DNA of 64,000 bases, taken from Thermoflexus hugenholtzii. GTDB lineage: Bacteria > Chloroflexota > Anaerolineae > Thermoflexales > Thermoflexaceae. The number at the start of each line of letters is the position of its first letter. Position 1 is the first letter of the stretch. The notes below the pieces were generated by a model. The model was not told where the DNA came from and made no database searches. It saw only the letters and a program-made list of their open reading frames with translations. The stretch covers positions 2,733,785 to 2,797,784 of the forward strand of contig NZ_CP076326.1 in assembly GCF_018771565.1 (NCBI RefSeq), read 5' to 3'. The position numbers and the translations under genes are program-made. Shown here piece by piece: positions 1 to 64,000 of the stretch.

Positions 1-1
1 C

Positions 2-1060
2 CGTCCGATCCTCCCCGATGAGGAGGAGGAGCTGGAAAACGAGGAGCTCTGGGGCGAGCCCTGGGACGAAGAGGCCCTTGAGGCGGAGGCGGAATGGGCC
101 GAGCTCGATGAGGAAACCTCCCTCCCGGTCCTGGGCGAGCTGGCGGAGGATCGGGATCTGATCTCCCTGTATTTTCGGGAGGTGACCGACCATCCGTTGC
201 TCACCGCTGAGGAGGAAAAGGAGCTGGCCATGCGGATGGCCCGGGGGCGTGAGGCCGCCCGCCGCTTGGCCCGGGATGGAAACCTCCCGCCCGATGTCCG
301 CCAGCGCCTGGAGCGGCTGGTGGAAGAGGGCCGCCAGGCCCGGGAGAAGCTGATCACCTCGAACTTCCGCCTGGTCATCAGCGTGGCGAAGAAATATCAG
401 GGCCTCGGCGTGCCCCTGCTCGATCTGATCCAGGAAGGGAACCTGGGTCTGATGAAGGCCGTGGAGCGCTTCGACCCCAAGCGGGGCCGCCGCTTCTCGA
501 CCTATGCCACCTGGTGGATCCGCCAGGCCATCACCCGGGCCCTGGCCATGCAAGCGCGCACCATCCGCTTGCCCATCCACGCCCAGGAGCAGCTGCGCAA
601 GGCACAGCGGATCGCCCATCAGATCGAGCAGGAGGCCGGCCGCCCGGCCACGCCGGAGGAGGTGGCGGAACGGATGGGCACGGCCACCGATAAGGTGGAG
701 TGGCTCTGGAACGCCGCCCGGCCTCTGCTCTCCCTGGAGGAGCCGATGGACGAGGAGGGAGAGACCACCCTGGAGGGAGCGATCCGGGACGCCGAGAGCC
801 CGGCTCCCGATGAGGTGGTCGCGGACCAGCTCTTGCGGGAGCAGATCGAGGAGCTGCTCAATGAGCTCCCGAGCCGCCACGCCCGCGTGTTGCGCCTCCG
901 CTACGGCTTTGAGGACGGCCGTTCCTACACCCTGGAGGAGGTCGCCCAGCGGTTCGGCCTCAGCCGGGAGCGGATCCGCCAAATCGAGGCGGAAGCGCTG
1001 CGCTACCTGCGCAAGCAGATGAAGGTCCGCCAGATGCGGGAGTTCCTCAAGGCTGCATGA
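2..1060 (+). CDS. rpoD: RNA polymerase sigma-70 family factor, group 1/2 (RpoD/SigA-like); 5' end lies outside the window
   Basis: ORF 182..1060 stays open in frame back to nt 2 (...DLISLYFREVTDHPLLTAEEE, region 1.2/2.1). Region 2 reads 'EGNLGLMKAVERFDPKRGRRFSTYATWWIRQAITRA'. Region 4.2 HTH reads 'YTLEEVAQRFGLSRERIRQIEAEALRYLR'. Confidence 0.9.
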   Translation, partial: RPILPDEEEELENEELWGEPWDEEALEAEAEWAELDEETSLPVLGELAEDRDLISLYFREVTDHPLLTAEEEKELAMRMARGREAARRLARDGNLPPDVRQRLERLVEEGRQAREKLITSNFRLVISVAKKYQGLGVPLLDLIQEGNLGLMKAVERFDPKRGRRFSTYATWWIRQAITRALAMQARTIRLPIHAQEQLRKAQRIAHQIEQEAGRPATPEEVAERMGTATDKVEWLWNAARPLLSLEEPMDEEGETTLEGAIRDAESPAPDEVVADQLLREQIEELLNELPSRHARVLRLRYGFEDGRSYTLEEVAQRFGLSRERIRQIEAEALRYLRKQMKVRQMREFLKAA

Positions 1061-1085
1061 GCGCGGACACAGATGGTCTCACCTG

Positions 1086-1128
1086 GGGCTGATTTCCCCT
1101 GAGAGGGGAGGTCAGCCCTTTTTGTTTT
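1086..1128 (+). terminator. Intrinsic terminator after the sigma gene
   Basis: Hairpin GGGCTGA-TTT-CCCCT-GAG-AGGGG-AGG-TCAGCCC (1086..1118), directly followed by TTTTTGTTTT. It sits between convergent genes. Confidence 0.7.
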
Positions 1129-1691
1129 CAGCCTCCCCTTCCCTCCCCATCCCTCTCCTGGAGCAGCGACCGCAGGCGGTCCAGGCCCTTCTGCAACCAG
1201 CCCTGGCCCTCCCCTCGGGTCAACCCCAGCCGCCGCTCGATCATCGGGATCGCGCTGGGGGCATGCCCTTCCAGCCCGAAATAGCGAACCACCACCGCGA
1301 AGGCCAGGGGCATCTCCTCCTTCAGGCGTTGCAGGGCATGCTGCAGCGCCTCCAGCTCCTCCCGTGCTTCCACCGTTTCATGGATCCCATCCCCGGACTC
1401 CTCCTCTTCCTCCCACAAGGGGCACTCGGCATGCCCTCTCAGGCGCCGCAGGATCGCCCGACGCAGAAACAGGTCCAGGTGGAGGTAAAGATAGGTGGTG
1501 AAGCGTGCCCGCTCGGGATCCCATCGCTCGACCGCCTCGCAAACGATCCGGAACCCTTCCTGCATCACATCCTCCGGATCCAGCCACGAGGGGAGGTCCA
1601 GGACGCGCAAGAGACGGGTGGCGGCCCGCTCCACGAGTTGCTGGATGCGATCGAAGTCCGCAAAGGCCTGCGCCATGCGGTCCCTGCTCAT
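1128..1691 (-). CDS. ECF-like sigma-70 family factor, divergent from the WXG100/Tad gene train
   Basis: Region 2-like 'DVMQEGFRIVCEAVERWDPERARFTTYLYLHLDLFLRRAI'. Region 4-like 'LAFAVVVRYFGLEGHAPSAIPMIERRLGLTRGEGQGWLQKGLDRLR'. Start set at the internal ATG (cat at 1689..1691, MSRDRMAQ...), because the upstream 68 codons of the ORF look non-coding. Confidence 0.7.
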   Translation of the reverse strand: MSRDRMAQAFADFDRIQQLVERAATRLLRVLDLPSWLDPEDVMQEGFRIVCEAVERWDPERARFTTYLYLHLDLFLRRAILRRLRGHAECPLWEEEEESGDGIHETVEAREELEALQHALQRLKEEMPLAFAVVVRYFGLEGHAPSAIPMIERRLGLTRGEGQGWLQKGLDRLRSLLQERDGEGRGG

Positions 1692-1825
1692 CCGGCGCTC
1701 CTCCGGGCGGGATGAAAACGGCCGCACGGAGGGGAGCCGGTCCGGGCGCAGGGCGCCTGCCGTCCATGCGGCCGGTTCCGTCATGATGATAAGCGGTGCC
1801 CCATTCGAACCGGAGATCGCGTTCA

Positions 1826-1847
1826 GAAAAATGGGAAAAATGGGAAC
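1826..1847 (+). promoter_or_regulatory. AT-rich tandem 9-mer (GAAAAATGG x2 plus partial) in the divergent promoter region
   Basis: GAAAAATGG at 1826..1834 and 1835..1843, then GAAC. This is the only AT-rich patch between the ECF-like sigma gene (start 1691) and the first WXG100-like gene (start 1928). A TATCAT -10-like hexamer lies at 1890..1895. Confidence 0.3.
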
Positions 1848-1927
1848 GGGCGTTGAGCGGGGCGGCAACGAGAGAGAGGGGCGACTGTCTATCATCTTAA
1901 TGAGACATCCTCGCGGAGGCGATCGGG

Positions 1928-2230
1928 ATGGGACGGATCTACCAGGTGGATTACGATCAGGCCTTCGCGCTCTGCGCGGAGATGGAGCAGGTCATGGGCG
2001 AGATGGAGGGCGAGACAACGACCATGGGCCGGTCCATCGAGCCGCTGGAACCCCGCTGGGTGCCGCATGGGGCGGCAGCGCGGGCTTACGGCGAAACCCT
2101 GATCCAGCACCTGCGGAAGTGCGTTCAAGAAAACCGCGCGGCGATCGCCGCGCTGCGCCAGGCCCTGAACAACCTGAAAGCCCTGGAGGAGGAGCAGGCG
2201 CGGCGCATGCGATCCCCGCGCGCATATTGA
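1928..2230 (+). CDS. WXG100-like (ESAT-6-like) small helical protein, non-canonical central W-x3-G
   Basis: 100 aa with helix-turn-helix style composition. Central 'EPRWVPHGAAARAY' occupies the position of the WXG turn. It is followed 18 nt later by a canonical WXG100 partner. Confidence 0.55.
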   Translation: MGRIYQVDYDQAFALCAEMEQVMGEMEGETTTMGRSIEPLEPRWVPHGAAARAYGETLIQHLRKCVQENRAAIAALRQALNNLKALEEEQARRMRSPRAY

Positions 2231-2248
2231 GGGCACAAAGGAGGAGCC

Positions 2249-2575
2249 ATGGCGTACGACGAGCCGGCGTCGCGAAAGTGGACGCATTGGCCGAAAGCGA
2301 TCCAGGCCTACCGACGGGGGCTGGAGGAGGAAACCCCTCAGCGTATCGGGATGGAGGTGAGGAGGGCGCTCCTGGAGGAGCTGCCGGGCCTCTGGGCGGG
2401 AGAGGCCGCTCGGGGTTACCTGGAGGAGGCCCAGCGCCGGCTGGAGATCTTCCAGCGCTGGCTGGTGGAAGGCTTGCAGCTCTCCAGGGCGATTGCGGCC
2501 GGGGAAGAACGGATCGCCCAGGCCGTCGCCGAGGTGGAGCAGATGCTGCGATCGCTGCCGGATCCAACGTTGTGA
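2249..2575 (+). CDS. WXG100 family (type VII secretion target-like) protein
   Basis: 108 aa with the central motif 'LPGLWAGEAARGYLEEAQ' (W-A-G followed by an aromatic or helical segment). The size and pairing are typical of Esx-type heterodimers. Confidence 0.65.
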   Translation: MAYDEPASRKWTHWPKAIQAYRRGLEEETPQRIGMEVRRALLEELPGLWAGEAARGYLEEAQRRLEIFQRWLVEGLQLSRAIAAGEERIAQAVAEVEQMLRSLPDPTL

Positions 2576-2585
2576 GGGAGAAGCG

Positions 2586-3704
2586 ATGGGCGCGCAGGAT
2601 CCTCGCGGGCTGCAGGTGGAGCCGGAGGCGGTTCGGGAGATCGCCCGGGCGTTGCGGCGGGGGGCCCGGGAATGGGAGACCCTGGCTCAGCGAGCCCAGG
2701 GGCACGGAAACGCGCTGGGGGAGATCGCCCGGGCGGTGCCCGGGGAACAGTTCCGCGCCTTCTGGGTCCGGCAGTATCCCCGCTGGCAACGGGGCGCGGA
2801 GTATCTGATGCGCATGGCCGAGGTCCTGGAGCGGGCCATGGACCGGCTGGAGGAGGCCTTCCGGATGGCAGCCCGGATGGTGCAGGAGGCCCCTACGGCG
2901 GAGCGCGGGGCGTTGCCCTTCGTGCCCCTCGCCCTGAGCCCGGAGGGGTATCCCCGCGCCGTGGACGCCACCGGACGTCCCCTTCAAAGCCAGTTCGAGG
3001 CCCGCGTCTCCACGGCCCAGCTGCTCCAGCTGGGGGTTTCGGAGGCTTCCCTCCGGTCCTTGCTGGGGCTCCGGGAAGGACAACCGTTGCCGGAGTCCAT
3101 TCCGTGGAGCGCGGCCTGCGGTCCGGTGGGGCTGAGCATGGCCGCCAGCGCGGTGCTGGGCCGCTCCGTCCCGGTGGAGGCGGCGATTGCCAGCACGCTG
3201 CGCACCGCAGATGCTTCGCTTCAGCAATCGATTCGCGAGAACATCCAAGCCCGTCCGGGCAAGGGGAGCCTCGGCTTCTACACCGGGACCCATGACTTGA
3301 TCCGAGCGGCGGGCGAACTGGGGTTAAAGGGAGAGCAAGCTTGGGTGCCGAATGGAGAACAGGATTCGGAGGGGCTGTGGCAGAGCTTGCAGGAGCGCCT
3401 CGGCCGCGGGGAGGCCCTGATGGCCCTGGTGCGCATTCAAGAGAAACGCGGCCTGCAGGTTGGGGATGGTCTTTTGACTCCCCATCAGGCTTCAGACTCC
3501 GTCTCCCACTGGGTGACGGTGCAGAAGCTGGAGGAGGGGCCCGAGGGGCGCTATGTGGTGATCGGCAACCCCTATTTCAACCGCTCCGAGCGCTACCGCT
3601 GGGAGGATTTCCTCGAAGCCGTTGATGATCAGGCCCGGAAAGAGCGATGGTGGATGCTGGCGTTTTCGAAGGGAGAAGGCCAGTCCGGAGGGGGGATGCC
3701 ATGA
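2586..3704 (+). CDS. Two-domain protein: N-terminal WXG/LXG-like helical domain plus C-terminal C39-like (papain-fold) cysteine peptidase domain; candidate T7SS effector
   Basis: Start ATG 2586 follows GGGAGAAG. The N-terminus 'LQVEPEAVREIARALRRGAREWETLAQRA...' forms a helical hairpin. The C-terminus has 'WSAACGPVGLSMAASAVLG' (catalytic Cys context of Peptidase_C39-like proteins) and 'SHWVTVQKL...GRYVVIGNPY' (His and Asn/Asp context). Confidence 0.55.
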   Translation: MGAQDPRGLQVEPEAVREIARALRRGAREWETLAQRAQGHGNALGEIARAVPGEQFRAFWVRQYPRWQRGAEYLMRMAEVLERAMDRLEEAFRMAARMVQEAPTAERGALPFVPLALSPEGYPRAVDATGRPLQSQFEARVSTAQLLQLGVSEASLRSLLGLREGQPLPESIPWSAACGPVGLSMAASAVLGRSVPVEAAIASTLRTADASLQQSIRENIQARPGKGSLGFYTGTHDLIRAAGELGLKGEQAWVPNGEQDSEGLWQSLQERLGRGEALMALVRIQEKRGLQVGDGLLTPHQASDSVSHWVTVQKLEEGPEGRYVVIGNPYFNRSERYRWEDFLEAVDDQARKERWWMLAFSKGEGQSGGGMP

Positions 3705-4855
3705 GCGGGCGGTGGAAGGCGGTGGGACTGGTGGTGGGGTTGCTGCTGGGGGCGTGCGGCGCCCCGGCGGAGCCATCCCCCGGGCCGCGTCCGGGGGCCA
3801 CGGCTCCGGCGAAGGAGGCGGCGGCCTCTCCCTCGCCAGCTCCGACGCGGACCCGTCTCCCCACGCTGACTCCGGCGCCTCTGGCGTTCCGTCCCCAGCC
3901 GCTTCCGGAGGGTTTTCGGACGGGGGATCACTGGCTGGCGGTGCGGGTGGTGCGGGAGTTTGCGAAGGAGCGGACGGCGTATACGGCGGACACGTATGCG
4001 ATCTGGTTCACGGACGGGCAGCGGTGGCTGGGGCCGGTGCCGGAGGTGGGTCTTTACATCACGCGGCTGGAGAGGGCGTTTTGGCGGCGGGCGGGGGATG
4101 GGTGGGAGTTGTGCGCGCGGGTGGCGGTGCAGCCCACGTTGGGGGCGCAGGAGGCGCCGATGGTGTTCTGCGCCCCGGCGCCTTCGGGGGTGGGTCCGAA
4201 GGAGGCTTCTTCGGCCTCTCCGGAGGCGTCGCCGTGCCCGGACGGCCGCTCCCTCTGCGTGAAGCGATCGGACGGTTCCGTCCGATCGCTTCCGTTGCCC
4301 GCGGAGCTGTTCCGGCCGGATCCCTCGCAGAAGATAGAGGAGATCTCCCCACCGGAAGTTGGGACGGAAGGGGTTCGGATGGAGATCCGATACAGGACCA
4401 CGGAGAGAGGAGGGATCGTTGAGACAAGGGTATGGAAACCGGTCTGTGGGGCTCGAGGTCGCTGGGTGGTTTTGGACTTCGCGGTGTATCGGCATCCGTG
4501 GGGCGGCGCCGCGGGCGGTGGGCTCGAACATAGCGAGCTCTACATCGCCGATCTGTCCGCTGAAACGGTGCGTCCGCTGGGCGCCATCGAAGCGCGCGGG
4601 CAGCTCGTAGACGCTTTCCGAGCGGAGGGTCGGATCCCCTTCGTCCGAGGGGACGAACGATTCTCCATGCCGAATCACCTCCTCCCCTATGTGGAGGGAG
4701 GCTGCTCCTCCGATGGATCGTTCCTGCTGTTTGGCACAGAGGCGGATGGGTCCGGAATGCTCGGTTTCCCGCTGTCCTGGGTGGCGCGGCTGGAGGATCG
4801 CGTGATCTATCCCTTGCCGGGGGACCAGGCCCGGTGGGTGGAGAAGAGCCCATGA
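3701..4855 (+). CDS. Lipoprotein, unknown function; translationally coupled to the upstream gene
   Basis: ATG 3701 overlaps the upstream stop (ATGA). The signal and lipobox read 'MSGRWKAVGLVVGLLLGAC'. A Pro/Ala/Thr-rich linker is followed by a globular region with no motif I recognise. Confidence 0.7.
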   Translation: MSGRWKAVGLVVGLLLGACGAPAEPSPGPRPGATAPAKEAAASPSPAPTRTRLPTLTPAPLAFRPQPLPEGFRTGDHWLAVRVVREFAKERTAYTADTYAIWFTDGQRWLGPVPEVGLYITRLERAFWRRAGDGWELCARVAVQPTLGAQEAPMVFCAPAPSGVGPKEASSASPEASPCPDGRSLCVKRSDGSVRSLPLPAELFRPDPSQKIEEISPPEVGTEGVRMEIRYRTTERGGIVETRVWKPVCGARGRWVVLDFAVYRHPWGGAAGGGLEHSELYIADLSAETVRPLGAIEARGQLVDAFRAEGRIPFVRGDERFSMPNHLLPYVEGGCSSDGSFLLFGTEADGSGMLGFPLSWVARLEDRVIYPLPGDQARWVEKSP

Positions 4856-4971
4856 GGGCGGAACGAGGAAAGCCGGCACGCGATGAGCAGGAGGGCGGAG
4901 ACGGTGAGGAGGGGTGCGATCGGCCTGGCCGGGTGCGATGAAACCGGACCGGACGAGGAGGCAAGCGGAGG

Positions 4972-6288
4972 ATGTTCCCGGAGATCCGGGCGGAGACCAT
5001 CGAGTCGCTTCTCCCTACGGAGGCCGCGCTGCCTCTGGAAGCGCTTCGGGCGGCCCTTTCCCGGAACACCGGAGGACGTCCGGCAGGGGTGGCGGATGCC
5101 CTGCGGGCGGCCCAGGAGGTGTTGGGGCCGGCGGCGGCTCCGGCGACGCTGGCCCGGGCTGCCCTGGCCGTTCTGGACTGGGAGGAGCTGTTTCCCATCC
5201 TGAGCGACCCCGCGGTGGAGGATTTCGCCCTTCACCACCGGCGCTATCTGTGGGTCTTCCGGGGTGGGCGCTGGGCGCGCTGGGGGGAGGTGCAGGATCC
5301 GGATCGCCTGATGGGAGGGATCCGCCGGCTGTGTGAGCGCTACGGGATCCGCACGCCGGGGGATGTGAAGCCGGCCGCCGAGGGATCTTTTTCCATCGAT
5401 CTCCCGGATCCCATCGGTTTCCTGACCGTGCGGATCTCCTGGTCGGCCCCGCCGCTGGTCCCCTCGGATTGTTTGACGGTGCGCCTGGCCCGTCCCGGCC
5501 GAGCGCCCGGGCTATCCGATCTGGTGGCGGGAGGGGTGCTCACCCCGGAGGCGGCTCGGTATCTGCTGGGGGTGCTCCGGCGGCGGGGAACCCTGATCAT
5601 CGCCGGGCCGACCGGTTGCGGCAAGACCACCCTGGCCCGGGCGCTGTTGCGGGAGGTGGGCCGGGAGTTCCGCCTGGTGATCATCGAGGACTCCTACGAG
5701 CTGATGGTGTTCTGGGACGGCCGCCCGGATAGCGACCCGGGGAACGTGGTGCACAAGCTCACCCGACAGAAGCTGCCGGGCGAGGAGATCGTCCCCTTCT
5801 CGGCCTTCGATCTGATCGTGATGGCCCTGCGGGAGCGCCCCGACGGCATCGTGGTGGGAGAGGCCCGGGGTCCAGAAGCCTTCGAGATCCTGCGGGCGGC
5901 CAACACCGGCCACGGCCCCCAGGTCACCACGATGCACACCGATAGCGTCCAGCGGGTGTGGTCGCGTTACCTCCAGATGGCCCAGGCCCACCCGGAGGCC
6001 CGGGATCTTCCGGTCCGAACCATCGCCATGATGTTTGCCGAGGCGGTGGCGGCGGTGGTGGTGATGGGTTACCGGGAGGGGCCGGACGGAGGGCAGCGCT
6101 TCGTGGAGGCCATCGCGGAGGTCCTGCCCTTTGTGGAGGGCGATTCCGATCAGCCGGCCCTGCGGACGGTCTTTCAGCGGACGGGGGAGGGGTTGCGACC
6201 GGCTTCCCGGCCGGCTCGGCCGCGCTTTACGGCGGAGGAGCTGGGGCTGACGGATCTGCCCTGGGGGGCCGGCGCAATGGTCTGGTGA
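4972..6288 (+). CDS. cpaF: Tad pilus secretion ATPase (CpaF/TadA, type II/IV secretion ATPase family)
   Basis: Walker A 'IIAGPTGCGKTTLARALL', Walker B-like 'RLVIIEDSYEL', 'IVVGEARGPEAFEILRAANTGH' and the His box 'TTMHTDS'. Confidence 0.85.
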   Translation: MFPEIRAETIESLLPTEAALPLEALRAALSRNTGGRPAGVADALRAAQEVLGPAAAPATLARAALAVLDWEELFPILSDPAVEDFALHHRRYLWVFRGGRWARWGEVQDPDRLMGGIRRLCERYGIRTPGDVKPAAEGSFSIDLPDPIGFLTVRISWSAPPLVPSDCLTVRLARPGRAPGLSDLVAGGVLTPEAARYLLGVLRRRGTLIIAGPTGCGKTTLARALLREVGREFRLVIIEDSYELMVFWDGRPDSDPGNVVHKLTRQKLPGEEIVPFSAFDLIVMALRERPDGIVVGEARGPEAFEILRAANTGHGPQVTTMHTDSVQRVWSRYLQMAQAHPEARDLPVRTIAMMFAEAVAAVVVMGYREGPDGGQRFVEAIAEVLPFVEGDSDQPALRTVFQRTGEGLRPASRPARPRFTAEELGLTDLPWGAGAMVW

Positions 6289-6305
6289 GAGATCGGGGGG
6301 ATCCG

Positions 6306-7268
6306 ATGGATCTGCGGGACGCGGTGGCATTGCTGGCGGGTGCCATTGTGGGGGCGGGGGCGCTGGCCGCCCTGGCCCGCCCGACCGAGGAGGCTCTGAT
6401 CCGGTCCGGCTGGCGGGAACTGGTGCGCCGCCCCTGGCTGGAGGGCATGCTGCGGGCCGCAGGGATCGATCTGCCGCCCACGTTGTTTTTGCAGTTTGCG
6501 GTCCTCTGGGCGGCGGCGGGTGGGCTGATCGGCCTGATGGCGGGGCTGGGTCCCGTGGCCGCCGGGATGCTGGCCTTCTTCGGGGCCAGTTTCTATTTCG
6601 TCCGTGCCCAGGAGCAGGCCGCGACCCGCCGCTTGCTCCTGGCGGGGGAGCTCCTCGTCTTCTTGCGGATGCTGGCAGCCGGGCTGCGGGCCGGCGCGCC
6701 GCGCTCGGAGGCCATCGCGCGGGCCAAGCAAGTATGCGGACCGGTGGCCCGTCGGGCCCTTACGGACCTGGAGGAGCGGCTGGCTCGGGCCGGCGATGCG
6801 CCGGAGGCGCGAACCCGGGCGGTTCAGGAGTGGGCAGCGGCCCTCGCCCATCCGGTGGCCACCTCGGCCGCCCAGGTGTTGCAGGTGTTCATGAGCGGCG
6901 GCGCGGGGGTCTCGGAGATCGTTCAGGTGATCGCGGAGGAGATGGACCGGGTGCGCCGCATCCTGGAGGTCGCCCGGGCCCGGGGGCGCGGGATGCAACG
7001 CCGGATCTATCTCATCATCGTGATGTCCGCGGCGGGCCTGCTCTTGTTGATCGCCTCCGATCCGATGTTCCGCGATCTCCTCCTCGGGGATCCGATCAGC
7101 CCCGTCCTGATCGTGGGCGGATGGTGGGGGGCTTTGATGGTTTCCCAGTGGATAATGGATCGATATTTTTCGATGGAAGAGACGGTGGGCATCGCCCGGG
7201 GAGGCGCCGGCCTGATCCCCACGGACCGCTATGGGAACCCCATCCTGCCCGGCGGGGAAGCCCGATGA
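6306..7268 (+). CDS. tadB: Tad pilus inner-membrane platform protein (TadB-like, T2SSF family)
   Basis: Polytopic membrane protein placed directly after cpaF. Start ATG 6306. N- and C-terminal hydrophobic blocks flank a cytoplasmic helical domain. Confidence 0.7.
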   Translation: MDLRDAVALLAGAIVGAGALAALARPTEEALIRSGWRELVRRPWLEGMLRAAGIDLPPTLFLQFAVLWAAAGGLIGLMAGLGPVAAGMLAFFGASFYFVRAQEQAATRRLLLAGELLVFLRMLAAGLRAGAPRSEAIARAKQVCGPVARRALTDLEERLARAGDAPEARTRAVQEWAAALAHPVATSAAQVLQVFMSGGAGVSEIVQVIAEEMDRVRRILEVARARGRGMQRRIYLIIVMSAAGLLLLIASDPMFRDLLLGDPISPVLIVGGWWGALMVSQWIMDRYFSMEETVGIARGGAGLIPTDRYGNPILPGGEAR

Positions 7269-8167
7269 GCCTGGCGGATCTGGCGGCGCTCCTTGCCGGC
7301 GGGCTGGTCTTGGGAGGGCTGTGGGCGTCCCTCCTGCGGTCGGCGGATCCGATTCGGGCCCGGCCGGAGAGCCCGGATCCGCTGGATCGGGGGACTGCGC
7401 TGCCGGCCTGGCTGACGCCGCTTTATCCCCTCCTGTGGCCGCTGCTGCCTGTCTGGGAGGGCATCGCGCTTCGCCGGGGAGCTCCCTTGGCCGAGCGCAT
7501 CGCCCGCTCTGGATATACGCCTTACGCCACGGTCTCGGCGGTGTGGGCCGCGCGGCTGTGGGGGATGGCCCTGGGCCTTCTGGCGATGATCGGAGGAAGT
7601 CTGCTCACCGGCCTGCTCCTGGGCACCCTGATCCCGGGGATCCTGGGAGGGCTGGCGGCAGGGCTTTACGGGGTGCTGTCTCCGGATCGACGGATCGCGG
7701 CGGCCATCGCCGCCCGGAAGCGGCGGTTTCGGTCGAACATGCTCCTGGTGCTGGCGGCGGCCCGGGGCTTCCTGCGCGGAGGGAGAGCCTGGGATGATGC
7801 CCTCTCCCGGGCAGCGGTGGGAGACGGAGTGTTCGCCAACTGGGCCCGCTTCCTGGTCGCCCGTTACACGGCGCGCGGGGAGGCCGGCCTTCAGGAAGCC
7901 CTCTTCCATGCCCCGGATCCGCGGGATCCTTACCTGATCCGCTTCATGGATGGGGTGCGCGCAGCCATCTCCGGAGGAGCCGGTTTTGAGGTCATCCTCT
8001 CCTCCCTCATCCAGGATCTGGGCTCCGAGATGGAGCAGGAGGTCTCCGAGCGGGTGACGGCCGTCGAGCCCTACGTAATGGCCGCGGGGATCCTGGCCAT
8101 TATGGGCTACATGATCGTCCTGCTCTATCACGTCTTCGCCGGCGGCCAGGACTTGCTCGGCTTCTAA
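7265..8167 (+). CDS. tadC: Tad pilus inner-membrane platform protein (TadC-like, T2SSF family)
   Basis: ATG 7265 overlaps the tadB stop (ATGA). It has the same architecture as TadB, and its position is canonical. Confidence 0.7.
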   Translation: MSLADLAALLAGGLVLGGLWASLLRSADPIRARPESPDPLDRGTALPAWLTPLYPLLWPLLPVWEGIALRRGAPLAERIARSGYTPYATVSAVWAARLWGMALGLLAMIGGSLLTGLLLGTLIPGILGGLAAGLYGVLSPDRRIAAAIAARKRRFRSNMLLVLAAARGFLRGGRAWDDALSRAAVGDGVFANWARFLVARYTARGEAGLQEALFHAPDPRDPYLIRFMDGVRAAISGGAGFEVILSSLIQDLGSEMEQEVSERVTAVEPYVMAAGILAIMGYMIVLLYHVFAGGQDLLGF

Positions 8168-8193
8168 ATCTTCGCGGTGAGCGGAGGTGATCC

Positions 8194-8385
8194 ATGCAGA
8201 CGTTGTGGGCGTTTCTGACGGAGGAGGAGGGACAGTCCCTGGTGGAGTTCGCCCTGCTGTTCCTCTTCATCGCCGTGGTGGCCGCCCTGGCCCTGCCGGG
8301 CGTCCGCCAGCGCATCCTCAACGCCTTCCGGATCGGCGGCCAGAAGATGGACGAGGCTACGGGAGCGGCGTCAGGAGGAGATTGA
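8194..8385 (+). CDS. flp: Flp/Fap family pilin
   Basis: 63 aa. 'LTEEEG|QSLVEFALLFLFIAVVAALAL' matches the Flp prepilin G/XXXXE[YF] processing motif followed by a hydrophobic helix. Confidence 0.85.
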   Translation: MQTLWAFLTEEEGQSLVEFALLFLFIAVVAALALPGVRQRILNAFRIGGQKMDEATGAASGGD

Positions 8386-8750
8386 TGGGGAGGGCGCGCC
8401 GGCGGCGGGATCAGCGGGGCCAGGGCCTGGTCTCCTTCGCCCTGGCTATGGTTCCTTTCTTCCTGTTGTTGCTTTACATGCTTTACGCGGGCGCCTACGC
8501 CCTGCGCTGGAGCGTCCGTTCCCGGCTGGCGGCGGAGGCCGCCTTCCGGACCTCGGCCTATCCGGGCGTGACCTCGGCGGAGATCGTCTCTGCCATCGAT
8601 CCGGCCCGCCGGGCCCTGGAGGCCCGCGTGGACGAGGTCCAGGATACCGGCGGGCGCTTCTACGGCGTCCCGATCCGCTGGCGGGTGTCCCTGCAGCTGC
8701 TCTTCCGCAAGTGGCGGTTCTGGGACGGGCCGCCGCAGGACTGGTGGTGA
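8385..8750 (+). CDS. TadE-like pseudopilin
   Basis: The start overlaps the flp stop by 1 nt. The N-terminus 'RRRRDQRGQGLVSFALAMVPFFLLLLYMLY' is the TadE-type charged segment followed by a hydrophobic one. Confidence 0.65.
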   Translation: MGRARRRRDQRGQGLVSFALAMVPFFLLLLYMLYAGAYALRWSVRSRLAAEAAFRTSAYPGVTSAEIVSAIDPARRALEARVDEVQDTGGRFYGVPIRWRVSLQLLFRKWRFWDGPPQDWW

Positions 8751-8763
8751 CGGGGGAGGACCT

Positions 8764-9162
8764 ATGCGCGGACGCCGCGGGGAGGCCCTGACCGAGCTGG
8801 CCCTGGCGCTGCCGGTGCTCGCCCTGATGTTCTGGGGGATCCTGGGCCTGATGGAGCGGGGGCGGACGGCGAATCTCGCGGTCTGGGCCGCCTACGCTTG
8901 CGCGGCCCAGGCCTCCCAGACCCCCGACGGGGCCCAGGGGCTGCGCCAGGGGGAGGCCGCCGCCCGGGCGGTGCTGGGCCGGCGACTGGTGGACGTCACC
9001 GTCCAGCACGACGGGGTCTGGGGCGGCCGGGTGGTGTGCACCGTGATCGCCCGCCCGACGCTCTTTGTTCCCCTCCTTTCGTTTCTGGGACAGGACGTCC
9101 GGGTCCGCCAGGAGACCTATATCGAACACTGGAAATCCGGCTGGCAGGAGATCCCGCCATGA
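8764..9162 (+). CDS. TadE-like pseudopilin
   Basis: 'MRGRRGEALTELALALPVLALMFWGILGL' is a typical TadE/TadF N-terminus. Confidence 0.65.
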   Translation: MRGRRGEALTELALALPVLALMFWGILGLMERGRTANLAVWAAYACAAQASQTPDGAQGLRQGEAAARAVLGRRLVDVTVQHDGVWGGRVVCTVIARPTLFVPLLSFLGQDVRVRQETYIEHWKSGWQEIPP

Positions 9163-9548
9163 GCCTGTTGCCGTTCCTGGCCCTGTATCTGGCGGTGGTG
9201 TTCGCGCCGATGACGGCCGCGATCCGGGACCTGATGGTGCACCAGATCCGCATCGAGCGGACCCGGGCGGTCCTCAACCTGGCCGTCCGGGATGGGGCTC
9301 AGATGAGCGCCCCGGACGCGGACGGGCATCTGGTGGGGGAGCCCGCCGCCATGGCGGCGCGGGTAGCGGAGATCTGGGCGGACGCCCGGATCCCCGGCGC
9401 GGTCCTGGAGGAGGTCTCCTGCATGTCTGTCCCTCCGGCCTGTGCCGCGCGCGCTCGGGTGACCACCCGGGGGTTCCTGGGGACCCTCTCCACCCGAGTG
9501 GCGATCGAGGGGACGGTGCTGGAGGGGATCCTTCAGGAAGGCCAGTGA
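9159..9548 (+). CDS. Small membrane-anchored protein, possible third pseudopilin (TadF/G-like)
   Basis: ATGA overlap with the upstream gene. N-terminal hydrophobic helix 'MSLLPFLALYLAVVFAPMTAAI'. No further motif. Confidence 0.45.
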   Translation: MSLLPFLALYLAVVFAPMTAAIRDLMVHQIRIERTRAVLNLAVRDGAQMSAPDADGHLVGEPAAMAARVAEIWADARIPGAVLEEVSCMSVPPACAARARVTTRGFLGTLSTRVAIEGTVLEGILQEGQ

Positions 9549-9584
9549 TCGCAAGATGGATTCAAAGCCGGCGAGGAGGTCGCA

Positions 9585-10601
9585 ATGTATTGGATCCGGT
9601 GGTTCTTCAAGGAGCTGTGGTGGTATCTCACGTATGAGCACTACGGCCGCCGCCGCCTGCGCCCCGCCACCTGGGGCCTGCTGTTCACCCTCCCCCTCCT
9701 GGCCGCCTTCTACCTGCTCGCCCTCTGGCTGGGCCAGCAGGCCGCCCTCCCCGGCGAGCGGCCCGCCCCCACCCTGCCGCCCCTGACGAAAACGGCGATC
9801 TTCGCCGCCGTCACCGCCACCGCCCAGGCCCCCACCCGCACCCCCGCCCCCCGGTGCCCCGAGGACCCCCGGCTGTGGCAGCTCGTTCCTCTCCAGGGGA
9901 CGCTGCGGGATCCGAAGACGGGGCAGCCCATCCAGCTGCCCAAGCCGCCCCAGCGCATCGAGCCCGCCTGCGTCTACGAGGGGCTGGCCCGGGACCTGGC
10001 CCACACCCTGGTCCCCAACCCCGACGTCCCCGCGCCCTCGGTGGAGGACAAGGTGCTCTCCGTCCCCTGGTTCTGGGCCCCTGGAATGGAGGCGCCTCAG
10101 ATCCAGGCGAAACCTGTAAAGCGAGAGAATTTCGATGTCTACTATGATGCTAAGGGGAAGCGGATTGACCACCTTTATCTGCCCTACACGGCCGTCGCCA
10201 CCGGGGATCCCGACTTCCCGATCCTGGTCTATGTCTATTCGGATGGTCCCCTGGCCTGGGGGGTGGCGCGCCAAGAGGGCCGGGAGGATATCTGGGCCCG
10301 TTACCGGATCGAAGGCGGAGAGGTTGCCCGCGGCATCCTGGCAGTAGCTTACGATCTGAAGATTCGACGCTGGGTTCGGATTGCCTACAAGCGCCCCTTT
10401 CCGCCTCGGGATATCCACGCAGCGCCGGCGGGCTCGGCGGAGGACCTGGCGAAACTGTTCGGATTGCCCCTCTGGCGGCGCTCGGAACTGCTGGCCCGCT
10501 TCGGCCTGGAGGAGATCTTCCCGGAGACGATCAACCCCTCCACCGTGAAACCCATCGGCACCCTCATCATCCGCCCGGAAGGGTCAGAGGTCAGGAGGTG
10601 A
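9585..10601 (+). CDS. Membrane-anchored hypothetical protein inside the Tad locus
   Basis: One N-terminal TM segment ('WGLLFTLPLLAAFYLLALWLG'), then a Pro/Thr/Ala linker and a globular extracytoplasmic domain. Codon usage is consistent with the neighbouring genes. Confidence 0.55.
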   Translation: MYWIRWFFKELWWYLTYEHYGRRRLRPATWGLLFTLPLLAAFYLLALWLGQQAALPGERPAPTLPPLTKTAIFAAVTATAQAPTRTPAPRCPEDPRLWQLVPLQGTLRDPKTGQPIQLPKPPQRIEPACVYEGLARDLAHTLVPNPDVPAPSVEDKVLSVPWFWAPGMEAPQIQAKPVKRENFDVYYDAKGKRIDHLYLPYTAVATGDPDFPILVYVYSDGPLAWGVARQEGREDIWARYRIEGGEVARGILAVAYDLKIRRWVRIAYKRPFPPRDIHAAPAGSAEDLAKLFGLPLWRRSELLARFGLEEIFPETINPSTVKPIGTLIIRPEGSEVRR

Positions 10602-10604
10602 AAG

Positions 10605-11960
10605 ATGGGGATGCGGTGGATTGCAATGCTTTCGGCGCTCCTGTTGCTGTTCGGGTGGGCAACCAGCCGACCCAGCCCCGTCGCTGCCCAGGGCCAGGAT
10701 CAGTGTGATGACAGCTGGAACCCCGCTTGCTTGGACCTTGAGATCCGTCAGACGCAGGACTTGGGGGCTTCGGGGCGGGAGGCGCGGCGGTGCACCGGGA
10801 CCACCCGCATCGGGGTGATCCTTCCCGGCTCCGGGCCCAATTCCTGCGTCGAGGCCCAGGCAGAGATCGACTGCGCCGGCCACGTCCAGATCACCCACCG
10901 CTTCGGCGAAGGCCCCGACTTCTGCCCCACCGCCAACGTCGCCTGGAAAACCTACTGCCTGGAGAACCCCACCCTGGGCTCCGGCGTCGGGGACAGCGCC
11001 GGCGCCTGCGCCTGGCGGGACTACTACGGCCAGACCATCCGCCTGAAGGTCCAGGTCCCACCCCACCGCTTCCGGGTCACCCCCTACCCCGTCGGCTTCG
11101 TCGCCCGGGAGGACCCCTGGGGGGTCTTCCGCCCCACCGCCCGCCTGGTCTGGGAGGAGCCCCCCTGGCCCCAATCCGCCGACTCCGGCTGGCGCCTGTG
11201 GACCTGGGGCGGAAGCCGCGGCCCCGGCGCCGCCCCCTTCCCCTGCGGGATGCGCGAGGCGGAACTGCTGGCCCACCAGGTCCCCGCCGGCACCGCCTGC
11301 CTGCGCCTCCAGCTCTGGACCGCCCCCGGCGGCTTCCAGCAGGACGCCAGCGGGATGATGGAGGCCGTCCTCCTGCCCGGTCTCCTGCAGTTCCCCGCCG
11401 CCGGCCTGGACGCCGAGGTGGCCCCCGGACGGGAGGTGGCGATCAACTTCCCCTACGCCTCCCATCCGGCCACCGGCCAGGTGAGCGAGGTGGCCTTCGG
11501 GGATCGGACGCTGCCCGCCTTCAACGGCTACTTCCAGCGGGGATGGCCCGTGCGCCTGCGGGTCGACAAAAAGACCGTGCGGGACGTCACCGGAACCCGC
11601 GCGATCTGCGAGCCCCTGCCCCGGGCGTGGTGGGGGGAGATGGACTGCTGGACCGATCCCCCCGTCGTGGCCCCGGGCCGAAGGCGGACGGAGACCTACG
11701 TGGCCCGCAAGGAGTGGGTCCTGGAGGAGGCGCGGGATGGGGTCCTGGATCTGACCCTGGAGCCCTTCGGTCGGCCCTATGCGCATCTGCATCCAGATCG
11801 GGGGCAGGTGCAGGGGCCGGAGGGGAAGGCGTGGTGGATCCCCCTGGTGTGGCGGGGGAAGATCCCCTGGCTGTATCTGCCCCTGGCGGTGCGGGAGGGG
11901 CAGGGGGTGGTGTGCTCCGACCCCACCTGCGGCGGCTACGTGAACTGGAACACACCCTAA
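10605..11960 (+). CDS. Secreted Cys-rich hypothetical protein inside the Tad locus
   Basis: Signal peptide 'MRWIAMLSALLLLFGWATSRPSPVAAQ'. At least 14 Cys residues are spread through the mature part. It starts 3 nt after the upstream stop. Confidence 0.55.
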   Translation: MGMRWIAMLSALLLLFGWATSRPSPVAAQGQDQCDDSWNPACLDLEIRQTQDLGASGREARRCTGTTRIGVILPGSGPNSCVEAQAEIDCAGHVQITHRFGEGPDFCPTANVAWKTYCLENPTLGSGVGDSAGACAWRDYYGQTIRLKVQVPPHRFRVTPYPVGFVAREDPWGVFRPTARLVWEEPPWPQSADSGWRLWTWGGSRGPGAAPFPCGMREAELLAHQVPAGTACLRLQLWTAPGGFQQDASGMMEAVLLPGLLQFPAAGLDAEVAPGREVAINFPYASHPATGQVSEVAFGDRTLPAFNGYFQRGWPVRLRVDKKTVRDVTGTRAICEPLPRAWWGEMDCWTDPPVVAPGRRRTETYVARKEWVLEEARDGVLDLTLEPFGRPYAHLHPDRGQVQGPEGKAWWIPLVWRGKIPWLYLPLAVREGQGVVCSDPTCGGYVNWNTP

Positions 11961-11976
11961 GCGGAGCGGTCTCTGG

Positions 11977-12423
11977 ATGAGCGAGCTCACCGAGGGCATG
12001 CGCTTGGCGTTCCTTACGGTGATGGTCCCTGGGATGCTCTGGGTGGATCGGCGGTGGGATCGGCCGGAGGGGCGGATCCCGGCACCGATCGCCCTCACCG
12101 TGTTGGGAGCCGGGTTGGGCTTGGCCCTGATCACACGGGACTGGACGGGCTTGATCCTGTGGCCCGCTTTCTTCTTGGGCTGGCGGGCCGGTGGGGTCGG
12201 CGCAGGGGATGCCAAGGTCTGGATGGGGCTGGCGGCGGCAGGCGGGATCGGGCCTTCGGCGGTGGGTCTGGTGGCCCTGGTGGCGCTGGCCCGCCTGCGG
12301 GCCTGGCGGATGGGCTGGGGATGGCGGGCGGGGCTCGCCCCGCGCGTGCGCGTCCCCATGTCGGCCCCAACCGCCGGCTGGGCGCTGGCGGCCGCCCTGA
12401 CCCGGATCGCTTTCGGAGGATAA
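11977..12423 (+). CDS. cpaA: Prepilin peptidase, A24 family (CpaA/TadV-like)
   Basis: 148 aa polytopic protein with 'WRAGGVGAGDAKVWMGLAAAGG' (the GxGD[AV]K aspartyl-protease motif). A first Asp region lies in 'MLWVDRRWD'. Confidence 0.75.
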   Translation: MSELTEGMRLAFLTVMVPGMLWVDRRWDRPEGRIPAPIALTVLGAGLGLALITRDWTGLILWPAFFLGWRAGGVGAGDAKVWMGLAAAGGIGPSAVGLVALVALARLRAWRMGWGWRAGLAPRVRVPMSAPTAGWALAAALTRIAFGG

Positions 12424-12435
12424 AGGCGACAGGGC

Positions 12436-13989
12436 ATGGAGCGACGGGACGAGATGTTCAGAGATGTCACGCGGAGCAAGAGAATCCTCCTGTTATTCGT
12501 CCTCATTGGGGGGATCACCCGATTGCTCCCGGTGGTTCCTTCCTCCGTCCGGGCCCAGTCGGGCTGGGTCGACGTGTTCTTCGACGACTTCAACGGGAAC
12601 ACCGGGTGGAGCATCTACCAGTTCGGAGGCGGGGATGAGATCGCCTTTTCATCAGACGGCGGGGCAACGGTGATCCGGGCCGACAACGCCTCCGCGGACG
12701 GCCCGGGGCGGGACGATTACTCCGGCTTCGCTGCCCGCTCCGTCTCCATCCCCGCCGCCTACTCCGACTATGCCGTCGAGGTCCGCCTGCGCTTCCCCGA
12801 GCGCACGCCATTCGGAATGCTGCTCTCCGTGGGGACCGGCACGCCGGCCGGCTGCTCCGGCGGCGCTTACTGGTCCTTCGTGGAGGACATCCTGCGGATC
12901 CACGCCAACAGCAGCGGCGCCCAGGTGGCGGTCTTCGAGGGGGACGTTTACGCTCCGCCGTCGCCGGAGGCCTTCTTCACGGTCCGGCTGGAGGTCTACG
13001 GCTCCTCCGGGATATGGATGCTCCTGATGGATGGAACGCCGCGGGCCTCGGGGGCGATCCCGCCGGGGGCGGGGCGGCCCGGGGGGATCCACATCGGCAA
13101 CTACCGTTATGGGTGTGCCTTCTGGGGGAACTGGACCAGCCTGCACGTGGACTACGTGCGGATCCAGGGCTATGCGGCGCCCACCCCGACCGCGACATGG
13201 ACGCCCACGCCGACGCCGACCTTCACGCCGTCGCCCACGCCCACGGATACGCCTACTCCTACGCCTACAAACACGCCGACTCCCACGCCCACCAACACGC
13301 CCACGCCGACGCCTACAACGACGAACACGCCTACTCCCACGCCTACGGATACGCCGACCCCCACGCCGACGAACACGCCGACGCCTGCGGCAACGCCGAC
13401 CTCCACCTTCGCGCCGCCTCCGCCTCCGCCGCCGCCCACGGAGACGCCAACGTCCACGCCGACGGCCACGAGGACGTCCGCTCCGACGCGGACCCGCACG
13501 CCGACGCCGACCCCGGTGCCCACGGAGACGCCCCTGCCTTCGCCCACGCCGACGGCGACGGGGACGCCGACGCCGACGCCGTCCCCTCCGCCCGCGCCGG
13601 CGCCGACGCCTTCGGCGATCTGGGGGATCGTCTTCCTGGACCGGGATGGGGACGGCCGGCTGGACCCCGACGAGCCCGGGATCCCGGGGGCTGTGGTGCA
13701 GGTGGAGGAGCAGATCCGGATCACCGGGCCCGACGGGCGCTTCCTGCTGCCGCCCGGCTCAAAGGCAGCGCTTTTGCGCCTTCCGGTTGCGGGGCGGCTG
13801 ACGGTGGCGGACGGGGTGGTGTTCGGGGTGCAGCCCCTGCGGCGGCCCCGGTGGCTGCTGGGGCTGGGGGTGGGGATGCTGCTGCTGGCGCTTTCCTGGG
13901 CCTTCAATCCCTGGGCGCGGGAGCTGCGGCGGCTTTCGGAAGACCTGAAGGGGCTGGCGAAGTTCTTTCTAAAGGCATTCCACGAATGA
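12436..13989 (+). CDS. Cell-surface protein: concanavalin/LamG-like domain, long Pro-Thr linker, SdrD-B/CarboxypepD_reg-like domain, C-terminal TM anchor
   Basis: N-terminal signal or TM segment. '[11 protein letters not shown]...[11 protein letters not shown]' resembles lectin/glucanase-fold domains. About 145 aa of (T/S)P repeats follow. '[29 protein letters not shown]' is the SdrD-B-like part, and '[18 protein letters not shown]' is the anchor. Confidence 0.6.
13180..13613 (+). repeat. Imperfect tandem ACNCCN (Thr-Pro) coding repeat
   Basis: Reiterated units such as ACGCCGACGCCTACAAACACGCCGACTCCCACGCCC encode TPTPTPT[ND]TPTPTPT... The antisense frame gives the spurious 'GVGVGV' ORF at 13170..14351. 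Confidence 0.9.
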
Positions 13990-14023
13990 TTCGTGTGGCA
14001 CCTTCGATTCGGGGAGGCGCGCG

Positions 14024-14563
14024 ATGACCGAGGGGGATCTGGCTCTGGGGATGCTGCTAATTTTCGGCTTTGCCCTGCTGGGGTTGGCCACCACGTGGGG
14101 CTGGGCCCGGAACGCCCGGGAGACGCGGCGGATCCGGGAGGCGCTGGAGGCCTGGGCGCTGCAGGAGCTGGCCCGCCGGCGGGAGCAGGAGGCCCGGGAG
14201 ATCCGGCCGCCGGAGGACCTGCGGGGGTATCTGGCGGATCTGCTGGCCCGGGCCGGGATGGAGGGGGTGCGGGTGCAGGAGGTGACGCCGCTTCCGGGAG
14301 GTCCGGGCTTCCGGGTGATTGCGGACGGGAAGGCCTGGATCCTTTCGCCACATCCGCCGGGGCGGGGGGAGGGGGTCGTCCTGGATGCGCTCACCACGGG
14401 GGACCGATGGGCGGCGGAGCGGCTGCGGCGGGCCCGGATGGCGGCCGAGCCCGGCCTGGCCGTCCCGCCCACGGAGCGCTGGTGGCTGGCGCCGGAGATC
14501 CGGACCTTCGCGCCCCGGCGCAACGGACGGCGGTTTTCCATCCCCTTCACGCTGCCGCGGTAG
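14024..14563 (+). CDS. Small membrane protein of unknown function, immediately upstream of the EssC-like ATPase
   Basis: N-terminal TM segment 'LALGMLLIFGFALLGLATTWGW', then a charged coiled segment and a ~100 aa C-terminal domain. Confidence 0.5.
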   Translation: MTEGDLALGMLLIFGFALLGLATTWGWARNARETRRIREALEAWALQELARRREQEAREIRPPEDLRGYLADLLARAGMEGVRVQEVTPLPGGPGFRVIADGKAWILSPHPPGRGEGVVLDALTTGDRWAAERLRRARMAAEPGLAVPPTERWWLAPEIRTFAPRRNGRRFSIPFTLPR

Positions 14564-14651
14564 ACCTCCCGGAGATGAGGGAAGCGGGGGAGCGAGGGAG
14601 CCAGGAGCGTTCGCCTCCGCACCTTTCCAGGATCTTGAAGGAGAAGGCTTT

Positions 14652-17600
14652 ATGGGCTGGGTGGAGCGGGATGGGAAAGAGATGCTGGACCCGGAGGCCC
14701 CGGTGCAGCGGATCTGGCCGGGGTTGCGGCGGTTGCCGGCGACCCCGATGGGCCTCCCGGAGCCTCCGGAGCTCCCTTCGGTGCCTCGGGCCCCCGAGCG
14801 GCCGCCTTTCTACCTCCACGCCCCCTGGGCGCTGATGGCGCTGGTCTACGGGCTGGTCGGCCCCCTGACCGGTATGCGATCCAGCTGGGTCTCGCTGCTC
14901 TTCCTCCCTCTGGCCCTGGGCTCCTCCTTCCTGGCCGCCGAGATCCAGCACCGGTGGAGTCTCTCCCGATATCGCCGGGAGCTTCAGGAGACCCTGGCCC
15001 GCTCAGAGCGGCGGCTTCGTTGTTTCCTCGAAGGAGTGGAGGCATGGCGTCAGGCAATGGAGGCCTGGGAGCGCACGCTCTTCCCTCCGTGGGAAGATCT
15101 GGAGGCCCGGCTGCGAAGCGGATCCGATCTCTGGTTCCGCCGGCCGGAGGATCCCGATTTCCTGCACGTCCGGCTGGGGCTTACCACCGAACCGCTCCGT
15201 CCCCCTCAAGGGCGCTGGTCCTCGCTGGACCCTGAGGAGGTGCCGCCGCCGTTGCGAGGGGCCGCTCACGCCGTCCGGTCGATTGCAGAGATGCGCCGGG
15301 AGGTCCCCCTCGGGCTGGACCTCCGCCGCCCGGCAGTGCTTCGGGTTTTCCCGGGACAGGAGGGAATCCTCCGGCGGATCCTCCTGGAGGTGGCGCTTGC
15401 CCATTCCCCCAGCGAGGTGGGGCTCTTCGCCGCCCTCGCCGATCCGGAATGGTCCTTCCTGCGCTGGCTGCCCCACACCGGGGAGGAACGGGAGGGATGG
15501 GCGGATGGACCCGCCGCGGTCCGGGAGCGGATCTTCGAAGAGTTCTATCGCCGACGGGGACGGGGAGAAGGGATCCTCCCTCGCATTCTGCTGTTGCTGG
15601 ACGCGGACGCGCTGGGGGATCCCCGGCTGGGGGAGCTGCTCCGGGAGGGCCCTGTCCGGGGCATCCACCCGGTTTTGATCCTTTCGCCGGGGGAGCCGGT
15701 GCCGGGGGAGGTGCGAACCGAAGCTGTCCTGTTCCCCGGGGGTGGGATCTGGATCTCCCATCGGGATGGGGGGCCGCAGGAGGGACGGGATCCCGGGCCT
15801 TTTCTGACCGCGGGGCACGCGGAGGCCCTTGCCCGGCGGTTGGCCTCGCTGCGTCCGATGGGCATGCGTCCCTCGCCCCGTCCGGTGCCTGCCCCCGCCC
15901 TGTGGGGGATCCAAGCGCGGGAGACGGCGCCGGAGGATATCCAGCGCCTCCGGGCCCTTCGCGGAAAGGCCCCCTCCCTGGCGGTCCCGCTCGGAACTGA
16001 GGAAAGCGGGGAGCCCTTTGTGCTGGATCTGCACGACCGCGCCCACGGCCCCCATGCGATGGTGATCGGGGCCACCGGGTCCGGCAAAAGCGAGGCCCTG
16101 CGCACCCTGGCCCTGGCGCTGGCCCTCCACTTCCCCCCGGAGCGGGTGCAGCTGCTGTTCATCGACTTCAAAGGGGGCGGGGCCTTCGCGCCCCTGGAGG
16201 GGCTGCCCCACTGCGTGGGGCTGCTCTCCAACCTGGACGCCCGGGAGGCCGCCCGGGCCCTGCGGACCCTGGAGGGGGAGCTGGACCGGCGGCAGCGGGT
16301 CCTGGCCGCGCGCGGGGCGGATCATGCCGACCAGATTGGGCTGCCGCATCTGGTGGTGATGGCCGACGAGTTCGCGGAGATGCTGGAGGCGATCCCGGAC
16401 GGGATGGCCCGCATGATCCGCCTGGCCCGGCTGGGCCGCAGCCTCGGGATGCATCTGGTGCTGGCCACCCAGCGGCTGGGGAGCGCGGTGCCGGCGGATC
16501 TGCGGGCGAACCTTCGGGTGCGGATCGCCCTGCGCTGCGAGACCCCGGACGAATCCGCCGCGGTGATCGGGCGGCCGGACGCGGCGTATCTGGTCGGCTC
16601 CGGGTGGGCCTTCGTCCAGGTCGGCCAGAACGAGGTGTTCCGGCGGATCCGGGTGGCCTATGTTTCGGGGCGGAGTCTCGGGGCCCGGGAGATCCTCTGG
16701 ATGGACCCCGTGGATCCCGCCCGGCGGCTGCGGCGGGAGGTGATCGGCGGCGAGGCGCGGCGGGATCTGGACGTCCTGGTGGAGGCGCTCGCCCGGATGG
16801 ACCCTCCGGCCCCGCGGCGGACGCCCCCGCCGCTGCCGGCCGATCCGGGCTTCCCGGAGGGGGAGGGGGAGCATGGGATCGGGATCGGGGTGGCGGACTA
16901 CCCGGAGATCGGCGAGATCCGCTGGATCTTCCTCACCCCCTCGGCGCCGGACTGGCGGCTGGTGGGGCAGGCGGGGACGGGGAAGACGGCGGCCCTGATG
17001 GCGGCGGCCGCCGCGGCCGCCCGGGCGGGCCGGCGGGTGGCGGTGGTGGATGGGGACGGCGGGTGGAAGGAGTGCCCATGGGTCCTTCGCGTTCTCCCCG
17101 AGGACCGGGAAGGGCTCCGCCGGTTGCTTCGAACGCTCTCCACCGATCCTTCCCCTACCGTTCTCGTTCTGGATGGCGTGGAGCGGATCCCGGAAGCGGC
17201 GATGGGGGAGCTGGAGCCGGGGCTGGAGGGCCTGACGGGACGGCCGGAGCTGTGGATCTGGACGGCCTCCCGCCGCGAGCTCCCCTTGCGTCCCTTGAGA
17301 GGCCGTCCGGCAGTTCGGGTGTTCCTCGCGCTGGATCCTCCGGAGTGGGAGGCCCTCATGGGGCGGCGCCCGATCCCGGAAGGTCCCTTTCAGGGCTGGC
17401 TGGCCGACGGAGAGGGGGGACGGGAGATCCGATTGCGACGGGCCATGGGGCCGCCGCCTCCTCCCGCTCCGCCGCTGGCCCGCTCCTGGCTCGGGCGGTG
17501 GTCGGAGCTCCCGCTCCCCACCCGCACGGAAGAGGGGTGGTGGTGGCCCCTGGGCTGGCGCGATCTCGACCTGGAGCCCATAAGCGTCCTGCTCTCCCCC

Positions 17601-18068
17601 CGTCGCCCGGCGTTGCGGATGGCCCCCGAGCTGGTGGCGGCCCTGGATCCCTTGCGGCGTTCCTTGTCCCGCGTGGCGGGCGCCGGGATCGCCCTTCGGA
17701 CCTGGGATCCGGAGGGGGACCTGGAGGAGATCCCGGCGTTGAAAAGCCTCCCGGATCCCCAGAGTTTTCTGGAGGAGCTGGGGCGTCTGGAAGCGGAGGG
17801 GATCCCCTGGCTGGCGGTCCTCCCGGACACCGACACCTTCCGGATGCGCCTGGGTTATACCGGGGAGATCCCGCCTCCCCTTCGCCGGCCCCGCTGGGGC
17901 GCTTACCTCCTGGTCGGGCGAGAGCGCCTGGAGCTGCGGGCCTGGACGTTGAGCCGCTCCCCGGAGGAACGTCCCTCCCAACCGTCCATCGCAGCGGATC
18001 ATCCCGGGCTGGCCTGGCTGAGCGCCCCCGGGGAGGGCGAATGGATATTGCTCCCATTGGGCGAATAG
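14652..18068 (+). CDS. FtsK/SpoIIIE-family ATPase, EssC/EccC-like: two N-terminal TM helices and two P-loop domains
   Basis: ATG 14652 follows GAAGGAGAAGG. TM segments are 'APWALMALVYGLVGPLTGM' and 'WVSLLFLPLALGSSFLAAEI'. Domain 1 has 'AMVIGATGSGKSEALRTLALAL', 'LLFIDFKGGGAF', 'HLVVMADEFAEM' and 'HLVLATQR'. Domain 2 has 'LVGQAGTGKTAALMAAAAAA' and 'TVLVLDGVERI', which looks degenerate. Confidence 0.8.
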   Translation: MGWVERDGKEMLDPEAPVQRIWPGLRRLPATPMGLPEPPELPSVPRAPERPPFYLHAPWALMALVYGLVGPLTGMRSSWVSLLFLPLALGSSFLAAEIQHRWSLSRYRRELQETLARSERRLRCFLEGVEAWRQAMEAWERTLFPPWEDLEARLRSGSDLWFRRPEDPDFLHVRLGLTTEPLRPPQGRWSSLDPEEVPPPLRGAAHAVRSIAEMRREVPLGLDLRRPAVLRVFPGQEGILRRILLEVALAHSPSEVGLFAALADPEWSFLRWLPHTGEEREGWADGPAAVRERIFEEFYRRRGRGEGILPRILLLLDADALGDPRLGELLREGPVRGIHPVLILSPGEPVPGEVRTEAVLFPGGGIWISHRDGGPQEGRDPGPFLTAGHAEALARRLASLRPMGMRPSPRPVPAPALWGIQARETAPEDIQRLRALRGKAPSLAVPLGTEESGEPFVLDLHDRAHGPHAMVIGATGSGKSEALRTLALALALHFPPERVQLLFIDFKGGGAFAPLEGLPHCVGLLSNLDAREAARALRTLEGELDRRQRVLAARGADHADQIGLPHLVVMADEFAEMLEAIPDGMARMIRLARLGRSLGMHLVLATQRLGSAVPADLRANLRVRIALRCETPDESAAVIGRPDAAYLVGSGWAFVQVGQNEVFRRIRVAYVSGRSLGAREILWMDPVDPARRLRREVIGGEARRDLDVLVEALARMDPPAPRRTPPPLPADPGFPEGEGEHGIGIGVADYPEIGEIRWIFLTPSAPDWRLVGQAGTGKTAALMAAAAAAARAGRRVAVVDGDGGWKECPWVLRVLPEDREGLRRLLRTLSTDPSPTVLVLDGVERIPEAAMGELEPGLEGLTGRPELWIWTASRRELPLRPLRGRPAVRVFLALDPPEWEALMGRRPIPEGPFQGWLADGEGGREIRLRRAMGPPPPPAPPLARSWLGRWSELPLPTRTEEGWWWPLGWRDLDLEPISVLLSPRRPALRMAPELVAALDPLRRSLSRVAGAGIALRTWDPEGDLEEIPALKSLPDPQSFLEELGRLEAEGIPWLAVLPDTDTFRMRLGYTGEIPPPLRRPRWGAYLLVGRERLELRAWTLSRSPEERPSQPSIAADHPGLAWLSAPGEGEWILLPLGE

Positions 18069-18118
18069 CAAGCGTTTGGAGTCTCCCCGCCACGGAATTC
18101 GAGACTGCGGAGGAAACG

Positions 18119-19054
18119 ATGCGAAGGATCCGACAGATGCTTCCCCTGTTAATCGGAGTCGGACTGGCCCTGGTCGTGGCCGTGATCGCCCGCACGTTCG
18201 CGACCATCGGGGTCCCCCGGACGGTGTCGGTGGCGGTCGCTGCGATCCCGCTGCACCCAGGCCGGGTGATCCAGGAAGGGGATTTGCGGACGGTCACGGC
18301 CTATGAGAGCCCCGCCCTCTCCGGGATGATCCGCGAAGAGGAGATGCGGGGGCTGGCAGGGGGGACGGTGGTGATGTTCGTCCCGGCGGGAGCCATGGTC
18401 CCACGGACCGCCATCGTCCCGCCCCGCCAGATCACCGCGCCGGGCCGCCTCTCGGCCCTTCTTCAGGAAGGCGAGCGGCTCATGGTCCTGTCGGTAGGCG
18501 GTCGGGTCAGCGGGCCGCCTGTGAGCGCCCTGCGTCCCGGGGACTGTATGGACCTTGTCGCTTTCTTCCGAGAGACAGGGGCGTCGACCAGGCCGGCCGC
18601 GTCCCTGAGCCCGGAGGAAGCCTCATCGCCCGCCTCCTCCCTTGCGGCGACCCAACCGATCACCCCACCGACCCGCCCGCTGGCGAAGTGGATCGCCCGG
18701 GTGGTGGTGCGCTCGGTGCTGGGGATCAGCGCGCCGTCGACGAGGTCGGAGGCCGGGGCAGTCGGCGGAGGCGGAGTGAGCGCTTCCGCATCCTCCGGCG
18801 GGTCCCCTCAGGTGCTGGTCGCCATCCCGGAGGCTGCGGCGGAGGGGATCGCTTACGTCCTGGGGTCCGCGGAGCAGGTGCATCTGCTGTTGGCCCCGCC
18901 GTGCGCCCGGGCGGAGATTCTACCTTCCTCCGCCTTCTCCGAGGGGGACCTGCAGGAGTGGGTCCGATCCGGGCGGGCGGAGGCGGGGCCGCCGGCCTTC
19001 TTCCTCCCGATCTCCTCCACCCTGCCGACGAAGCCGAGCGGAGGTGCGCCATGA
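18119..19054 (+). CDS. cpaB: Flp pilus assembly protein CpaB/RcpC-like
   Basis: The basic N-terminus and TM segment read 'MRRIRQMLPLLIGVGLALVVAVIA'. The SAF-like segment reads 'VAAIPLHPGRVIQEGDLRTV'. An alternative in-frame ATG at 18041 cannot be excluded. Confidence 0.65.
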   Translation: MRRIRQMLPLLIGVGLALVVAVIARTFATIGVPRTVSVAVAAIPLHPGRVIQEGDLRTVTAYESPALSGMIREEEMRGLAGGTVVMFVPAGAMVPRTAIVPPRQITAPGRLSALLQEGERLMVLSVGGRVSGPPVSALRPGDCMDLVAFFRETGASTRPAASLSPEEASSPASSLAATQPITPPTRPLAKWIARVVVRSVLGISAPSTRSEAGAVGGGGVSASASSGGSPQVLVAIPEAAAEGIAYVLGSAEQVHLLLAPPCARAEILPSSAFSEGDLQEWVRSGRAEAGPPAFFLPISSTLPTKPSGGAP

Positions 19055-20400
19055 AGGTCGTGGTGCTGGGGACCCTCACCGGGATCGCCGGTTCCATCGC
19101 CAACCGGCTTGCCGCCCTGGGCCACGAGGCGATCCCGCTGCCCGGCCAGCAGCCTCCGGAGATCCTCATCGGGTTCCATCCCGAGCTGCTGGTGGTGGTG
19201 GCCTCGGAGACCGGCATGGAGATCGCCGTGGTGGAGCGGGTGCTCAAAGACACCGGGGCTCCCGTTGTGGCGGTGGCCGCGGCGGGGGATCCCTGGCTCC
19301 TCTGGGCCGAGGCGCGGAAGTTCCCCGTCCTCTCCCCGGAGCGGGCTGCGGAGGAGCTGGCAGGCCGCCTGAGCCAGCTGGTGGAGCAGGCCCGGGCGGG
19401 GGATCGGGAGCGCTACCTGCAGCAGCTCTACCGGGGCCCGGTGATCGTGGGGACGGCCCCCCGGGTGATCGGCTTCGGGGGCCCGAAAGGGGGGACCGGG
19501 AAATCCTCCCTTGCCGCCAACGCCGCGGCCCTGCTGGCCGCCCTGGGCGTCCCCATCTGGGTGTTCGACGCGGAATCCGACACCCGGGGCAACATGGTGG
19601 ATTTCTTCCGTCTGGGGGAGGAGAGCACCGTTTATTCCGTGGTGGACCTCGCCGCGGCCGGGCCGCCCCCGGCGGCGTCCCCGGGGATCTTCCAGCCGGG
19701 CGCTCACGTGCCGACTTTCTGGACCTCCGTGCCTTCCCCGAAGGGTGTGCGCTGGGACCTTCGCCTGACGGCGGGGGTCCTGGTGGTGGACCAGATCCTG
19801 GGGGAGCGCTCCGGCCCGCTGATGGCCCGGGCGGCGGACTGGCTGGAGTTCGGGGTGCGACGGGCGGCGAGCGAGGGCTACACGGTGATCCTGGACTCCG
19901 GCAACAACTTGTTGAGCCCCCTCTCCCTTCGCGCCCTCAACATCGCGGATGTGCTGTTCATCGTCCTGGAGCCGGAGGACACCGGGTTGATCGCTGGGGC
20001 CTCCTGGCTGGCGGCGGTGTATCGGATGGCCGGGCCTGCCGCCTTCGAGCGGATCCGCGTGGTGTTCAACAAGGTGCGTGCGGAGAGCGGGGATCTCCTG
20101 GTGAGCCGCCTGCGAGATCATGTGGAGGCCATCCTTCGTCAGCGGCTGCCCCGGGCGCTTCCCGTTCGCGTCCTGCCGCTACTGGATGTGGACGTCGCCC
20201 GCGCCCAGGCCAACCTGAGGCTGGGGGTGGAGTTCCTGGCGGCGCTCCAGGCCCTCACCCAGGGCCGATACGCGGCGGAGACGGCTTCGTTCGCCGAGGC
20301 CCTGCGAGGCATGCTGGCGGAGTTCTTTCCGGCCATCGCCCAGGCGGCCTCCTCCCGCCCCGAGCCCCGCGGCGGCCTGCGGCTCCCCTGGCGCCGGTGA
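19051..20400 (+). CDS. cpaE: TadZ/CpaE-like ParA/MinD-family ATPase with an N-terminal receiver-like domain
   Basis: ATGA overlap with cpaB. Deviant Walker A 'VIGFGGPKGGTGKSSLAANAAALLA'. The N-terminal ~120 aa is receiver-like ('MKVVVLGTLTGIAG...'). Confidence 0.8.
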   Translation: MKVVVLGTLTGIAGSIANRLAALGHEAIPLPGQQPPEILIGFHPELLVVVASETGMEIAVVERVLKDTGAPVVAVAAAGDPWLLWAEARKFPVLSPERAAEELAGRLSQLVEQARAGDRERYLQQLYRGPVIVGTAPRVIGFGGPKGGTGKSSLAANAAALLAALGVPIWVFDAESDTRGNMVDFFRLGEESTVYSVVDLAAAGPPPAASPGIFQPGAHVPTFWTSVPSPKGVRWDLRLTAGVLVVDQILGERSGPLMARAADWLEFGVRRAASEGYTVILDSGNNLLSPLSLRALNIADVLFIVLEPEDTGLIAGASWLAAVYRMAGPAAFERIRVVFNKVRAESGDLLVSRLRDHVEAILRQRLPRALPVRVLPLLDVDVARAQANLRLGVEFLAALQALTQGRYAAETASFAEALRGMLAEFFPAIAQAASSRPEPRGGLRLPWRR

Positions 20401-20414
20401 AAGGTTCGGCTCCA

Positions 20415-21377
20415 TCACAGCCAGCCCCGTCGGCGGAAGAAGAGCGCCAGGCCGGCGCTGATCCCTGCCATCATCAGGAGGGCCATGGGATACCCCCATG
20501 GCCACTCCAGCTCCGGCATGTAGCGAAAGTTCATCCCGTAGATCCCGGCCACCAGGGCGTTGGCCATCAGGATGATGGAGGCGATGGTGAGGACTTTGAC
20601 GATCTCGTTCAGGCGGTTGGACTGCAGGGAGAGATAGCTCTCCAGGGCTCCTGAGAGCATGTCCCGGTAGAGATCGATGCTCTCGATCAGCCGGACCAGC
20701 CGGTCGTAGAGGTCCTGGAAGTAGGCCATGTCCTCCGAGCGGAAGACGGGGAGCTCGTGCCGCAGCAGAAGGTTGATCACCTCGCGCTCCGGGGCCACCA
20801 CCCGGCGCAGCTCCAGCAGGGTCTTGCGCATGCGGAAGATCGCCTCCACCAGATGGCCGTCGCCTCCCGCGAACATCCGTTCCTCCAGCTCCTCCACCTC
20901 CTCCGCGATCCGATCCAGGGCCGGGAAGTAGCCGTCCACGACGGCATCGAGGAGATCATAGACCACGCTCCCGGGCGTGGGCACCCGTTGTCGTTCCGGA
21001 CCCTGCCAGCGAGCGATGACCTGCTCCACCTCCGGGATCGGCTGGGAGCGGATGGTGACCACATAGCGAGGGCCGGCGAAGATGTGGAGGGGGCGGAGGG
21101 ACAGCCCGTCCTCCGTCTCATATCCCACCGCGTAAAAGGCGATGAAGTAGTGATCGGGGTAGGCATCTACCTTGGGCCGCTCCCGCGCCCGAAAGGCATC
21201 CTCCAGGGCCAGGGGATGGAACCCGAAGGCCTCCCGGAGCCGCTGGCGATCCGCCTCCTCCGGGGGACACAGGTCCAGCCAGAGGAAGCCGTCGGAGCGG
21301 GCGAGGAGGGCCGGGATGGCCTCCTCCCTCGTTGAAACCTCTGCGCCTCCCCCTGGGATCACCCAACGGATGCTCAT
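20415..21377 (-). CDS. corA: Magnesium/cobalt transporter CorA
   Basis: C-terminal 'LVAGIYGMNFRYMPEL' (the GMN signature) plus two TM helices. Start at MSIRWV (cat at 21375..21377). Confidence 0.9.
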   Translation of the reverse strand: MSIRWVIPGGGAEVSTREEAIPALLARSDGFLWLDLCPPEEADRQRLREAFGFHPLALEDAFRARERPKVDAYPDHYFIAFYAVGYETEDGLSLRPLHIFAGPRYVVTIRSQPIPEVEQVIARWQGPERQRVPTPGSVVYDLLDAVVDGYFPALDRIAEEVEELEERMFAGGDGHLVEAIFRMRKTLLELRRVVAPEREVINLLLRHELPVFRSEDMAYFQDLYDRLVRLIESIDLYRDMLSGALESYLSLQSNRLNEIVKVLTIASIILMANALVAGIYGMNFRYMPELEWPWGYPMALLMMAGISAGLALFFRRRGWL

Positions 21378-21417
21378 GCGAGGATCCTCATCGCGTTTCG
21401 GGCGTGAAGGGAGCCCT

Positions 21418-22488
21418 TCACGAGAGGTGAGGCCCACGCATCGCCTGGCCTACCACCTCCGCGATGGCCCGGAGGGCCTGATCGATGTCCGTGTCATCGA
21501 TCCAGTAGTGGGTCACGGCCCGGAAGCGCCGGGGACCCCAGCGCAGGATCCTCACCCGGCGCTCGGCCAGGGCGGCGAGGAACGCCTCCTCCGAGAGCGA
21601 CAGCTGAGGGTCCAGCTCGAAGATCACGATGTTGGTCTGCACCCGATGGGCTTCGATGCGGATCCCGGGGATCTCCGCCAGGCCCTCGGCCAGGCGCCGG
21701 GCCCGCCGGTGATCCTCCGCCAGACGATCCACCATCGTCTCCAGGGCGACCAGGCCGGCGGCGGCCAGCACTCCGGCTTGCCGCATGCCTCCGCCCACCA
21801 TCTTGCGCACCCGGCGGGCCTCCCGGATGAACGCGGCGGGCCCACAGATCAGCGAGCCCACCGGCGCGCATAGCCCTTTGCTGAGACAAAAGGTCACCGT
21901 GTCCGCATGCCGGGCCAGCTCCGCCGCCGGCACCCCCAGCGCCACCGCCGCGTTGAAGATCCGGGCGCCGTCGATGTGGACGCGCAATCCATGCCGGTCG
22001 GCCAGGGCCCGCACCGCCTGGAGATAATCCGGCGGCAACGCCGCGCCCATGCAGCGGTTATGAGTGTTCTCCAGGGCGATCAACCGGGTCCGCGGATGAT
22101 GCACATCCTCCGTCCGGATGGCCGCCTCGATGTCCTCCAAGCGTATGGTCCCGTCGGGCTGGTTGGGGACCGGGCGCGGGTGGATGCCGCCCAGGGCGGC
22201 CATCCCGCCTACTTCGGAGAGGAACGTGTGGGCCTGATCCCCTACGATCACCTCATCGCCCCGGCCGCAGTGGGTGAGGAGGGAGACCAGGTTGGCCATG
22301 GTGCCGCTGGCGACGAAGAGGGCGGCCTCCTTCCCCATCCGCTCGGCGGCCACCTCCTCCAGCCGCCGCACCGTCGGGTCCTCCTCAAATACGTCATCCC
22401 CCACCTCCGCCCGGGCCATGGCCTCCCGCATGGCCGGCGTGGGATGCGTCACCGTGTCGCTGCGCAAATCGATCCATCCGTCCAGCAT
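21418..22488 (-). CDS. ltaE: Low-specificity L-threonine aldolase (PLP-dependent)
   Basis: 'IDLRSDTVTHPTPAMREAMA.AEVGDDVFEEDPTV..LE', 'ASGTMANL' and 'FCLSKGLCAPVGS' (PLP Lys context). Start at MLDGW (cat at 22486..22488) after GAGGGGG. Confidence 0.85.
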   Translation of the reverse strand: MLDGWIDLRSDTVTHPTPAMREAMARAEVGDDVFEEDPTVRRLEEVAAERMGKEAALFVASGTMANLVSLLTHCGRGDEVIVGDQAHTFLSEVGGMAALGGIHPRPVPNQPDGTIRLEDIEAAIRTEDVHHPRTRLIALENTHNRCMGAALPPDYLQAVRALADRHGLRVHIDGARIFNAAVALGVPAAELARHADTVTFCLSKGLCAPVGSLICGPAAFIREARRVRKMVGGGMRQAGVLAAAGLVALETMVDRLAEDHRRARRLAEGLAEIPGIRIEAHRVQTNIVIFELDPQLSLSEEAFLAALAERRVRILRWGPRRFRAVTHYWIDDTDIDQALRAIAEVVGQAMRGPHLS

Positions 22489-22654
22489 CTTCCCCCTCGT
22501 TCGCTTCAGATGGGACTCAATCTCCCAGGGAACTCCTCGGATGACGCAAGAAGTCGCGGCTGAAGCCGCTCCGACAACAACGATTGTAGGCCGAAATTCA
22601 TTTCGACCGCTATCCCGGGCCGGTGAGGGGCTTTTGTCTCCAACCGCGATCTCT

Positions 22655-23116
22655 TCATGCGGATGGAGATTCCTCAGACCTCCGGGAGGCGTCCGTCCGC
22701 TGGCGGGCCAGCAGGCGGCTCTTTTTGATCCACGGATATCGATCGATGACATGGGCGCGCATGTAGCGCCCCTTGGATTCCGCCCGCAGGAGGCCTGCGA
22801 AGACCTCCGGCGGCACCCCGTAATAGAGATAAACCCCCTTGTTGAAAGCGACCTCCAGGATCCTCTCCTCGGGGTGATAACGCACCGCGCTGATCATGCT
22901 GGAGTCCACACCGATCCATCCCGAAGGGAGGCGCTCCGCTTCGAGGGGAAGCCCCAGGGCCTCCAGCAACGGCCGCCACTTCCGCAACGGCGCGATGGAG
23001 AGCGTCCCCTCTCCCCCGCGCACCTCCAGGCGGACGGAGAGATCCGGCGATTCCCTCCACCGCAGACGGAGCGCGTCAGTCTCGGGATCGTATTCCACCC
23101 ATTGCCCGGTCTCCAT
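22655..23116 (-). CDS. KTSC domain-containing protein
   Basis: 'VDSSMISAVRYHPEERILEVAFNKGVYLYYGVPPEVFAGLLRAESKGRYM' matches the KTSC (lysine tRNA synthetase C-terminal-like) domain pattern. Confidence 0.65.
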   Translation of the reverse strand: METGQWVEYDPETDALRLRWRESPDLSVRLEVRGGEGTLSIAPLRKWRPLLEALGLPLEAERLPSGWIGVDSSMISAVRYHPEERILEVAFNKGVYLYYGVPPEVFAGLLRAESKGRYMRAHVIDRYPWIKKSRLLARQRTDASRRSEESPSA

Positions 23117-23134
23117 CTCCTCCCTCCTTTCGCC

Positions 23135-24289
23135 TCACACGCCGCGCATCCCCCGGCGGACCCGTTCCCGAACCTCTTCGTAGAACTCCACCACACGGCG
23201 GGCAATCTCGTCCCAATCATACTGGCGGGCGCGCTGGCGGCCGGCGGCGCTCATCCGCGCCCGCAGGGCGGGATCGCGCAGCAGCCGCAACAGGGCCTCC
23301 GCCAGGGCCTCCGGGTCCTCCGGGGGAACCAGGAAACCCTGCACGCCGTCCTCCACCACCTCGTTATAGCCCGGGATATCGGTGGCGACCACCGGCACCC
23401 CCGCCGCCATGGCCTCCAGGAGCACGATGCCGAAGCTCTCCATCCCAATGGAAGGGGCGCAGAACACGGTGGCCGCCCGATAGTAACGGGGCAGCTCGGC
23501 GTCCGGCACGTAGCCGATGAAACGAACCTGGCGCAGGCGCAGCGCCCAGGCCTGGGCCACATAAGGCGCCTTCTCCGCCTTTCCGAAGGCCCCCACCACC
23601 AGCAGCCGGGCCTCTGGACATGCGGCCTGCACCCGGGCGAAGGCCTCCAGGAGATAGCGCAATCCCTTGCGCCGCTCCAGACGCCCCACGAAGAGGACGG
23701 TGGGACGGCCGTCGTCGAAGGGCTCAGGGGGACAAAGGGCGGGATCGGCGAAGCGGGCATAGTCGATGCCGTTGGGGATGACGACGTAATCCGCCGGGAA
23801 GTAGCGCATGTGATACTGCCGCGCTGCCTCCGAGACCGCGATGCAGCCGTCCAGCCGCTTGAAGAACCGCCGCAGCAGCGGCTTGCCGTAGTAATACGTC
23901 CGGCTCACCTCCCGATAGGCGTGGAACGTGCCCACGGCGATGGCCTGAGGGACCAGATCCCGGTGCCGCAGGACCGCGAGGGGGAGGGCGGGGGTGAGGG
24001 GTTCGTGCAGGTGCAACACATCGTAGGCGCCGGACTGCAGGATACCTTTGATCCGGCGGTAGAGGCGCGGCGAGAGGGTGATCCGGGCGATGGAGCCGGC
24101 GAAGGGGAAAGCGATCACCGAGGCCGAGGCGTTGATGAACCCGTCCCCGCTGGACCGTCCGTCGGAGGCCGGCGCGATGATGTGGGCCTCATGGCCCAGG
24201 CGCTGCAGGCTCCGGGCCAGATGGGCGATGTGGTTGTTCACCCCGCCGGGCACGGCGAAATCGTAAGGGGACACCAGGGCGATGCGCAT
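23135..24289 (-). CDS. GT4-family glycosyltransferase, PimA-like (phosphatidylinositol mannosyltransferase-like)
   Basis: 'MRIALVSPYDFAVPGGVNNHIAHLARSL..GHE' at the N-terminus. The C-terminal part reads 'FCAPSIGMESFGIVLLEAMAAGVPVVATDIPGYNEVV' (the EX7E region). Confidence 0.7.
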   Translation of the reverse strand: MRIALVSPYDFAVPGGVNNHIAHLARSLQRLGHEAHIIAPASDGRSSGDGFINASASVIAFPFAGSIARITLSPRLYRRIKGILQSGAYDVLHLHEPLTPALPLAVLRHRDLVPQAIAVGTFHAYREVSRTYYYGKPLLRRFFKRLDGCIAVSEAARQYHMRYFPADYVVIPNGIDYARFADPALCPPEPFDDGRPTVLFVGRLERRKGLRYLLEAFARVQAACPEARLLVVGAFGKAEKAPYVAQAWALRLRQVRFIGYVPDAELPRYYRAATVFCAPSIGMESFGIVLLEAMAAGVPVVATDIPGYNEVVEDGVQGFLVPPEDPEALAEALLRLLRDPALRARMSAAGRQRARQYDWDEIARRVVEFYEEVRERVRRGMRGV

Positions 24290-24335
24290 GGACGGCGGCC
24301 TCCAGCCCCGCCGGTCGGACGGCAGTCCCATCCCC

Positions 24336-25235
24336 TCAAGCGCGCCGTTCCCCCGGCCGGATCTGCCAGATGGGAGTGGTCAACACCCACTGCTCGGGAG
24401 CCTCCCGCAGGACCCCGGCGAAGATCTCCAGGACCCGGGCGATGAGTTCGTCCCGAGCCTCCGTGGACCTCCCGGATGGCCAGAGGGGAGGCCAGACCCG
24501 CAAAGAGACCCCCTGGGTCTCCCGCCGGGCGAAGGCGGGCAGCACCGGAGCGCCCTGGCGGACCGCCAGCTCGGCGTAGCCGTCCGGCAGCCATGCCTCC
24601 GCCCCAAAGAAAGCATACACCCGACCGCTCCCGGTGGTGTCGCGGTCCAGGGCCAGGGCGACGATCCCTCCCTGTCGGAGGGTGCGGAAGACCTCCCGGA
24701 GGGCCCCATCCGCCGGGATCAGCCGGAGGCCGTGGGCGCCCCGCAGCCGGCAGAGATAGCGGAACATCGCGGGCGGGCGCACCGCCTCCGCGACCGCGAG
24801 GGCCGGGAAGCCGCTGGCCCCCAGCAGCTGCAGCCCCCACTCCACGCAGCCGTAGTGCGCGCTCACCACGATCCCGCCCTGGCCCGCCCGCACCGTTTCC
24901 TCGAGATGCGCCCATCCCTCCACCCGGATGGAGGAGAACCAGGCCCTCGGCGGACGGTGGGGGGCCTGGAAGAGGTCCACGTAATTTTGCCAGAGGAGCC
25001 GGAAGGCCCGGCGGGCCGTCCGATGCACCGCCGGGTCCTCCGGCGAGACCCCCAGCACGTGAGCCAGGTTATCCCGCAGGCCGGCCGTGGCGGGCAGGAT
25101 GGGATAGCACACGTCGGCCAGGCGTGCGGCCAGCATATAGGCGAAGCGGGGCGGCAGCCGCCCGGCCGCCGCCCCGAGGCCCCGAAAGAGGAGATACACC
25201 GCCCAGGCCAGCGCCTCAGACCCCGCGTCCCGCAA
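24336..25235 (-). CDS. Lysophospholipid/lipid A-type acyltransferase (LpxL/HtrB/PatA family)
   Basis: ~300 aa with '[14 protein letters not shown]' (the HX4D-type region of the lauroyl/myristoyl acyltransferase family). It sits between the ino1-like and pimA-like genes. Confidence 0.6.
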
Positions 25236-26298
25236 TGAAATCCTCCACCATCTGCCGGGCGATGTGGTCAGGGAACTGGCGAGGAGGCGATTTCATGAAA
25301 TACGCCGAGGGGCCGATCAGCGCCCCCTTGAGCCCGCGGTCGAGGGCGATCTTGGCGCAGCGCACCGCATCGATCACCACCCCCGCCGAGTTCGGGCTGT
25401 CCCACACCTCCAGCTTCGCCTCGAGGGAAATGGGCGCCCCGCCGAAGGTGGTCCCCTCAATCCGGATGTAGCACCACTTGCGGTCCTGCAGCCAGGGGAC
25501 GTAGTCGCTGGGGCCGATGTGGATGTTCTCCGGCGGGAGCTCGTAGGGGATCAAGCTGGTCACCGCGCTGGTCTTGGAGATCTTCTTGGACTCCAGCCGC
25601 TCCCGCTCCAGCATGTTCAGGAAGTCCGTGTTGCCTCCGAAGTTCAGCTGATAGGTCCGCTCCACCCGCACGCCTCGTTCGATGAAGAGCTGGGTGAGCA
25701 CGCGGTGGAGGATCGTCGCCCCCACCTGGGACTTCACGTCATCGCCGATCACCGGGAGGCCGGCCTCCTCAAACCGTTGCTGCCAGTAGGGCTCCCGGGC
25801 GATGAACACCGGGATCCCGTTCACGAAGGCGCAGCCCGCGTCCAGCACCTGCTCCACATACCATTTGGTGGCCTCCTCGCTGCCCACGGGCAGGAAGTTC
25901 ACCACCACGTCGGTGCCCGTGTCCTTGAGGATCTTGACGATGTTGTCCGTCGGGCCGGGGGCCTTGCGGATGATCCCGGAGAGATAGCGGCCGATCCCAT
26001 CGTGGGTCATGCCCCGATAGACCTTCACCCCCAGCCGGGGCACGTCGGCGAACTTCAGGGTGTTGTTGGGCGGGGTGAAGATGGCCTCCGAAAGATCTTT
26101 CCCCACCTTGTTGACGTCGATGTCGAAGGCCGCCGTGAACTCGATGTCTCCCACATGGTAAGGGCCCAGCCGCACGTGCATCAGGCCGGGGACGAAGGCG
26201 TCGTCGGGGGCGTTCCGGTAATACCACACGCCCTGGACCAGGGCGGAGGCGCAGTTCCCGACGCCGATGATGGCCACGCGCACCTTTCGATCCGCCAC
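25216..26298 (-). CDS. ino1: myo-Inositol-3-phosphate synthase
   Basis: '[23 protein letters not shown]' (Rossmann N-terminus), '[12 protein letters not shown]', 'GIPVFIA' and '[17 protein letters not shown]' are typical of bacterial and archaeal MIPS. Confidence 0.85.
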
Positions 26299-26450
26299 GG
26301 TGGAACCTCCCGCAGGTGAGGATGGCTCATTTGCATTACTTTAGCCGAGCTGTCTCCCCTCGCCAAAAGCAGCGCCCCGACGCGGGCTTGCCCCGGCGGC
26401 GGAGTTCCCCAATGATGAGAAGTCAGAAAGGGGAGGATGGGGGAGGTCCG

Positions 26451-26939
26451 ATGCGGTTGCCTCGCGCATGGTGGGTGGTCGCCAGCGCCGCGGCCAGCGA
26501 CTGGCACTGGCGGGACTTCTTCCGGGATCCGGCCGAAGAAGGGCGCAACTGGGGCGGGCGGGAGTGGATCCGTTCGCCTCTCTCATGGGCCCGCATCCGC
26601 GAGATGCGTCGAGGGGATATCGTGGTGGCGTATCAGGCGGGAGAGGGAGTGATCGGGCTGGCCCGCCTGGCCTCGGACGGCTATCCGGAGGTCCCCGGCG
26701 GGCCTTACGACACCTTCGACCTGGCCCCCGCTCCCGTCCTCTTGCTCCACGAGCCCATTCCCCTCGCCCTGATCCGCCAGCTCCCCGGGGCCCGATCTCA
26801 CTTCGAGTTCCTCCGCCTCCATCACGGCACCGTCTTCCGGATCACACCCGAGGGGCTGGAGGCTCTCCTCCGGCTGATCCGGGCCCTGAACCCCGAGCAG
26901 GCTGCGGATCTGGATGCCTTCCTGCGAGACTATAATTGA
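26451..26939 (+). CDS. EVE / PUA-like domain protein
   Basis: ATG 26451 follows GGGAGG. 'WWVVAS...W...WGGREWIRSPLSWARIREMRRGDIVVAYQAGEGVIGLARLASDGYPE' follows the EVE-domain pattern: W-rich N-terminus, 'm+.GD.v..Y', then 'givGla.v'. Confidence 0.55.
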   Translation: MRLPRAWWVVASAAASDWHWRDFFRDPAEEGRNWGGREWIRSPLSWARIREMRRGDIVVAYQAGEGVIGLARLASDGYPEVPGGPYDTFDLAPAPVLLLHEPIPLALIRQLPGARSHFEFLRLHHGTVFRITPEGLEALLRLIRALNPEQAADLDAFLRDYN

Positions 26940-27060
26940 GGTGCTCCACGGATCATTCGTGTGAGCCTTCGTAAGGAAGGAAGAGCGCAACGGTTCGAAA
27001 GGGGCGTCGGAGAGGGAGGGATGTGCGGCGGCCTCCAGTCCGGGAAGGGGGAGATCTGGC

Positions 27061-28245
27061 ATGCTGGATTGGCGGCAGGTGAGCGTGTATGTGCAGGAGC
27101 TGGCGGATTACGCGGGAGAGCGCCTGCGCGCGCATCCCCCCACCCTGCGCTATGCGCTGAGCCTGCTCCACCGGTTCTCCGAGGATCTGGACCGGTTGGG
27201 GCGGCTGGCCCGGGAGGCCCAGCGATTCGGCTGGCGGGGCGCCTTCCCGGGAGGCGAGCCCCTCGCGGCCCGCTTCCCGCTGCCCCCGGAGCAGCCCCAG
27301 GCCCTGGTGATCGCCGCCGACGGCTCCCAGATTTACCCGGATCGCCACGGGACGGTGCCTTATTTCGTCCTCAACATCGGCCTGATCGAGATGCGCGCCG
27401 GCTCCGGGGCTCCCCCGCAGACCCGGCATCACCTGGTGTTCTGGTATCGGGAGGAGGAGCTCTTCACCGACGACGGGGAGATGCGGGCGCTTAACGACCT
27501 GGAGGCGGAACGGGACATCCAGGAGCTGGAGCAGCTGGCGGCGGCGATGGCCGCCCGGGCGGCGGATCCCTTCGGGCCGCCGGTCGGCCTGGCGGACGGC
27601 CTGTTGCTCCCCTGGGCCCTGGCCCGCGGTGAACCCTTCGCCGGGCTCCCCCCCGAGCGCTATCGGGAGCTCCTCGGCCGGGTCCTCCGCGCCCTGGAGA
27701 CCGCGAAAGGGACGGGCGGCGCCATCGCCGGATATGTGGACCGGCCCACCGGCCATGCGGTGCTGCGGCTGCTGGCCCTGGGTCTCCTGGAGGAGCTCTC
27801 GCGGGAGAAGATCGCCGATTACCCCTTCGGGCAGCTGCGGGATCGCACCCTCTTCGCCGAGCTGTTGGAGCCCGGGGAGCGCTCCGCCCTCTTCGCCCTG
27901 AGCTGGCCCATTAACGAGCGCCTGGGCCAGGAGGGGCACCGCCTGCTCTTCTTCTACGTGAACGTGGGGACGCCCGGTCGGCCCCACTTGGCCCGGGTGG
28001 AGATCCCGGAATGGGTGGCTCAGGATCGGGAGCGGCTGGACCGGTTGCATCGGACGATCTGGGACCAGTGTCGGATCCTGGCGGAGGCGCCCTATCCCTA
28101 TCTGCTGACCCGGGCTCACGAGCTGGCTCGCATCCGCTCGGAGGAGCGGGCGCGCCTGGAGCAGATGATCCAGGAGGCGCTTCTGCGCCGCGGCCTCCGA
28201 CCGATGATCTCCGCAAAAGCCCAGCAGAAAGAATGGCTACGGTGA
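27061..28245 (+). CDS. nurA: NurA-domain 5'-3' nuclease
   Basis: 'ALVIAADGSQIYPDRH' (catalytic Asp motif of NurA), later 'AIAGYVDRPTG', and C-terminal 'PYPYLLTRAHELARI'. It lies beside a HerA-type ATPase. Confidence 0.7.
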   Translation: MLDWRQVSVYVQELADYAGERLRAHPPTLRYALSLLHRFSEDLDRLGRLAREAQRFGWRGAFPGGEPLAARFPLPPEQPQALVIAADGSQIYPDRHGTVPYFVLNIGLIEMRAGSGAPPQTRHHLVFWYREEELFTDDGEMRALNDLEAERDIQELEQLAAAMAARAADPFGPPVGLADGLLLPWALARGEPFAGLPPERYRELLGRVLRALETAKGTGGAIAGYVDRPTGHAVLRLLALGLLEELSREKIADYPFGQLRDRTLFAELLEPGERSALFALSWPINERLGQEGHRLLFFYVNVGTPGRPHLARVEIPEWVAQDRERLDRLHRTIWDQCRILAEAPYPYLLTRAHELARIRSEERARLEQMIQEALLRRGLRPMISAKAQQKEWLR

Positions 28246-28257
28246 GGAGGATCGGAG

Positions 28258-28896
28258 ATGGCCAGCCCGGGAGCGCATCCGAGGAGCTCATCCGGCCCCG
28301 CTTTCATCGGTCGCGTCATCGAGGCCAGCGCCCGGGCCTTCCGCGTCGGCTGCCGGCTGACCGCCGATGACATCCCCGCCTTCGGCTCCTTCGTCCAGAC
28401 CGCCCGGGGGGAGACCACCATCATCGGCGTGATCTACGACCTGGTCCTGCAAGGCGATGAGCTGACCCGCATGGTGGCCCTGCAGGAGATCCCGCCCCAG
28501 GAGATCCAACAGGACATGATCGAAAACCGCAACATCCCGGTCCAGATCGGGGTGCTCATCCTGGGCTATCTGCGGGAGCGAGGGACCGCCTATGGGATCC
28601 CACCCCAGCCTCCCGCCTTGCTGGAGCCGGTTTACGCATGTCTTCCATCCCAGATCCATCGCTTCACCGAGCGGCCGGATTTCCTGCGCACTCTGGTGGA
28701 GGCCCGGGAGGCCTCCGACGACGTGGTGGCGGCGGTGATCCGCACGGCCGCCGAGGCACGTTCCGGGCCCGCCCGGCGGGACTTCGTGATCCAGGCCGGC
28801 CAGGAGCTGGTGCGGTTGCTGGCCGACGAGCCGATCCGTCTGGCCCAGCTCCTGCGCCGCATCCGCGCCGCGGTGGAAATCGGAGCGCCTTCATGA
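28258..28896 (+). CDS. Stand-alone HAS-barrel-like protein of unknown function, between nurA and herA
   Basis: 'FIGRVIEASARAFRVGC...FGSFVQTARGETTIIGVIYDLVL...NIPVQIGVLILGYL' resembles the N-terminal HAS barrel of HerA. A helical tail follows, and there is no P-loop. Confidence 0.45.
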   Translation: MASPGAHPRSSSGPAFIGRVIEASARAFRVGCRLTADDIPAFGSFVQTARGETTIIGVIYDLVLQGDELTRMVALQEIPPQEIQQDMIENRNIPVQIGVLILGYLRERGTAYGIPPQPPALLEPVYACLPSQIHRFTERPDFLRTLVEAREASDDVVAAVIRTAAEARSGPARRDFVIQAGQELVRLLADEPIRLAQLLRRIRAAVEIGAPS

Positions 28897-29059
28897 GCAG
28901 CCCACGAATCATTACGCGGAGCACCCGGACAAGCGCCCACGGTCTTCTCCGCTCCGGGAGGGGTTGACACCTGCGGGCGTCTTCGTCTCTAAAGGGGAGG
29001 ATCTCGGGGCACCCCAGCCGTCGAAGACCGGCTGGGGACCCCGCAAGGAGGATCGGCGT

Positions 29060-30766
29060 ATGGCCTGGCCACGCGAAGGGATGGAGCGTTCCCCGAATCG
29101 GCCCTCCGAGAAGGAGGCGCGCCGGCTGGGACGGGTGATCGGGGGCTCTCTCTCCGAGGGGCTGGTGGTGAAACTCGACCCCCGCATCGCCATCGAAGGG
29201 CTGGCGGTGGGACGCTACGTGGTGATCCACGGATACCGGCGGCGTTTCTTCGGGATGATCACCGACATCCGGCTGGACAGCGCCAACCCGGATCTCGCCC
29301 GCATGCCCCCGGATCCCGATGATCCGCTGATCCGGGATATGGTCTCCGGGATCGGGGTGTTCGGGCAGATCCACGTGCAGCCCATGTTGCTTCTGGAGGA
29401 GGGGGATCCCCTCCCCCGGCCGGTGAAGACCGTCCCCGCTCACTTCGCCCCGGTCTATGAGGCCACCGAGGAGGAGGTGCACGCCATCTTTCGACCCCGT
29501 CGGAAGGAAGGGGAGGACCGCTATTTCGTGATCGGGGAGCCCCTGGACATGCCGGGGGTGCGCATCCCCCTGAACCTGGATCGTCTCGTCGAGCGCTCCA
29601 GCGGCGTCTTCGGGAAGAGCGGCACCGGAAAGACTTTCCTGGCCCGGCTGCTCCTGGCCGGGGTGATCTACCACAACGCCTCGGTGGCCTTGATCTTCGA
29701 TATGCACAACGAATACGGATGGAGCGCGCCGGGGGAGGGCGGGCAGGTGCCGGGCCTGAAGCAACTGCCCGGATGCTTCTCCCGCGTGGTCATCGCCACC
29801 CTCGATGAGGAGTCCTCCCGGCGCCGGAACAGCCGCTACGACCTGGTGATCCGCATCGGCTACGATCAAATCGAGCCGGAGGATGTGGAGCTGTTGCGCG
29901 GCGTCATCGGCCTCTCCGAGGTCCAGATCGGCGCCCTGTATATGCTGCGGCGGCGGCTGGGCCGGGACTGGCTGCGCATCCTCCTGGAGGAAGAAGAGGC
30001 GCCGCCCGTGGAGGACGAGGAGGGAGGCGGAAGCCCTCTGGCCGAGCTGGTGGAGCGGGACCTGATCACCAGCAGCACCCTGGGGGCTCTCCAGCGCAAG
30101 CTGGGCCTCTTCCACCGGTTTCGGTTTCTGATCCCACGGGCTCCGGAGGACGCGGCCCAGGCGGTTCTCTCCCGATTGCTCCAGGGCCAGAGCGTGGTCC
30201 TGGAGTTCGGCCGCTACGGCAACGACATGGCGGCCTACGTGCTGGTGGCCAACTACCTCACCCGCCGCATCCACGCCGAATACGTCCGGCGGAAGGAGAT
30301 GGCCCTGGGCGACCCGGGCCAGGAGCCCCCGCACCTGGTGATCGTCGTCGAAGAGGCCCATAAGTTCCTCCAGCCCGGCATCGCCGAGCACACCGTGTTC
30401 GGGACCATCGCCCGGGAGCTGCGCAAATACAACGTGACGCTGCTGATCGTCGACCAGCGGCCCAGCCAGATCGACGGCGAGGTCCTCTCCCAGATCGGCA
30501 CGCGGGTGCTGTGTCTGCTGGACCACGAGGAGGATGTGCGGGCGGCCCTCTCCGGGATCTCGGGGGCCTCCCGGCTGCGGGAGGTGCTGGCCCGCCTGGA
30601 GACCAAGCAGCAGGCCCTGTTGCTGGGCCACGCCGTGCCGATGCCGGTGGTGGTGCGGACCCGCGACTACGATTCCTCCTTTGTGGAGGATCTGGCGCGG
30701 AGGGAGGGCGACAGGCCGCCGGATGTGGTCGAGAAATACTTCAGGGCGATGCGGGATGAAGATTGA
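29060..30766 (+). CDS. herA: HerA-family hexameric ATPase/helicase (DUF87-type)
   Basis: ATG 29060 follows AAGGAGGA. The HAS barrel reads 'RLGRVIGGSLSEGLVVKLD...VGRYVVIHG'. Walker A is 'GVFGKSGTGKTFLARLLLAGV' and Walker B is 'HLVIVVEEAHKFL'. 'LLIVDQRPSQI' is also present. Confidence 0.85.
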   Translation: MAWPREGMERSPNRPSEKEARRLGRVIGGSLSEGLVVKLDPRIAIEGLAVGRYVVIHGYRRRFFGMITDIRLDSANPDLARMPPDPDDPLIRDMVSGIGVFGQIHVQPMLLLEEGDPLPRPVKTVPAHFAPVYEATEEEVHAIFRPRRKEGEDRYFVIGEPLDMPGVRIPLNLDRLVERSSGVFGKSGTGKTFLARLLLAGVIYHNASVALIFDMHNEYGWSAPGEGGQVPGLKQLPGCFSRVVIATLDEESSRRRNSRYDLVIRIGYDQIEPEDVELLRGVIGLSEVQIGALYMLRRRLGRDWLRILLEEEEAPPVEDEEGGGSPLAELVERDLITSSTLGALQRKLGLFHRFRFLIPRAPEDAAQAVLSRLLQGQSVVLEFGRYGNDMAAYVLVANYLTRRIHAEYVRRKEMALGDPGQEPPHLVIVVEEAHKFLQPGIAEHTVFGTIARELRKYNVTLLIVDQRPSQIDGEVLSQIGTRVLCLLDHEEDVRAALSGISGASRLREVLARLETKQQALLLGHAVPMPVVVRTRDYDSSFVEDLARREGDRPPDVVEKYFRAMRDED

Positions 30767-30859
30767 TCCCGCTGACCGAGACGGAACCCTCACCTTCCAG
30801 GGGACGTCTCTTGGATGCCCGGCATCAGGCGGGTGAATCTTTCCCCTAAGAGGCTTCGA

Positions 30860-31312
30860 ATGAAGATAGGGCAGAGGCGCTGGATGCTGCTCGCAGGGGT
30901 GCTGCTGGGGGTGATGGGCGCGTGCGCGCCGGCCCGCCCAGGGATTTCTCCGCTGGAGGGCTTCTCGCCGCTTCCTGCGCCGGCCGAACCCACGCTCGCT
31001 CCGGGCGCCCCGGGAGGATCCATCGTGGAGCCGCAGCTGGAGGCGCTGGTGGAGCAGGCTCGACAGGATCTGGCGGCTCGCCTGAGCCTGGATCCTGAGG
31101 AAATCCGGGTGATCGAGGCGCGGGCGGTGACCTGGCCCGATAGCAGCCTGGGATGCCCCGAGCCCGGGCGGATGTATCTGCAGGTCCTCACGCCCGGCTA
31201 TCGGATCGTCCTGGAAGCGCAGGGACGGCGATACGCCTATCACGCCGGTCGCGGAGGCTCACCCTTCCTGTGCCCACCCGACCGGGCCCGGGAGCCCCTC
31301 GAGGGCCCATGA
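30860..31312 (+). CDS. Small lipoprotein, unknown function
   Basis: 'MKIGQRRWMLLAGVLLGVMGAC' is a lipobox. The mature part has the conserved-looking segment 'VTWPDSSLGCPEPGRMYLQVLTPGYRI'. Confidence 0.6.
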   Translation: MKIGQRRWMLLAGVLLGVMGACAPARPGISPLEGFSPLPAPAEPTLAPGAPGGSIVEPQLEALVEQARQDLAARLSLDPEEIRVIEARAVTWPDSSLGCPEPGRMYLQVLTPGYRIVLEAQGRRYAYHAGRGGSPFLCPPDRAREPLEGP

Positions 31313-31327
31313 TCCCGATCCGAGGAG

Positions 31328-31361
31328 CGGGCGGACGCTGAAAGGGTCCGCCCGGTTTATT
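31328..31361. terminator. Hairpin between convergent genes (candidate terminator)
   Basis: A 9-bp stem CGGGCGGAC (31328..31336) pairs with GTCCGCCCG (31346..31354). It is followed by GTTTATT on the + strand. Confidence 0.45.
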
Positions 31362-32301
31362 CCTTCACGCCTCCCAGGGTTAGACCGGAGAGCAGCCAGC
31401 GGGAGGAATACAGGAAGAGCAGGGTCACCGGCACGGCCACCAGGATGGAGGCGGCGGCGAACTTCCCCCATAACACCGTGTATTGCTCGGTGAACGTCCA
31501 CAGCCCCAGCGGCCAGGTATACATCTCCCGCTTGTTCAGGATGATGCGGGCGACGATGTATTCGTTCCAGCTGCTCATAAAGTTGAAGAGGAAAGCGATG
31601 GCCAGGGCGGGCGTCGAGAGGGGGCGGATGATATGCCACAGGACTCCCAGGCGGGAGGCGCCGTCGATGAGCGCGGCCTCCTCCAGATCGCGAGGGATGG
31701 TGTCGTAGTAGCCTTTCAGCATCCAGATGCTGAAGGGAACGGCGGTCACCGAATACGCGATCACGATCCCGAGGTAGGAGTTGATCAGGTTGAGGCGGGC
31801 GATCATGATAAAGAGGGGCAGCAAGAGCATCGCCGCCGGGAACATCTGGGTGCTCAGCAGGAAGATCAGCCCGGCATCCCGCCCGGGGAAGCGGAAGCGC
31901 GAGAAGGCATAGGCAGCCGTGGCGGAGAGCAGCAGCCCCACGGTGGCCGTGGTCACCGTGATGAGCAGGCTGTTCCAGATCCAGAGGTAGAACTCCGTCG
32001 GACGCCCCGGACGCCCCACCAGCAGCTCGATGTAGTTGGCCAGGGTGGCGTCCTCCGGGATGATGGCCAGGCTGGTGGTCAGCAGCTTGTTGGCCGGCCG
32101 CAGGGAGATGGTCACCACGCGCAGGACCGGATAGACGGCGATCAGACAGGCCATCCACAGGGCCATGTGGATGAACAGGCGCTTGATCGGGCTATCCCCC
32201 CGGGGGCGCCGGAAGAGGGCCCGCACCCGAAGCCGGGGCCACGCTCGGGCCGGCGCCGCCGCAACTTCAATCGCCGAAAGGGAGAACTCCTCCCGCTTCA
32301 T
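31357..32301 (-). CDS. Carbohydrate ABC transporter permease (MalG-like)
   Basis: EAA loop 'IPRDLEEAALIDGASRLGVLWHIIRPL' with six hydrophobic segments. The start overlaps the upstream stop (ATGA at 32298..32301). Confidence 0.85.
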   Translation of the reverse strand: MKREEFSLSAIEVAAAPARAWPRLRVRALFRRPRGDSPIKRLFIHMALWMACLIAVYPVLRVVTISLRPANKLLTTSLAIIPEDATLANYIELLVGRPGRPTEFYLWIWNSLLITVTTATVGLLLSATAAYAFSRFRFPGRDAGLIFLLSTQMFPAAMLLLPLFIMIARLNLINSYLGIVIAYSVTAVPFSIWMLKGYYDTIPRDLEEAALIDGASRLGVLWHIIRPLSTPALAIAFLFNFMSSWNEYIVARIILNKREMYTWPLGLWTFTEQYTVLWGKFAAASILVAVPVTLLFLYSSRWLLSGLTLGGVKE

Positions 32302-33662
32302 TCGTAAACCCCCCGCAACCCCTTCGTGATCCGCAGGTAGAGGATTGACCAGAGAAGCAGAATGAAGAAGATCACCAGGGCAAAGGCCGCGCTGAACCCG
32401 TAGCGGTAAAACTGGAAGATCGCCTTGTAAAGCGAGGAGACCAGGATGTCCGTCTTCTCCTGCGGCCCTCCCTGGGTCACCAGGAAGATCACCTCGAACC
32501 GGTTGAAGGTCCACACGGTCCCCAGGATGGTCGCCGGCACCAGGACCGGGCGCAGGAGCGGCAAGGTGATGTGGCGGAACTGCTGCCACTTGCTGGCGCC
32601 ATCGATCTCCGCCGCCTCGTAATATTCCTGGGAGATGCTCTGCAAACCGCCCAGGATCACCACCATCATGAAGGGGATCCCCAGCCAGACGTTCGTCATC
32701 ACCACCGAGATGAACGCCCAGGTGGGATCCTGCCGCCACGGGACCGGATGGACGGCCTGGGAGAGCCAGGCGAAGAGGTTATAAATCAGCGGAAGGCTCT
32801 GGGTCTGGGCCGCCAGGTCCGTGAAGAACTGCTGGAGGTTTCGGAGCATGATGTTGAAGAACCCATAGCGGAAATCGAACTCGTTGCGCCAGGCCATGGC
32901 GGTGATGGTCGAAGGGACGGCCCAGGGCAGGATCAGAATGGTCCGATACAGGCCCCGCAGCCGCATGGGGCGGTTCAGCAGGAGGGCCAGGTTCAGACCC
33001 CCGGTGACGTGAAGGGAGACGTTGATCACCGTCCAGAGAACAGTCCGGCCGAATACCTCAAAGAACGTGGCGTCTTTCGCCACCGGGCCGGTGAACACCT
33101 TCATGAAGTTTTCGATGCCGTAGCGCAGCCCGAACTCGGGGTTCTGGGCGGTATACATCGCCATGTTGGAGAAGGCGAGCCGGACCTCATACAGGAAGGG
33201 GATCACGATCAGGAGGCTGATGCCCAGCAGGGCGGGCAGGATCAGCACATAAGCCAGGCCCAGGCGCGAGGGGCGCGGCTCGCCGGTCAGGTAGATCCAC
33301 GCCTCCAGTGCGAGCACCAGGGCCCCGGGGAGGAGGAAGCGCCATGGGTTGGGGACGGCCGCCGCCCAGGCGGCCCAGAGGCGCTCCGGGAGGGTGGTCA
33401 GCGGGGCGAGGCGCAGAGCAGCCACCCAATCGGCAATCAGACCGATCTGCTCCAGGAAGCGAAGGATCACCAGGATCAGCAACCCGGCGAGGCCGATCTG
33501 GACGCTCCGGGCGAACACCGCAGCCGGGAGCGTTCGGGGCCGCCGGAAGAAGAGCAGATAGGCGTATCCTTCCAGAAGCAGAAGGACCAGGGCGATCGCC
33601 AGGATGAACCCCAGGACCTGGCTCAGGGAACGGATCATAATCTGAGGGGTCAGGGCCCCCAT
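32298..33662 (-). CDS. Carbohydrate ABC transporter permease (MalF-like, extended N-terminus)
   Basis: EAA loop 'ISQEYYEAAEIDGASKWQQFRHITLPLLRP'. Extra N-terminal TM helices resemble those of MalF. Confidence 0.85.
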   Translation of the reverse strand: MGALTPQIMIRSLSQVLGFILAIALVLLLLEGYAYLLFFRRPRTLPAAVFARSVQIGLAGLLILVILRFLEQIGLIADWVAALRLAPLTTLPERLWAAWAAAVPNPWRFLLPGALVLALEAWIYLTGEPRPSRLGLAYVLILPALLGISLLIVIPFLYEVRLAFSNMAMYTAQNPEFGLRYGIENFMKVFTGPVAKDATFFEVFGRTVLWTVINVSLHVTGGLNLALLLNRPMRLRGLYRTILILPWAVPSTITAMAWRNEFDFRYGFFNIMLRNLQQFFTDLAAQTQSLPLIYNLFAWLSQAVHPVPWRQDPTWAFISVVMTNVWLGIPFMMVVILGGLQSISQEYYEAAEIDGASKWQQFRHITLPLLRPVLVPATILGTVWTFNRFEVIFLVTQGGPQEKTDILVSSLYKAIFQFYRYGFSAAFALVIFFILLLWSILYLRITKGLRGVYE

Positions 33663-33747
33663 CGCTCCTTCCTCCCACGCCGGATCTGCGTGGCGTCCGG
33701 CGAGAAAAGGGCGGGGGAGCCAGCCGGCCCCCCCGCCCCTGCAGGAT

Positions 33748-35067
33748 TTACTTCTTCCCCAGCTCGGCTACGCACTGGTCGGCGGCCTGCTGCATCGCCT
33801 TGGCCGCGTCGGCCGGCTTGAGCGTCCCGGCCATCACTCCCTCCAGGTTCGGGCGCATCGCGTCCCAGGCGCAGCGCATCTCCGGGGCCGCCGGCATCGG
33901 CTTGCCCAGGAGCAGCTGCTCAAAGGAACCCTTCAGGATGGGATCCTTCTGGATGGCCGGATCGTCCTTGAGGGCCTTCAGGGAGGGCAGCCGCTTGAAC
34001 TTCTCGATCCACTTCTTCTGAACATCGACCGAGGTCATGTAGGTCACGAAGGTCCGCACCGCCTCCAGCTTGGCGGGGTCGTTCAGGACGGCCTTGGAGA
34101 CCATCCAGTATTTCCCGCCGGTCATCGGGGTGGGATATTTGCCGGTGGCGGTGACCTTCGGGATGGGCGCCACCCCCAGTTTGTCGCCCAGGACCTGCGC
34201 GTAGCCCCCCAGGGACCAGTCGCCGTTGATGATCATGGCCGCCTTGCCCTCCTTGAAGAGGGTGTCGGCGCAGTTGTAGTCGCACTCCTGGGGCACCACC
34301 TTGTGCTTGAACTTCAGGTCCTGCACGAACTGGAGGGCCCCCACCGTTCCTTCGTTGTCGAAGGACGGCTTGTCGTTCTCATCCAGGGGCCAGGCCCCGA
34401 AGGCGCCCAGCCAGGGAGCCAGCCAGAAGGGCTCGTTCAGGTTGTAGGCGAAGCCCTGAACCTCGCCCTTGGTGAGCTCCTGGGCCAGTTTGATCAGCTC
34501 GTCCGTGTCCTTCGGGGGCTCCTTGACCAGGTCCTTGTTGTAGAGCAGCATCAGGTGGTTGCCGTAGTTATCGGGCACTCCCCAGATCTCCCCCTTCACC
34601 CGGGTGGCGTTCAGGGCCTCAGGGATGAACTGGTCCAGGAAGGCCTTGTCGAAGACGTCGGTGGCCTTGGCGATGATCCCCAGGGCGCTGAAGGGCCCGG
34701 CGAAGTCGTTCGGCACCCGGACCAGCTCGGGGGCTGCCCCGGCCAGGCTGGCCGCCTGGAACTGATCGCGCAGCTCCTCGTTGCCGTAGTGCACCCGCTC
34801 CACCGTGATGTTGGGATGGGCCTTCATGAAATCGGCGACCAGCTCGTCAAGGAAAGCATCCACCTCTTCGTTCTCCTGCTCCCAGAAGGTGATCTTCACC
34901 TTCGGGGCCGCGGTGGGGGTGGGGGCTGGCGCCTGGGTCGGCTGAGGGGGCTGTGTCGGCGCCGGCGCCGCCGTGGGGCTGGGCGTGGCCGCCGGCCCGC
35001 AGGCCGACAGCAGCAGGCCCGCCAGAACGAGGGCCGCCATCACCACGTAGAAACGTCGCGGAACCAT
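33748..35067 (-). CDS. Extracellular solute-binding lipoprotein (family 1, sugar/maltodextrin type)
   Basis: 'MVPRRFYVVMAALVLAGLLLSAC' is a lipobox. A Pro/Thr/Ala linker follows, then 'KITFWEQENEE...WGVPDNYGNHLMLLYNKDL', typical of sugar SBPs. Confidence 0.85.
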   Translation of the reverse strand: MVPRRFYVVMAALVLAGLLLSACGPAATPSPTAAPAPTQPPQPTQAPAPTPTAAPKVKITFWEQENEEVDAFLDELVADFMKAHPNITVERVHYGNEELRDQFQAASLAGAAPELVRVPNDFAGPFSALGIIAKATDVFDKAFLDQFIPEALNATRVKGEIWGVPDNYGNHLMLLYNKDLVKEPPKDTDELIKLAQELTKGEVQGFAYNLNEPFWLAPWLGAFGAWPLDENDKPSFDNEGTVGALQFVQDLKFKHKVVPQECDYNCADTLFKEGKAAMIINGDWSLGGYAQVLGDKLGVAPIPKVTATGKYPTPMTGGKYWMVSKAVLNDPAKLEAVRTFVTYMTSVDVQKKWIEKFKRLPSLKALKDDPAIQKDPILKGSFEQLLLGKPMPAAPEMRCAWDAMRPNLEGVMAGTLKPADAAKAMQQAADQCVAELGKK

Positions 35068-35139
35068 CTTCCACCTCCCTGTGAAAATCTCCCGTCTCAG
35101 GGACACCCCGAAGGGCGCCCCTGGGGCCGGCTCCGGTCG

Positions 35140-36150
35140 TCAGCGATCGGATCCGTGTGGCGCGGGGCCGGTGGAGCCTCGCACCACCAGCCGGGCGGGG
35201 ATCAGGACCCGGGCGGGCGGGGCCTCCGGCTCCTGCAGCCGGCGGGCCAGGGCCTCCGCCGCCGCCTCCGCGATCCGCTCCACATAGAGATTGATGGTGG
35301 TCAGCGGGGGATCCGCCAGCGCCGCCAGCGGGGAATCCGAACACCCGATCACCGAGACGTCCTGCGGGATACGCAGGCCCCACTCCTTCAACACCCGCAG
35401 CACCGTGAGGGCCGGGATGTCATGGGTGATGATGGCCGTGATCCGGGGGGACCGCGTCCAGAGCGTTTCCAGCGCCCGCACCGTCCCGGCCTCCGTGCCA
35501 TCGGTCTCCGCCACCCGCTCCGCGTTCTCCTCCAGGCCGTATTCCCGCAACAGCTTCAGGTAGGCGTTGAGACGAATGGCCGAGTAAGCGAAATCCAGGG
35601 GCTCGGCGATGTAAGCGATCCTCCGATGTCCGAGGGCAAGCAGATGCTCCAGGGCCAGCCGGGCCGTCTGCTCGAAATCGGTGTCCACCATATCCATATC
35701 CTCCGGCTCGTCCGGCCGCCCGATGGTCACCACCGGGATGCCCAGCTCCCGTAGAAGGGAGATCCGCTCGTCCCGGCGGCGGACCATCATCAACAACCAT
35801 CCGTCGCAGAGGCCCGCGGCGACGAAGCCCTCGAAGGAAGCCTGATCGTGGCTGATATGAAGGAGGAAGTTGAAGCCGGAGCGACTGATCGCCTGAGCGA
35901 TGGCGCCGAAATACTGGAGGTTCAGGGGGTCGAAGGATTCGGGGGTGAGCAACGCGGAGAGGGCGACGGTGTTCGTGCGGCGGGCGGCCAGGCTCTTGGC
36001 GGCGAAGTTCGGCCGATACTTGAGGCGCTCCACCGCCTCCAGCACCCGCGCCACGGTCTCCGGCTTGAACCGGCCCTTGTTGTTCAGGATGTTGGAGACC
36101 GTGGTGATGGAAACTCCTGCCTCCCGGGCGATGTCATAGATGTTGGGCAT
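35140..36150 (-). CDS. LacI-family transcriptional regulator
   Basis: HTH 'MPNIYDIAREAGVSITTVSNILNNKGRFKPETVARVLEAVERLKYRPN' plus a periplasmic-binding-protein-like core. Confidence 0.9.
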   Translation of the reverse strand: MPNIYDIAREAGVSITTVSNILNNKGRFKPETVARVLEAVERLKYRPNFAAKSLAARRTNTVALSALLTPESFDPLNLQYFGAIAQAISRSGFNFLLHISHDQASFEGFVAAGLCDGWLLMMVRRRDERISLLRELGIPVVTIGRPDEPEDMDMVDTDFEQTARLALEHLLALGHRRIAYIAEPLDFAYSAIRLNAYLKLLREYGLEENAERVAETDGTEAGTVRALETLWTRSPRITAIITHDIPALTVLRVLKEWGLRIPQDVSVIGCSDSPLAALADPPLTTINLYVERIAEAAAEALARRLQEPEAPPARVLIPARLVVRGSTGPAPHGSDR

Positions 36151-36205
36151 GCGCCCTCCCCCAGAGGCCTTGCCAACCCACCCCAACAGGCAGGAAAAAC
36201 TTTAA

Positions 36206-36219
36206 GTAAAGCGCTTTAC
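36206..36219. promoter_or_regulatory. LacI-type operator palindrome
   Basis: Perfect 14-bp palindrome GTAAAGCGCTTTAC, 56 nt upstream of the LacI-family gene that heads the sugar ABC operon. The central CG is as in LacI/CcpA-type operators. Confidence 0.55.
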
Positions 36220-36408
36220 AAAAGCGATTTCATTATATTCGGATTCGGAAACGGTGTCAAGGGGAGCTGCAGGTCCCTGGAGGGGACTGGGGTGGGGCAT
36301 GTCCGGGGGATCCGCAGATCGCCCGCGGGCGGGGCGTCCGGACGGGAAGTTGTCGAGCCTCCGGGGATCGCGTATACTCGAGGGGACAATCCCGAGAGGG
36401 ACGCGGCG

Positions 36409-36756
36409 ATGGCGGAAGCGGCTTCTCGAAAAGGACGGCGGGGACGCCGGCGGAGCAATCCGCTGGAGCGCTACGCAGCGGATATCCTGGCCAAGCAGCT
36501 CTTCCTGGAGGACCTGGCGATGGCCGCAGTGGATTTCGACACTCTGGCGGCCTATTATCCGGAGCTCACCCCGGAGCAGCTGCGCGGGCGTCTGGGCATC
36601 GCCACCAAGCGGGCGCTGTTAGAGGACGTGGCGGACATCGTCCTGGAGCCCGCGGAGGATGAAGAAGGCAACGCGGAGCAGATGCGCCTGAACATCCTGG
36701 ATCTGGAGCGCTTCGCAGAGATCGTTCACGAGGAGATGACCGTGGAGGTGATGTAG
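36409..36756 (+). CDS. Hypothetical acidic protein
   Basis: 115 aa ('MAEAASRKGRRGRRRSNPLERYAADILAKQLFLEDL...'), with good GC3-style codon usage. The part of ORF 35848..36756 upstream of this start is antisense to the lacI-family gene. Confidence 0.4.
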   Translation: MAEAASRKGRRGRRRSNPLERYAADILAKQLFLEDLAMAAVDFDTLAAYYPELTPEQLRGRLGIATKRALLEDVADIVLEPAEDEEGNAEQMRLNILDLERFAEIVHEEMTVEVM

Positions 36757-36912
36757 GAGGCGCCCGCTCTCCTCATCCTGCGGGTCAGGGATCCTCCCCG
36801 TCACGGATCCCCGCCGACGGGATCGCCCCGCAAGCCCAGGAGAGCCGGCCGGATGCCCGGCCGGCTCTCTTCTCTCAAGGGGATCCGTCTCCGTTCTGCA
36901 GCGCATCGTCAT

Positions 36913-38235
36913 TTATTTCACCCGCCTGGAGTGAAACTCATGACGGGCTGCTTCCTGCTTCATCGACCCATGGCTCGTAGACCGGGCCTTGCCCGTTCCG
37001 CCGCCAGAGGGATCTCCACAGGCGTCACTTCCCGGGGAACTCCCGGTAGGGCCTTTCAGGGCGGCCAACCCAAAACGACGCAGGTTGAGGGCCGCGTTGA
37101 GATCCCGATCCACCTTCAGCCCGCACGCCCCACAGCGAAACACCCGCTGGGACAGCGGCAACGTGGGAGCAACCCAGCCGCAGCGCGAGCACCGCTTCGT
37201 GGACGGGAAATCCCGCGGCGCAATGAGGAGCACGGCCCCATACCAGGCGCACTTATACTCCAGCATCCGCCGGAAGGCCCCCCACCCCACATCCAGAATG
37301 GCCCGGGAAAGGCTCCCGTTCCGCGCCAGGCCCCGCACGTTCAGGTCCTCCACCACCAGAACCGGCTTGGCTTTCGCCAGCTCCGTGGTGACCTTGTGCA
37401 GGAAGTCCCGGCGGATGTTCCGAACCCGGCGGTGTAGCCGGGCCAGACGCAGGGCCGCCTTCTCATAGTTGCGAGAGAAAACCGTCCGCCTCCGCTCCTC
37501 CCCCGTCTCCGGGTCTTGTTCCACCACCGTCCGCTTCTGCTTGCGGGAGAGCTGCCTCGAACGCCGCTTCAAAAGCCGCAAGGCCCTCTCCAGAGGCTTC
37601 GGGGCCTCCATCCGCGCTCCATCCGACAGCACGGCAAAAGCCTCCAGCCCCACGTCGATGCCCACCACATCCTCCGGTCCCCGGACCTCCCGGGGCTCGG
37701 GATCCGGGCGCTCCACCTCACAGGTCAGGCTCACAAACCAGCGATCCGCCTCTCGGGAGATGGTCGCCGAGAGGATGCGGGCCTTCCCGGACTGAAGGAG
37801 CTCCAGGAGCTGGTCCGTCCGCTCCTTGGTGCGGACCTTGCCGATGCGAGGGAGCTGCACGTGCCGAGGAGTGACCCGGATGGAGCCGGTCAGCCGGGCC
37901 TTGTTGTCCGCCAGAGCCTTCTTGCGCTTGAAGCGGGGGAAGCCGGCCCGGCCCTCCCGCCAGTTGCGAACGGCCCGCTCCAGATCCCGGAAGGCCTCCT
38001 GAGGAGCGCACTTGGACACCTCCACCCACCAGGGGGCGTGCTTCCGCTTCCACTCGTTCCAGTCCTTGTGGAGGTCCACCGCCGAGGGGATCTGCTCGCC
38101 GCGCGCTTGGGCTTCCAAACAGCGGGTCAGGCCCCAGTTGTAGGCGAAGCGGGCGGCGCCCACGTGCTTCGCCAGGGCGATCCGGGCCTCCCGGTTGGGG
38201 TCCAGCTCGAAGCGGAACGCCTGCTTTACTTGCAT
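36913..38235 (-). CDS. tnpB: TnpB (OrfB) RuvC-like RNA-guided endonuclease family protein
   Basis: 'MQVKQAFRFELDPN...ARFAYNWGL' at the N-terminus. The RuvC motifs include 'VGIDVGL' and 'VVVEDLNVRGL'. The zinc ribbon reads 'STKRCSRCGW...FRCGACGLKVDRDLNAALNL'. Confidence 0.9.
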   Translation of the reverse strand: MQVKQAFRFELDPNREARIALAKHVGAARFAYNWGLTRCLEAQARGEQIPSAVDLHKDWNEWKRKHAPWWVEVSKCAPQEAFRDLERAVRNWREGRAGFPRFKRKKALADNKARLTGSIRVTPRHVQLPRIGKVRTKERTDQLLELLQSGKARILSATISREADRWFVSLTCEVERPDPEPREVRGPEDVVGIDVGLEAFAVLSDGARMEAPKPLERALRLLKRRSRQLSRKQKRTVVEQDPETGEERRRTVFSRNYEKAALRLARLHRRVRNIRRDFLHKVTTELAKAKPVLVVEDLNVRGLARNGSLSRAILDVGWGAFRRMLEYKCAWYGAVLLIAPRDFPSTKRCSRCGWVAPTLPLSQRVFRCGACGLKVDRDLNAALNLRRFGLAALKGPTGSSPGSDACGDPSGGGTGKARSTSHGSMKQEAARHEFHSRRVK

Positions 38236-38786
38236 CCAGTTGCCTCCCATGCTGGCTGGGCTCGTCTCCTGGCCGACCGACGCCCATCCAGACGCCCGCA
38301 GGCCGAGGTGAGGATCTCCAGGACGTCTTGCGCCAGGTCGTCTGTCACTTCCCCCTCCTCTATGACAACAACATGTCGCCCCGAAGCGGCCATAGCCGCT
38401 TCCAGCAAGTCAAATCCGAACCGGGCCAGCCGATCGCGATGCTCCACGACAATCCGAACCACCTGGGGATCCCGCAGGATCCGTAGAAGTTTCTTTCGTT
38501 TTCCGTTCAGCCCGAAGCCGATTTCGGTCGCCGCTTTAACCTCTGTCCAACCTTGTTCTTGGGCAAAGGCCTGAAGGCGTTGAACTTGCCGTTCCAGATC
38601 CTCTTTCTGGTCAGCGGAGGACACTCGGGCATAAAGCACGGTGATACCTTCTGGGTGAGGCGCTTCTACCCAGATGGTCCCAGCAGGCAATGGGCGGGCA
38701 GGGACAGGAAGCTTTCCTGCCCGAAACCACCGCCAGGCGGTGATATCGCTTATCCCCTGCTGACGAGCCCAATCCGAGAGTTTCAT
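38226..38786 (-). CDS. tnpA: IS607-family serine recombinase TnpA (MerR-like HTH plus resolvase catalytic domain)
   Basis: 'MKLSDWARQQGISDITAWRWFRAGKLP' is the HTH. 'VLYARVSSADQKEDLERQ' holds the catalytic Ser. 'IVVEHRDRLARFGF' is also present. Confidence 0.9.
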   Translation of the reverse strand: MKLSDWARQQGISDITAWRWFRAGKLPVPARPLPAGTIWVEAPHPEGITVLYARVSSADQKEDLERQVQRLQAFAQEQGWTEVKAATEIGFGLNGKRKKLLRILRDPQVVRIVVEHRDRLARFGFDLLEAAMAASGRHVVVIEEGEVTDDLAQDVLEILTSACGRLDGRRSARRRAQPAWEATGCK

Positions 38787-38838
38787 GGCCGAAATAAATG
38801 ATAATAAAATTGTCAACAGTTGTCAACCCCCTGGCCTC

Positions 38839-39234
38839 TCATGGAAGGGTGATCTGAACCGAGGTGATCTGAGTGAGGTCGTTATGCTGATACTGGATGT
38901 TCACCGTCAACCCATCTTTCTGGAAAAGCAGGTTCCCCACCTGGCCGTATTGAGCCGGCGCTCCCAGGACCTGCCATCCGTTCTCCTGCATCCGGCTTTT
39001 GTAGAACTCGATCAACTCCTGAACACCCATCCGGGTATCAAAAGCGATCCGCGCGGAGGTCACATCCAGGTTGAAGGCATCCGGGGGAAGGGGAAGATCC
39101 GGCCGGATGGTCGGGGTGGGTCGCACAACCTGCCCCGGAGGGGCAGGGGTGGGAGAAACCGCCGGACGGGCGCAGGCGAGGACCCACCCCGAAAGCATGA
39201 GCATCAGTCCCAGAAGATACCCATGTCCACGCAT
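38839..39234 (-). CDS. Small lipoprotein, unknown function
   Basis: 'MRGHGYLLGLMLMLSGWVLAC' is a lipobox, followed by a Pro-rich linker and a ~90 aa domain. Start cat at 39232..39234. Confidence 0.6.
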   Translation of the reverse strand: MRGHGYLLGLMLMLSGWVLACARPAVSPTPAPPGQVVRPTPTIRPDLPLPPDAFNLDVTSARIAFDTRMGVQELIEFYKSRMQENGWQVLGAPAQYGQVGNLLFQKDGLTVNIQYQHNDLTQITSVQITLP

Positions 39235-39427
39235 ATCTGCCTCCTGTGCGGGGGATTCGAGATCTCCCGCGGACACGGCCTGGCCCTTCCATGTCCTTGT
39301 CCTCCGGGAGCCAACGCGCTGAGGCCGTGATCTTCCCATAGAATAATAACTCAGGTTGTTCCTGGGGACGTGCGCGCTCGCGGGGCGGCCCCGGGGCCTC
39401 TGATCCTCTGAGGGGAGGACGCAAGGA

Positions 39428-39829
39428 ATGCCTGTGCTGCTGATCCTGCACAGCGTCTGGCGATGGGCGGTCTTGATCGTCGCCCTCCTCGCCCTTTACG
39501 GGCTGATCCGCTCGCGGCGGGAAGATCCCATGCCCGCCGTCGTGGGATATGCCGTCCGCTGGTATCCTGTGGTCCTGGACATCCAGGTCGCTCTGGGGAT
39601 CCTGCTCTGGCTGGCCCAGCGGTGGGGCGCGGTGCCCCTCACGCCGATCCAGGTGATCCATCCGGTTTGGGGGCTGCTGGCGGCGGGGGCGGCCCACGGG
39701 GCTGCGGCTTTCCGGGAGCGGGAGAACCCGGCCCGGGCCCGGGGGATGCTGGCCGCCTACGGCCTCTCGCTGCTCCTGGTGTTCATCGCCCTGGCCAGCG
39801 TGGGGGCCTTCCCCTTCGGGCGACGCTGA
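39428..39829 (+). CDS. Integral membrane protein, four predicted TM helices, unknown function
   Basis: Four hydrophobic stretches, for example 'WAVLIVALLALYGLI' and 'LAAYGLSLLLVFIALASVG'. Confidence 0.55.
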   Translation: MPVLLILHSVWRWAVLIVALLALYGLIRSRREDPMPAVVGYAVRWYPVVLDIQVALGILLWLAQRWGAVPLTPIQVIHPVWGLLAAGAAHGAAAFRERENPARARGMLAAYGLSLLLVFIALASVGAFPFGRR

Positions 39830-39877
39830 GGTGAGATTCCACCTGCTCTGCCGACCGCAAACGCGGAGGAGCCCACC

Positions 39878-40348
39878 GTGCGTGTCCTGGTCCAGCGCGT
39901 CCGTCAGGGAGCGGTCCACGTAGGGGGGGAGACCGTGGCCCGGATCGGCCCGGGGGTGGTGTTGCTGGTGGGCGTGACCCACACGGACACGCCCGCGGAG
40001 GCCGAATGGCTGGCCAAGAAGGTGGCCCACCTGCGGATCTTCGAGGACGAGGCCGGGAAGATGAACCGCTCGCTGAAGGATGTGGGCGGGGAGGCGCTGG
40101 TGGTCTCCCAGTTCACCCTTTATGCGGACCCGTATGAGGGACGCCGCCCCAGCTTCATCCACGCCGCCCCGCCGGAGCACGCCCGACCCCTCATCGAGCG
40201 CTTCGCCGATGCCCTCCGCGCCGAGGGCATCCCGGTTCAGATGGGGGTTTTCGGGGCCCATATGCTGGTGGAGATCCACAACGATGGCCCGGTCACCATC
40301 TGGCTGGAGCGCGCCGCCCCGGAGCCCCCGGCGTCCGGACGCCCGTGA
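39878..40348 (+). CDS. dtd: D-aminoacyl-tRNA deacylase
   Basis: 'MRVLVQRV..GAV.V.GE.V..IG.G.VLLVGV.H.D', '[22 protein letters not shown]' and 'GRRPSF' are present. GTG start after GGAGGAG. Confidence 0.9.
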
Positions 40349-40408
40349 AGGACGGACCCGGGTCGCCGGGCGCCTCCGCATCCCCATCCCCCGGGGGGAG
40401 ATATCTGG

Positions 40409-41947
40409 ATGAGCGCCCTGTCTCGCATCGTCCGCGCGGCGGGCCTGCTGACCGTCGCCTATCTGGCGAACGGCCTGCTGGCCCTCCTCCGCCAGATCCT
40501 GATCTACGCAACGTTCGGCACCTCCCGGGAGCTGGATGCTTACTGGGCGGCCTTCCGGATCCCGGATCTCCTGTTCACGCTGCTGGCGGGGGGCGCGTTG
40601 ATCTCCGCCTTCCTGCCCGTCTTCACCACCCACCTCGCCCGGGGGCAGGAGGAGGCGGCCTGGCAGCTGGCCGGCGCGGTGCTCACCAGCGTGGCCCTGG
40701 TGGTCAGCGGCCTCTCCGTGCTGGCCGGCCTGCTCGCCCCCACCCTGGTCCGTCTCCTGCTGGCCCCGGGGGTCCCGCCCGCGCAGCAACAGCTCACCGC
40801 CTCCCTGATGCGCGTGATGCTGATCACGCCGACGGTGTTCGGGGTGAGCGGGGTGGTGATGGGCATCCTGCAGGCCCATCAGCAGTTCCTCTGGATCGCC
40901 CTGGCCCCCCTGATGTATAACCTGGGCATCATCTTCGGGGTGCTGTTCCTGACGCCCATCTGGGGGGTGCACGGGCTGGCCGGAGGGGTGGTGCTGGGCT
41001 CGGCGCTCCATCTCCTGGTCCAGGCGCCGGGATGGCGGAGGGTGCGCGGGCGATATCGGCCCCGGCTGGGCTGGCGCGACCCGGACGTCCGTGAGGTCAT
41101 GGTCCTGATGGCTCCCCGGATGCTGGGCCTGGCCGCGGTGCAGGTCAACTTCCTGGTCAACACCCGCCTGGTCTCCGGTCTGGGGGCCGGGTATCTGGCG
41201 GCGCTGAACCTGGCCTGGCAGCTGATGTTGCAGCCGCAGATCGTGCTGGCCCAGGCGGTGGCCACGGCGGCTTTCCCCACCTTCTCGACTCTGGCCGCCC
41301 GGGGCGAGCGGGAGGCCCTGCGCCGGACCCTGGCGGAGACCCTCGGGCTCCTGCTGGGGGCGACGCTCCCCATCGCGGCAGGGATGATCCTTCTGCGGCG
41401 GCCGCTGATCGCCGTCCTCTTCCAGCGAGGGGCTTTCGGGGAGGCCTCGACGGAGCTCACCGCCCAGGCGCTGCAGTTTTACGCCCTGGGCCTTCCGGCC
41501 CACGCGGCCGTGGAGGTCCTGGCGCGGGCCTTCTACGCCCTTCACGACACCCGCACGCCGGTGGGGATCGGGGTGGCCGCGATGACCCTCAACGTCCTGC
41601 TCAGCCTGGCCTGGATCGGCCCCCTCCGGCATGGGGGGGTGGCCCTGGCCAACACGGTGGCCACCACCCTGGAGGGCGCGCTGCTGCTGGGGCTCCTGGC
41701 CCGGCGGCTGGAGGGAATGGAAGTCCACCGATGGGGGCGTTCGGTGGGGCCGGTGGCCATCGCGACGCTGGCGATGGGCCTGGTGCTGTGGCCGATGGCG
41801 CCGTGGGCAGCCCACCATGGATGGCTCGGGCTGGCGCTGGCCGGGCTCGCCGGCGCGGGGGCCTACGGCCTGACCCTCCATGGCCTGGGCGTCCCCTGGG
41901 TGCGCTGGCTGCGCCACTGGCGCGCCCGGTCTGCCCACAAGGCATGA
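40409..41947 (+). CDS. murJ: Lipid II flippase MurJ (MviN family)
   Basis: 'ANGLLALLRQILIYATFGTSRELDAYWAAFRIPDLLFTLLAGGALISAFLPVF' is the typical MurJ N-terminus. About 14 TM segments. Confidence 0.85.
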   Translation: MSALSRIVRAAGLLTVAYLANGLLALLRQILIYATFGTSRELDAYWAAFRIPDLLFTLLAGGALISAFLPVFTTHLARGQEEAAWQLAGAVLTSVALVVSGLSVLAGLLAPTLVRLLLAPGVPPAQQQLTASLMRVMLITPTVFGVSGVVMGILQAHQQFLWIALAPLMYNLGIIFGVLFLTPIWGVHGLAGGVVLGSALHLLVQAPGWRRVRGRYRPRLGWRDPDVREVMVLMAPRMLGLAAVQVNFLVNTRLVSGLGAGYLAALNLAWQLMLQPQIVLAQAVATAAFPTFSTLAARGEREALRRTLAETLGLLLGATLPIAAGMILLRRPLIAVLFQRGAFGEASTELTAQALQFYALGLPAHAAVEVLARAFYALHDTRTPVGIGVAAMTLNVLLSLAWIGPLRHGGVALANTVATTLEGALLLGLLARRLEGMEVHRWGRSVGPVAIATLAMGLVLWPMAPWAAHHGWLGLALAGLAGAGAYGLTLHGLGVPWVRWLRHWRARSAHKA

Positions 41948-41970
41948 AATACGACGCGGAGGGAGGGAAC

Positions 41971-43080
41971 ATGATCGTCGAGCGTGTGGAGCTCCGGGTG
42001 ATCCAGATGCCCCTGAAGGAGCCTTTCGAGACCTCCTTCGGGCGGGAGTATCTGCGGGAGGCCATCCTGGTCACCGTGTATGCCGATGGCCTGGAGGGAT
42101 GGGGCGAGGTGGTGGCTTCCCGGGATTTCGGGTATTCCTATGAGACCACGGAGACCGCCTGGTATGTGCTGCGGACCTTCCTGATCCCGGCGGTGCTGGG
42201 GCGGGAGATCCCGGATGTGGAGACCGTGGCCCGCATCGGGGAGCGGCTCCGGGGACATCCCATGGCCCGGGCCGGGTTGGAGGCCGCCTTCTGGGATCTC
42301 TTCGCCCGCCAGGCGGGCCTGCCCCTCGCCCGTTACCTCGGCGGCGTTCGCGATCGGATCCCGGTGGGGGTGAGCATCGGGCTCCAGCCCAGCGACGCCG
42401 AGCTGCTGGAGAAGATCCGGGGCTATTTGGAAGAGGGATACCGCCGGATCAAGGTGAAGATCAAGCCGGGCCGCGATGTGGAGATGATCGCCGCCATCCG
42501 CCGGGCCTTCCCGGAGATCCCCCTCATGGCTGACGCCAACTCCGCCTACACCCTGGAGGACGCCGATCGCCTGGCCGCGCTGGACGAATTCGGGCTGATG
42601 ATGATCGAGCAGCCCCTTCACTGGGATGACCTGTATGAGCACGCGCTCCTGCAGGCTCGCCTGCGCACGCCCCTCTGTCTGGACGAAAGCATCCACAGCG
42701 TCCGCCACGCCCGCGCGGCTCTGGAGCTGGGGTCCTGCCGGATCATCAACATCAAGCCCGGGCGGGTGGGCGGCCTGCTGGAGGCGCGGCGGATCCACGA
42801 TCTCTGCCATGCCCGGGGCGTCCCGGTGTGGTGCGGGGGGATGCTGGAGACCGGCATCGGGCGGGCGGCCAACGTCGCCCTGGCCTCCCTCCCCGGTTTC
42901 ACCCTCCCGGGAGATCTCTCGGCCAGCGACCGGTATTACCACGAGGATCTGATCGACCCGCCTTTCGTCCTTCAGCCCGATGGGACGCTGGCGGTGCCTA
43001 CTGGGCCCGGCCTGGGGGTGGCCGTCGACCGCCGGCGGGTCGATCGGGTAACCGTGCGGATGGAGGCCTTCCGCCCTTGA
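41971..43080 (+). CDS. menC: Enolase-superfamily enzyme: o-succinylbenzoate synthase / N-acylamino-acid racemase type
   Basis: 'RIKVKIKPGRD', 'LMADANSAY', 'MIEQPL', 'LCLDES' and 'INIKPGRVGG' give the KxK and D-E-D metal and acid/base pattern of the MenC/NAAAR subgroup. ATG 41971 follows GGAGGGAGGG. Confidence 0.75.
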   Translation: MIVERVELRVIQMPLKEPFETSFGREYLREAILVTVYADGLEGWGEVVASRDFGYSYETTETAWYVLRTFLIPAVLGREIPDVETVARIGERLRGHPMARAGLEAAFWDLFARQAGLPLARYLGGVRDRIPVGVSIGLQPSDAELLEKIRGYLEEGYRRIKVKIKPGRDVEMIAAIRRAFPEIPLMADANSAYTLEDADRLAALDEFGLMMIEQPLHWDDLYEHALLQARLRTPLCLDESIHSVRHARAALELGSCRIINIKPGRVGGLLEARRIHDLCHARGVPVWCGGMLETGIGRAANVALASLPGFTLPGDLSASDRYYHEDLIDPPFVLQPDGTLAVPTGPGLGVAVDRRRVDRVTVRMEAFRP

Positions 43081-43087
43081 GGCCCTT

Positions 43088-44761
43088 TTAAAGGACCTCG
43101 GGGGGCTGGTATTCTCCCCAGACCCGGCGCAGCACCTCGCAGATCTCCCCGAGGGTGGCGTCGGCGGCCACGGCCTCCACGAACAGCGGCATGAGGGGCT
43201 CCTCGGGCCGGCGGGCGGCCTCCTCGATGCGGCTCAGGAGGGCGGAGACCCGCTCCCCATCCCGGCGGGCCCGCAGCGCCTGCAGGCGGGCCCGCTGCGC
43301 CTCCTCGATGGCCGGGTCCACTTTCAGCCGCTCCAGCTCCGGGCGCTCCTCCTCGACCTGGAAGGCGTTCACGCCCACGACGATCTGCTCTCCGGACTCG
43401 ACGGCCTTCTGGGTCCGGTAGGCTGATTCGGCGATGGCCCGCTGGATGTAGCCGGTCTCGATGGCCCGCAGGGCCCCGCCCATGGCCTCGATGCGATCGA
43501 TCTCCTCCCGGGCGCGGCGCTCGATCTCCGCCGTCAGGTATTCGATGACGTAGCTGCCCGCCAGGGGGTCGATGGTGTCGGCCACGCCCGATTCGTAGGC
43601 CAGGATCTGCTGGGTGCGCAGGGCCACCCGGGCGGATTTCTCAGTGGGCAGCCAGAGGGCTTCGTCCATGGCGTTGGTGTGGAGGGACTGGCAGCCGCCC
43701 AGGATGGCGGCCAGAGCCTGGATCGTCACCCGGATGATGTTGTTCTCGGGCTGCTGGGCGGTGAGGGTGCTGCCGCCCGTTTGCACATGGAAGCGGAGCA
43801 TCATCGCCTCGGGGCGGGTGGCCCTTAGGCGATCCCGGGCCAGGCGGGCCCACAGCCGGCGGGCGGCGCGGAACTTGGCCACTTCCTCCAGGAAATGGTT
43901 GTGGGCGTTGAAGAAGAACGAGAGCTGGGGGCCGATGTCGTCGATGGAGAGGCCGGCACGAGCGGCGGCCCGCACATACTCCAGGGCATGGGCGAAGGTG
44001 AAGGCCACCTCCTGGACCGCGGTGGCGCCGGCCTCCCGGATGTGGTAGCCGCTGATGCTGATGGGGTTCCAGTTCGGCACGTGTCGGTGGCAGAAAGCCA
44101 TCACGTCCACGGCCAGCCGCATGGAGGGCTCGGGCGGGAAGATGTAAAGGCCACGGGCCACATATTCTTTGAGGATGTCGTTCTGGACCGTGCCCCGCAG
44201 CTGCTTCCAGTCCACGCCCTGCTCCCGGGCCAGGGCGAGGACCATGGCCAGCAGGATCGCCGCCGGGGCGTTGATGGTCATGGAGAGGCTGACCCGGTCC
44301 AGGGGGATGCCGTCCAGCAGGCGCCGCATGTCCTCCAGGGAGCAGATGCTGACCCCCACCCGGCCGACCTCCCCGTGGGCCGTGGGGTGGTCGGCGTCGT
44401 AGCCCAGCTGGGTGGGGAGGTCGAAGGCCACCGAGAGGCCGGTCTGGCCCTGAGCCAGCAGGTAACGGTAGCGCCGGTTGGACTCCTCGGCGGTGGCGTA
44501 GCCGGCGTATTGGCGCATGGTCCACAGCCGCCCCCGATACATCGTCCGGTAGATCCCTCGGGTGAAGGGGAACTCCCCCGGGAATCCCAAATCCCGCAGG
44601 TAGTCGATCTCGACGTCCGCGGGGGTGTAGAGGGGCTCCAGGGGGATGCCCGAGGGGGTCTCGAAGCGGGGGCGGCGCTGGGGGGCATCCCGGATGGCCT
44701 CCTGCCATCGCCGCTGGACTTGCCGGATCTCCGCCTCCTGGATACGCGCCTCGGCCGCCAT
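43088..44761 (-). CDS. Methylmalonyl-CoA mutase-family large subunit, catalytic domain only (no B12-binding domain)
   Basis: '[62 protein letters not shown]' is the canonical acyl-CoA mutase core. 557 aa, with no DxHxxG segment. Confidence 0.85.
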
Positions 44762-44784
44762 ATGTGCCTCCGGGGATCTTCCCG

Positions 44785-45278
44785 CTATCCCAGCACCACC
44801 AGGATCTGGTTCTGCTCCACGCTCTGGCCGGGCCTCACCCGGACCGCTTTCACGACCCCGTCGCGGGGGGCCCGGATCTCGTTTTGCATCTTCATAGACT
44901 CCAGGAGGACCAGTTTCTCCCCTTTGCGGACGGGCTGTCCTTCCTGGACCGGCACGGCGACGATGAGGCCGGGCATGGGGGCTTTCACCGTTACCTCTCC
45001 GGCGGGGCCGGGGCGCCCGCCCGAGGCTTCCCGCAGGCGGCGCTCCCGCTCATCCTCCACCTGCACGGTGAAGAGGTAGCCCCGCAGGAAGACCCAGTAT
45101 TCCCCTTCCCGCTCCTGGATCAGGGCCTCGTAGGAGGCGTTGTCGAGGAGCAGGGAGTAGACGTGCTGCTGGTCGATCAGGCGGAAGTCCACCGCCCGCT
45201 CGACGCCCTCGCACAGGATGCGATCCTCCCGGTTGATCTCGATGGTGTAGGTTTTCCCGTTCACCGTGGCGATGTATT

Positions 45279-45282
<4 letters not shown>
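44785..45282 (-). CDS. Biotin carboxyl carrier protein (biotin/lipoyl attachment domain)
   Basis: C-terminal '[43 protein letters not shown]' contains the (A/E)MKM biotinyl-Lys motif. ATGA overlap with accC. Confidence 0.85.
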
Positions 45283-46781
<1,499 letters not shown>

Positions 46782-46811
46782 GGCGCGGTTCCTTTCCGGG
46801 AGGGGGGAAGA

Positions 46812-48371
46812 TCAGAGCGGGATGTTTCCGTGCTTCTTCGGCGGGTTCTGATCCCGCTTGTTCTGGAGCATCTCCAGGGCGTTGATCAGGCGGGGGCGGG
46901 TCTCCTTCGGCTCGATGACGTCGTCCACGAAGCCGTAGGAGGCGGCCACGTAGGGGTTGGCGAAGCGGGCCCGATACTCCGCCACCCGCTCCGCCCGCCG
47001 GGCCTCCGGGTCCGGCGCCTCGGCGATCTCCCGCCGGAAGATGATGTTAACCGCCCCCTCGGGCCCCATCACCGCCAGCTCCGCCGTAGGCCAGGCCAGC
47101 ACCAGATCGGCCCGCAGGTGCCGGGAGTTCATCACGCAGTAGGCGCCGCCGTAGGCCTTGCGGGTGATCACCGTGATCTTGGGGACGGTAGCCTCGGCGT
47201 AGGCGTAGAGGAGCTTGGCCCCCGCCTTGATGATGCCCCCGTGCTCCTGGGCCACCCCCGGCAGGAAGCCCGGCACGTCCTCGAAGGTGATGATGGGGAT
47301 GTTGAAGGCGTCGCAGAAGCGCACGAACCGGGCCGCCTTCTCGCTGGCCTTGATGTCCAGAGCCCCTGCCAGCACCGCCGGCTGGTTGGCGACGATTCCC
47401 ACGCTGTGGCCCCCCAGCCGGGCGAAGCCGATGACGATGTTGGGGGCGTAATCCGGCTGGACCTCGAAGAAGTCGCCGTTGTCTACGATGAGGCGGATGA
47501 CCTCTTTGATGTCGTAGGGGCGGGCGGGGTCTTCGGGGACGATGGTGTTCAGGCGCTCCTCCATGCGCAGGGGATCATCGCCGTTGGGAACGTAAGGGGG
47601 ATCCTCCATGTTGTTGGAGGGCAGATACGAGAGGAGCTTGCGGATCATGTAGAAGAGATCGGCCTCGGTGTCCGCGGCGAAGTGGGCCACGCCGCTGATG
47701 GTCGTGTGGACGTCAGCGCCGCCCAGCTGTTCGTGGGTGACCTCCTCGTGCATGACCGCCCGCACCACATCGGGGCCGGTGATATACATGTAGCTGGTCC
47801 GGCGGACCATGAAGATGAAATCGGTGAGGGCGGGGGAGTAAACCGCCCCCCCGGCGCACGGCCCCAGGATGGCGCTGATCTGCGGCACCACGCCGGAGAG
47901 CATGACGTTGCGCAGGAAGATGTCCGCGTAGCCGCCGAGGGAGAGGACCCCCTCCTGGATCCGGGCACCACCCGAGTCGTTGAGGCCGATGAGGGGAGCC
48001 CCGTTCTTCATGGCCATGTCCATGATCTTCACGATCTTGCGGGCATGGCCCTCCCCCAGGCTCCCCCCCAGGACGGTGAAATCCTGGGCGTAGACGTAGA
48101 CCAGGCGGCCGTCGATGGTCCCCCACCCCGTCACCACGCCGTCCCCCAGGTAGCGGCGCTCGGCCAGCCCGAAATCGGTCACCCGGGTGGTGACGAAGGG
48201 GTCCAGCTCCCGGAAGGAGCCTTTGTCCAGCAGGAGCTCCAGCCGTTCGCGGGCCGTGAGCTTCCCCTTGGCGTGTTGCTGGGCGATCCGCTCCGGCCCC
48301 CCGCCGGCCTGAGCCTCCGCCCGCAACCGCCGCAACTGCTCCAGCCGATCCTCCAGGATCTCGATCTGCAT
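46812..48371 (-). CDS. pccB: Propionyl-CoA carboxylase beta chain / methylmalonyl-CoA carboxyltransferase
   Basis: '[23 protein letters not shown]', '[11 protein letters not shown]' and '[12 protein letters not shown]' are carboxyltransferase signatures. Start at MQIEIL (cat at 48369..48371). Confidence 0.9.
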
Positions 48372-48391
48372 AAGTCCGCTCCGGATGATAA

Positions 48392-48439
48392 ATAATGAAG
48401 GATAAGGCCCGACCAATGAGGACAGCACGCCTTCATTAT
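48392..48439. promoter_or_regulatory. 10-bp inverted repeat in the pccB/uvrC divergent intergenic region
   Basis: ATAATGAAGG (48392..48401) and CCTTCATTAT (48430..48439) are exact reverse complements, 28 nt apart, inside an unusually AT-rich patch. Confidence 0.3.
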
Positions 48440-48554
48440 AACTCAGACCACGGGCGGGACCCCGGCGGCCGGACCGGGGATGGGTCCGCCGCATGTAGCG
48501 ATGGGGAGAGGGAAAGGGTAATAATTAACTCAGCGCAAGAGGGAGGTCCGGACG

Positions 48555-50441
48555 ATGGGTTCGGCGCTGGGGACGGAGGAGCGGGTGGATCGGACGGCCC
48601 TGGAGGAAAAGCTGCGGGCCCTGCCCGCGCGGCCGGGGGTCTACATGTTCCGGAACGCCCACGGGGAGGTGATCTACGTGGGCAAGGCGGTCTCGCTCCG
48701 CCATCGGGTCCGCTCGTATTTCCAGAGCGGCGCCGACCTCTCCCCCCGCGTCCGGCGCATGGTCAGGGAGATCGCCGATCTGGACTTCATCGTCACGGAT
48801 TCGGAGCTCGAAGCCCTCATCCTGGAAGCCAACCTGATCAAGAAGCACCGGCCGAAATACAACGTCCGCCTGAAGGACGACAAGCGCTATCCCTACATCC
48901 GGATCTCCGTCCAGGATCCCTACCCCAAAGTCACCATCACCCGGCGGATCGAGAACGATGGCGCCCGCTATTTCGGCCCCTACACCTCCGCCAGCGCCGT
49001 CTATCAGATGCTGGACGAGCTGCGGCGGATCTTCCCCTATCTGACCTGCGACCGGACGATCACCGGGCGGGATCCCCGGGCGTGCCTTTACTACGATCTG
49101 CGGCGGTGCCTGGGGCCCTGCATCGGGGCGGTGAGCCAGGCGGAATACCGGGCGATGATCGAGGGGTTGATCCGCTTCCTGGAGGGCCATACCGAGGAGG
49201 TGGTCCGGGATCTGGAGGCCCGGATGTGGGCGGCGGCGGAGGCCCTGCAGTTCGAGCGGGCGGCCCAGCTGCGGGACCGCCTGCGGGCGATCCGCCAGGT
49301 GATGGAGCGACAGAAGGTGGTCTCCACGGTGGCTGCGGACCGGGACGTGATCGCCATCGCCCGGGCCGACGGGGAGGCCTGCGTGGAGGTGTTCTTCATC
49401 CGCCAGGGCCGCCTGATCGGCCGGGAGTATTTCGTCCTGGAGGGCCTGGAGGACGCCGACCTGCAGGAGGCCCTGGCCGGCTTCCTCAAGCAGTTCTATC
49501 AGGCCGCCGCCGAGGTGCCCCCGGAGATCGTGCTGCCGGAGCACATCGAGGAGGCGGCCATCATCGAGCAATGGCTCCGCCAGCGACGGGGCGATGCGGT
49601 GACTCTCACCGTCCCCCGGGAGGGGGAGGCGGCGGAGCTGGTGCGTCTGGCGACGGAGAACGCCATGGAGACCCTGAACGCCCTGCGGGCCCGCTGGCTG
49701 GCCGACCGGCACCGGCAGGAGGCGGCCCTGCAGGAGCTGGCCACCGCCCTGGGCCTCCCGGCTCCCCCCGCCCGCATCGAGGGCTTCGACATCTCCAACA
49801 CCCAGGGGACCGCCGTGGTGGGCAGCATGGTGGTCTTCATCCACGGTGTCCCTTTGAAGGCGCACTACCGCCGCTTCGTGGTGCGCACGGTGCAGGGGCG
49901 ACCGGACGATTACGCCAGCATGCGGGAGGTGCTGACCCGGCGTTTCCGCCGCTGGCAGGAGGCGAACGCCTCCCAGCGGCTCCCGGGCCAGAAGCCGGAT
50001 GAGAGCTTCGCCATGCTCCCCGACCTCCTGCTGGTGGACGGGGGGAAAGGCCAGCTGGGGGTCGCCCTGGAGGTCCTGGAGGCCTTCGGGCTCCGGGAGC
50101 GGGTCCCGGTGGCCGCCCTGGCCAAGGAGCGGGAGGAGCTCTTCCTGCCCGGCCGATCGGAGGGATGGCTGCTGCCGCGCTCCTCGCCGGCCCTCTTCCT
50201 GATCCAGCGCATCCGGGATGAGGCCCATCGCTTCGCCTTGAGCCATCACCGGGCCCGGCGGGAGCGCCGCTCCATGGCCTCGCTTCTGGAGGAGGTCCCG
50301 GGCATCGGGCCGAAGCGGCGGCGGGCGCTGCTGGAGCGCTTCGGCTCCCTGGAGGCCATCCGTCAGGCCCCGCTGGAGGCCCTGATCGAAGCCGGGCTCC
50401 CCCGGGCGGTGGCCGAACGGTTGAAAGAGGCCCTCGGATGA
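48555..50441 (+). CDS. uvrC: Excinuclease ABC subunit C
   Basis: The GIY-YIG domain reads 'PGVYMFRNAHGEVIYVGKAVSLRHRVRSYF'. The UVR domain reads 'FERAAQLRDRLRAI'. A C-terminal (HhH)2 reads 'LEEVPGIGPKRRRALLERFGSLEAI'. Confidence 0.95.
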   Translation: MGSALGTEERVDRTALEEKLRALPARPGVYMFRNAHGEVIYVGKAVSLRHRVRSYFQSGADLSPRVRRMVREIADLDFIVTDSELEALILEANLIKKHRPKYNVRLKDDKRYPYIRISVQDPYPKVTITRRIENDGARYFGPYTSASAVYQMLDELRRIFPYLTCDRTITGRDPRACLYYDLRRCLGPCIGAVSQAEYRAMIEGLIRFLEGHTEEVVRDLEARMWAAAEALQFERAAQLRDRLRAIRQVMERQKVVSTVAADRDVIAIARADGEACVEVFFIRQGRLIGREYFVLEGLEDADLQEALAGFLKQFYQAAAEVPPEIVLPEHIEEAAIIEQWLRQRRGDAVTLTVPREGEAAELVRLATENAMETLNALRARWLADRHRQEAALQELATALGLPAPPARIEGFDISNTQGTAVVGSMVVFIHGVPLKAHYRRFVVRTVQGRPDDYASMREVLTRRFRRWQEANASQRLPGQKPDESFAMLPDLLLVDGGKGQLGVALEVLEAFGLRERVPVAALAKEREELFLPGRSEGWLLPRSSPALFLIQRIRDEAHRFALSHHRARRERRSMASLLEEVPGIGPKRRRALLERFGSLEAIRQAPLEALIEAGLPRAVAERLKEALG

Positions 50442-51622
50442 AAGCGTTCCCTCCGCCTCCCTGGCCCGCCCTCCCCGCCGGGCCGGAGGAGGCCCTGGCG
50501 GTTTATGTCCACATCCCCTTCTGCCGCTGGCGTTGCAGCTACTGTGATTTCAACATCTACGCAGGGATGTCGCGCTGGTTCGCCCCTTACGTCGCGGCGC
50601 TGGGACAGGAGATCCAGTGGTTCGGCCGGGCGGCCGGGCGGCCCCGCGCCCGCACGATTTACATCGGCGGTGGGACCCCCTCGTTGCTGCCTCTCCCGCT
50701 TCTCGAGCGCCTGTTCGAGGCGCTCCGGGAGGCCTTCGAGATCCCGCCCGGGATCGAGATCACCATGGAGGCGAACCCCAGCGGCCTCTCCGTGGCCTAT
50801 CTCGAGGGCGTGCGGGCCCTGGGGGTCAACCGCCTGAGCTTCGGGGTGCAAAGCGCCCATCCGGAGGAGCTGCGCCTGCTGCGCCGGGATCACACCTTTC
50901 AGGAAGCCCATGATCATTTCGCGATGGCCCGCGCCGCCGGCTTCGCCAACCTGAACGTGGACCTCATCTACGGGCTGCCCGGCCAGACCCTGCGCCGCTG
51001 GCAGGAGACCCTGGAGGCTGTCCTGGCCTGGGGCCCGGAACATCTCTCGGCCTATGCGCTGATCGTGGAGGAACGCACGGCCCTCCACCGCTGGATCCGG
51101 GAGGGGCGGATCCCGGCGCCGGACCCGGATCTCGCGGCCGAGATGTATGAGTGGACGCGAGAGCGCCTGGCGGGGGCCGGCTATCGGCACTACGAGCTCT
51201 CCAACTGGGCGCGGCCGGGTTATGAGAGCCAGCATAACGCCGTCTACTGGCGCTACGAGCCCTACGTCGGTTTCGGTGCGGGGGCCTGGAGTTTCCTGAG
51301 GGATCGTCGCTGGATGAACGTGCGACATCCGAAGGACTACATCGGGCGGATCGAGCGGGGGGAGAGCCCGGTTGCCGAGGAGGAGATCCTCCCGCTGCCG
51401 GTGCAGATGGCGGAGATGGTCATCCTGGGCCTGCGCCGGGTGGAAGAGGGCGTCGAGGAGGCGTGCTTCCGCGCCCGTTTCGGCCAGGGCCTCATGGAGC
51501 GCTACGGGGCGGTCATCGCCGAGCTGGAAGATCTGGGGCTGGTCCGGTGGGACGGCGTCCGCCTGCGCCTGACCCCCCGGGGGCAGTTGCTGGGGAATCA
51601 GGTGTTCTGGCGCTTTTTATAG
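50438..51622 (+). CDS. hemW: Radical SAM heme chaperone HemW (HemN-like, oxygen-independent coproporphyrinogen oxidase family)
   Basis: 'LAVYVHIPFCRWRCSYCDFN' is the CxxxCxxC motif. 'IYIGGGTPS' is present, along with a HemN_C-like tail. ATGA overlap with uvrC. Confidence 0.85.
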   Translation: MKAFPPPPWPALPAGPEEALAVYVHIPFCRWRCSYCDFNIYAGMSRWFAPYVAALGQEIQWFGRAAGRPRARTIYIGGGTPSLLPLPLLERLFEALREAFEIPPGIEITMEANPSGLSVAYLEGVRALGVNRLSFGVQSAHPEELRLLRRDHTFQEAHDHFAMARAAGFANLNVDLIYGLPGQTLRRWQETLEAVLAWGPEHLSAYALIVEERTALHRWIREGRIPAPDPDLAAEMYEWTRERLAGAGYRHYELSNWARPGYESQHNAVYWRYEPYVGFGAGAWSFLRDRRWMNVRHPKDYIGRIERGESPVAEEEILPLPVQMAEMVILGLRRVEEGVEEACFRARFGQGLMERYGAVIAELEDLGLVRWDGVRLRLTPRGQLLGNQVFWRFL

Positions 51623-51767
51623 GCGAGTTGAGGGGCGGGGCACGGATCACCTCCCCCCACCGGGCCAGGAGGTCGAGGGGGCGCGCGGTCCGCGGCAGCG
51701 TCTCCCGGCCCGCGAAGCGGGGCAGGTCCCGCACCCCGACCATCGTGAGCCAGAGATCCCGCCGCAT
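51513..51767 (-). CDS. Possible small basic protein (uncertain)
   Basis: The ATG (cat at 51765..51767) is preceded on the minus strand by TAAGGAGGTGA, an 11-nt anti-SD match, with 5 nt between it and the ATG. An AT-rich promoter-like patch lies upstream. However, the 3' 110 nt run antisense through the end of hemW and are low-complexity. Confidence 0.3.
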   Translation of the reverse strand: MRRDLWLTMVGVRDLPRFAGRETLPRTARPLDLLARWGEVIRAPPLNSPIKSARTPDSPATAPGGSGAGGRRPTGPAPDLPARR

Positions 51768-51813
51768 CGGCCTCACCTCCTTAGCCGGCCCGGTGTCGTG
51801 GTGGGCGCAGCCA

Positions 51814-51864
51814 CTTTAAATATTTATCAGCCAAATGTGAGCATTTCGTGAACATTTCGTTAAT
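51814..51864. promoter_or_regulatory. AT-rich promoter-like island with direct repeat CATTTCGT x2
   Basis: 'CTTTAAATATTTATCAGCCAAATGTGAGCATTTCGTGAACATTTCGTTAAT' stands out against GC-rich flanks. CATTTCGT occurs at 51842..51849 and 51853..51860. Confidence 0.35.
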
Positions 51865-52169
51865 CCCCCTCGGGCAGGCCCGGCCCGGCAGCGAGGACCT
51901 CCGGCTCAGGCTGCCGCGCTCCGCTCATATGGCCGGTGTTCGAACCCTATGATTGGCACGATTTTCATCGAGAATATGGAAGAGGGATTCCCGAACCGGA
52001 TTCTCTTCGGCTGAATGGTGGGAGGTCCGGCGAAAGCGATCATGCCGGGATCACAGGCTGGGAGCATCGGGGCCGTCAACCGCTCCGGGGACCCTAAGGG
52101 TGGCAGGGGGTTTCATCCGCATCTCGCTGGGTTGGAGAGCGGTACGCGGGTTCAACCGCTGAATCCTGT

Positions 52170-52439
52170 TTACGGGGGGCCTTCGGGGGCCTGGTCGGCC
52201 CGGGAGAGAAGATCCTCCAGGCGCAGCACGCGGAAGAGGCGCTCGCGGGCCTCCGCGGGCATGGGGGTCCGCCCGTAGCGGCGGTAAAGCTCGATGGTGC
52301 GGCGGGTGGTGTGGAAGACGACGTGACAGTCGGGGCACTCCGCGAGATGCCGCTCCAGCTCCCGGCAGAGGTGCTCCGCCAGCTCCCCATCCAGATAGAG
52401 CGAGATCCGGCTCAGCCACTCCTCGCAACGCCCGGGCAT
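52170..52439 (-). CDS. Zinc-binding anti-sigma factor (ZAS / zf-HC2, RsrA-like, soluble)
   Basis: 89 aa. 'CEEWLSRISLYLDGELAEHLCRELERHLAECPDCHVVF' contains the H-x3-C-x2-C motif. It lies 5 nt downstream of the ECF sigma gene. Confidence 0.8.
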   Translation of the reverse strand: MPGRCEEWLSRISLYLDGELAEHLCRELERHLAECPDCHVVFHTTRRTIELYRRYGRTPMPAEARERLFRVLRLEDLLSRADQAPEGPP

Positions 52440-52444
52440 CGGGT

Positions 52445-53065
52445 TCACCCCCCGTGGGCCTTCAGATCCTCCGCAAAGTAACGCGACAGATGCTCCCGCA
52501 ACCGCAACCGGGCCCGATGCAGACGGGTTTTCACCGCATCGGTGGAGATGCCCAGGATGCGAGCCACCTCCTCGGTGGAGAGACCCTCCCCATCCCGGAG
52601 CAGAAACACCGCCCGCAGGCCCGGCGGCAGGCTGCGGATGGCCTCCTCCAGCACCGATCGCAGCTCCGCCCGCAGGAGCTCCTCCTCCGGCAGGCAGCAC
52701 CAGTCGAACAGCTCCCGGGGGACCTCCTCATCATCGCCCAGGGTCAGCGGCTGGTCGATGGAGATCGTCTCCGGCTCCTTCCGCCGAAGCCGCATCAGGG
52801 CCAGGTTGTAGGCGATGCGATACAGCCAGGTGCACAGCCGAGCCTCCCCCCGGAAATCCTTCAGGTGCTGGAAGGCCTGCAGAAACGTCTCCTGGAGCAC
52901 ATCCTCCGCTTCCTCCCGGCTCCCCAGCAGCCGGTAGGCCACATGGTAGACCGTGTCCCCGCACCGGTCGATCACCGCCGCGAAGGCCTGCCGGTCTCCC
53001 CGCCGCAGCGCAGCGAGTAGATCCGCCTCCGAGAGATCTCCCGTAGATCGGCGATCCGCAGCCAT
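52445..53065 (-). CDS. ECF sigma factor (SigH/SigR/SigE-like)
   Basis: Region 2 reads 'VYHVAYRLLGSREEAEDVLQETFLQAFQHLKDFRGEARLCTWLYRIAYN'. Region 4 reads 'VFLLRDGEGLSTEEVARILGISTDAVKTRLHRAR'. Confidence 0.9.
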   Translation of the reverse strand: MAADRRSTGDLSEADLLAALRRGDRQAFAAVIDRCGDTVYHVAYRLLGSREEAEDVLQETFLQAFQHLKDFRGEARLCTWLYRIAYNLALMRLRRKEPETISIDQPLTLGDDEEVPRELFDWCCLPEEELLRAELRSVLEEAIRSLPPGLRAVFLLRDGEGLSTEEVARILGISTDAVKTRLHRARLRLREHLSRYFAEDLKAHGG

Positions 53066-53431
53066 CTCGAAGGGACCTCGCCCTCAGGTTCGGCCCACCC
53101 CGCTGATTCTGATTGTAAGAGCGCGTGGCTCGCTCGTCCAGAATCACCAGCCGGATGCTTGCCAGAATCCCGTTCCGCCCCATAAAATTTGAGCGCAGTT
53201 ACATCTTGGTCCTGGGCGCGTGATCTTTCCACAGACCGCAGATGGGTGTTGAGCGGATCGGTAAGGCGGCTCCGGATCCCCGCTGAAGAGGTAGAACTGC
53301 GGGGCGCTCTTCTCGAATTCCTCCGCATCGGACCTCATCGGGGGAAGGCCCCTTTGGGGATCAGGGAAGGCTCCCCGGTTCGGAGATCGCCGGAGCGCGA
53401 TTCTTCCGGAGACTTATCGCGAGTTGGGAGT

Positions 53432-55711
53432 ATGTCCGGAATAGAACGCCGCTGGACCCTGCAGCAAGCGCTGACCCGACTGTTCCTGGAGCTGACCCGA
53501 GCCCATCCCCGAATGGAACCGATGATGGCCGCCGGGCTGGAGATCGTGGTCGGCGCCCTGGATCTCCCAATGGGGATCCTGGAGTTCCGTCCCCGCCCGG
53601 AAGGCCCTGTTCTCCGGATTTTCCGGGGACTCCCGGAGGAGTCCGCCGGCGCCCTCCTGGCGGCGCTCCGGGACCTCACCTCGGATCGGCCCGTGTGGGT
53701 GCGGGATGTGGAGGAGGCTCCCCCCATGCTCCGGGAGGCGCTACGGGCCGCCGGCCTGGGCGCGGCCGCGGGCCTCCCCATGGGCGGGGGTCCGGGATGG
53801 GCCGGAGGCCTGATCCTCGGGAGCCCGAAGCCCCGGACCTGGGGAGCGGAGGAGCGGGAGTTCCTGGAAGGCGCGGTCCAGGCCATCGGGCTGGCCCTGG
53901 AGCGGGCGGCCCTGCATCAGGCCGCTGCCCGCCAGGCGGAGGAGCTGGCTTTCCTGAACCGTTTGGCCCTCCGGGCCAACCGCGCCCAGGATCTCTACGA
54001 GCTCTTTGCGAGCGTCCTCACCGAGCTGGTCCAGCTGATGGGCGCGGATCGGGGAGCCGTCGCGCTGATCGCCTCCTCCGGCGATCACCTCGTCGTGGTG
54101 ACGGAATACAACCCCGTCGGCACGCCTTCCGGCCTGGGCGAGCGCATCCCCATCCCGGACAACCCTTCCATGGCCTGGATCCTGCAGGAGCGCCGTCCCC
54201 TCGCGATCGAGGATGTGCAGACGGATCCCCGCATCGCTCCCGTGCGCGCGATGCTGAAGCGCGTCGGGGTGCGCTCCATGCTTCTGGTCCCTTTGTGGAT
54301 CGGGGAGTGGATCGTGGGCACCCTGGGGATCGACTACGTCCGCGAGCCGCACGTGTTCACCCCGGAGGAGATCCGCCTGGCGGAAACCGCCGCCCATCAG
54401 CTGGCAGACGCCCTCAAACGCTTCCGGATGATCCACATCCTGCAGGCTCAGGCGGATCGGCTACACGTGCTGTATCAGACCGCCCGGGCGCTGGCGGAGC
54501 TTCAGGACCTGCCCGCTCTCCTGACCCGGGCCCTGGAGGAGATCCTGGCCCACCTCCCGGCTGACGGCGCCAGCGTCTACGTGGTGGATCCGGCGGATCC
54601 GGATGTGTTGCGCGCGGTAGTCGCGCTCGGGTATTCCACCGTGCCGATGGTTCGTCTTTCCTCTCAGGCGGCTGAGGAAACCATCACCGCCCAGATCGCG
54701 ATCCGGGGCGAGCCGGTGTGGGTGGAGGAATGCGATCGATATCCTTATCCCCCGATCACCCGGCGGATCCTCATTCAGGAGGGGATCCGCAGCCACGCGG
54801 CCCTCCCGCTACGGCGGGGCGCCACGCTCCTCGGAGTGCTCCACGTGGTGTGGCGAAGGCCGCGGGCCATGGATCCGGAGACCCGGGATCTGCTGGAGAG
54901 CCTGGCGGATTTGCTGGCGACGGGGATCCACAGCGCCCGGGTGTTCGAGGCGCTGCAGCGAGCCCTGGCGCAGCGGGAGACGCTGAACCGGGCCCTGGAG
55001 GAGGCGCTGACGGCCCGGGAGCAGATGATCCAGAACGTCTCCCACGAGCTGCGCACCCCCCTCGCCGTGGCGCTGGGGTATCTGGAGCTGCTCGCGGAGG
55101 GTGCCCTCGGTCCGTTGAGCGCATCTCAGCAGGAAGCGGTGGCCATCGCCCGGGAGCGGCTGGGCCAGCTCCACCGCTATATTGAGCTCCTGCTCACTCT
55201 GCAAACCGTGCGGGGCGCTCCCCAGCTCCACCGGCCCCTGGATCTGCGTCGGCTGGTGGAGGCCGTCGCTCGTATGATCCGGGCGCGCCCGGATCCCGAA
55301 AAGAACCCCTTCGAAGTCCGGCTCCCGGCCGAGGCGGTGTGGGTGGTCGGGGACGCGGAAGCGCTGGCGCATGCGATCGGAGAACTGCTGGACAACGCCT
55401 TCAAGTTCTCCCCTCCAGGCGGACGGGTGGAACTGGAGCTGGCCTCAGAGGGTGGGATCGCCCGGGTGATCATACGGGATGAGGGGATCGGGATTCCGAT
55501 CGAGTCCCTCTCGCGGGTGGGGGAGCCGTTCTATCAGGTGGATGGAGGGACCACCCGGCGGTTCGGAGGGATGGGCATTGGGCTGGCGGTGGCCCGGAGC
55601 GTGGCGGAAGCCCACGGCGGCCGCCTGCGCCTGCACCCCCGCGCGCCGCGGGGCGTGGAAGCCGTCCTGGAGATCCCCCTCAGCGGATCTCCGGAGGGAT
55701 CTGCCGCGTAA
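53432..55711 (+). CDS. Sensor histidine kinase with three tandem GAF-like domains (cytoplasmic)
   Basis: The HisKA domain reads 'MIQNVSHELRTPLAVALGYLELL'. The HATPase motifs are 'LLDNAFKFSPPGGRV', 'DEGIGIP' and 'GGMGIGLAVARSVAEAHGG'. Three ~150 aa GAF-like repeats precede them. No TM segment was seen. Confidence 0.85.
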   Translation: MSGIERRWTLQQALTRLFLELTRAHPRMEPMMAAGLEIVVGALDLPMGILEFRPRPEGPVLRIFRGLPEESAGALLAALRDLTSDRPVWVRDVEEAPPMLREALRAAGLGAAAGLPMGGGPGWAGGLILGSPKPRTWGAEEREFLEGAVQAIGLALERAALHQAAARQAEELAFLNRLALRANRAQDLYELFASVLTELVQLMGADRGAVALIASSGDHLVVVTEYNPVGTPSGLGERIPIPDNPSMAWILQERRPLAIEDVQTDPRIAPVRAMLKRVGVRSMLLVPLWIGEWIVGTLGIDYVREPHVFTPEEIRLAETAAHQLADALKRFRMIHILQAQADRLHVLYQTARALAELQDLPALLTRALEEILAHLPADGASVYVVDPADPDVLRAVVALGYSTVPMVRLSSQAAEETITAQIAIRGEPVWVEECDRYPYPPITRRILIQEGIRSHAALPLRRGATLLGVLHVVWRRPRAMDPETRDLLESLADLLATGIHSARVFEALQRALAQRETLNRALEEALTAREQMIQNVSHELRTPLAVALGYLELLAEGALGPLSASQQEAVAIARERLGQLHRYIELLLTLQTVRGAPQLHRPLDLRRLVEAVARMIRARPDPEKNPFEVRLPAEAVWVVGDAEALAHAIGELLDNAFKFSPPGGRVELELASEGGIARVIIRDEGIGIPIESLSRVGEPFYQVDGGTTRRFGGMGIGLAVARSVAEAHGGRLRLHPRAPRGVEAVLEIPLSGSPEGSAA

Positions 55712-57134
55712 GAGGCGGGGAAGGGGGCGCCATCCGCATCCGACGGAGCCCGCGCAACAGCAGCAGCCCCTCCAGCCCGATCGCCAGGCTGTTGGCGAGG
55801 GCGGGTCCGGAAGGACCCAGGGCATGGGCGAAAAGAGGGGCCATCCCGAGATAGGCCGCCGTCCCGATGGCAGCCGCCGCGAGAGGCCGGAGGAAATCAT
55901 GTCGGGCGTAGAAGGCCCGGGCGGCCAGCTCGGCGATGGTGTAGGTCAGCAGCCCGGGAGCGAACATCCGCAGCGCCGCCCCCACGGCTTCCACCGACGC
56001 CTCGCCGAAGGCGCCCCGGGCCAGCATCGTCCGCACCAGGGTCTCTCCGCCGAACCAGAGCGCCCCGCCGGCCAGGAGGCTGAGCCCCCCTGCGACCCGC
56101 AGGGTCCGGACCAGATCCTGCCGCAGGGCCTCCGGGTCGCCCCGGGCGGCGTGAGCGGAAAGGGTCGGGAGGAGCACCGTGGCCAGGCTGGTGCTGATGA
56201 GGGTCTGGGGGACCTGCATCAGGCGCCAGGCGTAGGCGAGGGCGGCCACCGCCCCGGGTGCCATGCCGCCCACCAGCCGATAGCCCCAGGCGATCTGAAA
56301 ATACGCCAGGGCGACGATCAGGCCCCGCAGCAGGAGCAGGCGTCCCGCCTGCCGCAGGCCCGGATGCCGAAGGTCCACCGCCCAGGCCCAGGGCCAGCGG
56401 CGCAGCCCCGGCAGCAGGCTGAGGTTATGAAGAAAGGCCCCCAGGATCACCCCCCAGGCCAGCCCGACGATGCCCAGGGGGGCGGCCAGGGCCAGCGCCC
56501 CCAGGATCGGCCCGGCGTCCGCCAGCACCGAGCCCAGGGCCGGCCATGCGAAGCGGCGGGCGGTGTGGAGCACCGCCGTCAGCACCCCGCTGAGCCCGAA
56601 GAGCACCGTCCCGATCCAGAGGATCCGCAGCAAACGAATGGCCACCTCCTGTCCCTCAGGGGGAAGGCCGGGTCCGAAGACCCGGCAGACCCAGAAGGGC
56701 GCGCTCCCGGCGATGAGCAGGCCGGCCAGGGTCAGACCGATCAGGGTGAGAAGGGCCGCCGTGGTGGCCAGGCGGGCGGCTTCATGGGGATCGCGCAGGG
56801 AGAGCGCGGTGAGCACCGGCACCAGAACCACCGCCAGGGTTCCCCCGGTGAACAGGAAGAGGAAGTCCGGCATCACCATGGCGACGTCGAAAGCGCTCTT
56901 CTCCAGCCCGGTCCCGAAGCGGGCGGCGACCACGATTTGAGCCAGGAAGCCAGTGAGCTTCCCCGCCAGCCCCAGGCCGGCCACCACGGCCGCCGGCTGC
57001 AGGATCTGACGAAGAAACCGGAGGGTGCCGGCATCCAGGAAAGGCGCGATGCGCCACAGGCCTTCCGCCCACTCCCCGAAGCCTTCCCGAGAGGTCGGAT
57101 CGCACCGCCGTTCCGGCCTTCCTCCCGATCCCAT
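55680..57134 (-). CDS. Second MurJ/MOP-superfamily flippase paralog
   Basis: 'GKLTGFLAQIVVAARFGTGLEKSAFDVAMVMPDFLFLFTGGTLAVVLVP' is MurJ-like. About 12-14 TM segments. The 3' end overlaps the kinase 3' end by 32 nt, in convergent orientation. The start is uncertain. Confidence 0.7.
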   Translation of the reverse strand: MGSGGRPERRCDPTSREGFGEWAEGLWRIAPFLDAGTLRFLRQILQPAAVVAGLGLAGKLTGFLAQIVVAARFGTGLEKSAFDVAMVMPDFLFLFTGGTLAVVLVPVLTALSLRDPHEAARLATTAALLTLIGLTLAGLLIAGSAPFWVCRVFGPGLPPEGQEVAIRLLRILWIGTVLFGLSGVLTAVLHTARRFAWPALGSVLADAGPILGALALAAPLGIVGLAWGVILGAFLHNLSLLPGLRRWPWAWAVDLRHPGLRQAGRLLLLRGLIVALAYFQIAWGYRLVGGMAPGAVAALAYAWRLMQVPQTLISTSLATVLLPTLSAHAARGDPEALRQDLVRTLRVAGGLSLLAGGALWFGGETLVRTMLARGAFGEASVEAVGAALRMFAPGLLTYTIAELAARAFYARHDFLRPLAAAAIGTAAYLGMAPLFAHALGPSGPALANSLAIGLEGLLLLRGLRRMRMAPPSPPLTRQIPPEIR

Positions 57135-57182
57135 CCCCCACCTCCCGGCACGATCCCGCGGGATCGATCCCCCCGCCGCGCC

Positions 57183-58106
57183 TCACTTCCACGGCTCGGC
57201 GTAAAAGTCCAGATACGCCTCCAGCGCCCCGGCCCACAGGGCATCGTCGTGGCCCCCCGGATGGATCTCGAAGCGCACAGAGGCCCCGCGCCCCTGCAGG
57301 ATCTCCGCCAGCTGCCGGGCCCCCTCCAGCGCCCAGTCCGCATCCCCGGCGTCCAGGTAGATCCGGAGTCCCAGCAGGTCGGCTTCCTGGGCGAGAATGA
57401 GAGGATCATACGCCGGCGGGGCAGCGTTCACGCTCAGAGCGGGGCTGTGTCCCCCGACGCTGGCGAAGGCCTCGGGATGGCGCAGGGCGATCTCCAGGGC
57501 CCACACCCCGCCCCGCGAGATCCCCCCGATGGCCCGGGCCCACCGCGCCGGCATCGCCGGGTAACGCGCCTCGACCTCCGGGATCAGCGCCTCCATCACC
57601 ACGGCCTCCACCGAGCCGGGCCCGCCGCTGGTCCCCAGGTATAGATCGTCCGGGAAGCCCGGCAGCACGATGAGGAAGGGCGGCCAGCGGCGGACGCCGA
57701 TCCCTGCCGCCATCGCCTCATCGATGCCCAGCTGGTCCCAGTGCCGGTGATCATAGGGATACCCATGCAGGAGATACAGGGTCGGATACCGGTGCCCGGG
57801 ATCCAGGCAGGGAGGCAGGTAAACCTGATAAGGGATCTCCAGCCCCAGGGTGGGGATCGGAAGAGAGGCGCGCTCCCAGCGGCCGGGCGTGCAGGTCGGC
57901 GTGGGCGCAGGCGTTGAGGTGGGCGTTGCCGTGGGTGTGGAGGTTGGAGTCGGCGACGGCGTCGCCGTGGGCACGGGCGTGGGTGTGGGAGGCGGCCAGG
58001 TGGGAAGCGCCATCCGCGCCCGAGGCCCTCCGAGAAGCGCCAGGTTCAACAGGAGCAGCAATCCAACGAGCGCCAGCCAGGGATCTTTCCGCATCTCCTC
58101 TTTCAT
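57183..58106 (-). CDS. Secreted alpha/beta-fold esterase (putative esterase / esterase D family)
   Basis: An N-terminal TM or signal segment and a Pro-Thr linker come first. 'YPTLYLLHGYPYDHRHWD' and 'IGGISRGGVWAL' (GxSxG-type nucleophile elbow) follow. Confidence 0.7.
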   Translation of the reverse strand: MKEEMRKDPWLALVGLLLLLNLALLGGPRARMALPTWPPPTPTPVPTATPSPTPTSTPTATPTSTPAPTPTCTPGRWERASLPIPTLGLEIPYQVYLPPCLDPGHRYPTLYLLHGYPYDHRHWDQLGIDEAMAAGIGVRRWPPFLIVLPGFPDDLYLGTSGGPGSVEAVVMEALIPEVEARYPAMPARWARAIGGISRGGVWALEIALRHPEAFASVGGHSPALSVNAAPPAYDPLILAQEADLLGLRIYLDAGDADWALEGARQLAEILQGRGASVRFEIHPGGHDDALWAGALEAYLDFYAEPWK

Positions 58107-58149
58107 CCGGGGCCGGGATCTTTTTTCCGGGGTTCGCGTGGCTCGCTCT

Positions 58150-59112
58150 TCAACGGACCACGGCGCCGGGGAGCCCGGCGCGCGCGTCCTCGATGCGGAT
58201 CCGCCAGCGAAGATCCAGGGGCTCCGGCAGTCGATCCGGCGGGAAGAACCCCACCTCCAGGGATTCCGCTCCATCGGCCTGGAGGTGCCCTCCGATGATG
58301 CGCGCCTCGAAGCAAGCCACCACCGGCTGGGAGCGATCCCCGTTCGGGTAGGTGAACGTCCACGCCGGATCCGTATAGAGGCCGGTCAGGCGGAGGGGCT
58401 CCACCTCCAGGCCGGTTTCCTCCCACACCTCCCGGACCAGGGTTTGATCGATGCGCTCGCCGATCTCCATGATCCCCCCGGGGAGGCCCCATTCCCCGTT
58501 GTCCTCGCGGCGCTGGAGGAGGATCTCCCCCCGATCGTTGAAGATCACCGCGCTGGTGGCGGGGACGACCAGGGGGGCGGAGCCCACCCGCGCCCGCAGG
58601 CGCCGGATGGTCTCGCCCGGTCGTGAAGCGAGGCGGCCGGGGGCGCCGGTCCGAAAGGCGGCGGCGGGATCGTGGCGACGGAAATCGGCGATCATCGCCG
58701 CATACCAGGGGGGAAGGGGCGGCAGCTCCGCCAGGGACACCCAGTCCAGGGCCAGGGATTCCCGTCCGTCCGGGCGCAGGGTGCCCCCTGCGGGACGGGC
58801 CAGAAAGCAAGCGGTCACCGGGTGGACGACGTCGCCGTTCGGGTAGCGCACCATAAACTCCGGGGACGTGTAGAGGCCGATCAATCGCTCCACGCGGATG
58901 GAGAGGCCGGTCTCCTCCCGGACCTCCCGGTGGAGGGCCTGGAGGAGGGACTCGCCGGGCTCCATCACCCCGCCGGGGAGCCCCCAGGCCTCGAAGTCGG
59001 CCCGGCGCTGCAGCAGGATCCGTCCGGCCTCGTCGACGATGAGGGCGGTCGCGTAGACCAGCCAGACCGGCTCCGGGCCGATCCGCTCCCGTAGCCAGCG
59101 GATGTAATCCAT
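58150..59112 (-). CDS. Tandem double-Nudix hydrolase
   Basis: Two Nudix boxes: 'GLPGGVMEPGESLLQALHREVREETGL' and 'GLPGGIMEIGERIDQTLVREVWEETGL'. Confidence 0.85.
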   Translation of the reverse strand: MDYIRWLRERIGPEPVWLVYATALIVDEAGRILLQRRADFEAWGLPGGVMEPGESLLQALHREVREETGLSIRVERLIGLYTSPEFMVRYPNGDVVHPVTACFLARPAGGTLRPDGRESLALDWVSLAELPPLPPWYAAMIADFRRHDPAAAFRTGAPGRLASRPGETIRRLRARVGSAPLVVPATSAVIFNDRGEILLQRREDNGEWGLPGGIMEIGERIDQTLVREVWEETGLEVEPLRLTGLYTDPAWTFTYPNGDRSQPVVACFEARIIGGHLQADGAESLEVGFFPPDRLPEPLDLRWRIRIEDARAGLPGAVVR

Positions 59113-59169
59113 CGCGGCGCAGGCCTCCTCGGTAAAGCAAATCGGGCGCGGCCTCTGCCGCGCCCGGGA

Positions 59170-59248
59170 TGGTGGCCCCGGCGGGATTTGAACCCGCGAT
59201 CTCTGCCTTGAGAGGGCAGCGTCCTAAACCGGGCTAGACGACGGGGCC
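59170..59248 (-). tRNA. tRNA-Glu (anticodon CUC), CCA encoded
   Basis: The reverse complement reads GGCCCCGUCGUCUAGCCCGGUUUAGGACGCUGCCCUCUCAAGGCAGAGAUCGCGGGUUCAAAUCCCGCCGGGGCCACCA. The acceptor stem pairs GGCCCCG with CGGGGCC. The anticodon stem pairs CUGCC with GGCAG, with loop CU-CUC-AA. The T arm is GCGGG-UUCAAAU-CCCGC. Confidence 0.92.
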
Positions 59249-59268
59249 ACGGTCCTTGCATTTCAATC

Positions 59269-60234
59269 TTACCGTGGGAGCCTTCCTCCGTCAAGACGGA
59301 GCGACCCGGAGGCGCGGAGGCTCGTGCCCCCGCACGCCGGATGGAGACGGGTCACCGCATCGATGCGGCGGCCGTCCACCGTGATGAACTCGAAGGTGAT
59401 CCGGCACGCGTTCGCCTCCACCCGCATCGCCCCATGCTGGGCCCAATAGCGAACCCGGCTGCCGGGGACCGGGGCGCGGAAAGGGTAACGAGCGGGATGG
59501 CCGCCCAGCCCGTTGACAAAGTAGAGGACCCCGTCCCGTTCGATCCGTTCGTAGACGTGGTCGTGCCCGGCGAGGACGGCGGCGACCCCCCAGGCGGCGA
59601 AGGGCCACTGGAGGGCGGGGGTGGAGCCGTGCAGGCCCGAGGAGTAAGGGGGGTGATGCATCACCACGAGGCGCCACGGCGCATCGGAGGCCTTCAATCG
59701 TTCCGCCAGCCAGCGGGCCTGGCGGGAGTCCGCGGTGATCCCGTCGGGCTCGTGAGGATCGCTGTCCAGGAGGAACAGGTGCACCGGACCCCAGCGGACG
59801 TCGTAATAACGCTCGTTGCCGGGCAGGTCGAAATATTCGAGATAGGGCCGCGCGCCGGCGGCCGCCCAGTCGTGGTTGCCCAGGACGGGGAAGAAGCGGT
59901 TGCGGTCGGCGCCCGGGCCGTAGCGGCCCCGGTAAGGGGCGATGAACGTGTGGTAATACTGCCCGATGTTCGCATCGATGGTCCGAGCTTCCCCGCGCGG
60001 GTAGTTGTTGTCCCCGGTGGTGACGATGAAATCGGGATTCCAGCCGCGGACCAGCCGGGCCACGGCCTCGGCGGCCGGACCGGCCTGCCCGTAGTCGCCG
60101 ATCACGGCGAAGCGCACGGATGGGGTCGGTGTCGGGGCTTGGGGCGCTCGATCCCCCGCCGAACCACGGGGATCGGCGAAGGCCAGCGCCCCGAGCAGGA
60201 GCAGCCCGAACCCTATTCGCTTCCACACGCGCAT
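59269..60234 (-). CDS. Secreted metallophosphoesterase (calcineurin-like)
   Basis: Signal peptide, then 'FAVIGDYG', 'VTTGDNNY', 'VLGNHDW', 'VVMHHPPYSS' and 'VLAGHDHVYER', the canonical metallophosphoesterase motif series. Confidence 0.85.
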   Translation of the reverse strand: MRVWKRIGFGLLLLGALAFADPRGSAGDRAPQAPTPTPSVRFAVIGDYGQAGPAAEAVARLVRGWNPDFIVTTGDNNYPRGEARTIDANIGQYYHTFIAPYRGRYGPGADRNRFFPVLGNHDWAAAGARPYLEYFDLPGNERYYDVRWGPVHLFLLDSDPHEPDGITADSRQARWLAERLKASDAPWRLVVMHHPPYSSGLHGSTPALQWPFAAWGVAAVLAGHDHVYERIERDGVLYFVNGLGGHPARYPFRAPVPGSRVRYWAQHGAMRVEANACRITFEFITVDGRRIDAVTRLHPACGGTSLRASGSLRLDGGRLPR

Positions 60235-60303
60235 AGATCCTGTCTCTCTAGATCCATCGGCCGAGGGTTGCGCTTTTTTTCGTAACAGACCGTTAAGGGT
60301 CCA

Positions 60304-61227
60304 TTAGTTACGAGTTGTCTCCATGCTTTTATAGAGAAGGCATTTCACCAACGAATCTCGGAGAGTTTGGCTAAAAGGAGCTGTTACATGATCCGCTCCT
60401 GGTATGAGGATGAACGTGCAGGGCACATTGGCGCAGAGGTTCTCTGCGGATCCCCTTAAGGGATCCCGTTCGCCAACTATGACGCAAATCGGAACCCTCA
60501 AATGGGCCAAATCTTCTCGAGATACAGCAATTTCGGGCAAAGCTTCCACCATGGCAGCTAGTGCCAGAGGATCGTTGAAATAGCGTGTCATCAGCATAAC
60601 GAATGTGGTATGGAGAACCCCAGGCTTACGTCGAGCCTCGGGCCAAGCAGCGCTGAGAGGTCCAATCGCCCGGCCTGCCCGGAGCTGCTGAGCGATAGCT
60701 TCCAGGGACTGTTGAAAATCCCTTTCTTCAGGATTGGCCCATCCTGCGCCCATTATGCTAAGGGTACGCACCCGCTGGGGATACAACACGGCAAATTTCA
60801 GGACGAGGAAGCCTCCGAGCGAATAACCGACCAGGTGAGCGCTTTGGATCCCCAATTCATCCATCAACGCGGCGATGTCTTTCACCATCTCCAAACCATA
60901 GGCCTCTGGGCTATGGGGCTTATCGCTCAAGCCATGCCCGCGCAAGTCCATGGCGATCACTCGAAAATGAGCTTTAAGTTCATTGTGAATTCCAGGCAAC
61001 CGCCAGTTTAAATCAGCGTTGGTAGCGAATCCATGGACTAAGATAACGGGCTCCCCTGCTCCCTCATCCGTATAATGAAGGTGGATGTTGTTGACTTCCA
61101 CATATTGGCCGACTACACGGTGGGTTAGCTTGAAGTAAAAGTAGAGGGAGCTTATTGCGACCGCTAGAATCAAAGTTAAGAACAGCAAGACTCCCGAAGT
61201 CCAGCGCTTCCGGATTTTGCTCTTCAT
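60304..61227 (-). CDS. Membrane-anchored alpha/beta hydrolase (low-G+C gene)
   Basis: N-terminal TM segment 'GVLLFLTLILAVAISSLYFYF'. 'VILVHGF' is present, the nucleophile elbow reads 'LVGYSLGG', and the C-terminus has 'GADHV'. Composition is visibly more AT-rich than every neighbouring gene. Confidence 0.8.
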   Translation of the reverse strand: MKSKIRKRWTSGVLLFLTLILAVAISSLYFYFKLTHRVVGQYVEVNNIHLHYTDEGAGEPVILVHGFATNADLNWRLPGIHNELKAHFRVIAMDLRGHGLSDKPHSPEAYGLEMVKDIAALMDELGIQSAHLVGYSLGGFLVLKFAVLYPQRVRTLSIMGAGWANPEERDFQQSLEAIAQQLRAGRAIGPLSAAWPEARRKPGVLHTTFVMLMTRYFNDPLALAAMVEALPEIAVSREDLAHLRVPICVIVGERDPLRGSAENLCANVPCTFILIPGADHVTAPFSQTLRDSLVKCLLYKSMETTRN

Positions 61228-61390
61228 TTTCCTCGTTCCTCAACGAGACCTGCAGCCTCTGGTGGGATATATCTTCCCTGAGAGAAGATTTCAACGGAGG
61301 CCAGGACGCGCTATTGCTTTATGTGTCAGAGGGCGGTCTGCTAAGCACCCCTCGGGTGAGAAAGGTGAGCACAGCCCGGGAAAGCGGCTT

Positions 61391-62653
61391 TCACGGGCCC
61401 TCAATAAGCACCCGGTGAGGATCCACCCGGTTGTTCAGCGGGGCGATCTCCACGTCCTCGTGGATCAGGCCGGCCCAGAAATACAGGGGGTTGCGGGGTG
61501 GCACGTAGGTGATCCGGATGCAGCCGGTCACGATGGCCGTTCGGCCCGCCGGCAGATAGTAATACGGCCGGCCGTCGATGATCCGCACCTCGAGATCCTC
61601 CGGGCGGCCCACCGCCCAGCGGAAGGGGTAGTTGCGCAGGGAGGTGTCGAAGTCGATGCCCACCCGCCAGGCCCCGGATTCCTCGGCCCAGCCCTCCGGC
61701 CGCCCCGGCTGCGGCGTGTTGAAGGTCTGATCCAGATCATAACAGGTCCCGGGGGGCGGCCCGCTGGTCCGGATCGGAACCGCCCCGTAGTTATGCACCG
61801 TCAGCGTGAAATAGAGGAAGCCGCCGAGGTTGACCGGGATGTAATCCCCGGTCCCTGCGGAGATGTCCGAACGGAACTCCACCCGTCCGTTGAGGATCTC
61901 CGCCCGCGGCACTCCGCCCTCGCGGATGGTCAGGGTTCCGGTGACCACATCCCGAAGCCCCAGGGCGTCCTCCGCCACCGCGTAGACCGTGTAGGTTCCG
62001 TCGGGGGGCGGCTCCTGGCCTCGATCGACGCCGGCGTCGTAGTCGAAGATGTGGCATCCCTCCTCGCCGGGCTTGCGCAGCTGCACCTCCTTGCGGGGGA
62101 CCGGGTAACGGACGCCGTCGGCGCCCTCCAGGTAGACGAGGATCTGGGCCGGTCGGTTGATGCAAACGTTGATGGTCGCCCGGTCGCTCAACCCGTCCCG
62201 GTTGGGGGTGAACTCGGGGGGCGAGATGCTGAAGCCGGTGATGCGGAGAGCCTGAGGGTGCGATCCGCTCACGGTGAGGGTGCCGGTGATCTGCGCCGTC
62301 TCCGATCCGTCCCGGGCCTCCACCACCCAGGTGTAATGGCCGTCGGGGAGCAGCTGGTTCTCCACCACCCCGTTGAACAGGACCTCATATTCCCCCCGAG
62401 GCCGGGGTTGTTCCCGCCGGAAGTAGCGGGGGGTCCCGTCCGGGCCCACGAAATAGATCGAGACGATGGCGTTCCGACCCAGCGCGTAACGGATCGCCAC
62501 CACCTCGTTCCGGCCGTCCCCATCCGGAGTCAGGAGATCCGGCTGGATCGTGGCGGAGCGCAGCAACGGGGCCGGCCGGCATGCGGACAGGGCGAGCAAC
62601 AGCCCGATCAGACCGAACCATCGTCCGAAGCGCCGCATCTCAGGAACGCGCAT
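61391..62653 (-). CDS. Lipoprotein with repeated Ig-like (FlgD-Ig-like) segments, unknown function
   Basis: 'FGLIGLLLALSAC' is a lipobox. The pattern 'L(T/S)P(D/N)GDG.N(E/D)...I.Y.L' recurs ('LLTPDGDGRNEVVAIRYAL', 'FTPNRDGLSDRATINVCI'). Confidence 0.6.
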   Translation of the reverse strand: MRVPEMRRFGRWFGLIGLLLALSACRPAPLLRSATIQPDLLTPDGDGRNEVVAIRYALGRNAIVSIYFVGPDGTPRYFRREQPRPRGEYEVLFNGVVENQLLPDGHYTWVVEARDGSETAQITGTLTVSGSHPQALRITGFSISPPEFTPNRDGLSDRATINVCINRPAQILVYLEGADGVRYPVPRKEVQLRKPGEEGCHIFDYDAGVDRGQEPPPDGTYTVYAVAEDALGLRDVVTGTLTIREGGVPRAEILNGRVEFRSDISAGTGDYIPVNLGGFLYFTLTVHNYGAVPIRTSGPPPGTCYDLDQTFNTPQPGRPEGWAEESGAWRVGIDFDTSLRNYPFRWAVGRPEDLEVRIIDGRPYYYLPAGRTAIVTGCIRITYVPPRNPLYFWAGLIHEDVEIAPLNNRVDPHRVLIEGP

Positions 62654-62691
62654 AGCCTCCGGTCCTCATGAGGATCAATCCCGGATGATGT

Positions 62692-62958
62692 TCAGAGCCC
62701 TCCGGCCAGCAGCGCCTTGAGGAGCCGGCCGGCCAGCTCGATGAGCAGGATGGCCACCAGGGGCGTGAAGTCCAGTCCGCCGACCGGGGGGATGTAACGC
62801 CGCAGCGGATTCAGCACCGGCTCCACCAGACCTCCCAGAAGACGGCGAGCCGGATGCCACGGGTCCATGCCGATCCACGAAGTGAACACGTAGACCACGA
62901 TCAGCAGGACGTAGAGGTTGACCAGGGCGTCCACCAGTGAGATCCAGTTTCCGGACAT
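62692..62958 (-). CDS. yggT: YggT family membrane protein
   Basis: 88 aa with two TM segments. 'LNPLRRYIPPVGGLDFTPLVAILLI' is the YggT signature region. It lies adjacent to yggS. Confidence 0.8.
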   Translation of the reverse strand: MSGNWISLVDALVNLYVLLIVVYVFTSWIGMDPWHPARRLLGGLVEPVLNPLRRYIPPVGGLDFTPLVAILLIELAGRLLKALLAGGL

Positions 62959-63082
62959 CTCCGTCGGTTTCCTCCTGAGGAATCAGGGAGGGCGGCCTGC
63001 GCGCCCATCCGTTCCCCATCTTACCTCAAGGCGGTTCCCCGGGGTGGAGGCAAGGGCCAGGGGTCGGGGGGCCGTGGGGACC

Positions 63083-63826
63083 TCAACGCGCGGGGCGTTC
63101 TCCGAAGATGGCCCGTCCCAGGCGGATCATCGTGGCGCCTTCCTCGATGGCCACCTCGAAGTCATCGGTCATCCCCATGGAGAGATGGGCCCAGGAGGCT
63201 CGGGGGAACCGCTTGGCCAGAAAGTCCCGCAGGGCCCGCAACCGCCGAAACACCGGCCGCACCGTTTCCGGGTCGGAGGCCATGGGGGCGACGGTCATCA
63301 GCCCGCTCACCCGCAGGCCCGGCAGGTCCAGGATACGGGCCACCGCCTCCATGAACGCCTCGCGCTGGCTCGGGTCCTCTTCCCAGCGGTGCAGAGGGAA
63401 GCCGTATTTGGTGGCCTCGCCGGAGACGTTGCACTCCAGCAGGATCTCCACGACCCGCCCGCTTTCCGCTGCGAGGCGGCTCAGCTTCTCGGCCAGGGGG
63501 AGCGAGTCCACGGAGTGGATCACCTCGAAGAGGCCCAGGGCCCGCCGCGCTTTCCGGCGCTGCAGGTGGCCCACCAGATGCCAGTGGATGTGGGCCTCGC
63601 TCCCCAGCCGGGCGTGCACCTGTGGGATCTTCTCCTCCGCCTCTTCCACCCGGTTCTCCCCGAAGACCCGCAGGCCGCAGGCATAGGCTTCGACGATGCG
63701 CTCCGGCGGCACCGTTTTGGTCACCGCCACCACCGTCACCTCGGCCGGATCCCGGCCCGCCCGGCGGGCGGCTCGGGCGATCCGCTCCTGCACCGCTGCC
63801 CAGCGTTCGGCGACGGAGGCTTCCAT
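63083..63826 (-). CDS. yggS: YggS-family PLP-binding (PLP homeostasis) protein
   Basis: 'VTVVAVTKTVP' holds the PLP Lys. 'VFGENRVEE', 'WHLVGHLQRRK' and 'LSMGMTDDFEVAIEEGATMIRLGRAIFG' are also present. I prefer ATG 63826 over the TTG at 63838. Confidence 0.9.
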   Translation of the reverse strand: MEASVAERWAAVQERIARAARRAGRDPAEVTVVAVTKTVPPERIVEAYACGLRVFGENRVEEAEEKIPQVHARLGSEAHIHWHLVGHLQRRKARRALGLFEVIHSVDSLPLAEKLSRLAAESGRVVEILLECNVSGEATKYGFPLHRWEEDPSQREAFMEAVARILDLPGLRVSGLMTVAPMASDPETVRPVFRRLRALRDFLAKRFPRASWAHLSMGMTDDFEVAIEEGATMIRLGRAIFGERPAR

Positions 63827-63834
63827 CGAGGGTC

Positions 63835-64000
63835 TCAACCCTTGATCACGGCAATCGGCCGCAGCCGGGCCACTTTCTTGGCGATCCCGGCGTGGTGGAC
63901 CACCTCGACCACGCGGCTGACGTCCTTGTAGGCCCGGGGGGCCTCCTCGGCCAGGCCGGCCATGGAGCCGGCGCGGACCACGATGCCCTGGCTCTCCAGC
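63835..64000 (-). CDS. 3' end of an unidentified CDS (5' part outside the window)
   Basis: Open frame ending '...[54 protein letters not shown]', with the stop (tca) at 63835..63837. I cannot assign a family from this fragment. Confidence 0.5.

Follow-up and report, generated by a model that had tools for sequence, protein, structure and literature searches.

Why should genes for an adhesive Tad/Flp pilus and genes for a type VII secretion system (T7SS) lie mixed in one gene train, and are the two machines used together? The locus that raises this question belongs to a hot-spring Thermoflexus strain of the Chloroflexota, one close to T. hugenholtzii. Counting over the window, by which we mean the whole 64,000-nt stretch analyzed, 19 CDSs (g1 to g19) span positions 1928-20400, all on the + strand; the original prediction had put the number at twenty. 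The junctions it described were reproduced, with start/stop overlaps at 3701, 7265, 8385, 9159 and 19051, a 3-nt gap at 10605, and widest spacers of 116 nt (4856-4971), 88 nt (14564-14651) and 50 nt (18069-18118). A GGAGG-like ribosome-binding site precedes most genes of the train. No terminator-like sites were found between genes inside it, and the terminator-like matches that it contains are all intragenic and not more frequent than in shuffles. A divergent ECF-like sigma factor gene upstream and a convergent corA downstream (20415-21437, - strand) mark its edges. Between them, Tad/Flp pilus genes and the genes of a minimal T7SS are interleaved within one co-directional train, with profile support that is uneven from gene to gene: strong, near-threshold, sub-threshold or none.

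The pilus genes make up a Tad set of the monoderm type (CpaF, TadB, TadC, Flp, TadE-like, a TadV-type A24 peptidase, CpaB and TadZ), which bears out the expectation that every core Tad component is in the train; the small ones were assigned by motifs and sub-threshold profile matches. The CpaF/TadA-type pilus ATPase is g5 (4972-6288, 438 aa; Pfam T2SSE 1.5e-25). It is followed by a TadB-like platform protein with several hydrophobic segments, g6 (6306-7268, 320 aa; Pfam T2SSF 2.2e-5, 24.9 bits where the cut-off is 25.2), and a TadC-like platform protein, g7 (7265-8167, 300 aa; Pfam T2SSF 1.3e-3, near threshold), which is 34% identical to the TadC-like gene adjoining EssC in locus L008. By its motif only, G13-QSLVE-F followed by a hydrophobic helix, g8 (8194-8385, 63 aa) is a Flp-type prepilin; it had no Pfam match and is 91% conserved in the sister species. 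Three TadE/TadF-like pseudopilin genes come next. For g9 (8385-8750) and g10 (8764-9162), TadE PF07811 is the sole match (0.11 and 1, respectively) and class-III-like motifs are present (GQGLVSF and GEALTEL), while g11 (9159-9548) was placed here by its N-terminal hydrophobic helix only. The TadV/CpaA-type A24 prepilin peptidase, g14 (11977-12423, 148 aa), is without a methyltransferase domain and carries a G-A-G-D-A-K motif at residue 75 with an Asp-...-R-I-P motif upstream. Its sole profile match is a sub-threshold PF01478 (0.23), and its homologue in L008 (blastp 4.6e-5) scores 1.1e-11 with the same profile. At the end of the train lie a CpaB/RcpC-like assembly protein, g18 (18119-19054, 311 aa; TIGR03177 pilus_cpaB 5.6e-12, weak SAF/ChapFlgA match), and a TadZ/CpaE-like ParA/MinD-type ATPase, g19 (19051-20400, 449 aa), whose Pfam CbiA match (1.1e-7) covers residues 144-369, preceded by a ∼140-aa N-terminal domain, and which is 62% conserved in the sister clade. 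Profile searches of the train found no secretin or other envelope-crossing component encoded there.

Between the prepilin peptidase and CpaB lies g17 (14652-18068), an 1138-aa compact ATPase that, judged by its sequence, is a genuine EssC/EccC of the T7SS. Its layout comprises two TM segments, a DUF domain, D1, D2 and a degenerate D3, with no FHA domains. Its Walker A motifs at 473 and 772 show no variation within the clade; that of D3 is lost. Two moderately hydrophobic segments (∼54-75 and 78-98) align with the EssC/EccC transmembrane region, making the predicted 2-TM topology plausible. Besides Pfam FtsK_SpoIIIE (8.7e-37), g17 matched EccC (4nh0, 3.1e-62) and YukB (9qks, 8.2e-55) in the PDB, and its residues 35-290 match the EccC3 N-terminus; its best named matches are EssC or EccCa. 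When aligned by hhalign with 18 EssC/EccC sequences, it gave a probability of 100 and an E of 1e-105, collinear over 1052 columns. We rejected an assignment as FtsK, since those matches span one ATPase core only (7e-23 versus 3e-62 for EccC), and one as TraB, since g17 groups with EssC/EccC. The proposed EssC/EccC architecture thus came through a test, clustering with FtsK or TraB, that could have gone against it. Profile and PDB searches of the train detected no YukD/EsaB-like protein, EspG, EssA/EssB/EsaA or EccB/D/E.

The remaining T7SS-like genes sit at the head of the train, and together with g17 they form a T7SS that is minimal and lineage-specific (g17, g1, g2, g3 and g4). Two ∼100-aa WXG100-type proteins had been proposed here, and the two genes fared differently. 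The small helical protein g1 (1928-2230, 100 aa) is WXG100-like, with TIGR03930 WXG100_ESAT6 (1.5e-4) and PF06013 (0.006, aligned end to end) as top or sole match, both under the curated cut-offs; the best PDB match of its family profile is an EsxH-type chain (3q4h, E 0.15). No profile matched g2 (2249-2575, 108 aa) and its Foldseek search was not significant. What g2 has is a W-x-G motif, L-W-A/S-G-E-A-A, unchanged in relatives and located at a predicted helix-turn-helix turn, with W49-A50-G51 falling in the AF2 model within the turn between helices 30-48 and 52-102. On this motif we regard g2 as a candidate EsxB/Lap-like partner. The predicted WXG-like multidomain protein is g3 (2586-3704, 372 aa), which joins a WXG100-like N-terminal hairpin to a papain-fold cysteine peptidase. 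Residues 9-92 have PF06013 as sole or top match (0.027, sub-threshold), the best PDB match of its profile is EsxA (3zbh, E 0.017), and in the AF2 model (pLDDT 74.6) the N-terminus resembles EsxA (Foldseek TM 0.72-0.82) and the C-terminus the PCAT1 C39 domain and staphopain (Foldseek E 2.5e-3). C178, H308 and N328 are invariant. There was no PF04740 match, and an LXG domain is not recognizable. The substrate of g3 is not readable from the papain-like fold.

The start of g4 (3701-4855, 384 aa) overlaps the g3 stop codon. It encodes an orphan lipoprotein with a signal peptide followed by the lipobox L-G-A-C, and only 11 relatives were found among 1.84 billion representatives, none of them (0/11) with a Pfam family. 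We regard g3 as a candidate T7SS effector and g4 as its candidate immunity or partner protein, which makes g1-g4 a T7SS substrate-like module. Because the partner of g3 is a lipoprotein, an extracytoplasmic target is indicated. The g3/g4 cassette occurs in 1 to 3 copies per locus, in two slots. Identities are 46% for the positional orthologue of g3 and 31-35% for its paralogues, and g4, at 32%, is one of the genes that evolve most rapidly in the cluster, compared with 59% for EssC, 62% for TadZ and 72% for CpaF.

Four further genes have no assigned machine. An N-terminal TM segment is predicted in g12 (9585-10601), and g13 (10605-11960) encodes a Cys-rich protein with a signal peptide; neither has a Pfam or PDB match. 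Since segment 9556-11873 is missing in contigs L021 (98.8% nt identity) and L026, g12-g13 is a strain-variable accessory cassette, and in relatives it travels alongside g3-like cassettes. The label "adhesin block", applied earlier to g12, g13 and g15, is unsupported. The product of g15 (12436-13989, 517 aa) is a surface protein that is secreted and anchored by its C-terminus and whose linker consists of Pro/Thr repeats; it has a signal peptide, a C-terminal hydrophobic segment and a weak SdrD_B match (0.05), and its gene has a tandem repeat array at 13200-13610. Directly 5′ of EssC, g16 (14024-14563, 179 aa) encodes a single-pass membrane protein with no family or PDB match. In Thermoflexus loci keeping this flank, g15 also lies 5′ of EssC (before g16 where that gene was detected). 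The same position is held by g16 in these loci and in most clade metagenome contigs with this flank; g16 was not detected in L031 and L035.

We then asked of the relatives whether the linkage is conserved, and it is, through rearrangement. Thermoflexus spp. retain the order A24-g15-g16-EssC-CpaB-TadZ. In Ca. T. tengchongensis the cluster is split into two divergent units, each mixing T7 and Tad genes: unit A holds g1, a 99-aa gene, g2, g3, g4, CpaF, TadB, TadC, Flp and TadE-like genes, and unit B holds sigma, g12, g13, g3-like, g4-like, A24, g15, g16, EssC, CpaB and TadZ. A single transcript is thus not a conserved requirement. A relative with 74% GC and an EssC at 53% identity is arranged as Flp/TadE, EssC, TadC, a 105-aa gene only marginally similar to g1, a 360-aa helical protein, Flp, TadE, g12, g13, A24. 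Of the first-tier metagenome loci whose flanks are long enough, most have Tad genes. From one Thermoflexus relative to another the cluster splits, reorders, and gains or loses cassettes, and T7 and Tad genes are mixed in most informative arrangements. At L094 (EssC 51% identical) rRNA genes follow EssC and the upstream side is cut off. Small genes come after EssC at L038, with a gene for a 358-aa protein and g12-g13, and no Tad gene was detected within 10 kb 3′ of EssC. Farther away, Tad genes are absent from 7/8 second-tier EssC loci and from ∼50 distant EssC/FtsK-like loci; a YukD-domain protein is encoded by 7 of the 8 second-tier loci. The only other Tad-linked EssC that we encountered (P0015; L010) falls in a separate EssC clade with 100% bootstrap support. 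L010 encodes two WXG/LXG-like proteins with hydrolase-type C-termini, one bearing, by eye, a lysozyme/SLT-like motif. The other, a WXG-like N-terminus joined to Peptidase_C39_2 (1e-6) and followed by a lipoprotein gene, repeats the g3/g4 architecture independently, its homology with g3 not being demonstrable (hhalign probability 2%). Variable copy number, fast divergence, the lipoprotein partner and this parallel all make the behavior of g3/g4 effector-like.

Set against known systems, the locus combines familiar parts in a different way. Monoderm Tad/Flp loci are known, for example, from Bifidobacterium, Micrococcus and Clostridia, and the Thermoflexus set resembles them in its components as well as in having no RcpA secretin and no TadD; what sets it apart is that the cluster also contains EssC, WXG-type genes and putative effector cassettes and that an ECF-like sigma factor, a candidate dedicated regulator, adjoins it. 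LXG-toxin modules of T7SSb with Lap partners occur in Staphylococcus, Streptococcus and Bacillus (summarized in PMC11217815). Like them, the cassettes are variable and duplicated, small helical WXG100-like genes precede a candidate effector and a putative protective protein, and g3 pairs an N-terminal helical targeting domain with a C-terminal enzymatic domain. Unlike them, the g3 N-terminus is a ∼100-aa WXG100-like hairpin, its putative toxin domain is a papain-fold peptidase, its partner is a lipoprotein of no known family, and EssA, EssB, EsaA and EsaB are absent from the train. With T7SSa EccC (Thermomonospora curvata 4nh0; mycobacterial ESX), which gave the best PDB sequence matches, g17 shares two TM segments, a DUF domain, three P-loop-type domains and the lack of FHA domains, but g17 is shorter (1138 aa versus about 1300-1400), its D3 Walker A is lost, and EccB, EccD, EccE and MycP are absent from the train.

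The original prediction knew of no EssC-type ATPase beside Tad loci. That is out of date: Bacillota T7SSg and T7SSh are reported always to adjoin Tad genes (Garrett et al. 2024, Microlife, PMC11217815), so the EssC-Tad pairing itself is not new. These subtypes share with Thermoflexus an FHA-less EssC-type ATPase and WXG100 proteins next to a full Tad gene set, as well as candidate substrates that have a helical targeting domain at the N-terminus and come with small WXG100-related partner genes (PMC11217815). However, Thermoflexus belongs to Chloroflexota, its T7 and Tad genes are interleaved instead of forming adjacent blocks, and YukD-like TsxB, EspG-like TshG, the DUF5050 propeller (TsgL) and TshM were not detected in it. 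Its EssC, smaller by ∼200 aa, makes up a separate clade on a long branch, and P0015, the Tad-linked EssC that is T7SSh-like, is not sister to that clade. For a Tad-type machine acting beyond simple adhesion, the Tad-like Kil apparatus of Myxococcus, with which prey is killed on contact (Seef et al. 2021, cited in PMC11217815), offers a precedent. Kil is not known to have an EssC or WXG100 component, it works in a diderm, and the resemblance is one of functional analogy only.

What, then, could the mixture be for? Since the mix survives rearrangement in related species, the two machines are suggested to work together, and functional coupling of pilus and T7SS is plausible. Our preferred reading, to which we give an even chance, is that they are separate assemblies, co-expressed and used jointly at the cell surface. 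EssC would export g1/g2 and the g3 peptidase, with the WXG-type helical domain as targeting module; g4 would shield the producer's own envelope; and attachment or contact through the Tad pilus would allow the exported effector to act, perhaps for contact-dependent antagonism or for the conditioning of surfaces in hot-spring mats. The parts themselves and their conserved linkage are observed; co-expression, EssC-dependent export of g3, the effector-immunity relation of g3 and g4 and the role of the pilus are what we infer. A rather unlikely alternative holds that two independent systems share a neighborhood: one ancestral Thermoflexus rearrangement would have interleaved them, and they would have regulation in common at most, without acting together. 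The first-tier loci all fall within a single genus-level clade, so part of the conservation is shared ancestry; EssC loci elsewhere are mostly without Tad genes, CpaB/TadZ do not come after EssC in L094 and L038, and Garrett, Higginson and Palmer (2024) explicitly left coincidence open for the T7SS-Tad adjacency (PMC11217815). Yet the mix is kept through at least three gene orders, including a split with both kinds in each unit, and down to ∼50% EssC identity, and EssC adjoins Tad genes again in a clade set apart from this one in the EssC phylogeny and in two Bacillota subtypes (PMC11217815). Because of the EssC grouping, the weak WXG100-type signals and a linkage that survives rearrangement, regulatory or functional coupling is favored over a one-off juxtaposition.

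The T7SS might instead help to assemble the pilus, with EssC-exported g3 and its paralogues opening or remodeling the cell wall or S-layer locally to let the Flp pilus through a thick monoderm envelope. Such a role would parallel the lytic enzymes dedicated to flagella, T3SS and T4SS, and it suits a peptidase gene that lies within the pilus cluster in every species, a train encoding no envelope-crossing component, and the hydrolase-type C-termini of L010. We think it quite unlikely, however, as variable copy number and divergence faster than that of the machine are typical of effector-immunity pairs and not of a housekeeping assembly enzyme, a separate lipoprotein comes after each hydrolase, and the structural neighbors of g3 belong to the proteases of C39/staphopain type and not to the NlpC/P60 or CHAP hydrolases of cell walls. 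One integrated apparatus, in which EssC docks on the Tad platform (TadB/TadC/TadZ/CpaB) and WXG-tagged cargo passes through or along the pilus machine, would fit the direct flanking of EssC by A24/g15/g16 and CpaB/TadZ, or by TadE and TadC, and the failure to detect YukD, EssA/B, EsaA or EccB/D/E where 7/8 second-tier loci encode a YukD-domain protein. But this reading draws on gene context only, the T7SS partners not detected might be supplied by the uncharacterized g12, g13, g15 and g16, EssC hexamers probably require a membrane scaffold of their own, and no precedent is known; we consider it very improbable. That g17 is a DNA translocase (TraB, TcpA or FtsK-like) in a locus for pilus-assisted DNA transfer or uptake is barely credible: the public annotation "DNA segregation ATPase FtsK/SpoIIIE" and weak TrwB_AAD_bind and HerA_C Pfam matches face WXG-type genes in the train, the EssC/EccC collinearity of g17 from its TM region via the DUF domain, D1 and D2 into D3, and the N-terminal, best-named and single-core matches given above.

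Features upstream of g1 also bear on the preferred reading of joint expression and use. The small ECF-like sigma factor gene (1128-1691, - strand; Pfam Sigma70_r2 8.8e-11) probably starts at ATG 1691, with GGAGGAG just before, and is a candidate dedicated regulator. It shares 52-58% identity with its homologue in L017, which adjoins g1 and is co-directional there, and 52-58% with that in L015, which heads the EssC unit. An AT-rich element, CTGTCTATCATCTTAATGAG (1885-1904, +), lies ∼25 nt 5′ of the g1 start. An 11-mer of it is invariant 5′ of g1 in three species while the rest of the spacer has diverged, and this 11-mer occurs once in the window, where chance predicts 0 occurrences. Among the fetched loci, GCTGTCTATCAT matches only 3 places, in L015, L017 and L004, which amount to two other species because L004 and L015 are overlapping stretches of one contig; of the three sites, those in L015 and L017 are the ones aligned 5′ of g1. 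The element may accordingly be viewed as a candidate promoter or operator of the train. The single conserved upstream element and the adjacent sigma gene were counted for joint expression and use. A tandem AAAAATGGG repeat is present nearby, at 1827-1846.

The Tad and type VII secretion system (T7SS) genes of the window (~69% G+C) lie in one train of 19 CDSs (g1-g19) on the + strand between 1928 and 20400. The original prediction had counted 20, but we found no further ORF; the largest gaps, 116, 88 and 50 nt, had the same values on re-examination. Start and stop codons overlap at 3701, 7265, 8385, 9159 and 19051, a 3-nt gap lies at 10605, and a GGAGG-type ribosome-binding site precedes most train genes. 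No terminator-like sites were found between genes inside the train. Upstream are an RpoD-like gene (2-1060), followed by a strong terminator at 1085-1119, and a small sigma-70-family gene (1128-1691) on the strand opposite to the train; downstream, corA (20415-21437) is convergent to it. Compared with the window, a related locus (L025) has a 6.1-kb insertion between TadZ and corA (L025 8722-14840), the first two ORFs of which encode a Bmp/PnrA-type substrate-binding protein and an ABC ATPase. This insertion confirms that the cluster ends at TadZ (g19).

The small sigma gene is conserved beside the cluster, in three different orientations. The 236-nt spacer between it and g1 contains two AT-rich elements in this 69%-GC genome. 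The AT-rich element CTGTCTATCAT lies at 1885-1904, ~25 nt upstream of the g1 start, and the 11-mer CTGTCTATCAT is invariant upstream of g1 in three species whose spacer is otherwise diverged. The element is unique in the window, and a 12-mer of it gave only three matches in the fetched loci (L015, L017 and L004); L004 overlaps L015 on the same contig, and the L015 and L017 sites are upstream of g1. When further copies were considered as markers of internal promoters, none was found. A tandem AAAAATGGG repeat at 1827-1846 is common to the window and L015, and a scan of 1000-20900 for a consensus sigma-70-type promoter gave no match.

The T7SS ATPase EssC/EccC is a membrane-bound protein with TM helices, a DUF domain and three FtsK-like P-loop domains. 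DNA translocases of the FtsK, TraB and TcpA types have one motor domain, a DNA-binding gamma domain or a conjugative context, and no EccC-type DUF. The train's ATPase, g17, is publicly annotated as an 'FtsK/SpoIIIE domain-containing protein', and FtsK structures do match it, but over one motor core only (7e-23), whereas EccC matches three g17 regions, the DUF domain and the N-terminus among them. The best PDB matches of g17 were T. curvata EccC (3.1e-62) and B. subtilis YukB (8.2e-55), its residues 35-290 align with the TM/DUF part at the EccC3 N-terminus in the PDB, and its named database matches are EssC or EccCa. In hhalign, the profile of the Thermoflexus-type proteins was collinear with 18 EssC/EccC proteins over 1052 columns (probability 100, E 1e-105), spanning g17 residues 30-1092. 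The PDB matches and the profile-profile collinearity together exclude an FtsK, TraB or coupling protein, and the reading of the locus as a DNA translocase is rejected. As predicted from the sequence, the ATPase clusters with EssC/EccC and not with FtsK/TraB; g17 is a bona fide EssC/EccC. It is compact (1138 aa), without FHA domains, and the Walker A motifs of D1 and D2 are intact and invariant, with D3 degenerate. g17 shares a 90% cluster with Thermoflexus hugenholtzii proteins, and its relatives at 51-93% identity are all from Thermoflexus MAGs or hot-spring metagenome contigs.

A T7SS is also expected to have one or more WXG100-family (EsxA-like) proteins encoded close by. At the head of the train, the small protein g1 matched WXG100 models end to end (TIGR03930, 1.5e-4; PF06013, 0.006), both under the curated cut-offs. 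The second small protein, g2, had no profile matches; it carries an invariant L-W-A/S-G-E-A-A motif, which AF2 puts exactly at the turn of a helix-turn-helix. Structure search did not support a WXG100 fold for g2: Foldseek gave no significant match (EsxA at rank 46, E 4), and a PDB profile search of g2 returned no Esx match. For g3, the N-terminal 100 residues are WXG100-like (PF06013, 0.027), with EsxA 3zbh as the best PDB profile match (0.017) and Foldseek TM values of 0.72-0.82 against EsxA. Residues 125-362 of g3 form a well-predicted papain-fold domain in AF2, nearest to the PCAT1 C39 peptidase and staphopain, and Cys178, His308 and Asn328 are invariant. Both g2 and g3 are publicly annotated as 'hypothetical protein'. 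The g4 gene overlaps the g3 stop codon and encodes a lipoprotein with a lipobox. An exhaustive phmmer search of 1.84 billion representatives found 11 g4 relatives, 0 of them with a Pfam family, and g4 has essentially no relatives outside the lineage. With these 11 relatives, no Pfam family and no DUF5050, a TsgL-like DUF5050 propeller and a known immunity family were rejected for g4. The order of small WXG-like genes, helical-domain enzyme and protective-looking partner resembles the Lap, LXG-toxin and immunity layout of T7SSb and newer subtypes (PMC11217815). In two relatives (L015 9184-9483; L017 9343-9642), a third small gene (99 aa) lies between g1 and g2, collinear with g1 at ~20% identity; the window strain is without it.

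YukD/EsaB (TsxB) is an almost universal T7SS component (PMC11217815), yet none of the 19 train proteins matched PF08817, although a very divergent beta-grasp domain may be present among them. EspG and the subtype-specific membrane partners EssA/EssB/EsaA and EccB/EccD/EccE/MycP likewise had no Pfam match among the train proteins. Profiles of the strain-variable cassette proteins g12 and g13 and of the single-pass membrane protein g16 had no match in the PDB, where ESX and T7SSb complexes are represented; lacking Pfam or PDB profile matches, the three were rejected as known T7SS membrane components (EccB, EssA etc.). The published subtype markers are TsgL, a DUF5050 beta-propeller, for T7SSg, the EspG-like TshG and TshM for T7SSh, and the YukD-like TsxB for both (PMC11217815). 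Pfam searches of the window detected none of TsgL, TshG, TshM and TsxB. Among eight second-tier loci, which encode EssC proteins other than the Thermoflexus type, seven encode a YukD-domain protein, missing in L012 (a Chloroflexota MAG), and all eight have at least one Pfam WXG100 or ESAT6-like match, several of them weak or faint. The system of the window consists of EssC and candidate WXG-type proteins without detected YukD or known membrane partners, which bears on how the T7SS core is defined.

The Tad part of the train includes a CpaF/TadA-type ATPase, g5 (T2SSE PF00437, 1.5e-25), adjoined by two polytopic platform proteins that match T2SSF (PF00482): g6 (TadB) at 2.2e-5, 0.3 bits short of the cut-off, and g7 (TadC) at 1.3e-3. 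The CpaB protein g18 matched TIGR03177 at 5.6e-12, under the equivalog cut-off of 71 bits, and the TadZ protein g19 matched CbiA at 1.1e-7. A GAGDAK (GxGDxK) motif and an Asp motif further upstream are present in g14, whose sole Pfam match is Peptidase_A24 (PF01478, E 0.23); a homologue from L008 matches g14 at 4.6e-5 and itself scores 1.1e-11 against PF01478. Judged by its sequence, g14 is the predicted dedicated TadV/CpaA-type A24 prepilin peptidase. The class-III signal of Flp prepilins reads G/XXXXE(Y/F). In the Flp candidate, g8, G13-QSLVE-F precedes a hydrophobic helix, a resemblance at motif level; g8 did not match PF04964 and is 91% conserved in the sister species. For g9 and g10 the sole match was TadE (PF07811), sub-threshold at 0.11 and 1, and both carry class-III-like signals; g11 has nothing beyond a hydrophobic N-terminus. 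CpaF, TadB with TadC, the A24 peptidase, and TadZ with CpaB are thus the supported Tad parts, with weaker support for the small components (g14, g8, g9 and g10) than for CpaF, TadB, TadC, CpaB and TadZ. No Secretin or TPR matches were found with Pfam among the train proteins. The RcpA secretin and TadD/RcpB are parts of diderm Tad loci only, so in a monoderm-type locus the lack of a secretin is expected and is no argument against Tad membership.

To what extent the two gene sets stay together could be read from the relatives. EssC is followed by CpaB and TadZ in five Thermoflexus genome loci (L001-L005), and in the four with an upstream flank it is preceded by g15, a surface protein, and g16, as well as by the A24 gene where the contig reaches. 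L017 has the window's gene order with the extra 99-aa gene and a co-directional sigma gene. The cluster of Ca. T. tengchongensis is divided, around the sigma gene, into two units of divergent orientation, with T7 and Tad genes in both: unit A holds g1, the 99-aa gene, g2, g3, g4, CpaF, TadB, TadC, Flp and TadE-like genes, and unit B holds sigma, g12, g13, g3-like, g4-like, A24, g15, g16, EssC, CpaB and TadZ. A 74%-GC lineage with a 53% identical EssC has the order Flp/TadE, EssC, TadC, a 105-aa gene that resembles g1 only marginally, a 360-aa helical protein, two Flp genes, TadE, g12, g13 and A24. The expectation that Tad adjacency would be conserved in related genomes was therefore borne out in L001-L005, L017, both Ca. 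T. tengchongensis units and the 74%-GC lineage. A metagenome scan gave 73 loci, and Tad genes were present in most first-tier loci (those with Thermoflexus-type EssC) that had enough flank. L038 is an exception, with small genes, a 358-aa protein and g12-g13 downstream of EssC. In the most basal Thermoflexus-type lineage (L094 104-5835; EssC 51% identical), EssC is followed by 16S rRNA, 5S rRNA and tRNA genes, then rpoD and rpoB, in place of CpaB/TadZ, on a contig that covers the downstream side of EssC only, its end cutting off the upstream side. The short contigs L027, L037 and L039 give no context, and L039 is chimeric-looking.

Within this conserved setting the cassettes vary. The g12-g13 segment (9556-11873, 2.3 kb) is polymorphic for presence or absence: the metagenome contigs L021 (98.8% nt identity) and L026 (~90%) lack it, g11 there joining g14 cleanly, and other species carry in its place one or two g3-like cassettes, which may or may not be accompanied by g4-like genes. 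Compared with the clade that has a ~59% identical EssC, the window's proteins showed amino acid identities of 91% for Flp, 81-84% for the TadE-likes, 72% for CpaF, 62% for TadZ, 56-60% for EssC, 56% for g1, 53% for g2, 46% for the positional orthologue of g3, 31-35% for g3 paralogues and 32% for g4. The g15 gene contains a Pro/Thr-coding tandem repeat array (13200-13610; periods 6, 24 and 48), which aligns at 67-79% between strains otherwise 90-98% identical; this implies a linker of variable length.

Tad adjacency is not a general property of EssC loci, since Tad genes within 10 kb were absent from seven of the eight second-tier loci, one of them a Chloroflexota MAG, and were also absent from ~50 distant EssC/FtsK-like metagenome loci. 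The eighth second-tier locus is Tad-linked: on a 324-kb JGI metagenome contig of 65% GC, a T7SSh-like set directly follows a complete Tad set (L010 1238-18814). This locus (L010/L011) encodes CpaB, TadZ, CpaF, TadB, TadC, Flp-like, TadE-like, EspG, WXG100 and EssC. Next come two WXG/LXG-like enzymes, a lipoprotein accompanying each, and lastly YukD. This layout resembles T7SSh and, unlike the window, places EspG, WXG100 and YukD beside the Tad genes. One of the L010 enzymes matched Peptidase_C39_2 (1e-6), and the other shows an SLT/lysozyme-like motif by eye. Homology of g3 to the WXG + Peptidase_C39_2 protein of L010 could not be demonstrated (hhalign probability 2%), the architecture alone being common. 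In an NJ tree, where the T7SSh-like, Tad-linked EssC of L010 (P0015) served as proxy for placement relative to T7SSg and T7SSh, P0015 fell inside a clade with Streptococcus EssC (100% bootstrap), and the Thermoflexus-type proteins formed their own long-branched clade (100% bootstrap). Since P0015 and g17 are in different clades, at least two separate EssC lineages among the loci examined are linked to Tad genes. L010 adds a second lineage with joined Tad and T7SS sets, outside the Bacillota genera already published.

The evidence best supports a monoderm Tad pilus cluster that has a minimal, lineage-specific T7SS, together with the cassettes for its cargo, integrated in it at the genetic level; shared regulation of the T7SS and the Tad pilus, and their joint use on the cell surface, are probable. 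One rival reading is that two independent systems are merely co-inherited. In Bacillota, T7SSg and T7SSh always adjoin Tad genes, coincidence was left open, and for Paenibacillus and Acetivibrio functional and coincidental adjacency were considered undecidable with too few genera (Garrett et al. 2024, PMC11217815). The Thermoflexus locus supplies an independent case from another phylum with genes truly interleaved, several rearranged versions in which the mix is mostly kept, and a second, separate Tad-linked EssC lineage, all of which makes coincidence less likely. This points to adhesion pili and the export of T7 effectors as recurrent functional partners in monoderm-type bacteria. Under a further rival, the exported peptidase, encoded in the same train as the Tad genes, would be a pilus-assembly helper. 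The identity gradient from Flp down to g3 and g4, along with the copy-number variation of the cassettes, is expected of effector-immunity modules and not of a housekeeping assembly enzyme. In the reading we favour, the g3 peptidase would act by contact-dependent delivery or at the surface, and g4 would provide self-protection against g3; we infer the export route, the g3 target and the role of the pilus. We consider it improbable, if conceivable, that EssC and the Tad platform form one hybrid machine without canonical T7SS membrane partners that moves WXG-tagged effectors (e.g. g3) through or alongside the Flp pilus into contacted cells, i.e. a pilus-coupled type VII secretion system.

The original prediction knew of no EssC-type ATPase associated with Tad genes; this does not hold, as the pairing itself is already published for Bacillota (PMC11217815). 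New are the phylum, the true interleaving, which persists through rearrangement, the compact EssC clade, for which no YukD or known partners were detected, and a candidate effector type, a WXG-fused papain-fold peptidase paired with a lipoprotein. The locus defines this candidate class as a WXG hairpin joined to a papain-fold peptidase and followed by a lipoprotein. The Thermoflexus genome paper (PMC8129789) says nothing about pili or T7SS. Since T. hugenholtzii JAD2 is in culture, transcriptomics and secretomics are feasible.

Sampled genes elsewhere in the window are ordinary chromosomal genes. A co-directional NurA-HerA nuclease/helicase pair at 26965-30766 is unrelated to the Tad/T7 train. 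An IS605 OrfB/TnpB-like gene lies at 36913-38409 (-), with matches to OrfB_IS605 (2.8e-23), Cas12f1-like TNB (2.4e-21) and HTH_OrfB_IS605, in a region where G+C is slightly reduced (0.64-0.66). G+C is clearly low in a single stretch of the window (0.59 overall), which contains an alpha/beta-hydrolase gene at 60304-61239 (-) and has a tRNA gene nearby at 59173-59248; its GC3 of 0.55, against ~0.85 elsewhere, suggests recent foreign origin.

Follow-up and report, generated by a model that had tools for sequence, protein, structure and literature searches.

Outside Actinomycetota and Bacillota, secretion of the type VII kind has hardly been studied. In the loci of LXG toxins, small helical partners are encoded 5' of the toxin and an immunity gene 3' of it, and in the case of TslA/TilA the immunity protein of an extracellularly acting T7SS toxin is a lipoprotein (PMC10730906). 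Of the papain-type toxin domains, Tox-PLC39 was given by Zhang et al. (2012) only for T2SS, T6SS and PVC export (PMC3482391). One paper treats the passage of T7SS substrates through the wall as an unanswered question (PMC13492133).

Thermoflexus is a hot-spring bacterium of the Chloroflexota. The window analysed here, a stretch of 64,000 nucleotides of Thermoflexus hugenholtzii, carries an effector gene coupled to a lipoprotein gene (Table 1), and this pair seems to represent a new family, in which a cell-wall enzyme secreted in the type VII manner is accompanied by a matching protector. The earlier note, made from the same DNA, had placed a 372-aa effector 10 nt after the preceding gene, and these coordinates and every other detail it read in the sequence are borne out: the preceding gene's stop ends at 2575, leaving exactly 10 nt to the effector ATG, the effector and lipoprotein genes are joined by ATGA at 3701-3704, SAACGPVGLSMAAS (effector aa 175-188) includes Cys178, and both SHWVTV and YVVIGNPY are found in the C-domain. 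The interpretation in the earlier note also stands for the most part, and none of the refuting outcomes it named was seen among those examined. The effector has no signal peptide and no hydrophobic segment (maximum 19-residue hydropathy 1.23).

Table 1. Features of the effector-lipoprotein locus and its gene cluster, in window coordinates.
Feature	Position	Strand	Details
ECF-like sigma factor, divergently transcribed	1128..1895	-	Sigma70_r2 E 8.8e-11
Small helical WXG100-like protein a	1928..2230	+	100 aa; probable export partner
Small helical protein b	2249..2575	+	108 aa; W-x-G motif LWAGEAA; probable export partner
Effector ORF	2586..3704	+	372 aa; ATG at 2586 after GGGAG ribosome-binding site; TGA 3702-3704
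Effector N-domain (aa 1-105)	2586..2900	+	WXG100-like helical hairpin; presumed export tag
Effector C-domain (aa ~120-372)	2943..3704	+	Predicted papain fold; Cys178 tgc 3117-3119, His308 cac 3507-3509, Asn328 aac 3567-3569
Cognate lipoprotein	3701..4855	+	384 aa; lipobox LLGAC, PT-rich tether, beta-rich domain of unknown fold
TadA/CpaF ATPase	4972-6288	+	T2SSE E 1.5e-25
TadB	6312-7268	+	T2SSF match
TadC	7265-8167	+	T2SSF match
Flp-like pilin	8194-8385	+	Read from sequence (EEG|QSLVEFALL)
TadV-like prepilin peptidase	11977..12423	+	148 aa, polytopic; motifs WVDRRWD, GAGDAK; hydrophobic segments
EccC/EssC-like FtsK-SpoIIIE ATPase	14652..18068	+	Presumed type VII translocase; ATG 14652 with ribosome-binding site

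In the AlphaFold2 model the N-domain is a WXG100-like hairpin of two helices (13-48 and 56-101), and the comparison with EsxA structures suggested in the earlier note recovered EsxA by fold (Foldseek match to S. aureus EsxA 2vrz, TM 0.73, rmsd 2.4 A, 91 columns) and by sequence profile (EsxA 3zbh as top PDB match, E 0.0012, residues 4-98 against 4-98). The N-domain also aligns with a third small WXG100-like protein of the locus (hhalign probability 75%, E 2.4e-5), whose own top PDB match is EsxH (E 0.0037). Conservation is strongest at h85-xxx-E89-xx-F92-xxx-A96, with E89, F92 and A96 invariant in 11 diverse N-domains, and this core, starting from the hydrophobic residue 85, fits the WXG100 C-terminal pattern HxxxD/ExxhxxxH (PMC3935865). 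The W-x-G motif is absent from the turn, which reads A-V-P-G-E-Q-F with only A50 and P52 invariant and G53 and F56 conserved in most, and the effector scores below threshold against Pfam WXG100 PF06013 (15.2 bits, cut-off 27.3, E 0.027), the best of 8 family members reaching E 0.0039. Of the WXG100/LXG likeness given previously, the first half stands and the second does not: there is no Pfam LXG match even at E up to 10, and the N-domain, at about 100 aa, is WXG100-sized, whereas an N-terminal LXG domain takes up about 200 aa.

The two small helical proteins encoded upstream had been described as a WXG100 pair, which holds for the second, with its literal W-x-G (W49 and G51 invariant in 7 orthologues; no Pfam or PDB sequence match), and less well for the first, which has W-V-P-H-G in its place and stays sub-threshold against both Pfam WXG100 (E 0.006) and TIGR03930 (E 1.5e-4). 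The profile of this first protein matches EsxB end to end with E ~0.4, and its conserved positions are the W-V-P-H-G of the hairpin and the C-terminal LKALEEEQARRMRS. The sigma factor probably starts near 1690, giving ~187 aa as in its relatives, and a Sigma70_r2 gene also lies immediately 5' of the WXG-like genes in four related loci (L001, L003, L012 and L013), divergently in all except L003.

The C-domain is confidently predicted to adopt a papain fold with a conserved Cys/His/Asn triad. In the AlphaFold2 model (C-domain pLDDT 80-93), helix 179-191 begins right after C178, strand 305-318 contains H308, and strand 321-328 ends in N328, so that His308 and Asn328 are on adjacent strands; all three are invariant in all relatives and occupy canonical secondary-structure positions, in agreement with the C39-like Cys / His / Asn-Asp context noted earlier. 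Among ~100 aligned copies of the domain from remote relatives, nearly all retain the signature HW..NP[FY]xNxxExY. The Foldseek search of the model that had been recommended as a check found the papain fold throughout, every significant or top PDB match being of this type (Alr0975, 5.5e-5; staphopain; papain-like toxin 9l5u; the PCAT1 C39 domain; CtaG), with AvrRpt2-like (9.5e-7) and mycobacteriophage Lysin A (2.5e-5) matches in BFVD, and the best 50 fold matches of the effector included neither a CHAP nor an NlpC/P60 structure. The closest group of the C-domain is that of the C39-like, BtrH-N, phytochelatin-synthase, staphopain and phage Lysin-A peptidases, the Lysin A N5 domain being itself a C39-like cysteine protease (PMC3314691). 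The effector has no match to Pfam Peptidase_C39_2, to which two close relatives match with E 0.085 or weaker (DUF3335 E 0.0079), and a 36%-identical relative, P0013, exceeds its gathering score (25.9 against 24 bits). An invariant Gln136 lies 18-42 residues before the catalytic Cys, unlike the ~6 of C39, with a variable insert between.

The lipoprotein begins MSGRWKAVGLVVGLLLGAC, and its lipobox Cys19 (codon tgc, 3755-3757), invariant in 9 lipoprotein homologues, is followed by a tether rich in Pro, Ala, Ser and Thr. It has no Pfam match, its sole NCBIfam match (E 0.064, over the signal/tether region) is non-significant, and its AlphaFold2 model is poor (pLDDT 53) with no fold match, all of which agrees with the earlier account of a translationally coupled lipoprotein without recognisable domain. 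Within the cluster its gene ranks with those that evolve fastest, showing the lowest amino-acid identity at every distance compared. Both members of the pair are under purifying selection (dN/dS 0.20-0.27 in the effector gene and 0.25-0.32 in the lipoprotein gene; the TadA gene has 0.07-0.08) and evolve 3-4 times faster than the Tad genes. The order of the pair is kept in all checkable related Thermoflexus loci but one, mostly with the same 4-nt overlap, and a homologue of this lipoprotein (lipoprotein 1) follows the C39-type effector in 8 of 9 distinct checkable loci, window included. Locus L009 has an intact effector without an adjacent lipoprotein gene, which is awkward for an obligatory immunity protein, and also carries a decayed extra copy of the N-domain.

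In other Thermoflexus genomes, the effector N-domain is joined to a different enzyme, Glyco_hydro_108 followed by PG_binding_3 (P0018 and P0019; Glyco_hydro_108 E 7e-27 and 3.5e-29). On contig L008 the two types stand in tandem, in the order C39-type effector, lipoprotein 1, GH108 effector, lipoprotein 2, and the lipoprotein-2 family defined there lies directly 3' of the GH108 effector in all 11 further loci counted apart from L008. N-domains group by genome, sharing 52% and 50% identity across enzyme types, and not by enzyme type (31%). GH108 pairs occur far from any secretion genes in L014 and L027, and the window's own 3.3-Mb genome has one GH108 pair elsewhere. The family combines a constant trafficking domain with alternative enzyme domains (C39-like, or GH108 with PG_binding_3) and an adjacent partner that co-varies with the enzyme type (lipoprotein 1 or lipoprotein 2), two features of polymorphic toxin/immunity cassettes. 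Because the N-domain has been swapped onto a GH108 muramidase with a different lipoprotein, the effector/immunity reading is strengthened, and with it the earlier proposal of an effector tightly coupled to its cognate partner. The reading favoured here, with a probability of roughly 0.55, is that of an exported cell-wall hydrolase and its cognate lipoprotein inhibitor.

The same domain swap bears on two readings in which the enzyme would act in a cytoplasm. A cytoplasmic papain-fold enzyme, for example a BtrH/CtaG-like acyl-transferase or ligase with the N-domain as a generic dimerisation hairpin, would suit the sub-threshold WXG100 scores of the effector and the position of CtaG, a BtrH-N protein, as top PDB sequence match of the C-domain (only E 0.2) as well as one of its fold matches, but is very improbable given that the N-domain is also found on a muramidase equipped with a peptidoglycan-binding domain, for which the cytoplasm offers no substrate, that both enzyme types are paired with lipoproteins, that the genes are linked to EccC-like and WXG100-like genes, and that biosynthetic genes are absent nearby. 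A protease toxin attacking a protein in the competitor's cytoplasm, with a lipoprotein unrelated to immunity, would resemble the T6SS toxin Cpe1, which cleaves GyrB and ParE (PMC12136450); the C-domain matches the Cpe1-type structure 9l5u by fold (E 9.1e-4) and weakly by sequence (E 0.91), and papain-like domains are common in polymorphic toxins, WXG-tagged ones included (PMC3482391). The conserved partner is an extracytoplasmic lipoprotein, however, the domain found in the peptidase's place in the sister protein is a muramidase accompanied by a peptidoglycan-binding domain, and no cytoplasmic immunity candidate is adjacent, making a cytoplasmic target improbable.

The wider cluster contains an EccC-like ATPase gene 9.6 kb downstream, on the same strand. 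Its product matches TIGR03924 EccCa over profile positions 5-672 of 673 (E 4.2e-91, below the equivalog cut-off) with a higher score than for EssC (306.7 against 272.2 bits; EssC E 7.7e-81), and has an FtsK_SpoIIIE match (E 1.3e-36), two Walker A motifs and one strongly hydrophobic N-terminal stretch, in which two membrane segments can be read by eye. The gene lies inside a complete Tad-pilus gene set, which the earlier note does not mention. No other core component of a T7SS is recognisable in the cluster: EsaA, EssA, EssB and YukD-like proteins were not detected, and the neighbouring unknown proteins have no significant Pfam or NCBIfam match. The T7SSb named previously as the export system was accordingly rejected, the ATPase being nearer EccCa than EssC and no T7SSb-specific component having been found. 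The expected linkage of homologues to WXG100 and EssC genes is present: WXG100-like genes adjoin the homologues, in the same slot, wherever the upstream flank is available (6 distinct loci), effector paralogues in a second slot lacking them, and an EccC-like gene is on the effector's contig in the window and 3 other loci (it belongs to the same-strand cluster in the window and L012, shares the contig in L009, and lies close by in inverted orientation in L001). The slot of the effector-lipoprotein pair is fixed in every Thermoflexus cluster examined, which fits a housekeeping role and a weapon equally well.

Directly downstream of the lipoprotein gene are the Tad-pilus genes (4972..8385), and a further protein of the cluster is tentatively called TadV-like from its motifs and hydrophobic segments, as it has no Pfam match. 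The adjoining Flp pilin and WXG100-like genes, together with the C39-like affinities of the C-domain, could point to a processing protease for cluster substrates (pilin, WXG100-like protein or bacteriocin-like peptide), that is, an analogue of the C39 leader peptidases or of mycosin. The presence of the TadV-like prepilin peptidase makes a role on pilin or bacteriocin leaders unlikely. Among the substrates suggested in the earlier note, cell-wall peptides are preferred. The effector is moreover a stand-alone protein with no match to Peptidase_C39 proper (PF03412) and no ABC transporter fusion, no ABC transporter was found among the cluster genes scanned, no gene for a double-glycine leader peptide was noticed nearby by eye, a processing role accords poorly with the presence of this export domain on a muramidase, and the private lipoprotein would be left unexplained; such a protease is considered quite improbable.

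The interleaving of the locus with a full Tad-pilus gene set makes a wall-remodelling enzyme a serious rival to a toxin. Such an exported enzyme would cut the organism's own peptidoglycan locally to let the Tad pilus and/or the type VII apparatus pass through the wall, with the lipoprotein positioning or restraining it, and this is regarded as possible, if somewhat unlikely. It agrees with the position of the effector gene beside the Tad genes in a stretch, 1928 to 8600, that has no intergenic terminator-like site (its single + strand site falls within tadB), with the occurrence of the effector in the same slot, or in the second slot beside the EccC block, in all Thermoflexus clusters seen, and with the nature of the sister enzyme, a muramidase, since the pair would then cut both glycan and peptide. 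CwlT of ICEBs1, which cuts both glycan and peptide, and FlgJ of the flagellar rod are what we take to be analogues. A precedent in the staphylococcal T7SSb is EssH, a papain-type CHAP hydrolase needed for assembly of the system across the wall (PMC13059805), but EssH has a Sec signal and no WXG-type tag. Also against remodelling are the GH108 cassettes in housekeeping neighbourhoods, at least 8 kb from secretion or pilus genes, the copy number of 1 to 3 per genome with decayed copies, the private lipoprotein family of each enzyme type, and the faster evolution of effector and lipoprotein relative to the machinery genes.

Under the favoured reading of a hydrolase and its inhibitor, the effector would be made in the cytoplasm without a Sec signal, and its N-terminal hairpin of ~100 aa would target it for export, probably packing against the two small helical proteins whose genes lie directly upstream and presumably being received by the EccC-like ATPase of the same cluster. 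Outside the membrane, the papain-fold domain would most likely cut the peptide stems or cross-links of peptidoglycan with Cys178 as nucleophile, a substrate suggested by association, and the wall attacked may be a competitor's or the producer's own. The lipoprotein, tethered on the outer face of the membrane, would bind and block the enzyme, protecting the producer's wall. The pair belongs to a small lineage-specific effector family with one export domain, a peptidase or a GH108 muramidase, and a lipoprotein for each.

A more speculative arrangement, which is thought doubtful, is that the EccC-like ATPase, the WXG100-like proteins and the Tad genes form one composite envelope-spanning machine with the WXG-tagged hydrolases as its dedicated substrates, in which the hydrolases might open the wall for the pilus, or a Tad pseudopilus might act as a piston pushing the hydrolases through the wall. 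If true, this would be a type VII / type IV-filament hybrid secretion system not described in any phylum. The conserved interleaving of type VII and Tad-pilus genes bears on how substrates and filaments pass the thick wall of single-membrane bacteria. The favoured reading, if true, provides a concrete Chloroflexota effector family with a recognisable export tag, and, to our knowledge, no type VII effector has previously been predicted to attack peptidoglycan directly, as this peptidase and the muramidase would, each accompanied by a protecting lipoprotein. The analysis also exposes unannotated families, namely a widespread papain-type domain with the HW..NPFxNxxExY signature and two lipoprotein families.

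Among enzymes of the same fold, the C-domain resembles the C39-like proteins (Peptidase_C39_2, DUF3335, the PCAT1 C39 domain and Lysin A N5; PMC3314691) in having the Cys at a helix start and the His and third polar residue about 20 residues apart on neighbouring strands ('HWVvv ... viNNP'), and in Lysin A such domains are used for peptidoglycan degradation (PMC3314691). It differs from them in lacking a Pfam match, in its Asn in place of the Asp of the 'DP' motif, in its conserved Gln far upstream of the Cys, and in having no ABC-transporter fusion and no double-glycine substrate that could be seen by eye. Cpe1-Cpi1 (9l5u, PMC12136450) comprises a papain-fold interbacterial toxin, which matches structurally, and a dedicated adjacent protector, but Cpe1 is delivered by a T6SS on a PAAR-like carrier and attacks GyrB and ParE in the cytoplasm, where its immunity protein also resides, whereas the Thermoflexus partner is a lipoprotein. 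EssH of Staphylococcus aureus (PMC13059805), as a type VII-associated, wall-acting member of the papain superfamily, offers a concrete housekeeping model for the Thermoflexus effector; it has a CHAP domain, a Sec signal and no paired inhibitor, in contrast to the C39-like domain, WXG-type tag and private lipoprotein found here.

There is also a close likeness to the WXG/LXG polymorphic toxins (TelC-TipC, TslA-TilA, EsaD; PMC3482391), which, like the Thermoflexus family, have a helical domain for export at the N-terminus and exchangeable enzyme domains at the C-terminus, genes for helical partners 5' and for a protector immediately 3', a linked FtsK/SpoIIIE ATPase gene, rapid evolution and copy numbers that vary. 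A further shared trait is that the protector of an externally acting toxin is itself exposed beyond the membrane: TilA is a lipoprotein (PMC10730906), like the putative protector of Thermoflexus. The differences are the short N-domain (~100 aa) with no LXG match and no WXG motif, the location in Chloroflexota with an EccC-like ATPase alone, embedded in a Tad-pilus cluster, and the enzyme domains themselves, a C39-like peptidase and a GH108 muramidase, with both lipoprotein families unannotated.

The best-supported reading of the gene pair at 2586..4855 is that its first product, the effector, is an exported envelope enzyme, as suggested by the fold and the catalytic residues, the absence of a Sec signal, exchange with a muramidase domain, private lipoproteins, gene linkage and evolutionary rates. 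The reading frame, the 10-nt gap, the peptidase motifs, the ATGA overlap joining the two genes at 3701-3704 and the lipobox, all reported in the earlier note from the sequence alone, are present in this window of 69% GC. Effector orthologues align from Met1, supporting the chosen start, and the protein lacks a hydrophobic segment, and thus both a Sec signal and a membrane anchor. The AlphaFold2 model of the lipoprotein was poor (pLDDT 53) and gave no match in a fold search, and no domain was assigned to it.

Coordinates of features in the window and in related loci (L numbers)
Feature	Location	Strand	Description
ECF-like sigma factor	window 1128-1895	-	Sigma70_r2 only; divergent from WXG-like genes; listed start probably ~200 nt too far upstream
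Small protein 'a'	window 1928..2230		WXG100-like
Small protein 'b'	window 2249..2575		small helical, with a W-x-G motif
Effector	window 2586..3704	+	372 aa; GGGAG before start; 10 nt past stop of preceding gene
Lipoprotein	window 3701..4855	+	384 aa; signal peptide and lipobox LLGAC at start
Tad-pilus set with EccC-like gene	window 4972-20400		order TadA, TadB, TadC, Flp, three TadE-like, two unknown, TadV-like, two unknown, EccC-like, ParA/TadZ-like
Four conserved proteins	window 9585-11960, 12436-14563		338, 451, 517 and 179 aa; no significant Pfam/NCBIfam match
TadV-like protein	window 11977-12423		148 aa, polytopic; WVDRRWD and GAGDAK as in TadV/CpaA-type prepilin peptidases; no Pfam/NCBIfam match
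EccC-like FtsK/SpoIIIE protein	window 14652-18068		1138 aa; EccCa over whole length E 4e-91; EssC E 8e-81
Third small helical protein	L001 9184-9483; L003 9343-9642; L005 3767-4066; L008 ~7420-7722		99 aa; in sister loci, flanked by the two WXG-like genes
Sister GH108 effector	L008 10340-12168; also L014-L023, L027		same N-domain, GH108 muramidase, PG_binding_3
Decayed second N-domain copy	L009 1575-1919		E 1.3e-8; after intact C39-type effector

The AlphaFold2 model of the effector, built with eight homologues as input (pTM 0.65), predicted the C-domain well (pLDDT 80-93) and placed a disordered linker at residues 102-115. The top Foldseek matches in the PDB were all papain-fold, including the phytochelatin-synthase-like Alr0975 (5.5e-5), staphopains, the papain-like toxin of 9l5u, the C39 domain of PCAT1 and CtaG. 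The best fold matches among viral models were AvrRpt2-like papain proteases (9.5e-7) and mycobacteriophage Lysin A (2.5e-5), and Payne and Hatfull described the N5 module of Lysin A endolysins as a cysteine protease that is C39-like and staphopain-like (PMC3314691). Cys178, which immediately precedes a helix, and His308 and Asn328, which lie on consecutive strands, are invariant across the effector family, the active-site geometry being judged from secondary-structure positions of the model. These matches and residues support the papain fold previously proposed for this domain. NlpC/P60 and CHAP identities were rejected, as both are absent from the top fold matches. A protease toxin acting in the cytoplasm and a protease that processes substrates are lesser alternatives to an envelope enzyme.

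Pfam did not recognise the effector's own C-domain; close relatives gave weak DUF3335 and Peptidase_C39_2 matches, and a 36%-identical relative exceeded the Peptidase_C39_2 threshold. A broadened C-domain profile found nothing significant among PDB sequences, the best match being CtaG (E 0.2). A full scan with HMMER, covering 1.84 billion representatives, recovered 84 proteins, of which only about 10 are full-length relatives; the others have the His/Asn half in common and strictly keep the signature HW..NP[FY]xNxxExY. They form a widespread family without a Pfam match (P0020-P0090), in which large proteins of 450-1400 aa often contain this half in two copies. Scanning 18 remote relatives of the C-domain against Pfam yielded nothing useful.

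The N-domain was modelled as a hairpin of helices 13-48 and 56-101 (pLDDT 58-75), which Foldseek matched to Staphylococcus aureus EsxA (TM 0.73, rmsd 2.4 A over 91 columns). EsxA (3zbh) was also the best solved-structure match by profile, aligned end-to-end (E 0.022 with the full-length profile and 0.0012 with an 11-member N-domain profile), so that the hairpin originally likened to WXG100 proteins is recovered by both fold and profile. The domain has no WXG motif and scores under the Pfam threshold for WXG100; its most conserved stretch (hydrophobic 85, E89, F92, A96) agrees with the pattern HxxxD/ExxhxxxH at the C-terminus of WXG100 proteins. When the N-domain profile was used in a word-indexed search, two fragments were the only matches. 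A non-exported enzyme, for which this domain would not act as an export tag, is another lesser alternative.

The two small upstream genes had been taken for a WXG100 pair, which holds in part: protein 'b' has a true and invariant W-x-G, whereas protein 'a' has only sub-threshold WXG100 scores (Pfam E 0.006, TIGR03930 E 1.5e-4). A profile of 'b' found no WXG100 match in the PDB, and hhalign gave no significant alignment between the N-domain and either 'a' or 'b'. The third small helical protein of the sister loci did match the N-domain (probability 75%, E 2.4e-5), and its own best PDB match is the WXG100 protein EsxH (E 0.0037), followed by EsxB. No other protein of these loci has so clear a relationship to both EsxH/EsxB and the N-domain of the effector. 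Neither this gene nor a second effector or GH108 copy was found in the 64-kb window.

When one genome of each species was scanned, the effector was present in eight loci, all of them in Thermoflexus or related Chloroflexota MAGs. In two related proteins, P0018 and P0019, this N-domain is joined to Glyco_hydro_108 and PG_binding_3, and in locus L008 both enzyme types stand in tandem, in the order three small helical genes, C39-type effector, lipoprotein, GH108 effector and a second, unrelated lipoprotein. A metagenome scan added 11 full-length GH108 effectors, each directly followed (11/11) by this second lipoprotein family, which ends in a C-terminal TPR tail. The first lipoprotein family follows the C39-type effector in all checkable loci except L009, in which a decayed N-domain copy lies after the effector and no lipoprotein gene is present in the 1.1-kb gap. 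N-domain identity is 50-52% between enzyme types in the same lineage and ~31% within an enzyme type across lineages; N-domains are thus closer by lineage than by enzyme type, indicating that the tag tracks the genome while the enzyme domain is swapped.

The main rival to an exported effector with its own protector is a housekeeping enzyme opening the wall for the pilus or secretion apparatus, for which EssH of the staphylococcal T7SSb would be the analogue (PMC13059805; PMC13492133). The fixed position of the effector in the cluster would agree with such a role, but copy number varies, decayed copies exist, each enzyme type has a private lipoprotein, and some cassettes are detached from the cluster. 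Some GH108 effectors adjoin the EccC block, but this type is often remote from secretion genes, and around those in housekeeping neighbourhoods none lies within 8 kb; the 3.3-Mb genome to which the window belongs has a GH108 copy outside the window. The fast evolution of effector and lipoprotein also argues against the housekeeping role. Relative to the close relative L003, identity is 94% for TadA (dN/dS 0.07-0.08, as ranges across comparisons), 91% for TadB (0.10-0.11), 90% for TadC (0.10-0.16), 73% for the effector (0.20-0.27) and 55% for the lipoprotein (0.25-0.32). Judged from these sequence comparisons, the effector and lipoprotein genes are functional yet fast-evolving.

The neighbourhood reading of the earlier note required amendment, as it had missed both the Tad-pilus set 3' of the lipoprotein (TadA/CpaF, TadB, TadC, a Flp-like pilin, TadE-like proteins and a TadV-like peptidase) and the EccC-like gene, which sits between the TadV-like and ParA/TadZ-like genes. 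An EccC-like type VII ATPase gene thus lies inside a complete Tad-pilus set, and this interleaving, the most intriguing point of the locus, is also present in loci L012 and L009. The cluster recurs in other Thermoflexus assemblies, with the EccC block sometimes inverted, as in L001. No other T7SSa or T7SSb core protein was recognisable in the cluster. The four conserved proteins always accompany the EccC-like gene. In L009 and L010 an extra effector cassette lies between the 451-aa and TadV-like genes; in L011, L018, L019 and L022 an effector comes after the 451-aa gene, with the contig or list of matches stopping before the TadV-like gene is reached. A leader peptidase role for the effector, acting on Flp, was rejected because the TadV-like gene is present.

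A conjugative element was also rejected, as the TraB match (E 7e-10) is far weaker than that to EccCa (4e-91), and the cluster and its upstream sigma-70 gene recur in three other Thermoflexus assemblies (L004, L012 and L013). The ECF-like sigma factor is a candidate regulator of the cluster. In L001, L003, L012 and L013 the WXG-like genes have a Sigma70_r2 gene directly upstream, in divergent orientation except in L003. On the plus strand from 1928 to 8600 no terminator-like site falls between genes, the sole site lying inside tadB. A sigma-70 promoter scan found nothing, an outcome that carries no information given the 69% GC of the organism and the adjacent ECF-type sigma factor.

The effector would be guided to the EccC-like ATPase by its WXG100-like tag, probably together with the small helical proteins encoded upstream; the papain-fold domain would act on the outer side of the membrane, with the peptides of peptidoglycan as its most plausible substrate, and the lipoprotein may inhibit it at the producer's membrane surface. 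The earlier interpretation as a type VII effector with a coupled lipoprotein is thus retained for fold, tag and pairing, with the corrections described. The locus layout matches that described for LXG toxins, and lipoprotein immunity has a precedent in TslA/TilA (PMC10730906). Zhang et al. listed WXG/LXG-tagged toxins in Chloroflexi; a C39-like toxin domain appears in their list solely with export routes of other kinds (PMC3482391). The system is not new in kind; it is a lineage-restricted new variant of type VII-style effector/immunity cassettes, differing in a tag without WXG and LXG motifs, enzyme domains of wall-hydrolase types, predicted protectors that are unannotated lipoproteins, and a secretion ATPase embedded in a Tad-pilus cluster.

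What the first reader, a model, noticed from the sequence alone, without database searches (positions are those of the whole stretch)
26451..30766. EVE-domain protein, NurA nuclease, HAS-barrel protein and HerA ATPase: a four-gene cassette resembling a modification-sensing nuclease/helicase system
**Seen in the sequence**
Four same-strand genes, separated by 121, 12 and 163 nt.
- An EVE/PUA-like domain protein.
- A NurA-domain protein, with 'AADGSQIYPDRH'.
- A 212-aa protein whose N-half looks like a HerA HAS barrel but has no P-loop.
- A HerA/DUF87 ATPase with intact Walker A and B motifs.

**Established knowledge**
- NurA-HerA act together in DNA-end resection in archaea, and are present in Deinococcus-Thermus.
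- HerA-family ATPases also pair with nuclease or NADase effectors (Sir2-HerA, DUF4297-HerA) in anti-phage defence.
- EVE and related PUA-like domains read modified bases and are recurrently attached to modification-dependent restriction modules.

**Inference**
Combining an EVE reader and an extra stand-alone HAS-barrel subunit with NurA-HerA is not a layout I recognise. It could be a defence or repair system triggered by modified or foreign DNA.
Basis: partly seen in the sequence, partly recalled or inferred. Interest (0 to 1): 0.75.

Follow-up and report, generated by a model that had tools for sequence, protein, structure and literature searches.

The report
NurA-HerA repair module with extra subunit
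The four genes are real, but the conserved unit is a DNA-end-processing NurA nuclease and HerA motor plus an undescribed small HerA-like barrel protein found throughout Chloroflexota, while the EVE "modified-base reader" gene is only a neighbour within one genus and nothing indicates phage defence.

Summary
Four + strand genes in a Thermoflexus hugenholtzii-like genome encode an EVE-fold protein, a NurA nuclease, a 212-aa P-loop-less HAS-barrel protein ("MID") and a HerA ATPase, with gaps of 121, 12 and 163 nt.

- **MID is a real conserved partner.** It follows NurA in 29 of 29 genome loci that carry NurA and in 65 of 67 informative metagenome loci. Its family has about 1,100 clusters at 50% identity and no Pfam or NCBIfam model. 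Its predicted structure matches the N-terminal HAS-barrel part of solved HerA proteins. It is fused in frame to HerA in one genome.
- **EVE is not a conserved partner.** It is absent from every NurA-MID locus outside Thermoflexus. Within the genus it is intact, truncated, missing, or placed beside a DNA glycosylase gene instead.
- **There is no defence signal.** The flanks are housekeeping genes, only generic HerA models hit in PADLOC, and there are no plasmid, phage or viral copies. Relatives carry Mre11 and Rad50 genes downstream of HerA, as in archaeal end-resection operons.

Best reading: a three-component variant of the NurA-HerA DNA-end resection machine, with MID as an accessory subunit. 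This is a new variant of a known kind, of moderate interest.

The parts
27061..28245 (+). NurA-family nuclease (394 aa); core component
   Evidence: Pfam NurA, E=7e-27. Candidate catalytic acidic residues D87 (within DGS), E155, D179 and D261 are invariant in 12 diverse relatives. No sequence-level PDB match.
28258..28896 (+). MID: 212-aa stand-alone protein with a HAS barrel (about residues 16-127) and a C-terminal helical domain (about 130-208), no P-loop; conserved third component
   Evidence: AF2 model with pLDDT 82. Foldseek top 50 hits are all HerA-family chains (HerA or HerA-like TdpA). 13 of 51 family members hit Pfam HAS-barrel. 1127 clusters at 50% identity in the profile search. Follows NurA in 29/29 and 65/67 loci. 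Fused to HerA in L056.
29060..30766 (+). HerA-family hexameric ATPase/translocase (568 aa) with its own N-terminal HAS barrel; core component
   Evidence: Pfam DUF87 at E=1.7e-24 and HAS-barrel at 26.7 bits. Walker A and B conserved. Median 55% identity across Anaerolineae, in at least 579 species genomes.
26451..26939 (+). EVE (PUA-like) domain protein (162 aa); a neighbour restricted to the genus Thermoflexus, not part of the conserved module
   Evidence: Fold confirmed. Adjacent to NurA only in Thermoflexus lineages. Truncated in L092/L093. Paired with a Pur_DNA_glyco gene in L089-L091 and L099.
29013..29038 (+). Perfect 9-bp hairpin (CCCCAGCCG...CGGCTGGGG) in the 163-nt MID-HerA spacer; function unknown
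   Evidence: Sequence and fold. The spacer as a whole does not fold better than shuffles (z=-1.3). Relatives such as L092 have only a 15-nt gap here.

Best explanation
The conserved unit is NurA-MID-HerA, a three-component version of the NurA-HerA DNA-end resection machine that is widespread in Chloroflexota (class Anaerolineae and relatives). By analogy with solved archaeal and Deinococcus complexes, HerA forms a hexameric ATP-driven dsDNA translocase, and a NurA dimer docks on its HAS-barrel face and degrades the DNA fed to it. MID is a P-loop-less paralogue of the HerA N-terminal HAS barrel with an added helical domain. I infer that it is an accessory subunit, made together with NurA, that mediates or regulates NurA docking on the HerA HAS-barrel collar. 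It could do this as an extra ring or as a NurA-bound adaptor. The EVE gene is a separate small protein that probably binds modified or damaged bases. It lay upstream of NurA in an ancestral Thermoflexus repair-gene neighbourhood (3-methyladenine glycosylase, EVE, NurA, MID, HerA), and the system does not need it. Shown here: domain identities, folds, gene linkage and distribution. Inferred: complex formation, MID's role, and DNA-end resection as the cellular function.
For: MID follows NurA on the same strand, at a median spacing of 57 nt, in 29/29 genome loci with NurA and 65/67 informative metagenome loci. NurA/MID and MID/HerA start-stop overlaps occur in L003 and L181. MID is fused in frame to HerA in L056 and stays with HerA when NurA is displaced in L181. 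The MID model matches the HAS-barrel end of HerA in the SIR2-HerA, DUF4297-HerA, T. kodakarensis HerA-NurA and Sulfolobus HerA structures. In D. radiodurans the HAS-barrel face of HerA is the NurA docking site, at a 6:2 ratio (PMC9960219). Mre11-like genes lie downstream of HerA in 11/80 and 5/75 loci, and Rad50 with a zinc hook follows in L059 and L020. NurA acidic residues and HerA Walker motifs are conserved. HerA keeps about 55% identity across the class. Flanks are housekeeping genes in the window and relatives. Sub-lineages keep the same HerA flanks, for example deacetylase-HerA-PLD-like in 7 loci. EVE is absent outside Thermoflexus and decays within it.
Against: There is no direct evidence that MID binds NurA or HerA. 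Only one fusion was found in about 170 loci, in a MAG, so an assembly indel is possible. NurA occurs without MID in L145 and L153, and a divergent MID occurs without NurA or HerA within 10 kb in L180. 24 HerA loci have no NurA-MID within at least 3 kb upstream (up to the 6-kb flank held), and I could not check whether it lies elsewhere in those genomes. This window has no Mre11 or Rad50 gene. Profile comparison of MID against the clade's own HerA is not significant. This HerA is no closer to archaeal repair HerA than to the HerA of SIR2-HerA defence systems. In Thermoflexus the EVE-NurA junction survived two different upstream rearrangements, so a lineage-specific functional link is not excluded.
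Confidence: 0.65

Rival explanations
1. One reading: the four genes form one system that senses modified DNA and acts in defence or restriction. EVE would recognise modified or foreign DNA and direct NurA-HerA to destroy it.
For: The EVE fold is real and matches modified-DNA readers and the EVE-containing restriction enzyme VcaM4I. EVE lies 43-121 nt upstream of NurA on the same strand in several Thermoflexus lineages with three different upstream flanks. HerA pairs with effectors in known defence systems, and the best PDB sequence match of this HerA is a SIR2-HerA HerA. TIR-domain genes sit between MID and HerA in Aggregatilineales.
Against: EVE is absent from 0/29 and 0/60 NurA-MID loci outside Thermoflexus. 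It is truncated in L092/L093 while NurA-MID-HerA stays intact, absent in L009, and kept with a glycosylase but without NurA in L089. EVE homologues elsewhere have unrelated neighbours. PADLOC gives no hit for EVE, NurA or MID, and NCBIfam HerA_antiphage scores 76 against a cut-off of 800. There are no defence genes in the flanks and no plasmid, phage or viral copies. Relatives show Mre11-Rad50 linkage.
Confidence: 0.07
2. MID is not a bridge to HerA. It would be a NurA-specific partner, such as a chaperone or an inhibitory decoy that mimics the HerA HAS surface and keeps NurA inactive until HerA displaces it.
For: When the operon is split, MID stays with NurA far more often than with HerA. There are 13 genome loci and 11 metagenome loci where HerA is 0.3-5.5 kb away or absent, against 2 cases (L056, L181) where MID stays with HerA. 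NurA and MID diverge at the same rate (35% identity) while HerA is much more conserved (55%). The HAS barrel is the known NurA-binding surface (PMC9960219).
Against: The in-frame MID-HerA fusion and the MID/HerA start-stop overlaps suggest MID also assembles with HerA. No biochemical data exist either way.
Confidence: 0.2
3. The module serves another DNA-translocation process, such as DNA export or import or chromosome processing, as proposed for other HerA/FtsK-family ATPases (Thermus HepA/TdtA, archaeal CedD), rather than double-strand-break resection.
For: NCBIfam gives a weak CedD match (56 bits) alongside the HerA repair models. 24 HerA loci have no NurA nearby. The cited D. radiodurans study tests the role of bacterial nurA-herA by damage-survival assays on an operon deletion strain, and I did not examine how strong that phenotype is (PMC9960219).
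Against: All such NCBIfam scores lie far below their cut-offs. NurA nuclease with conserved acidic residues is the constant partner. The Mre11-Rad50 linkage is the hallmark of the archaeal resection operon. No membrane, pilus or conjugation genes recur next to the module.
Confidence: 0.08

Closest known systems
Archaeal HerA-NurA end-resection complex (Sulfolobus 4D2I/2YGK, Pyrococcus, Thermococcus kodakarensis 9X1L), usually encoded with Mre11-Rad50
   Same: NurA-domain nuclease plus a HerA ATPase bearing a HAS barrel, encoded side by side. Mre11 and Rad50 (with zinc hook) genes lie downstream of HerA in a subset of the Chloroflexota relatives. The HerA profile matches 4d2i at E=4e-21 and 9x1l at E=1e-18.
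   Different: The archaeal system, as described in the papers found here, has two components at a 6:2 ratio. Here a third conserved gene (MID) lies between nurA and herA. NurA is too divergent to hit any solved NurA by sequence. This window has no Mre11 or Rad50.
Deinococcus radiodurans NurA-HerA (7WRW/7WRX; PMC9960219)
   Same: A bacterial NurA-HerA operon in which NurA docks on the HAS-barrel face of a stable HerA hexamer.
   Different: That paper deletes and complements nurA and herA together as an operon and describes no third component. drHerA is not detected even by the Chloroflexota HerA profile at E<=1e-3, so this is a separate bacterial clade.
HerA-based anti-phage systems (SIR2-HerA/Nezha, DUF4297-HerA, TdpAB)
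   Same: HerA ATPase with an N-terminal HAS barrel that binds an effector. The best PDB sequence match of this HerA is 8wiv (SIR2-HerA) at E=1.4e-25, and PADLOC HerA models hit at up to E=5.6e-32.
   Different: There is no SIR2, DUF4297 or TdpB partner. NCBIfam anti-phage HerA equivalogs score 76 and 62 bits against cut-offs of 800 and 850. The genes sit in a housekeeping chromosomal context, and the distribution is broad and looks vertical.
EVE/PUA-like modified-base readers (Rpa0253 2GBS, THYN1 5J3E, VcaM4I 6YEX)
   Same: The 162-aa protein has the EVE fold (TMq 0.65-0.68) and conserved Trp-rich motifs, including WW and WHW.
   Different: It is a stand-alone single-domain protein, not fused to a nuclease, and its link to NurA is confined to one genus. 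In two lineages its neighbour is a Pur_DNA_glyco (3-methyladenine glycosylase) gene.

Membership tests
NurA-HerA DNA-end resection system | NurA-domain nuclease with conserved acidic catalytic residues | tested here: met
   PF09376 at E=7e-27. D87, E155, D179 and D261 are invariant.
NurA-HerA DNA-end resection system | HerA ATPase with an N-terminal HAS barrel and a RecA-like core with Walker A and B | tested here: met
   DUF87 at E=1.7e-24 and HAS-barrel at 26.7 bits, above the cut-off of 25.2. Walker A and B conserved in 85 sequences.
NurA-HerA DNA-end resection system | nurA and herA encoded together on the same strand | tested here: met
   True in the window, in 29 of 57 informative HerA-anchored loci (plus 4 more with MID-HerA where NurA lies beyond the held stretch), and in 41 of 45 informative NurA-anchored loci.
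NurA-HerA DNA-end resection system | Genomic linkage to Mre11-Rad50 (archaeal hallmark) | tested here: inconclusive
   Absent from this window. Present downstream of HerA in 11/80 and 5/75 related loci, with Rad50 confirmed in L059 and L020.
NurA-HerA DNA-end resection system | Physical HerA6:NurA2 complex with ATP-dependent nuclease activity | not testable with these tools
   Needs biochemistry or multimer modelling.
HerA-based anti-phage defence (SIR2-HerA, DUF4297-HerA) | Adjacent SIR2 or DUF4297 effector | tested here: not met
   No such domains among the four genes or their flanks.
HerA-based anti-phage defence (SIR2-HerA, DUF4297-HerA) | HerA passes the NCBIfam anti-phage HerA equivalog cut-off | tested here: not met
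   NF042943 scores 76 against 800, and NF042944 scores 62 against 850.
HerA-based anti-phage defence (SIR2-HerA, DUF4297-HerA) | Location in defence islands or mobile elements | tested here: not met
   PADLOC finds nothing in 10 flanking genes except TnpB. No plasmid, phage or IMG/VR copies. Flanks in relatives are housekeeping genes.
EVE-dependent modification-sensing restriction systems | EVE domain present | tested here: met
   Pfam score is 21.7, just below the cut-off of 23, but the fold match to solved EVE structures is clear.
EVE-dependent modification-sensing restriction systems | EVE fused to, or conserved in an operon with, the nuclease module across lineages | tested here: not met
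   0/29 and 0/60 loci outside Thermoflexus. Truncated, absent or relocated within Thermoflexus.
HAS-barrel domain (PF09378), for MID | Sequence match above the Pfam gathering score | tested here: inconclusive
   The window protein scores 16.2 against 25.2. 13 of 51 family members match at E<=0.01, best 2e-9.
HAS-barrel domain (PF09378), for MID | Beta-barrel fold superposable on the HerA N-terminal domain | tested here: met
   The AF2 model has 7 strands between residues 16 and 127. Foldseek top 50 hits are all HerA-family chains, E=5e-6 to 2e-4.

The most novel reading that the evidence does not exclude
MID is an obligate, stoichiometric third subunit. In this reading a stand-alone HAS-barrel ring or adaptor is inserted between the NurA dimer and the HerA hexamer, giving the main NurA-HerA machine of a whole bacterial phylum-level lineage an architecture different from the 6:2 complex solved in archaea and Deinococcus. 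In Thermoflexus, the EVE protein might additionally couple recognition of alkylated or modified bases to this machine.
Probability: 0.4. Interest if true: 0.6.

Novelty: new variant of a known kind. Interest (0 to 1): 0.45.

Why it matters
The HerA-NurA structures and papers retrieved here (archaeal and Deinococcus) all describe a two-protein machine. A third, uncharacterised and unannotated subunit is conserved in hundreds of Chloroflexota species, has about 1,100 sequence clusters and has no family model. If it is a true subunit, the bacterial versions are more varied than assumed. It also gives a concrete target (a P-loop-less HAS barrel) for asking how nuclease docking on HerA rings is controlled, a question shared with HerA-based defence systems. 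The result also warns against reading an EVE gene next to a nuclease-helicase pair as a modification-sensing defence system without checking conservation.

Tried and rejected
- **Locus searches seeded with MID** failed because the MID alignments have no stretch conserved enough. I anchored on HerA and NurA instead.
- **Sequence-level links of MID to known proteins** gave nothing. The PDB profile search was empty, hhalign against the clade's HerA gave probability 1.5%, and NCBIfam and PADLOC had no hit. Only structure and family-level Pfam hits identify the barrel.
- **NurA against PDB sequences** gave no hit.
- **The promoter and terminator scan** of 26.1-31.5 kb was uninformative, with 0 promoters and 1 terminator-like site, below the shuffle expectation.
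- **The P0064 'NurA-MID fusion'** looks like a frameshifted gene call, so I did not use it.
- **The idea that genes inserted between MID and HerA form a conserved fourth component** was rejected. They are heterogeneous: TIR, AP endonuclease 2, nucleotidyltransferase, GNAT, GT87, subtilase.
- **Literature searches** for an EVE-HerA link, a stand-alone HAS-barrel partner, or Chloroflexota NurA-HerA found nothing relevant.
- **Plasmid, phage and IMG/VR searches** were negative.


Full report
**1. What is in the window**

The region carries four + strand ORFs at exactly the coordinates given: 26451-26939, 27061-28245, 28258-28896 and 29060-30766. The gaps are 121, 12 and 163 nt.

Proteins identical or 98-100% identical to these are annotated from Thermoflexus hugenholtzii and Thermoflexus sp.. 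The window is therefore a Thermoflexus (Chloroflexota) chromosome of about 68% G+C.

**2. Domain identities**

| Gene | Evidence |
|---|---|
| NurA | PF09376, E=7e-27. The DGS motif and three further acidic residues are invariant in diverse relatives. |
| HerA | DUF87 at E=1.7e-24, plus its own HAS barrel at 26.7 bits. Walker A and B are conserved in 85 relatives. |
| EVE | Pfam scores just under threshold (21.7 against 23). An AF2 model of pLDDT 89 superposes on solved EVE proteins, including THYN1 bound to 5mC DNA and the restriction enzyme VcaM4I, at TMq 0.65-0.68. |
| Middle protein (MID) | Only a 16-bit HAS-barrel hit. Its AF2 model (pLDDT 82) shows a beta-barrel at about residues 16-127 and a helical domain at 130-208. 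All top 50 Foldseek PDB hits are HerA-family chains (HerA or HerA-like TdpA). 13 of 51 family members hit Pfam HAS-barrel, best E=2e-9. It has no P-loop. |

**3. MID is a real, widespread and undescribed family**

- A word-indexed search found only 17 homologues.
- A full profile search found 1127 cluster representatives at 50% identity, 748 of them at E<=1e-10. Nearly all of the 150 best listed are stand-alone proteins of about 190-275 aa.
- No Pfam, NCBIfam or PADLOC model covers the family.
- I found no paper describing it.

**4. Gene linkage, anchored on HerA**

The best 80 loci are almost all labelled Chloroflexota MAGs, with three odd labels. I scanned these loci with my own HMMs.

| Category | Loci |
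|---|---|
| NurA, MID and HerA in that order on one strand | 29 |
| MID and HerA, with NurA beyond the edge of the stretch | 4 |
| HerA with at least 3 kb upstream and no NurA or MID | 24 |
| Too short to judge | 23 |

Whenever NurA is present, MID comes next.

**5. Gene linkage, anchored on NurA**

A metagenome scan found at least 534 relatives. Results for the 75 non-Thermoflexus loci kept:

- MID follows NurA in 65 of 67 informative loci. L145 and L153 are genuine exceptions.
- HerA follows MID within 300 nt in 34 loci and within 0.3-1.2 kb in 7.
- HerA is absent for at least 3 kb downstream in 4 loci.

**6. MID is also tied to HerA**

- In L056, MID is fused in frame to HerA while NurA sits two genes upstream. 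This is the only fusion in about 170 loci.
- In L181, MID overlaps the HerA start while NurA is 4.7 kb away on the other strand.
- One divergent MID (L180) has neither partner within 10 kb.
- Start-stop overlaps at both junctions occur in L003.
- Genes inserted between MID and HerA are unrelated to each other.
- NurA and MID diverge equally fast (35% median identity to the window). HerA is far more conserved at 55%.

**7. The EVE gene is not part of the conserved unit**

EVE is absent from every non-Thermoflexus NurA-MID locus: 0 of 29, and 0 of 60 with at least 700 nt of upstream sequence visible. EVE homologues of 44-55% identity elsewhere sit in unrelated neighbourhoods.

Within Thermoflexus the picture is one of drifting synteny.

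| Loci | State of EVE |
|---|---|
| Window, L096-98, L100/101 (ino1 flank) | Intact, upstream of NurA |
| L095 (AdoMet-synthase flank) | Intact, upstream of NurA |
| L099 (L104 also has EVE-NurA-MID-HerA; its upstream flank was not examined) | IGPS, Pur_DNA_glyco, EVE, NurA, MID, HerA |
| L092/L093 | Lost about 68 N-terminal residues |
| L009, L102 | No EVE at the locus |
| L089-91 | Pur_DNA_glyco and EVE, with no NurA after them |

Breakpoints fall both upstream of EVE and between EVE and NurA. This gives no sign of selection holding EVE to NurA. The recurrent glycosylase neighbour suggests that EVE belongs to a DNA-repair neighbourhood rather than to a restriction system.

**8. Repair or defence**

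- Mre11-like phosphoesterase genes lie downstream of HerA on the same strand in 11 of 80 and 5 of 75 loci, many with NurA-MID upstream.
- The next gene in L059 and L020 is Rad50, with AAA_23, a zinc hook and the SbcC Walker B motif. This is the gene set of the archaeal resection operon.
- In the window, the flanks are an inositol-phosphate synthase, acyltransferase and GT4 cluster, CorA, a threonine-aldolase-like lyase, a sugar ABC transporter with LacI, and MurJ.
- PADLOC finds nothing in ten neighbours except a TnpB.
- PADLOC hits for the four genes are generic HerA models only. NCBIfam HerA equivalogs, both repair and anti-phage, are all far below their cut-offs.
- No copy was found in plasmids, phages or IMG/VR.
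- Sub-lineages share the same HerA flanks, which fits vertical inheritance.
- One caveat: TIR-domain genes sit between MID and HerA in Aggregatilineales.

**9. Mechanism**

In solved complexes the NurA dimer docks on the HAS-barrel face of the HerA hexamer at a 6:2 ratio (PMC9960219).

MID is a P-loop-less copy of that docking domain, co-encoded with NurA and once fused to HerA. The most economical inference is that MID is an accessory subunit that mediates or gates NurA-HerA docking.

MID's nearly invariant residues include a PPxPP loop (P115, P118, P119). They also include D67, D86 and R91 in a low-confidence insertion within the barrel. These are candidate interface elements. This step is inference and was not tested.

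A decoy or inhibitor role is the main rival.

**10. Relation to known systems**

- The closest known systems are the archaeal HerA-NurA(-Mre11-Rad50) system and the two-gene D. radiodurans NurA-HerA.
- This clade is remote from both. drHerA is not detected by the clade profile, and no solved NurA is hit.
- It differs from both by the conserved third gene.
- It is not a member of the SIR2-HerA or DUF4297-HerA defence families, nor of the EVE-nuclease restriction systems (see the membership tests).

**11. Verdict**

This is a new variant of a known kind: a three-component NurA-MID-HerA module. Interest is moderate at 0.45. The EVE and defence angle, which motivated the original score, is not supported.

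Noticed in passing
L056:3108-6146 (MAG LacPavin_0920_SED5_MAG_65_9): MID and HerA are read as one in-frame polypeptide (…LLPQIGQT-MSGARPLGVVVGG…). NurA sits upstream, separated by SDR and HAD genes. This is either a natural fusion or a single-base assembly error.
   Followed up: partly
L089:4148-5281, L090, L091, L099:3518-4693: In other Thermoflexus lineages the EVE gene lies 10-50 nt downstream of a Pur_DNA_glyco (3-methyladenine DNA glycosylase) gene. This suggests a glycosylase-EVE pairing that may be of interest in its own right.
   Followed up: partly
L070:3470-5901, L084, L066, L055, L082 (Aggregatilineales MAGs): One or two TIR_2-domain genes, plus an AP_endonuc_2/xylose-isomerase-like gene, are inserted between NurA-MID and HerA or directly upstream of HerA.
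   Followed up: partly
L180:10001-10696 (4.86-Mb contig): A divergent MID homologue (231 aa, with a 27-residue insertion) sits directly after trpD-trpC, with no NurA or HerA within 10 kb. In Thermoflexus L099 an IGPS (trpC) gene also lies just upstream of the cluster.
   Followed up: no
window 36913-38250 (-): IS605-family TnpB (OrfB_IS605 and Cas12f1-like TNB domains; strong PADLOC Cas12f/Cas12u matches) lies about 6 kb downstream of HerA. No TnpA or omega RNA was looked for.
   Followed up: no
window 23135-26298 (-): Myo-inositol-1-phosphate synthase, a lipid A-type acyltransferase and a GT4 glycosyltransferase lie in a row. This layout resembles phosphatidylinositol-mannoside synthesis in a Chloroflexota genome. 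A KTSC-domain gene sits next door at 22655-23116.
   Followed up: no
window 29013-29038 (+): A perfect 9-bp GC-rich hairpin lies in the unusually long (163 nt) MID-HerA spacer. Related Thermoflexus loci have only about 15 nt here.
   Followed up: partly
window 30815-31312 (+): A 165-aa ORF 48 nt after HerA has a hydrophobic N-terminal stretch (…WMLLAGVLLGVMGAC…), read by eye as a possible lipoprotein signal. It has no Pfam hit. It is conserved (147-154 aa) at the same position in other Thermoflexus loci but not elsewhere.
   Followed up: partly
window 59173-62000: A tRNA gene (59173-59248, -) is followed by a drop in G+C to 0.59-0.63. The ORFs there are a Metallophos protein and an alpha/beta hydrolase, and no integrase was found.
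   Followed up: partly
L029, L045, L048, L049, L052, L060, L064: In one group of 'HerA-only' loci, HerA is flanked by a polysaccharide-deacetylase-like gene upstream and a gene downstream that I labelled PLD-like by eye (neither was checked against Pfam). This synteny is conserved and lacks NurA-MID.
   Followed up: no
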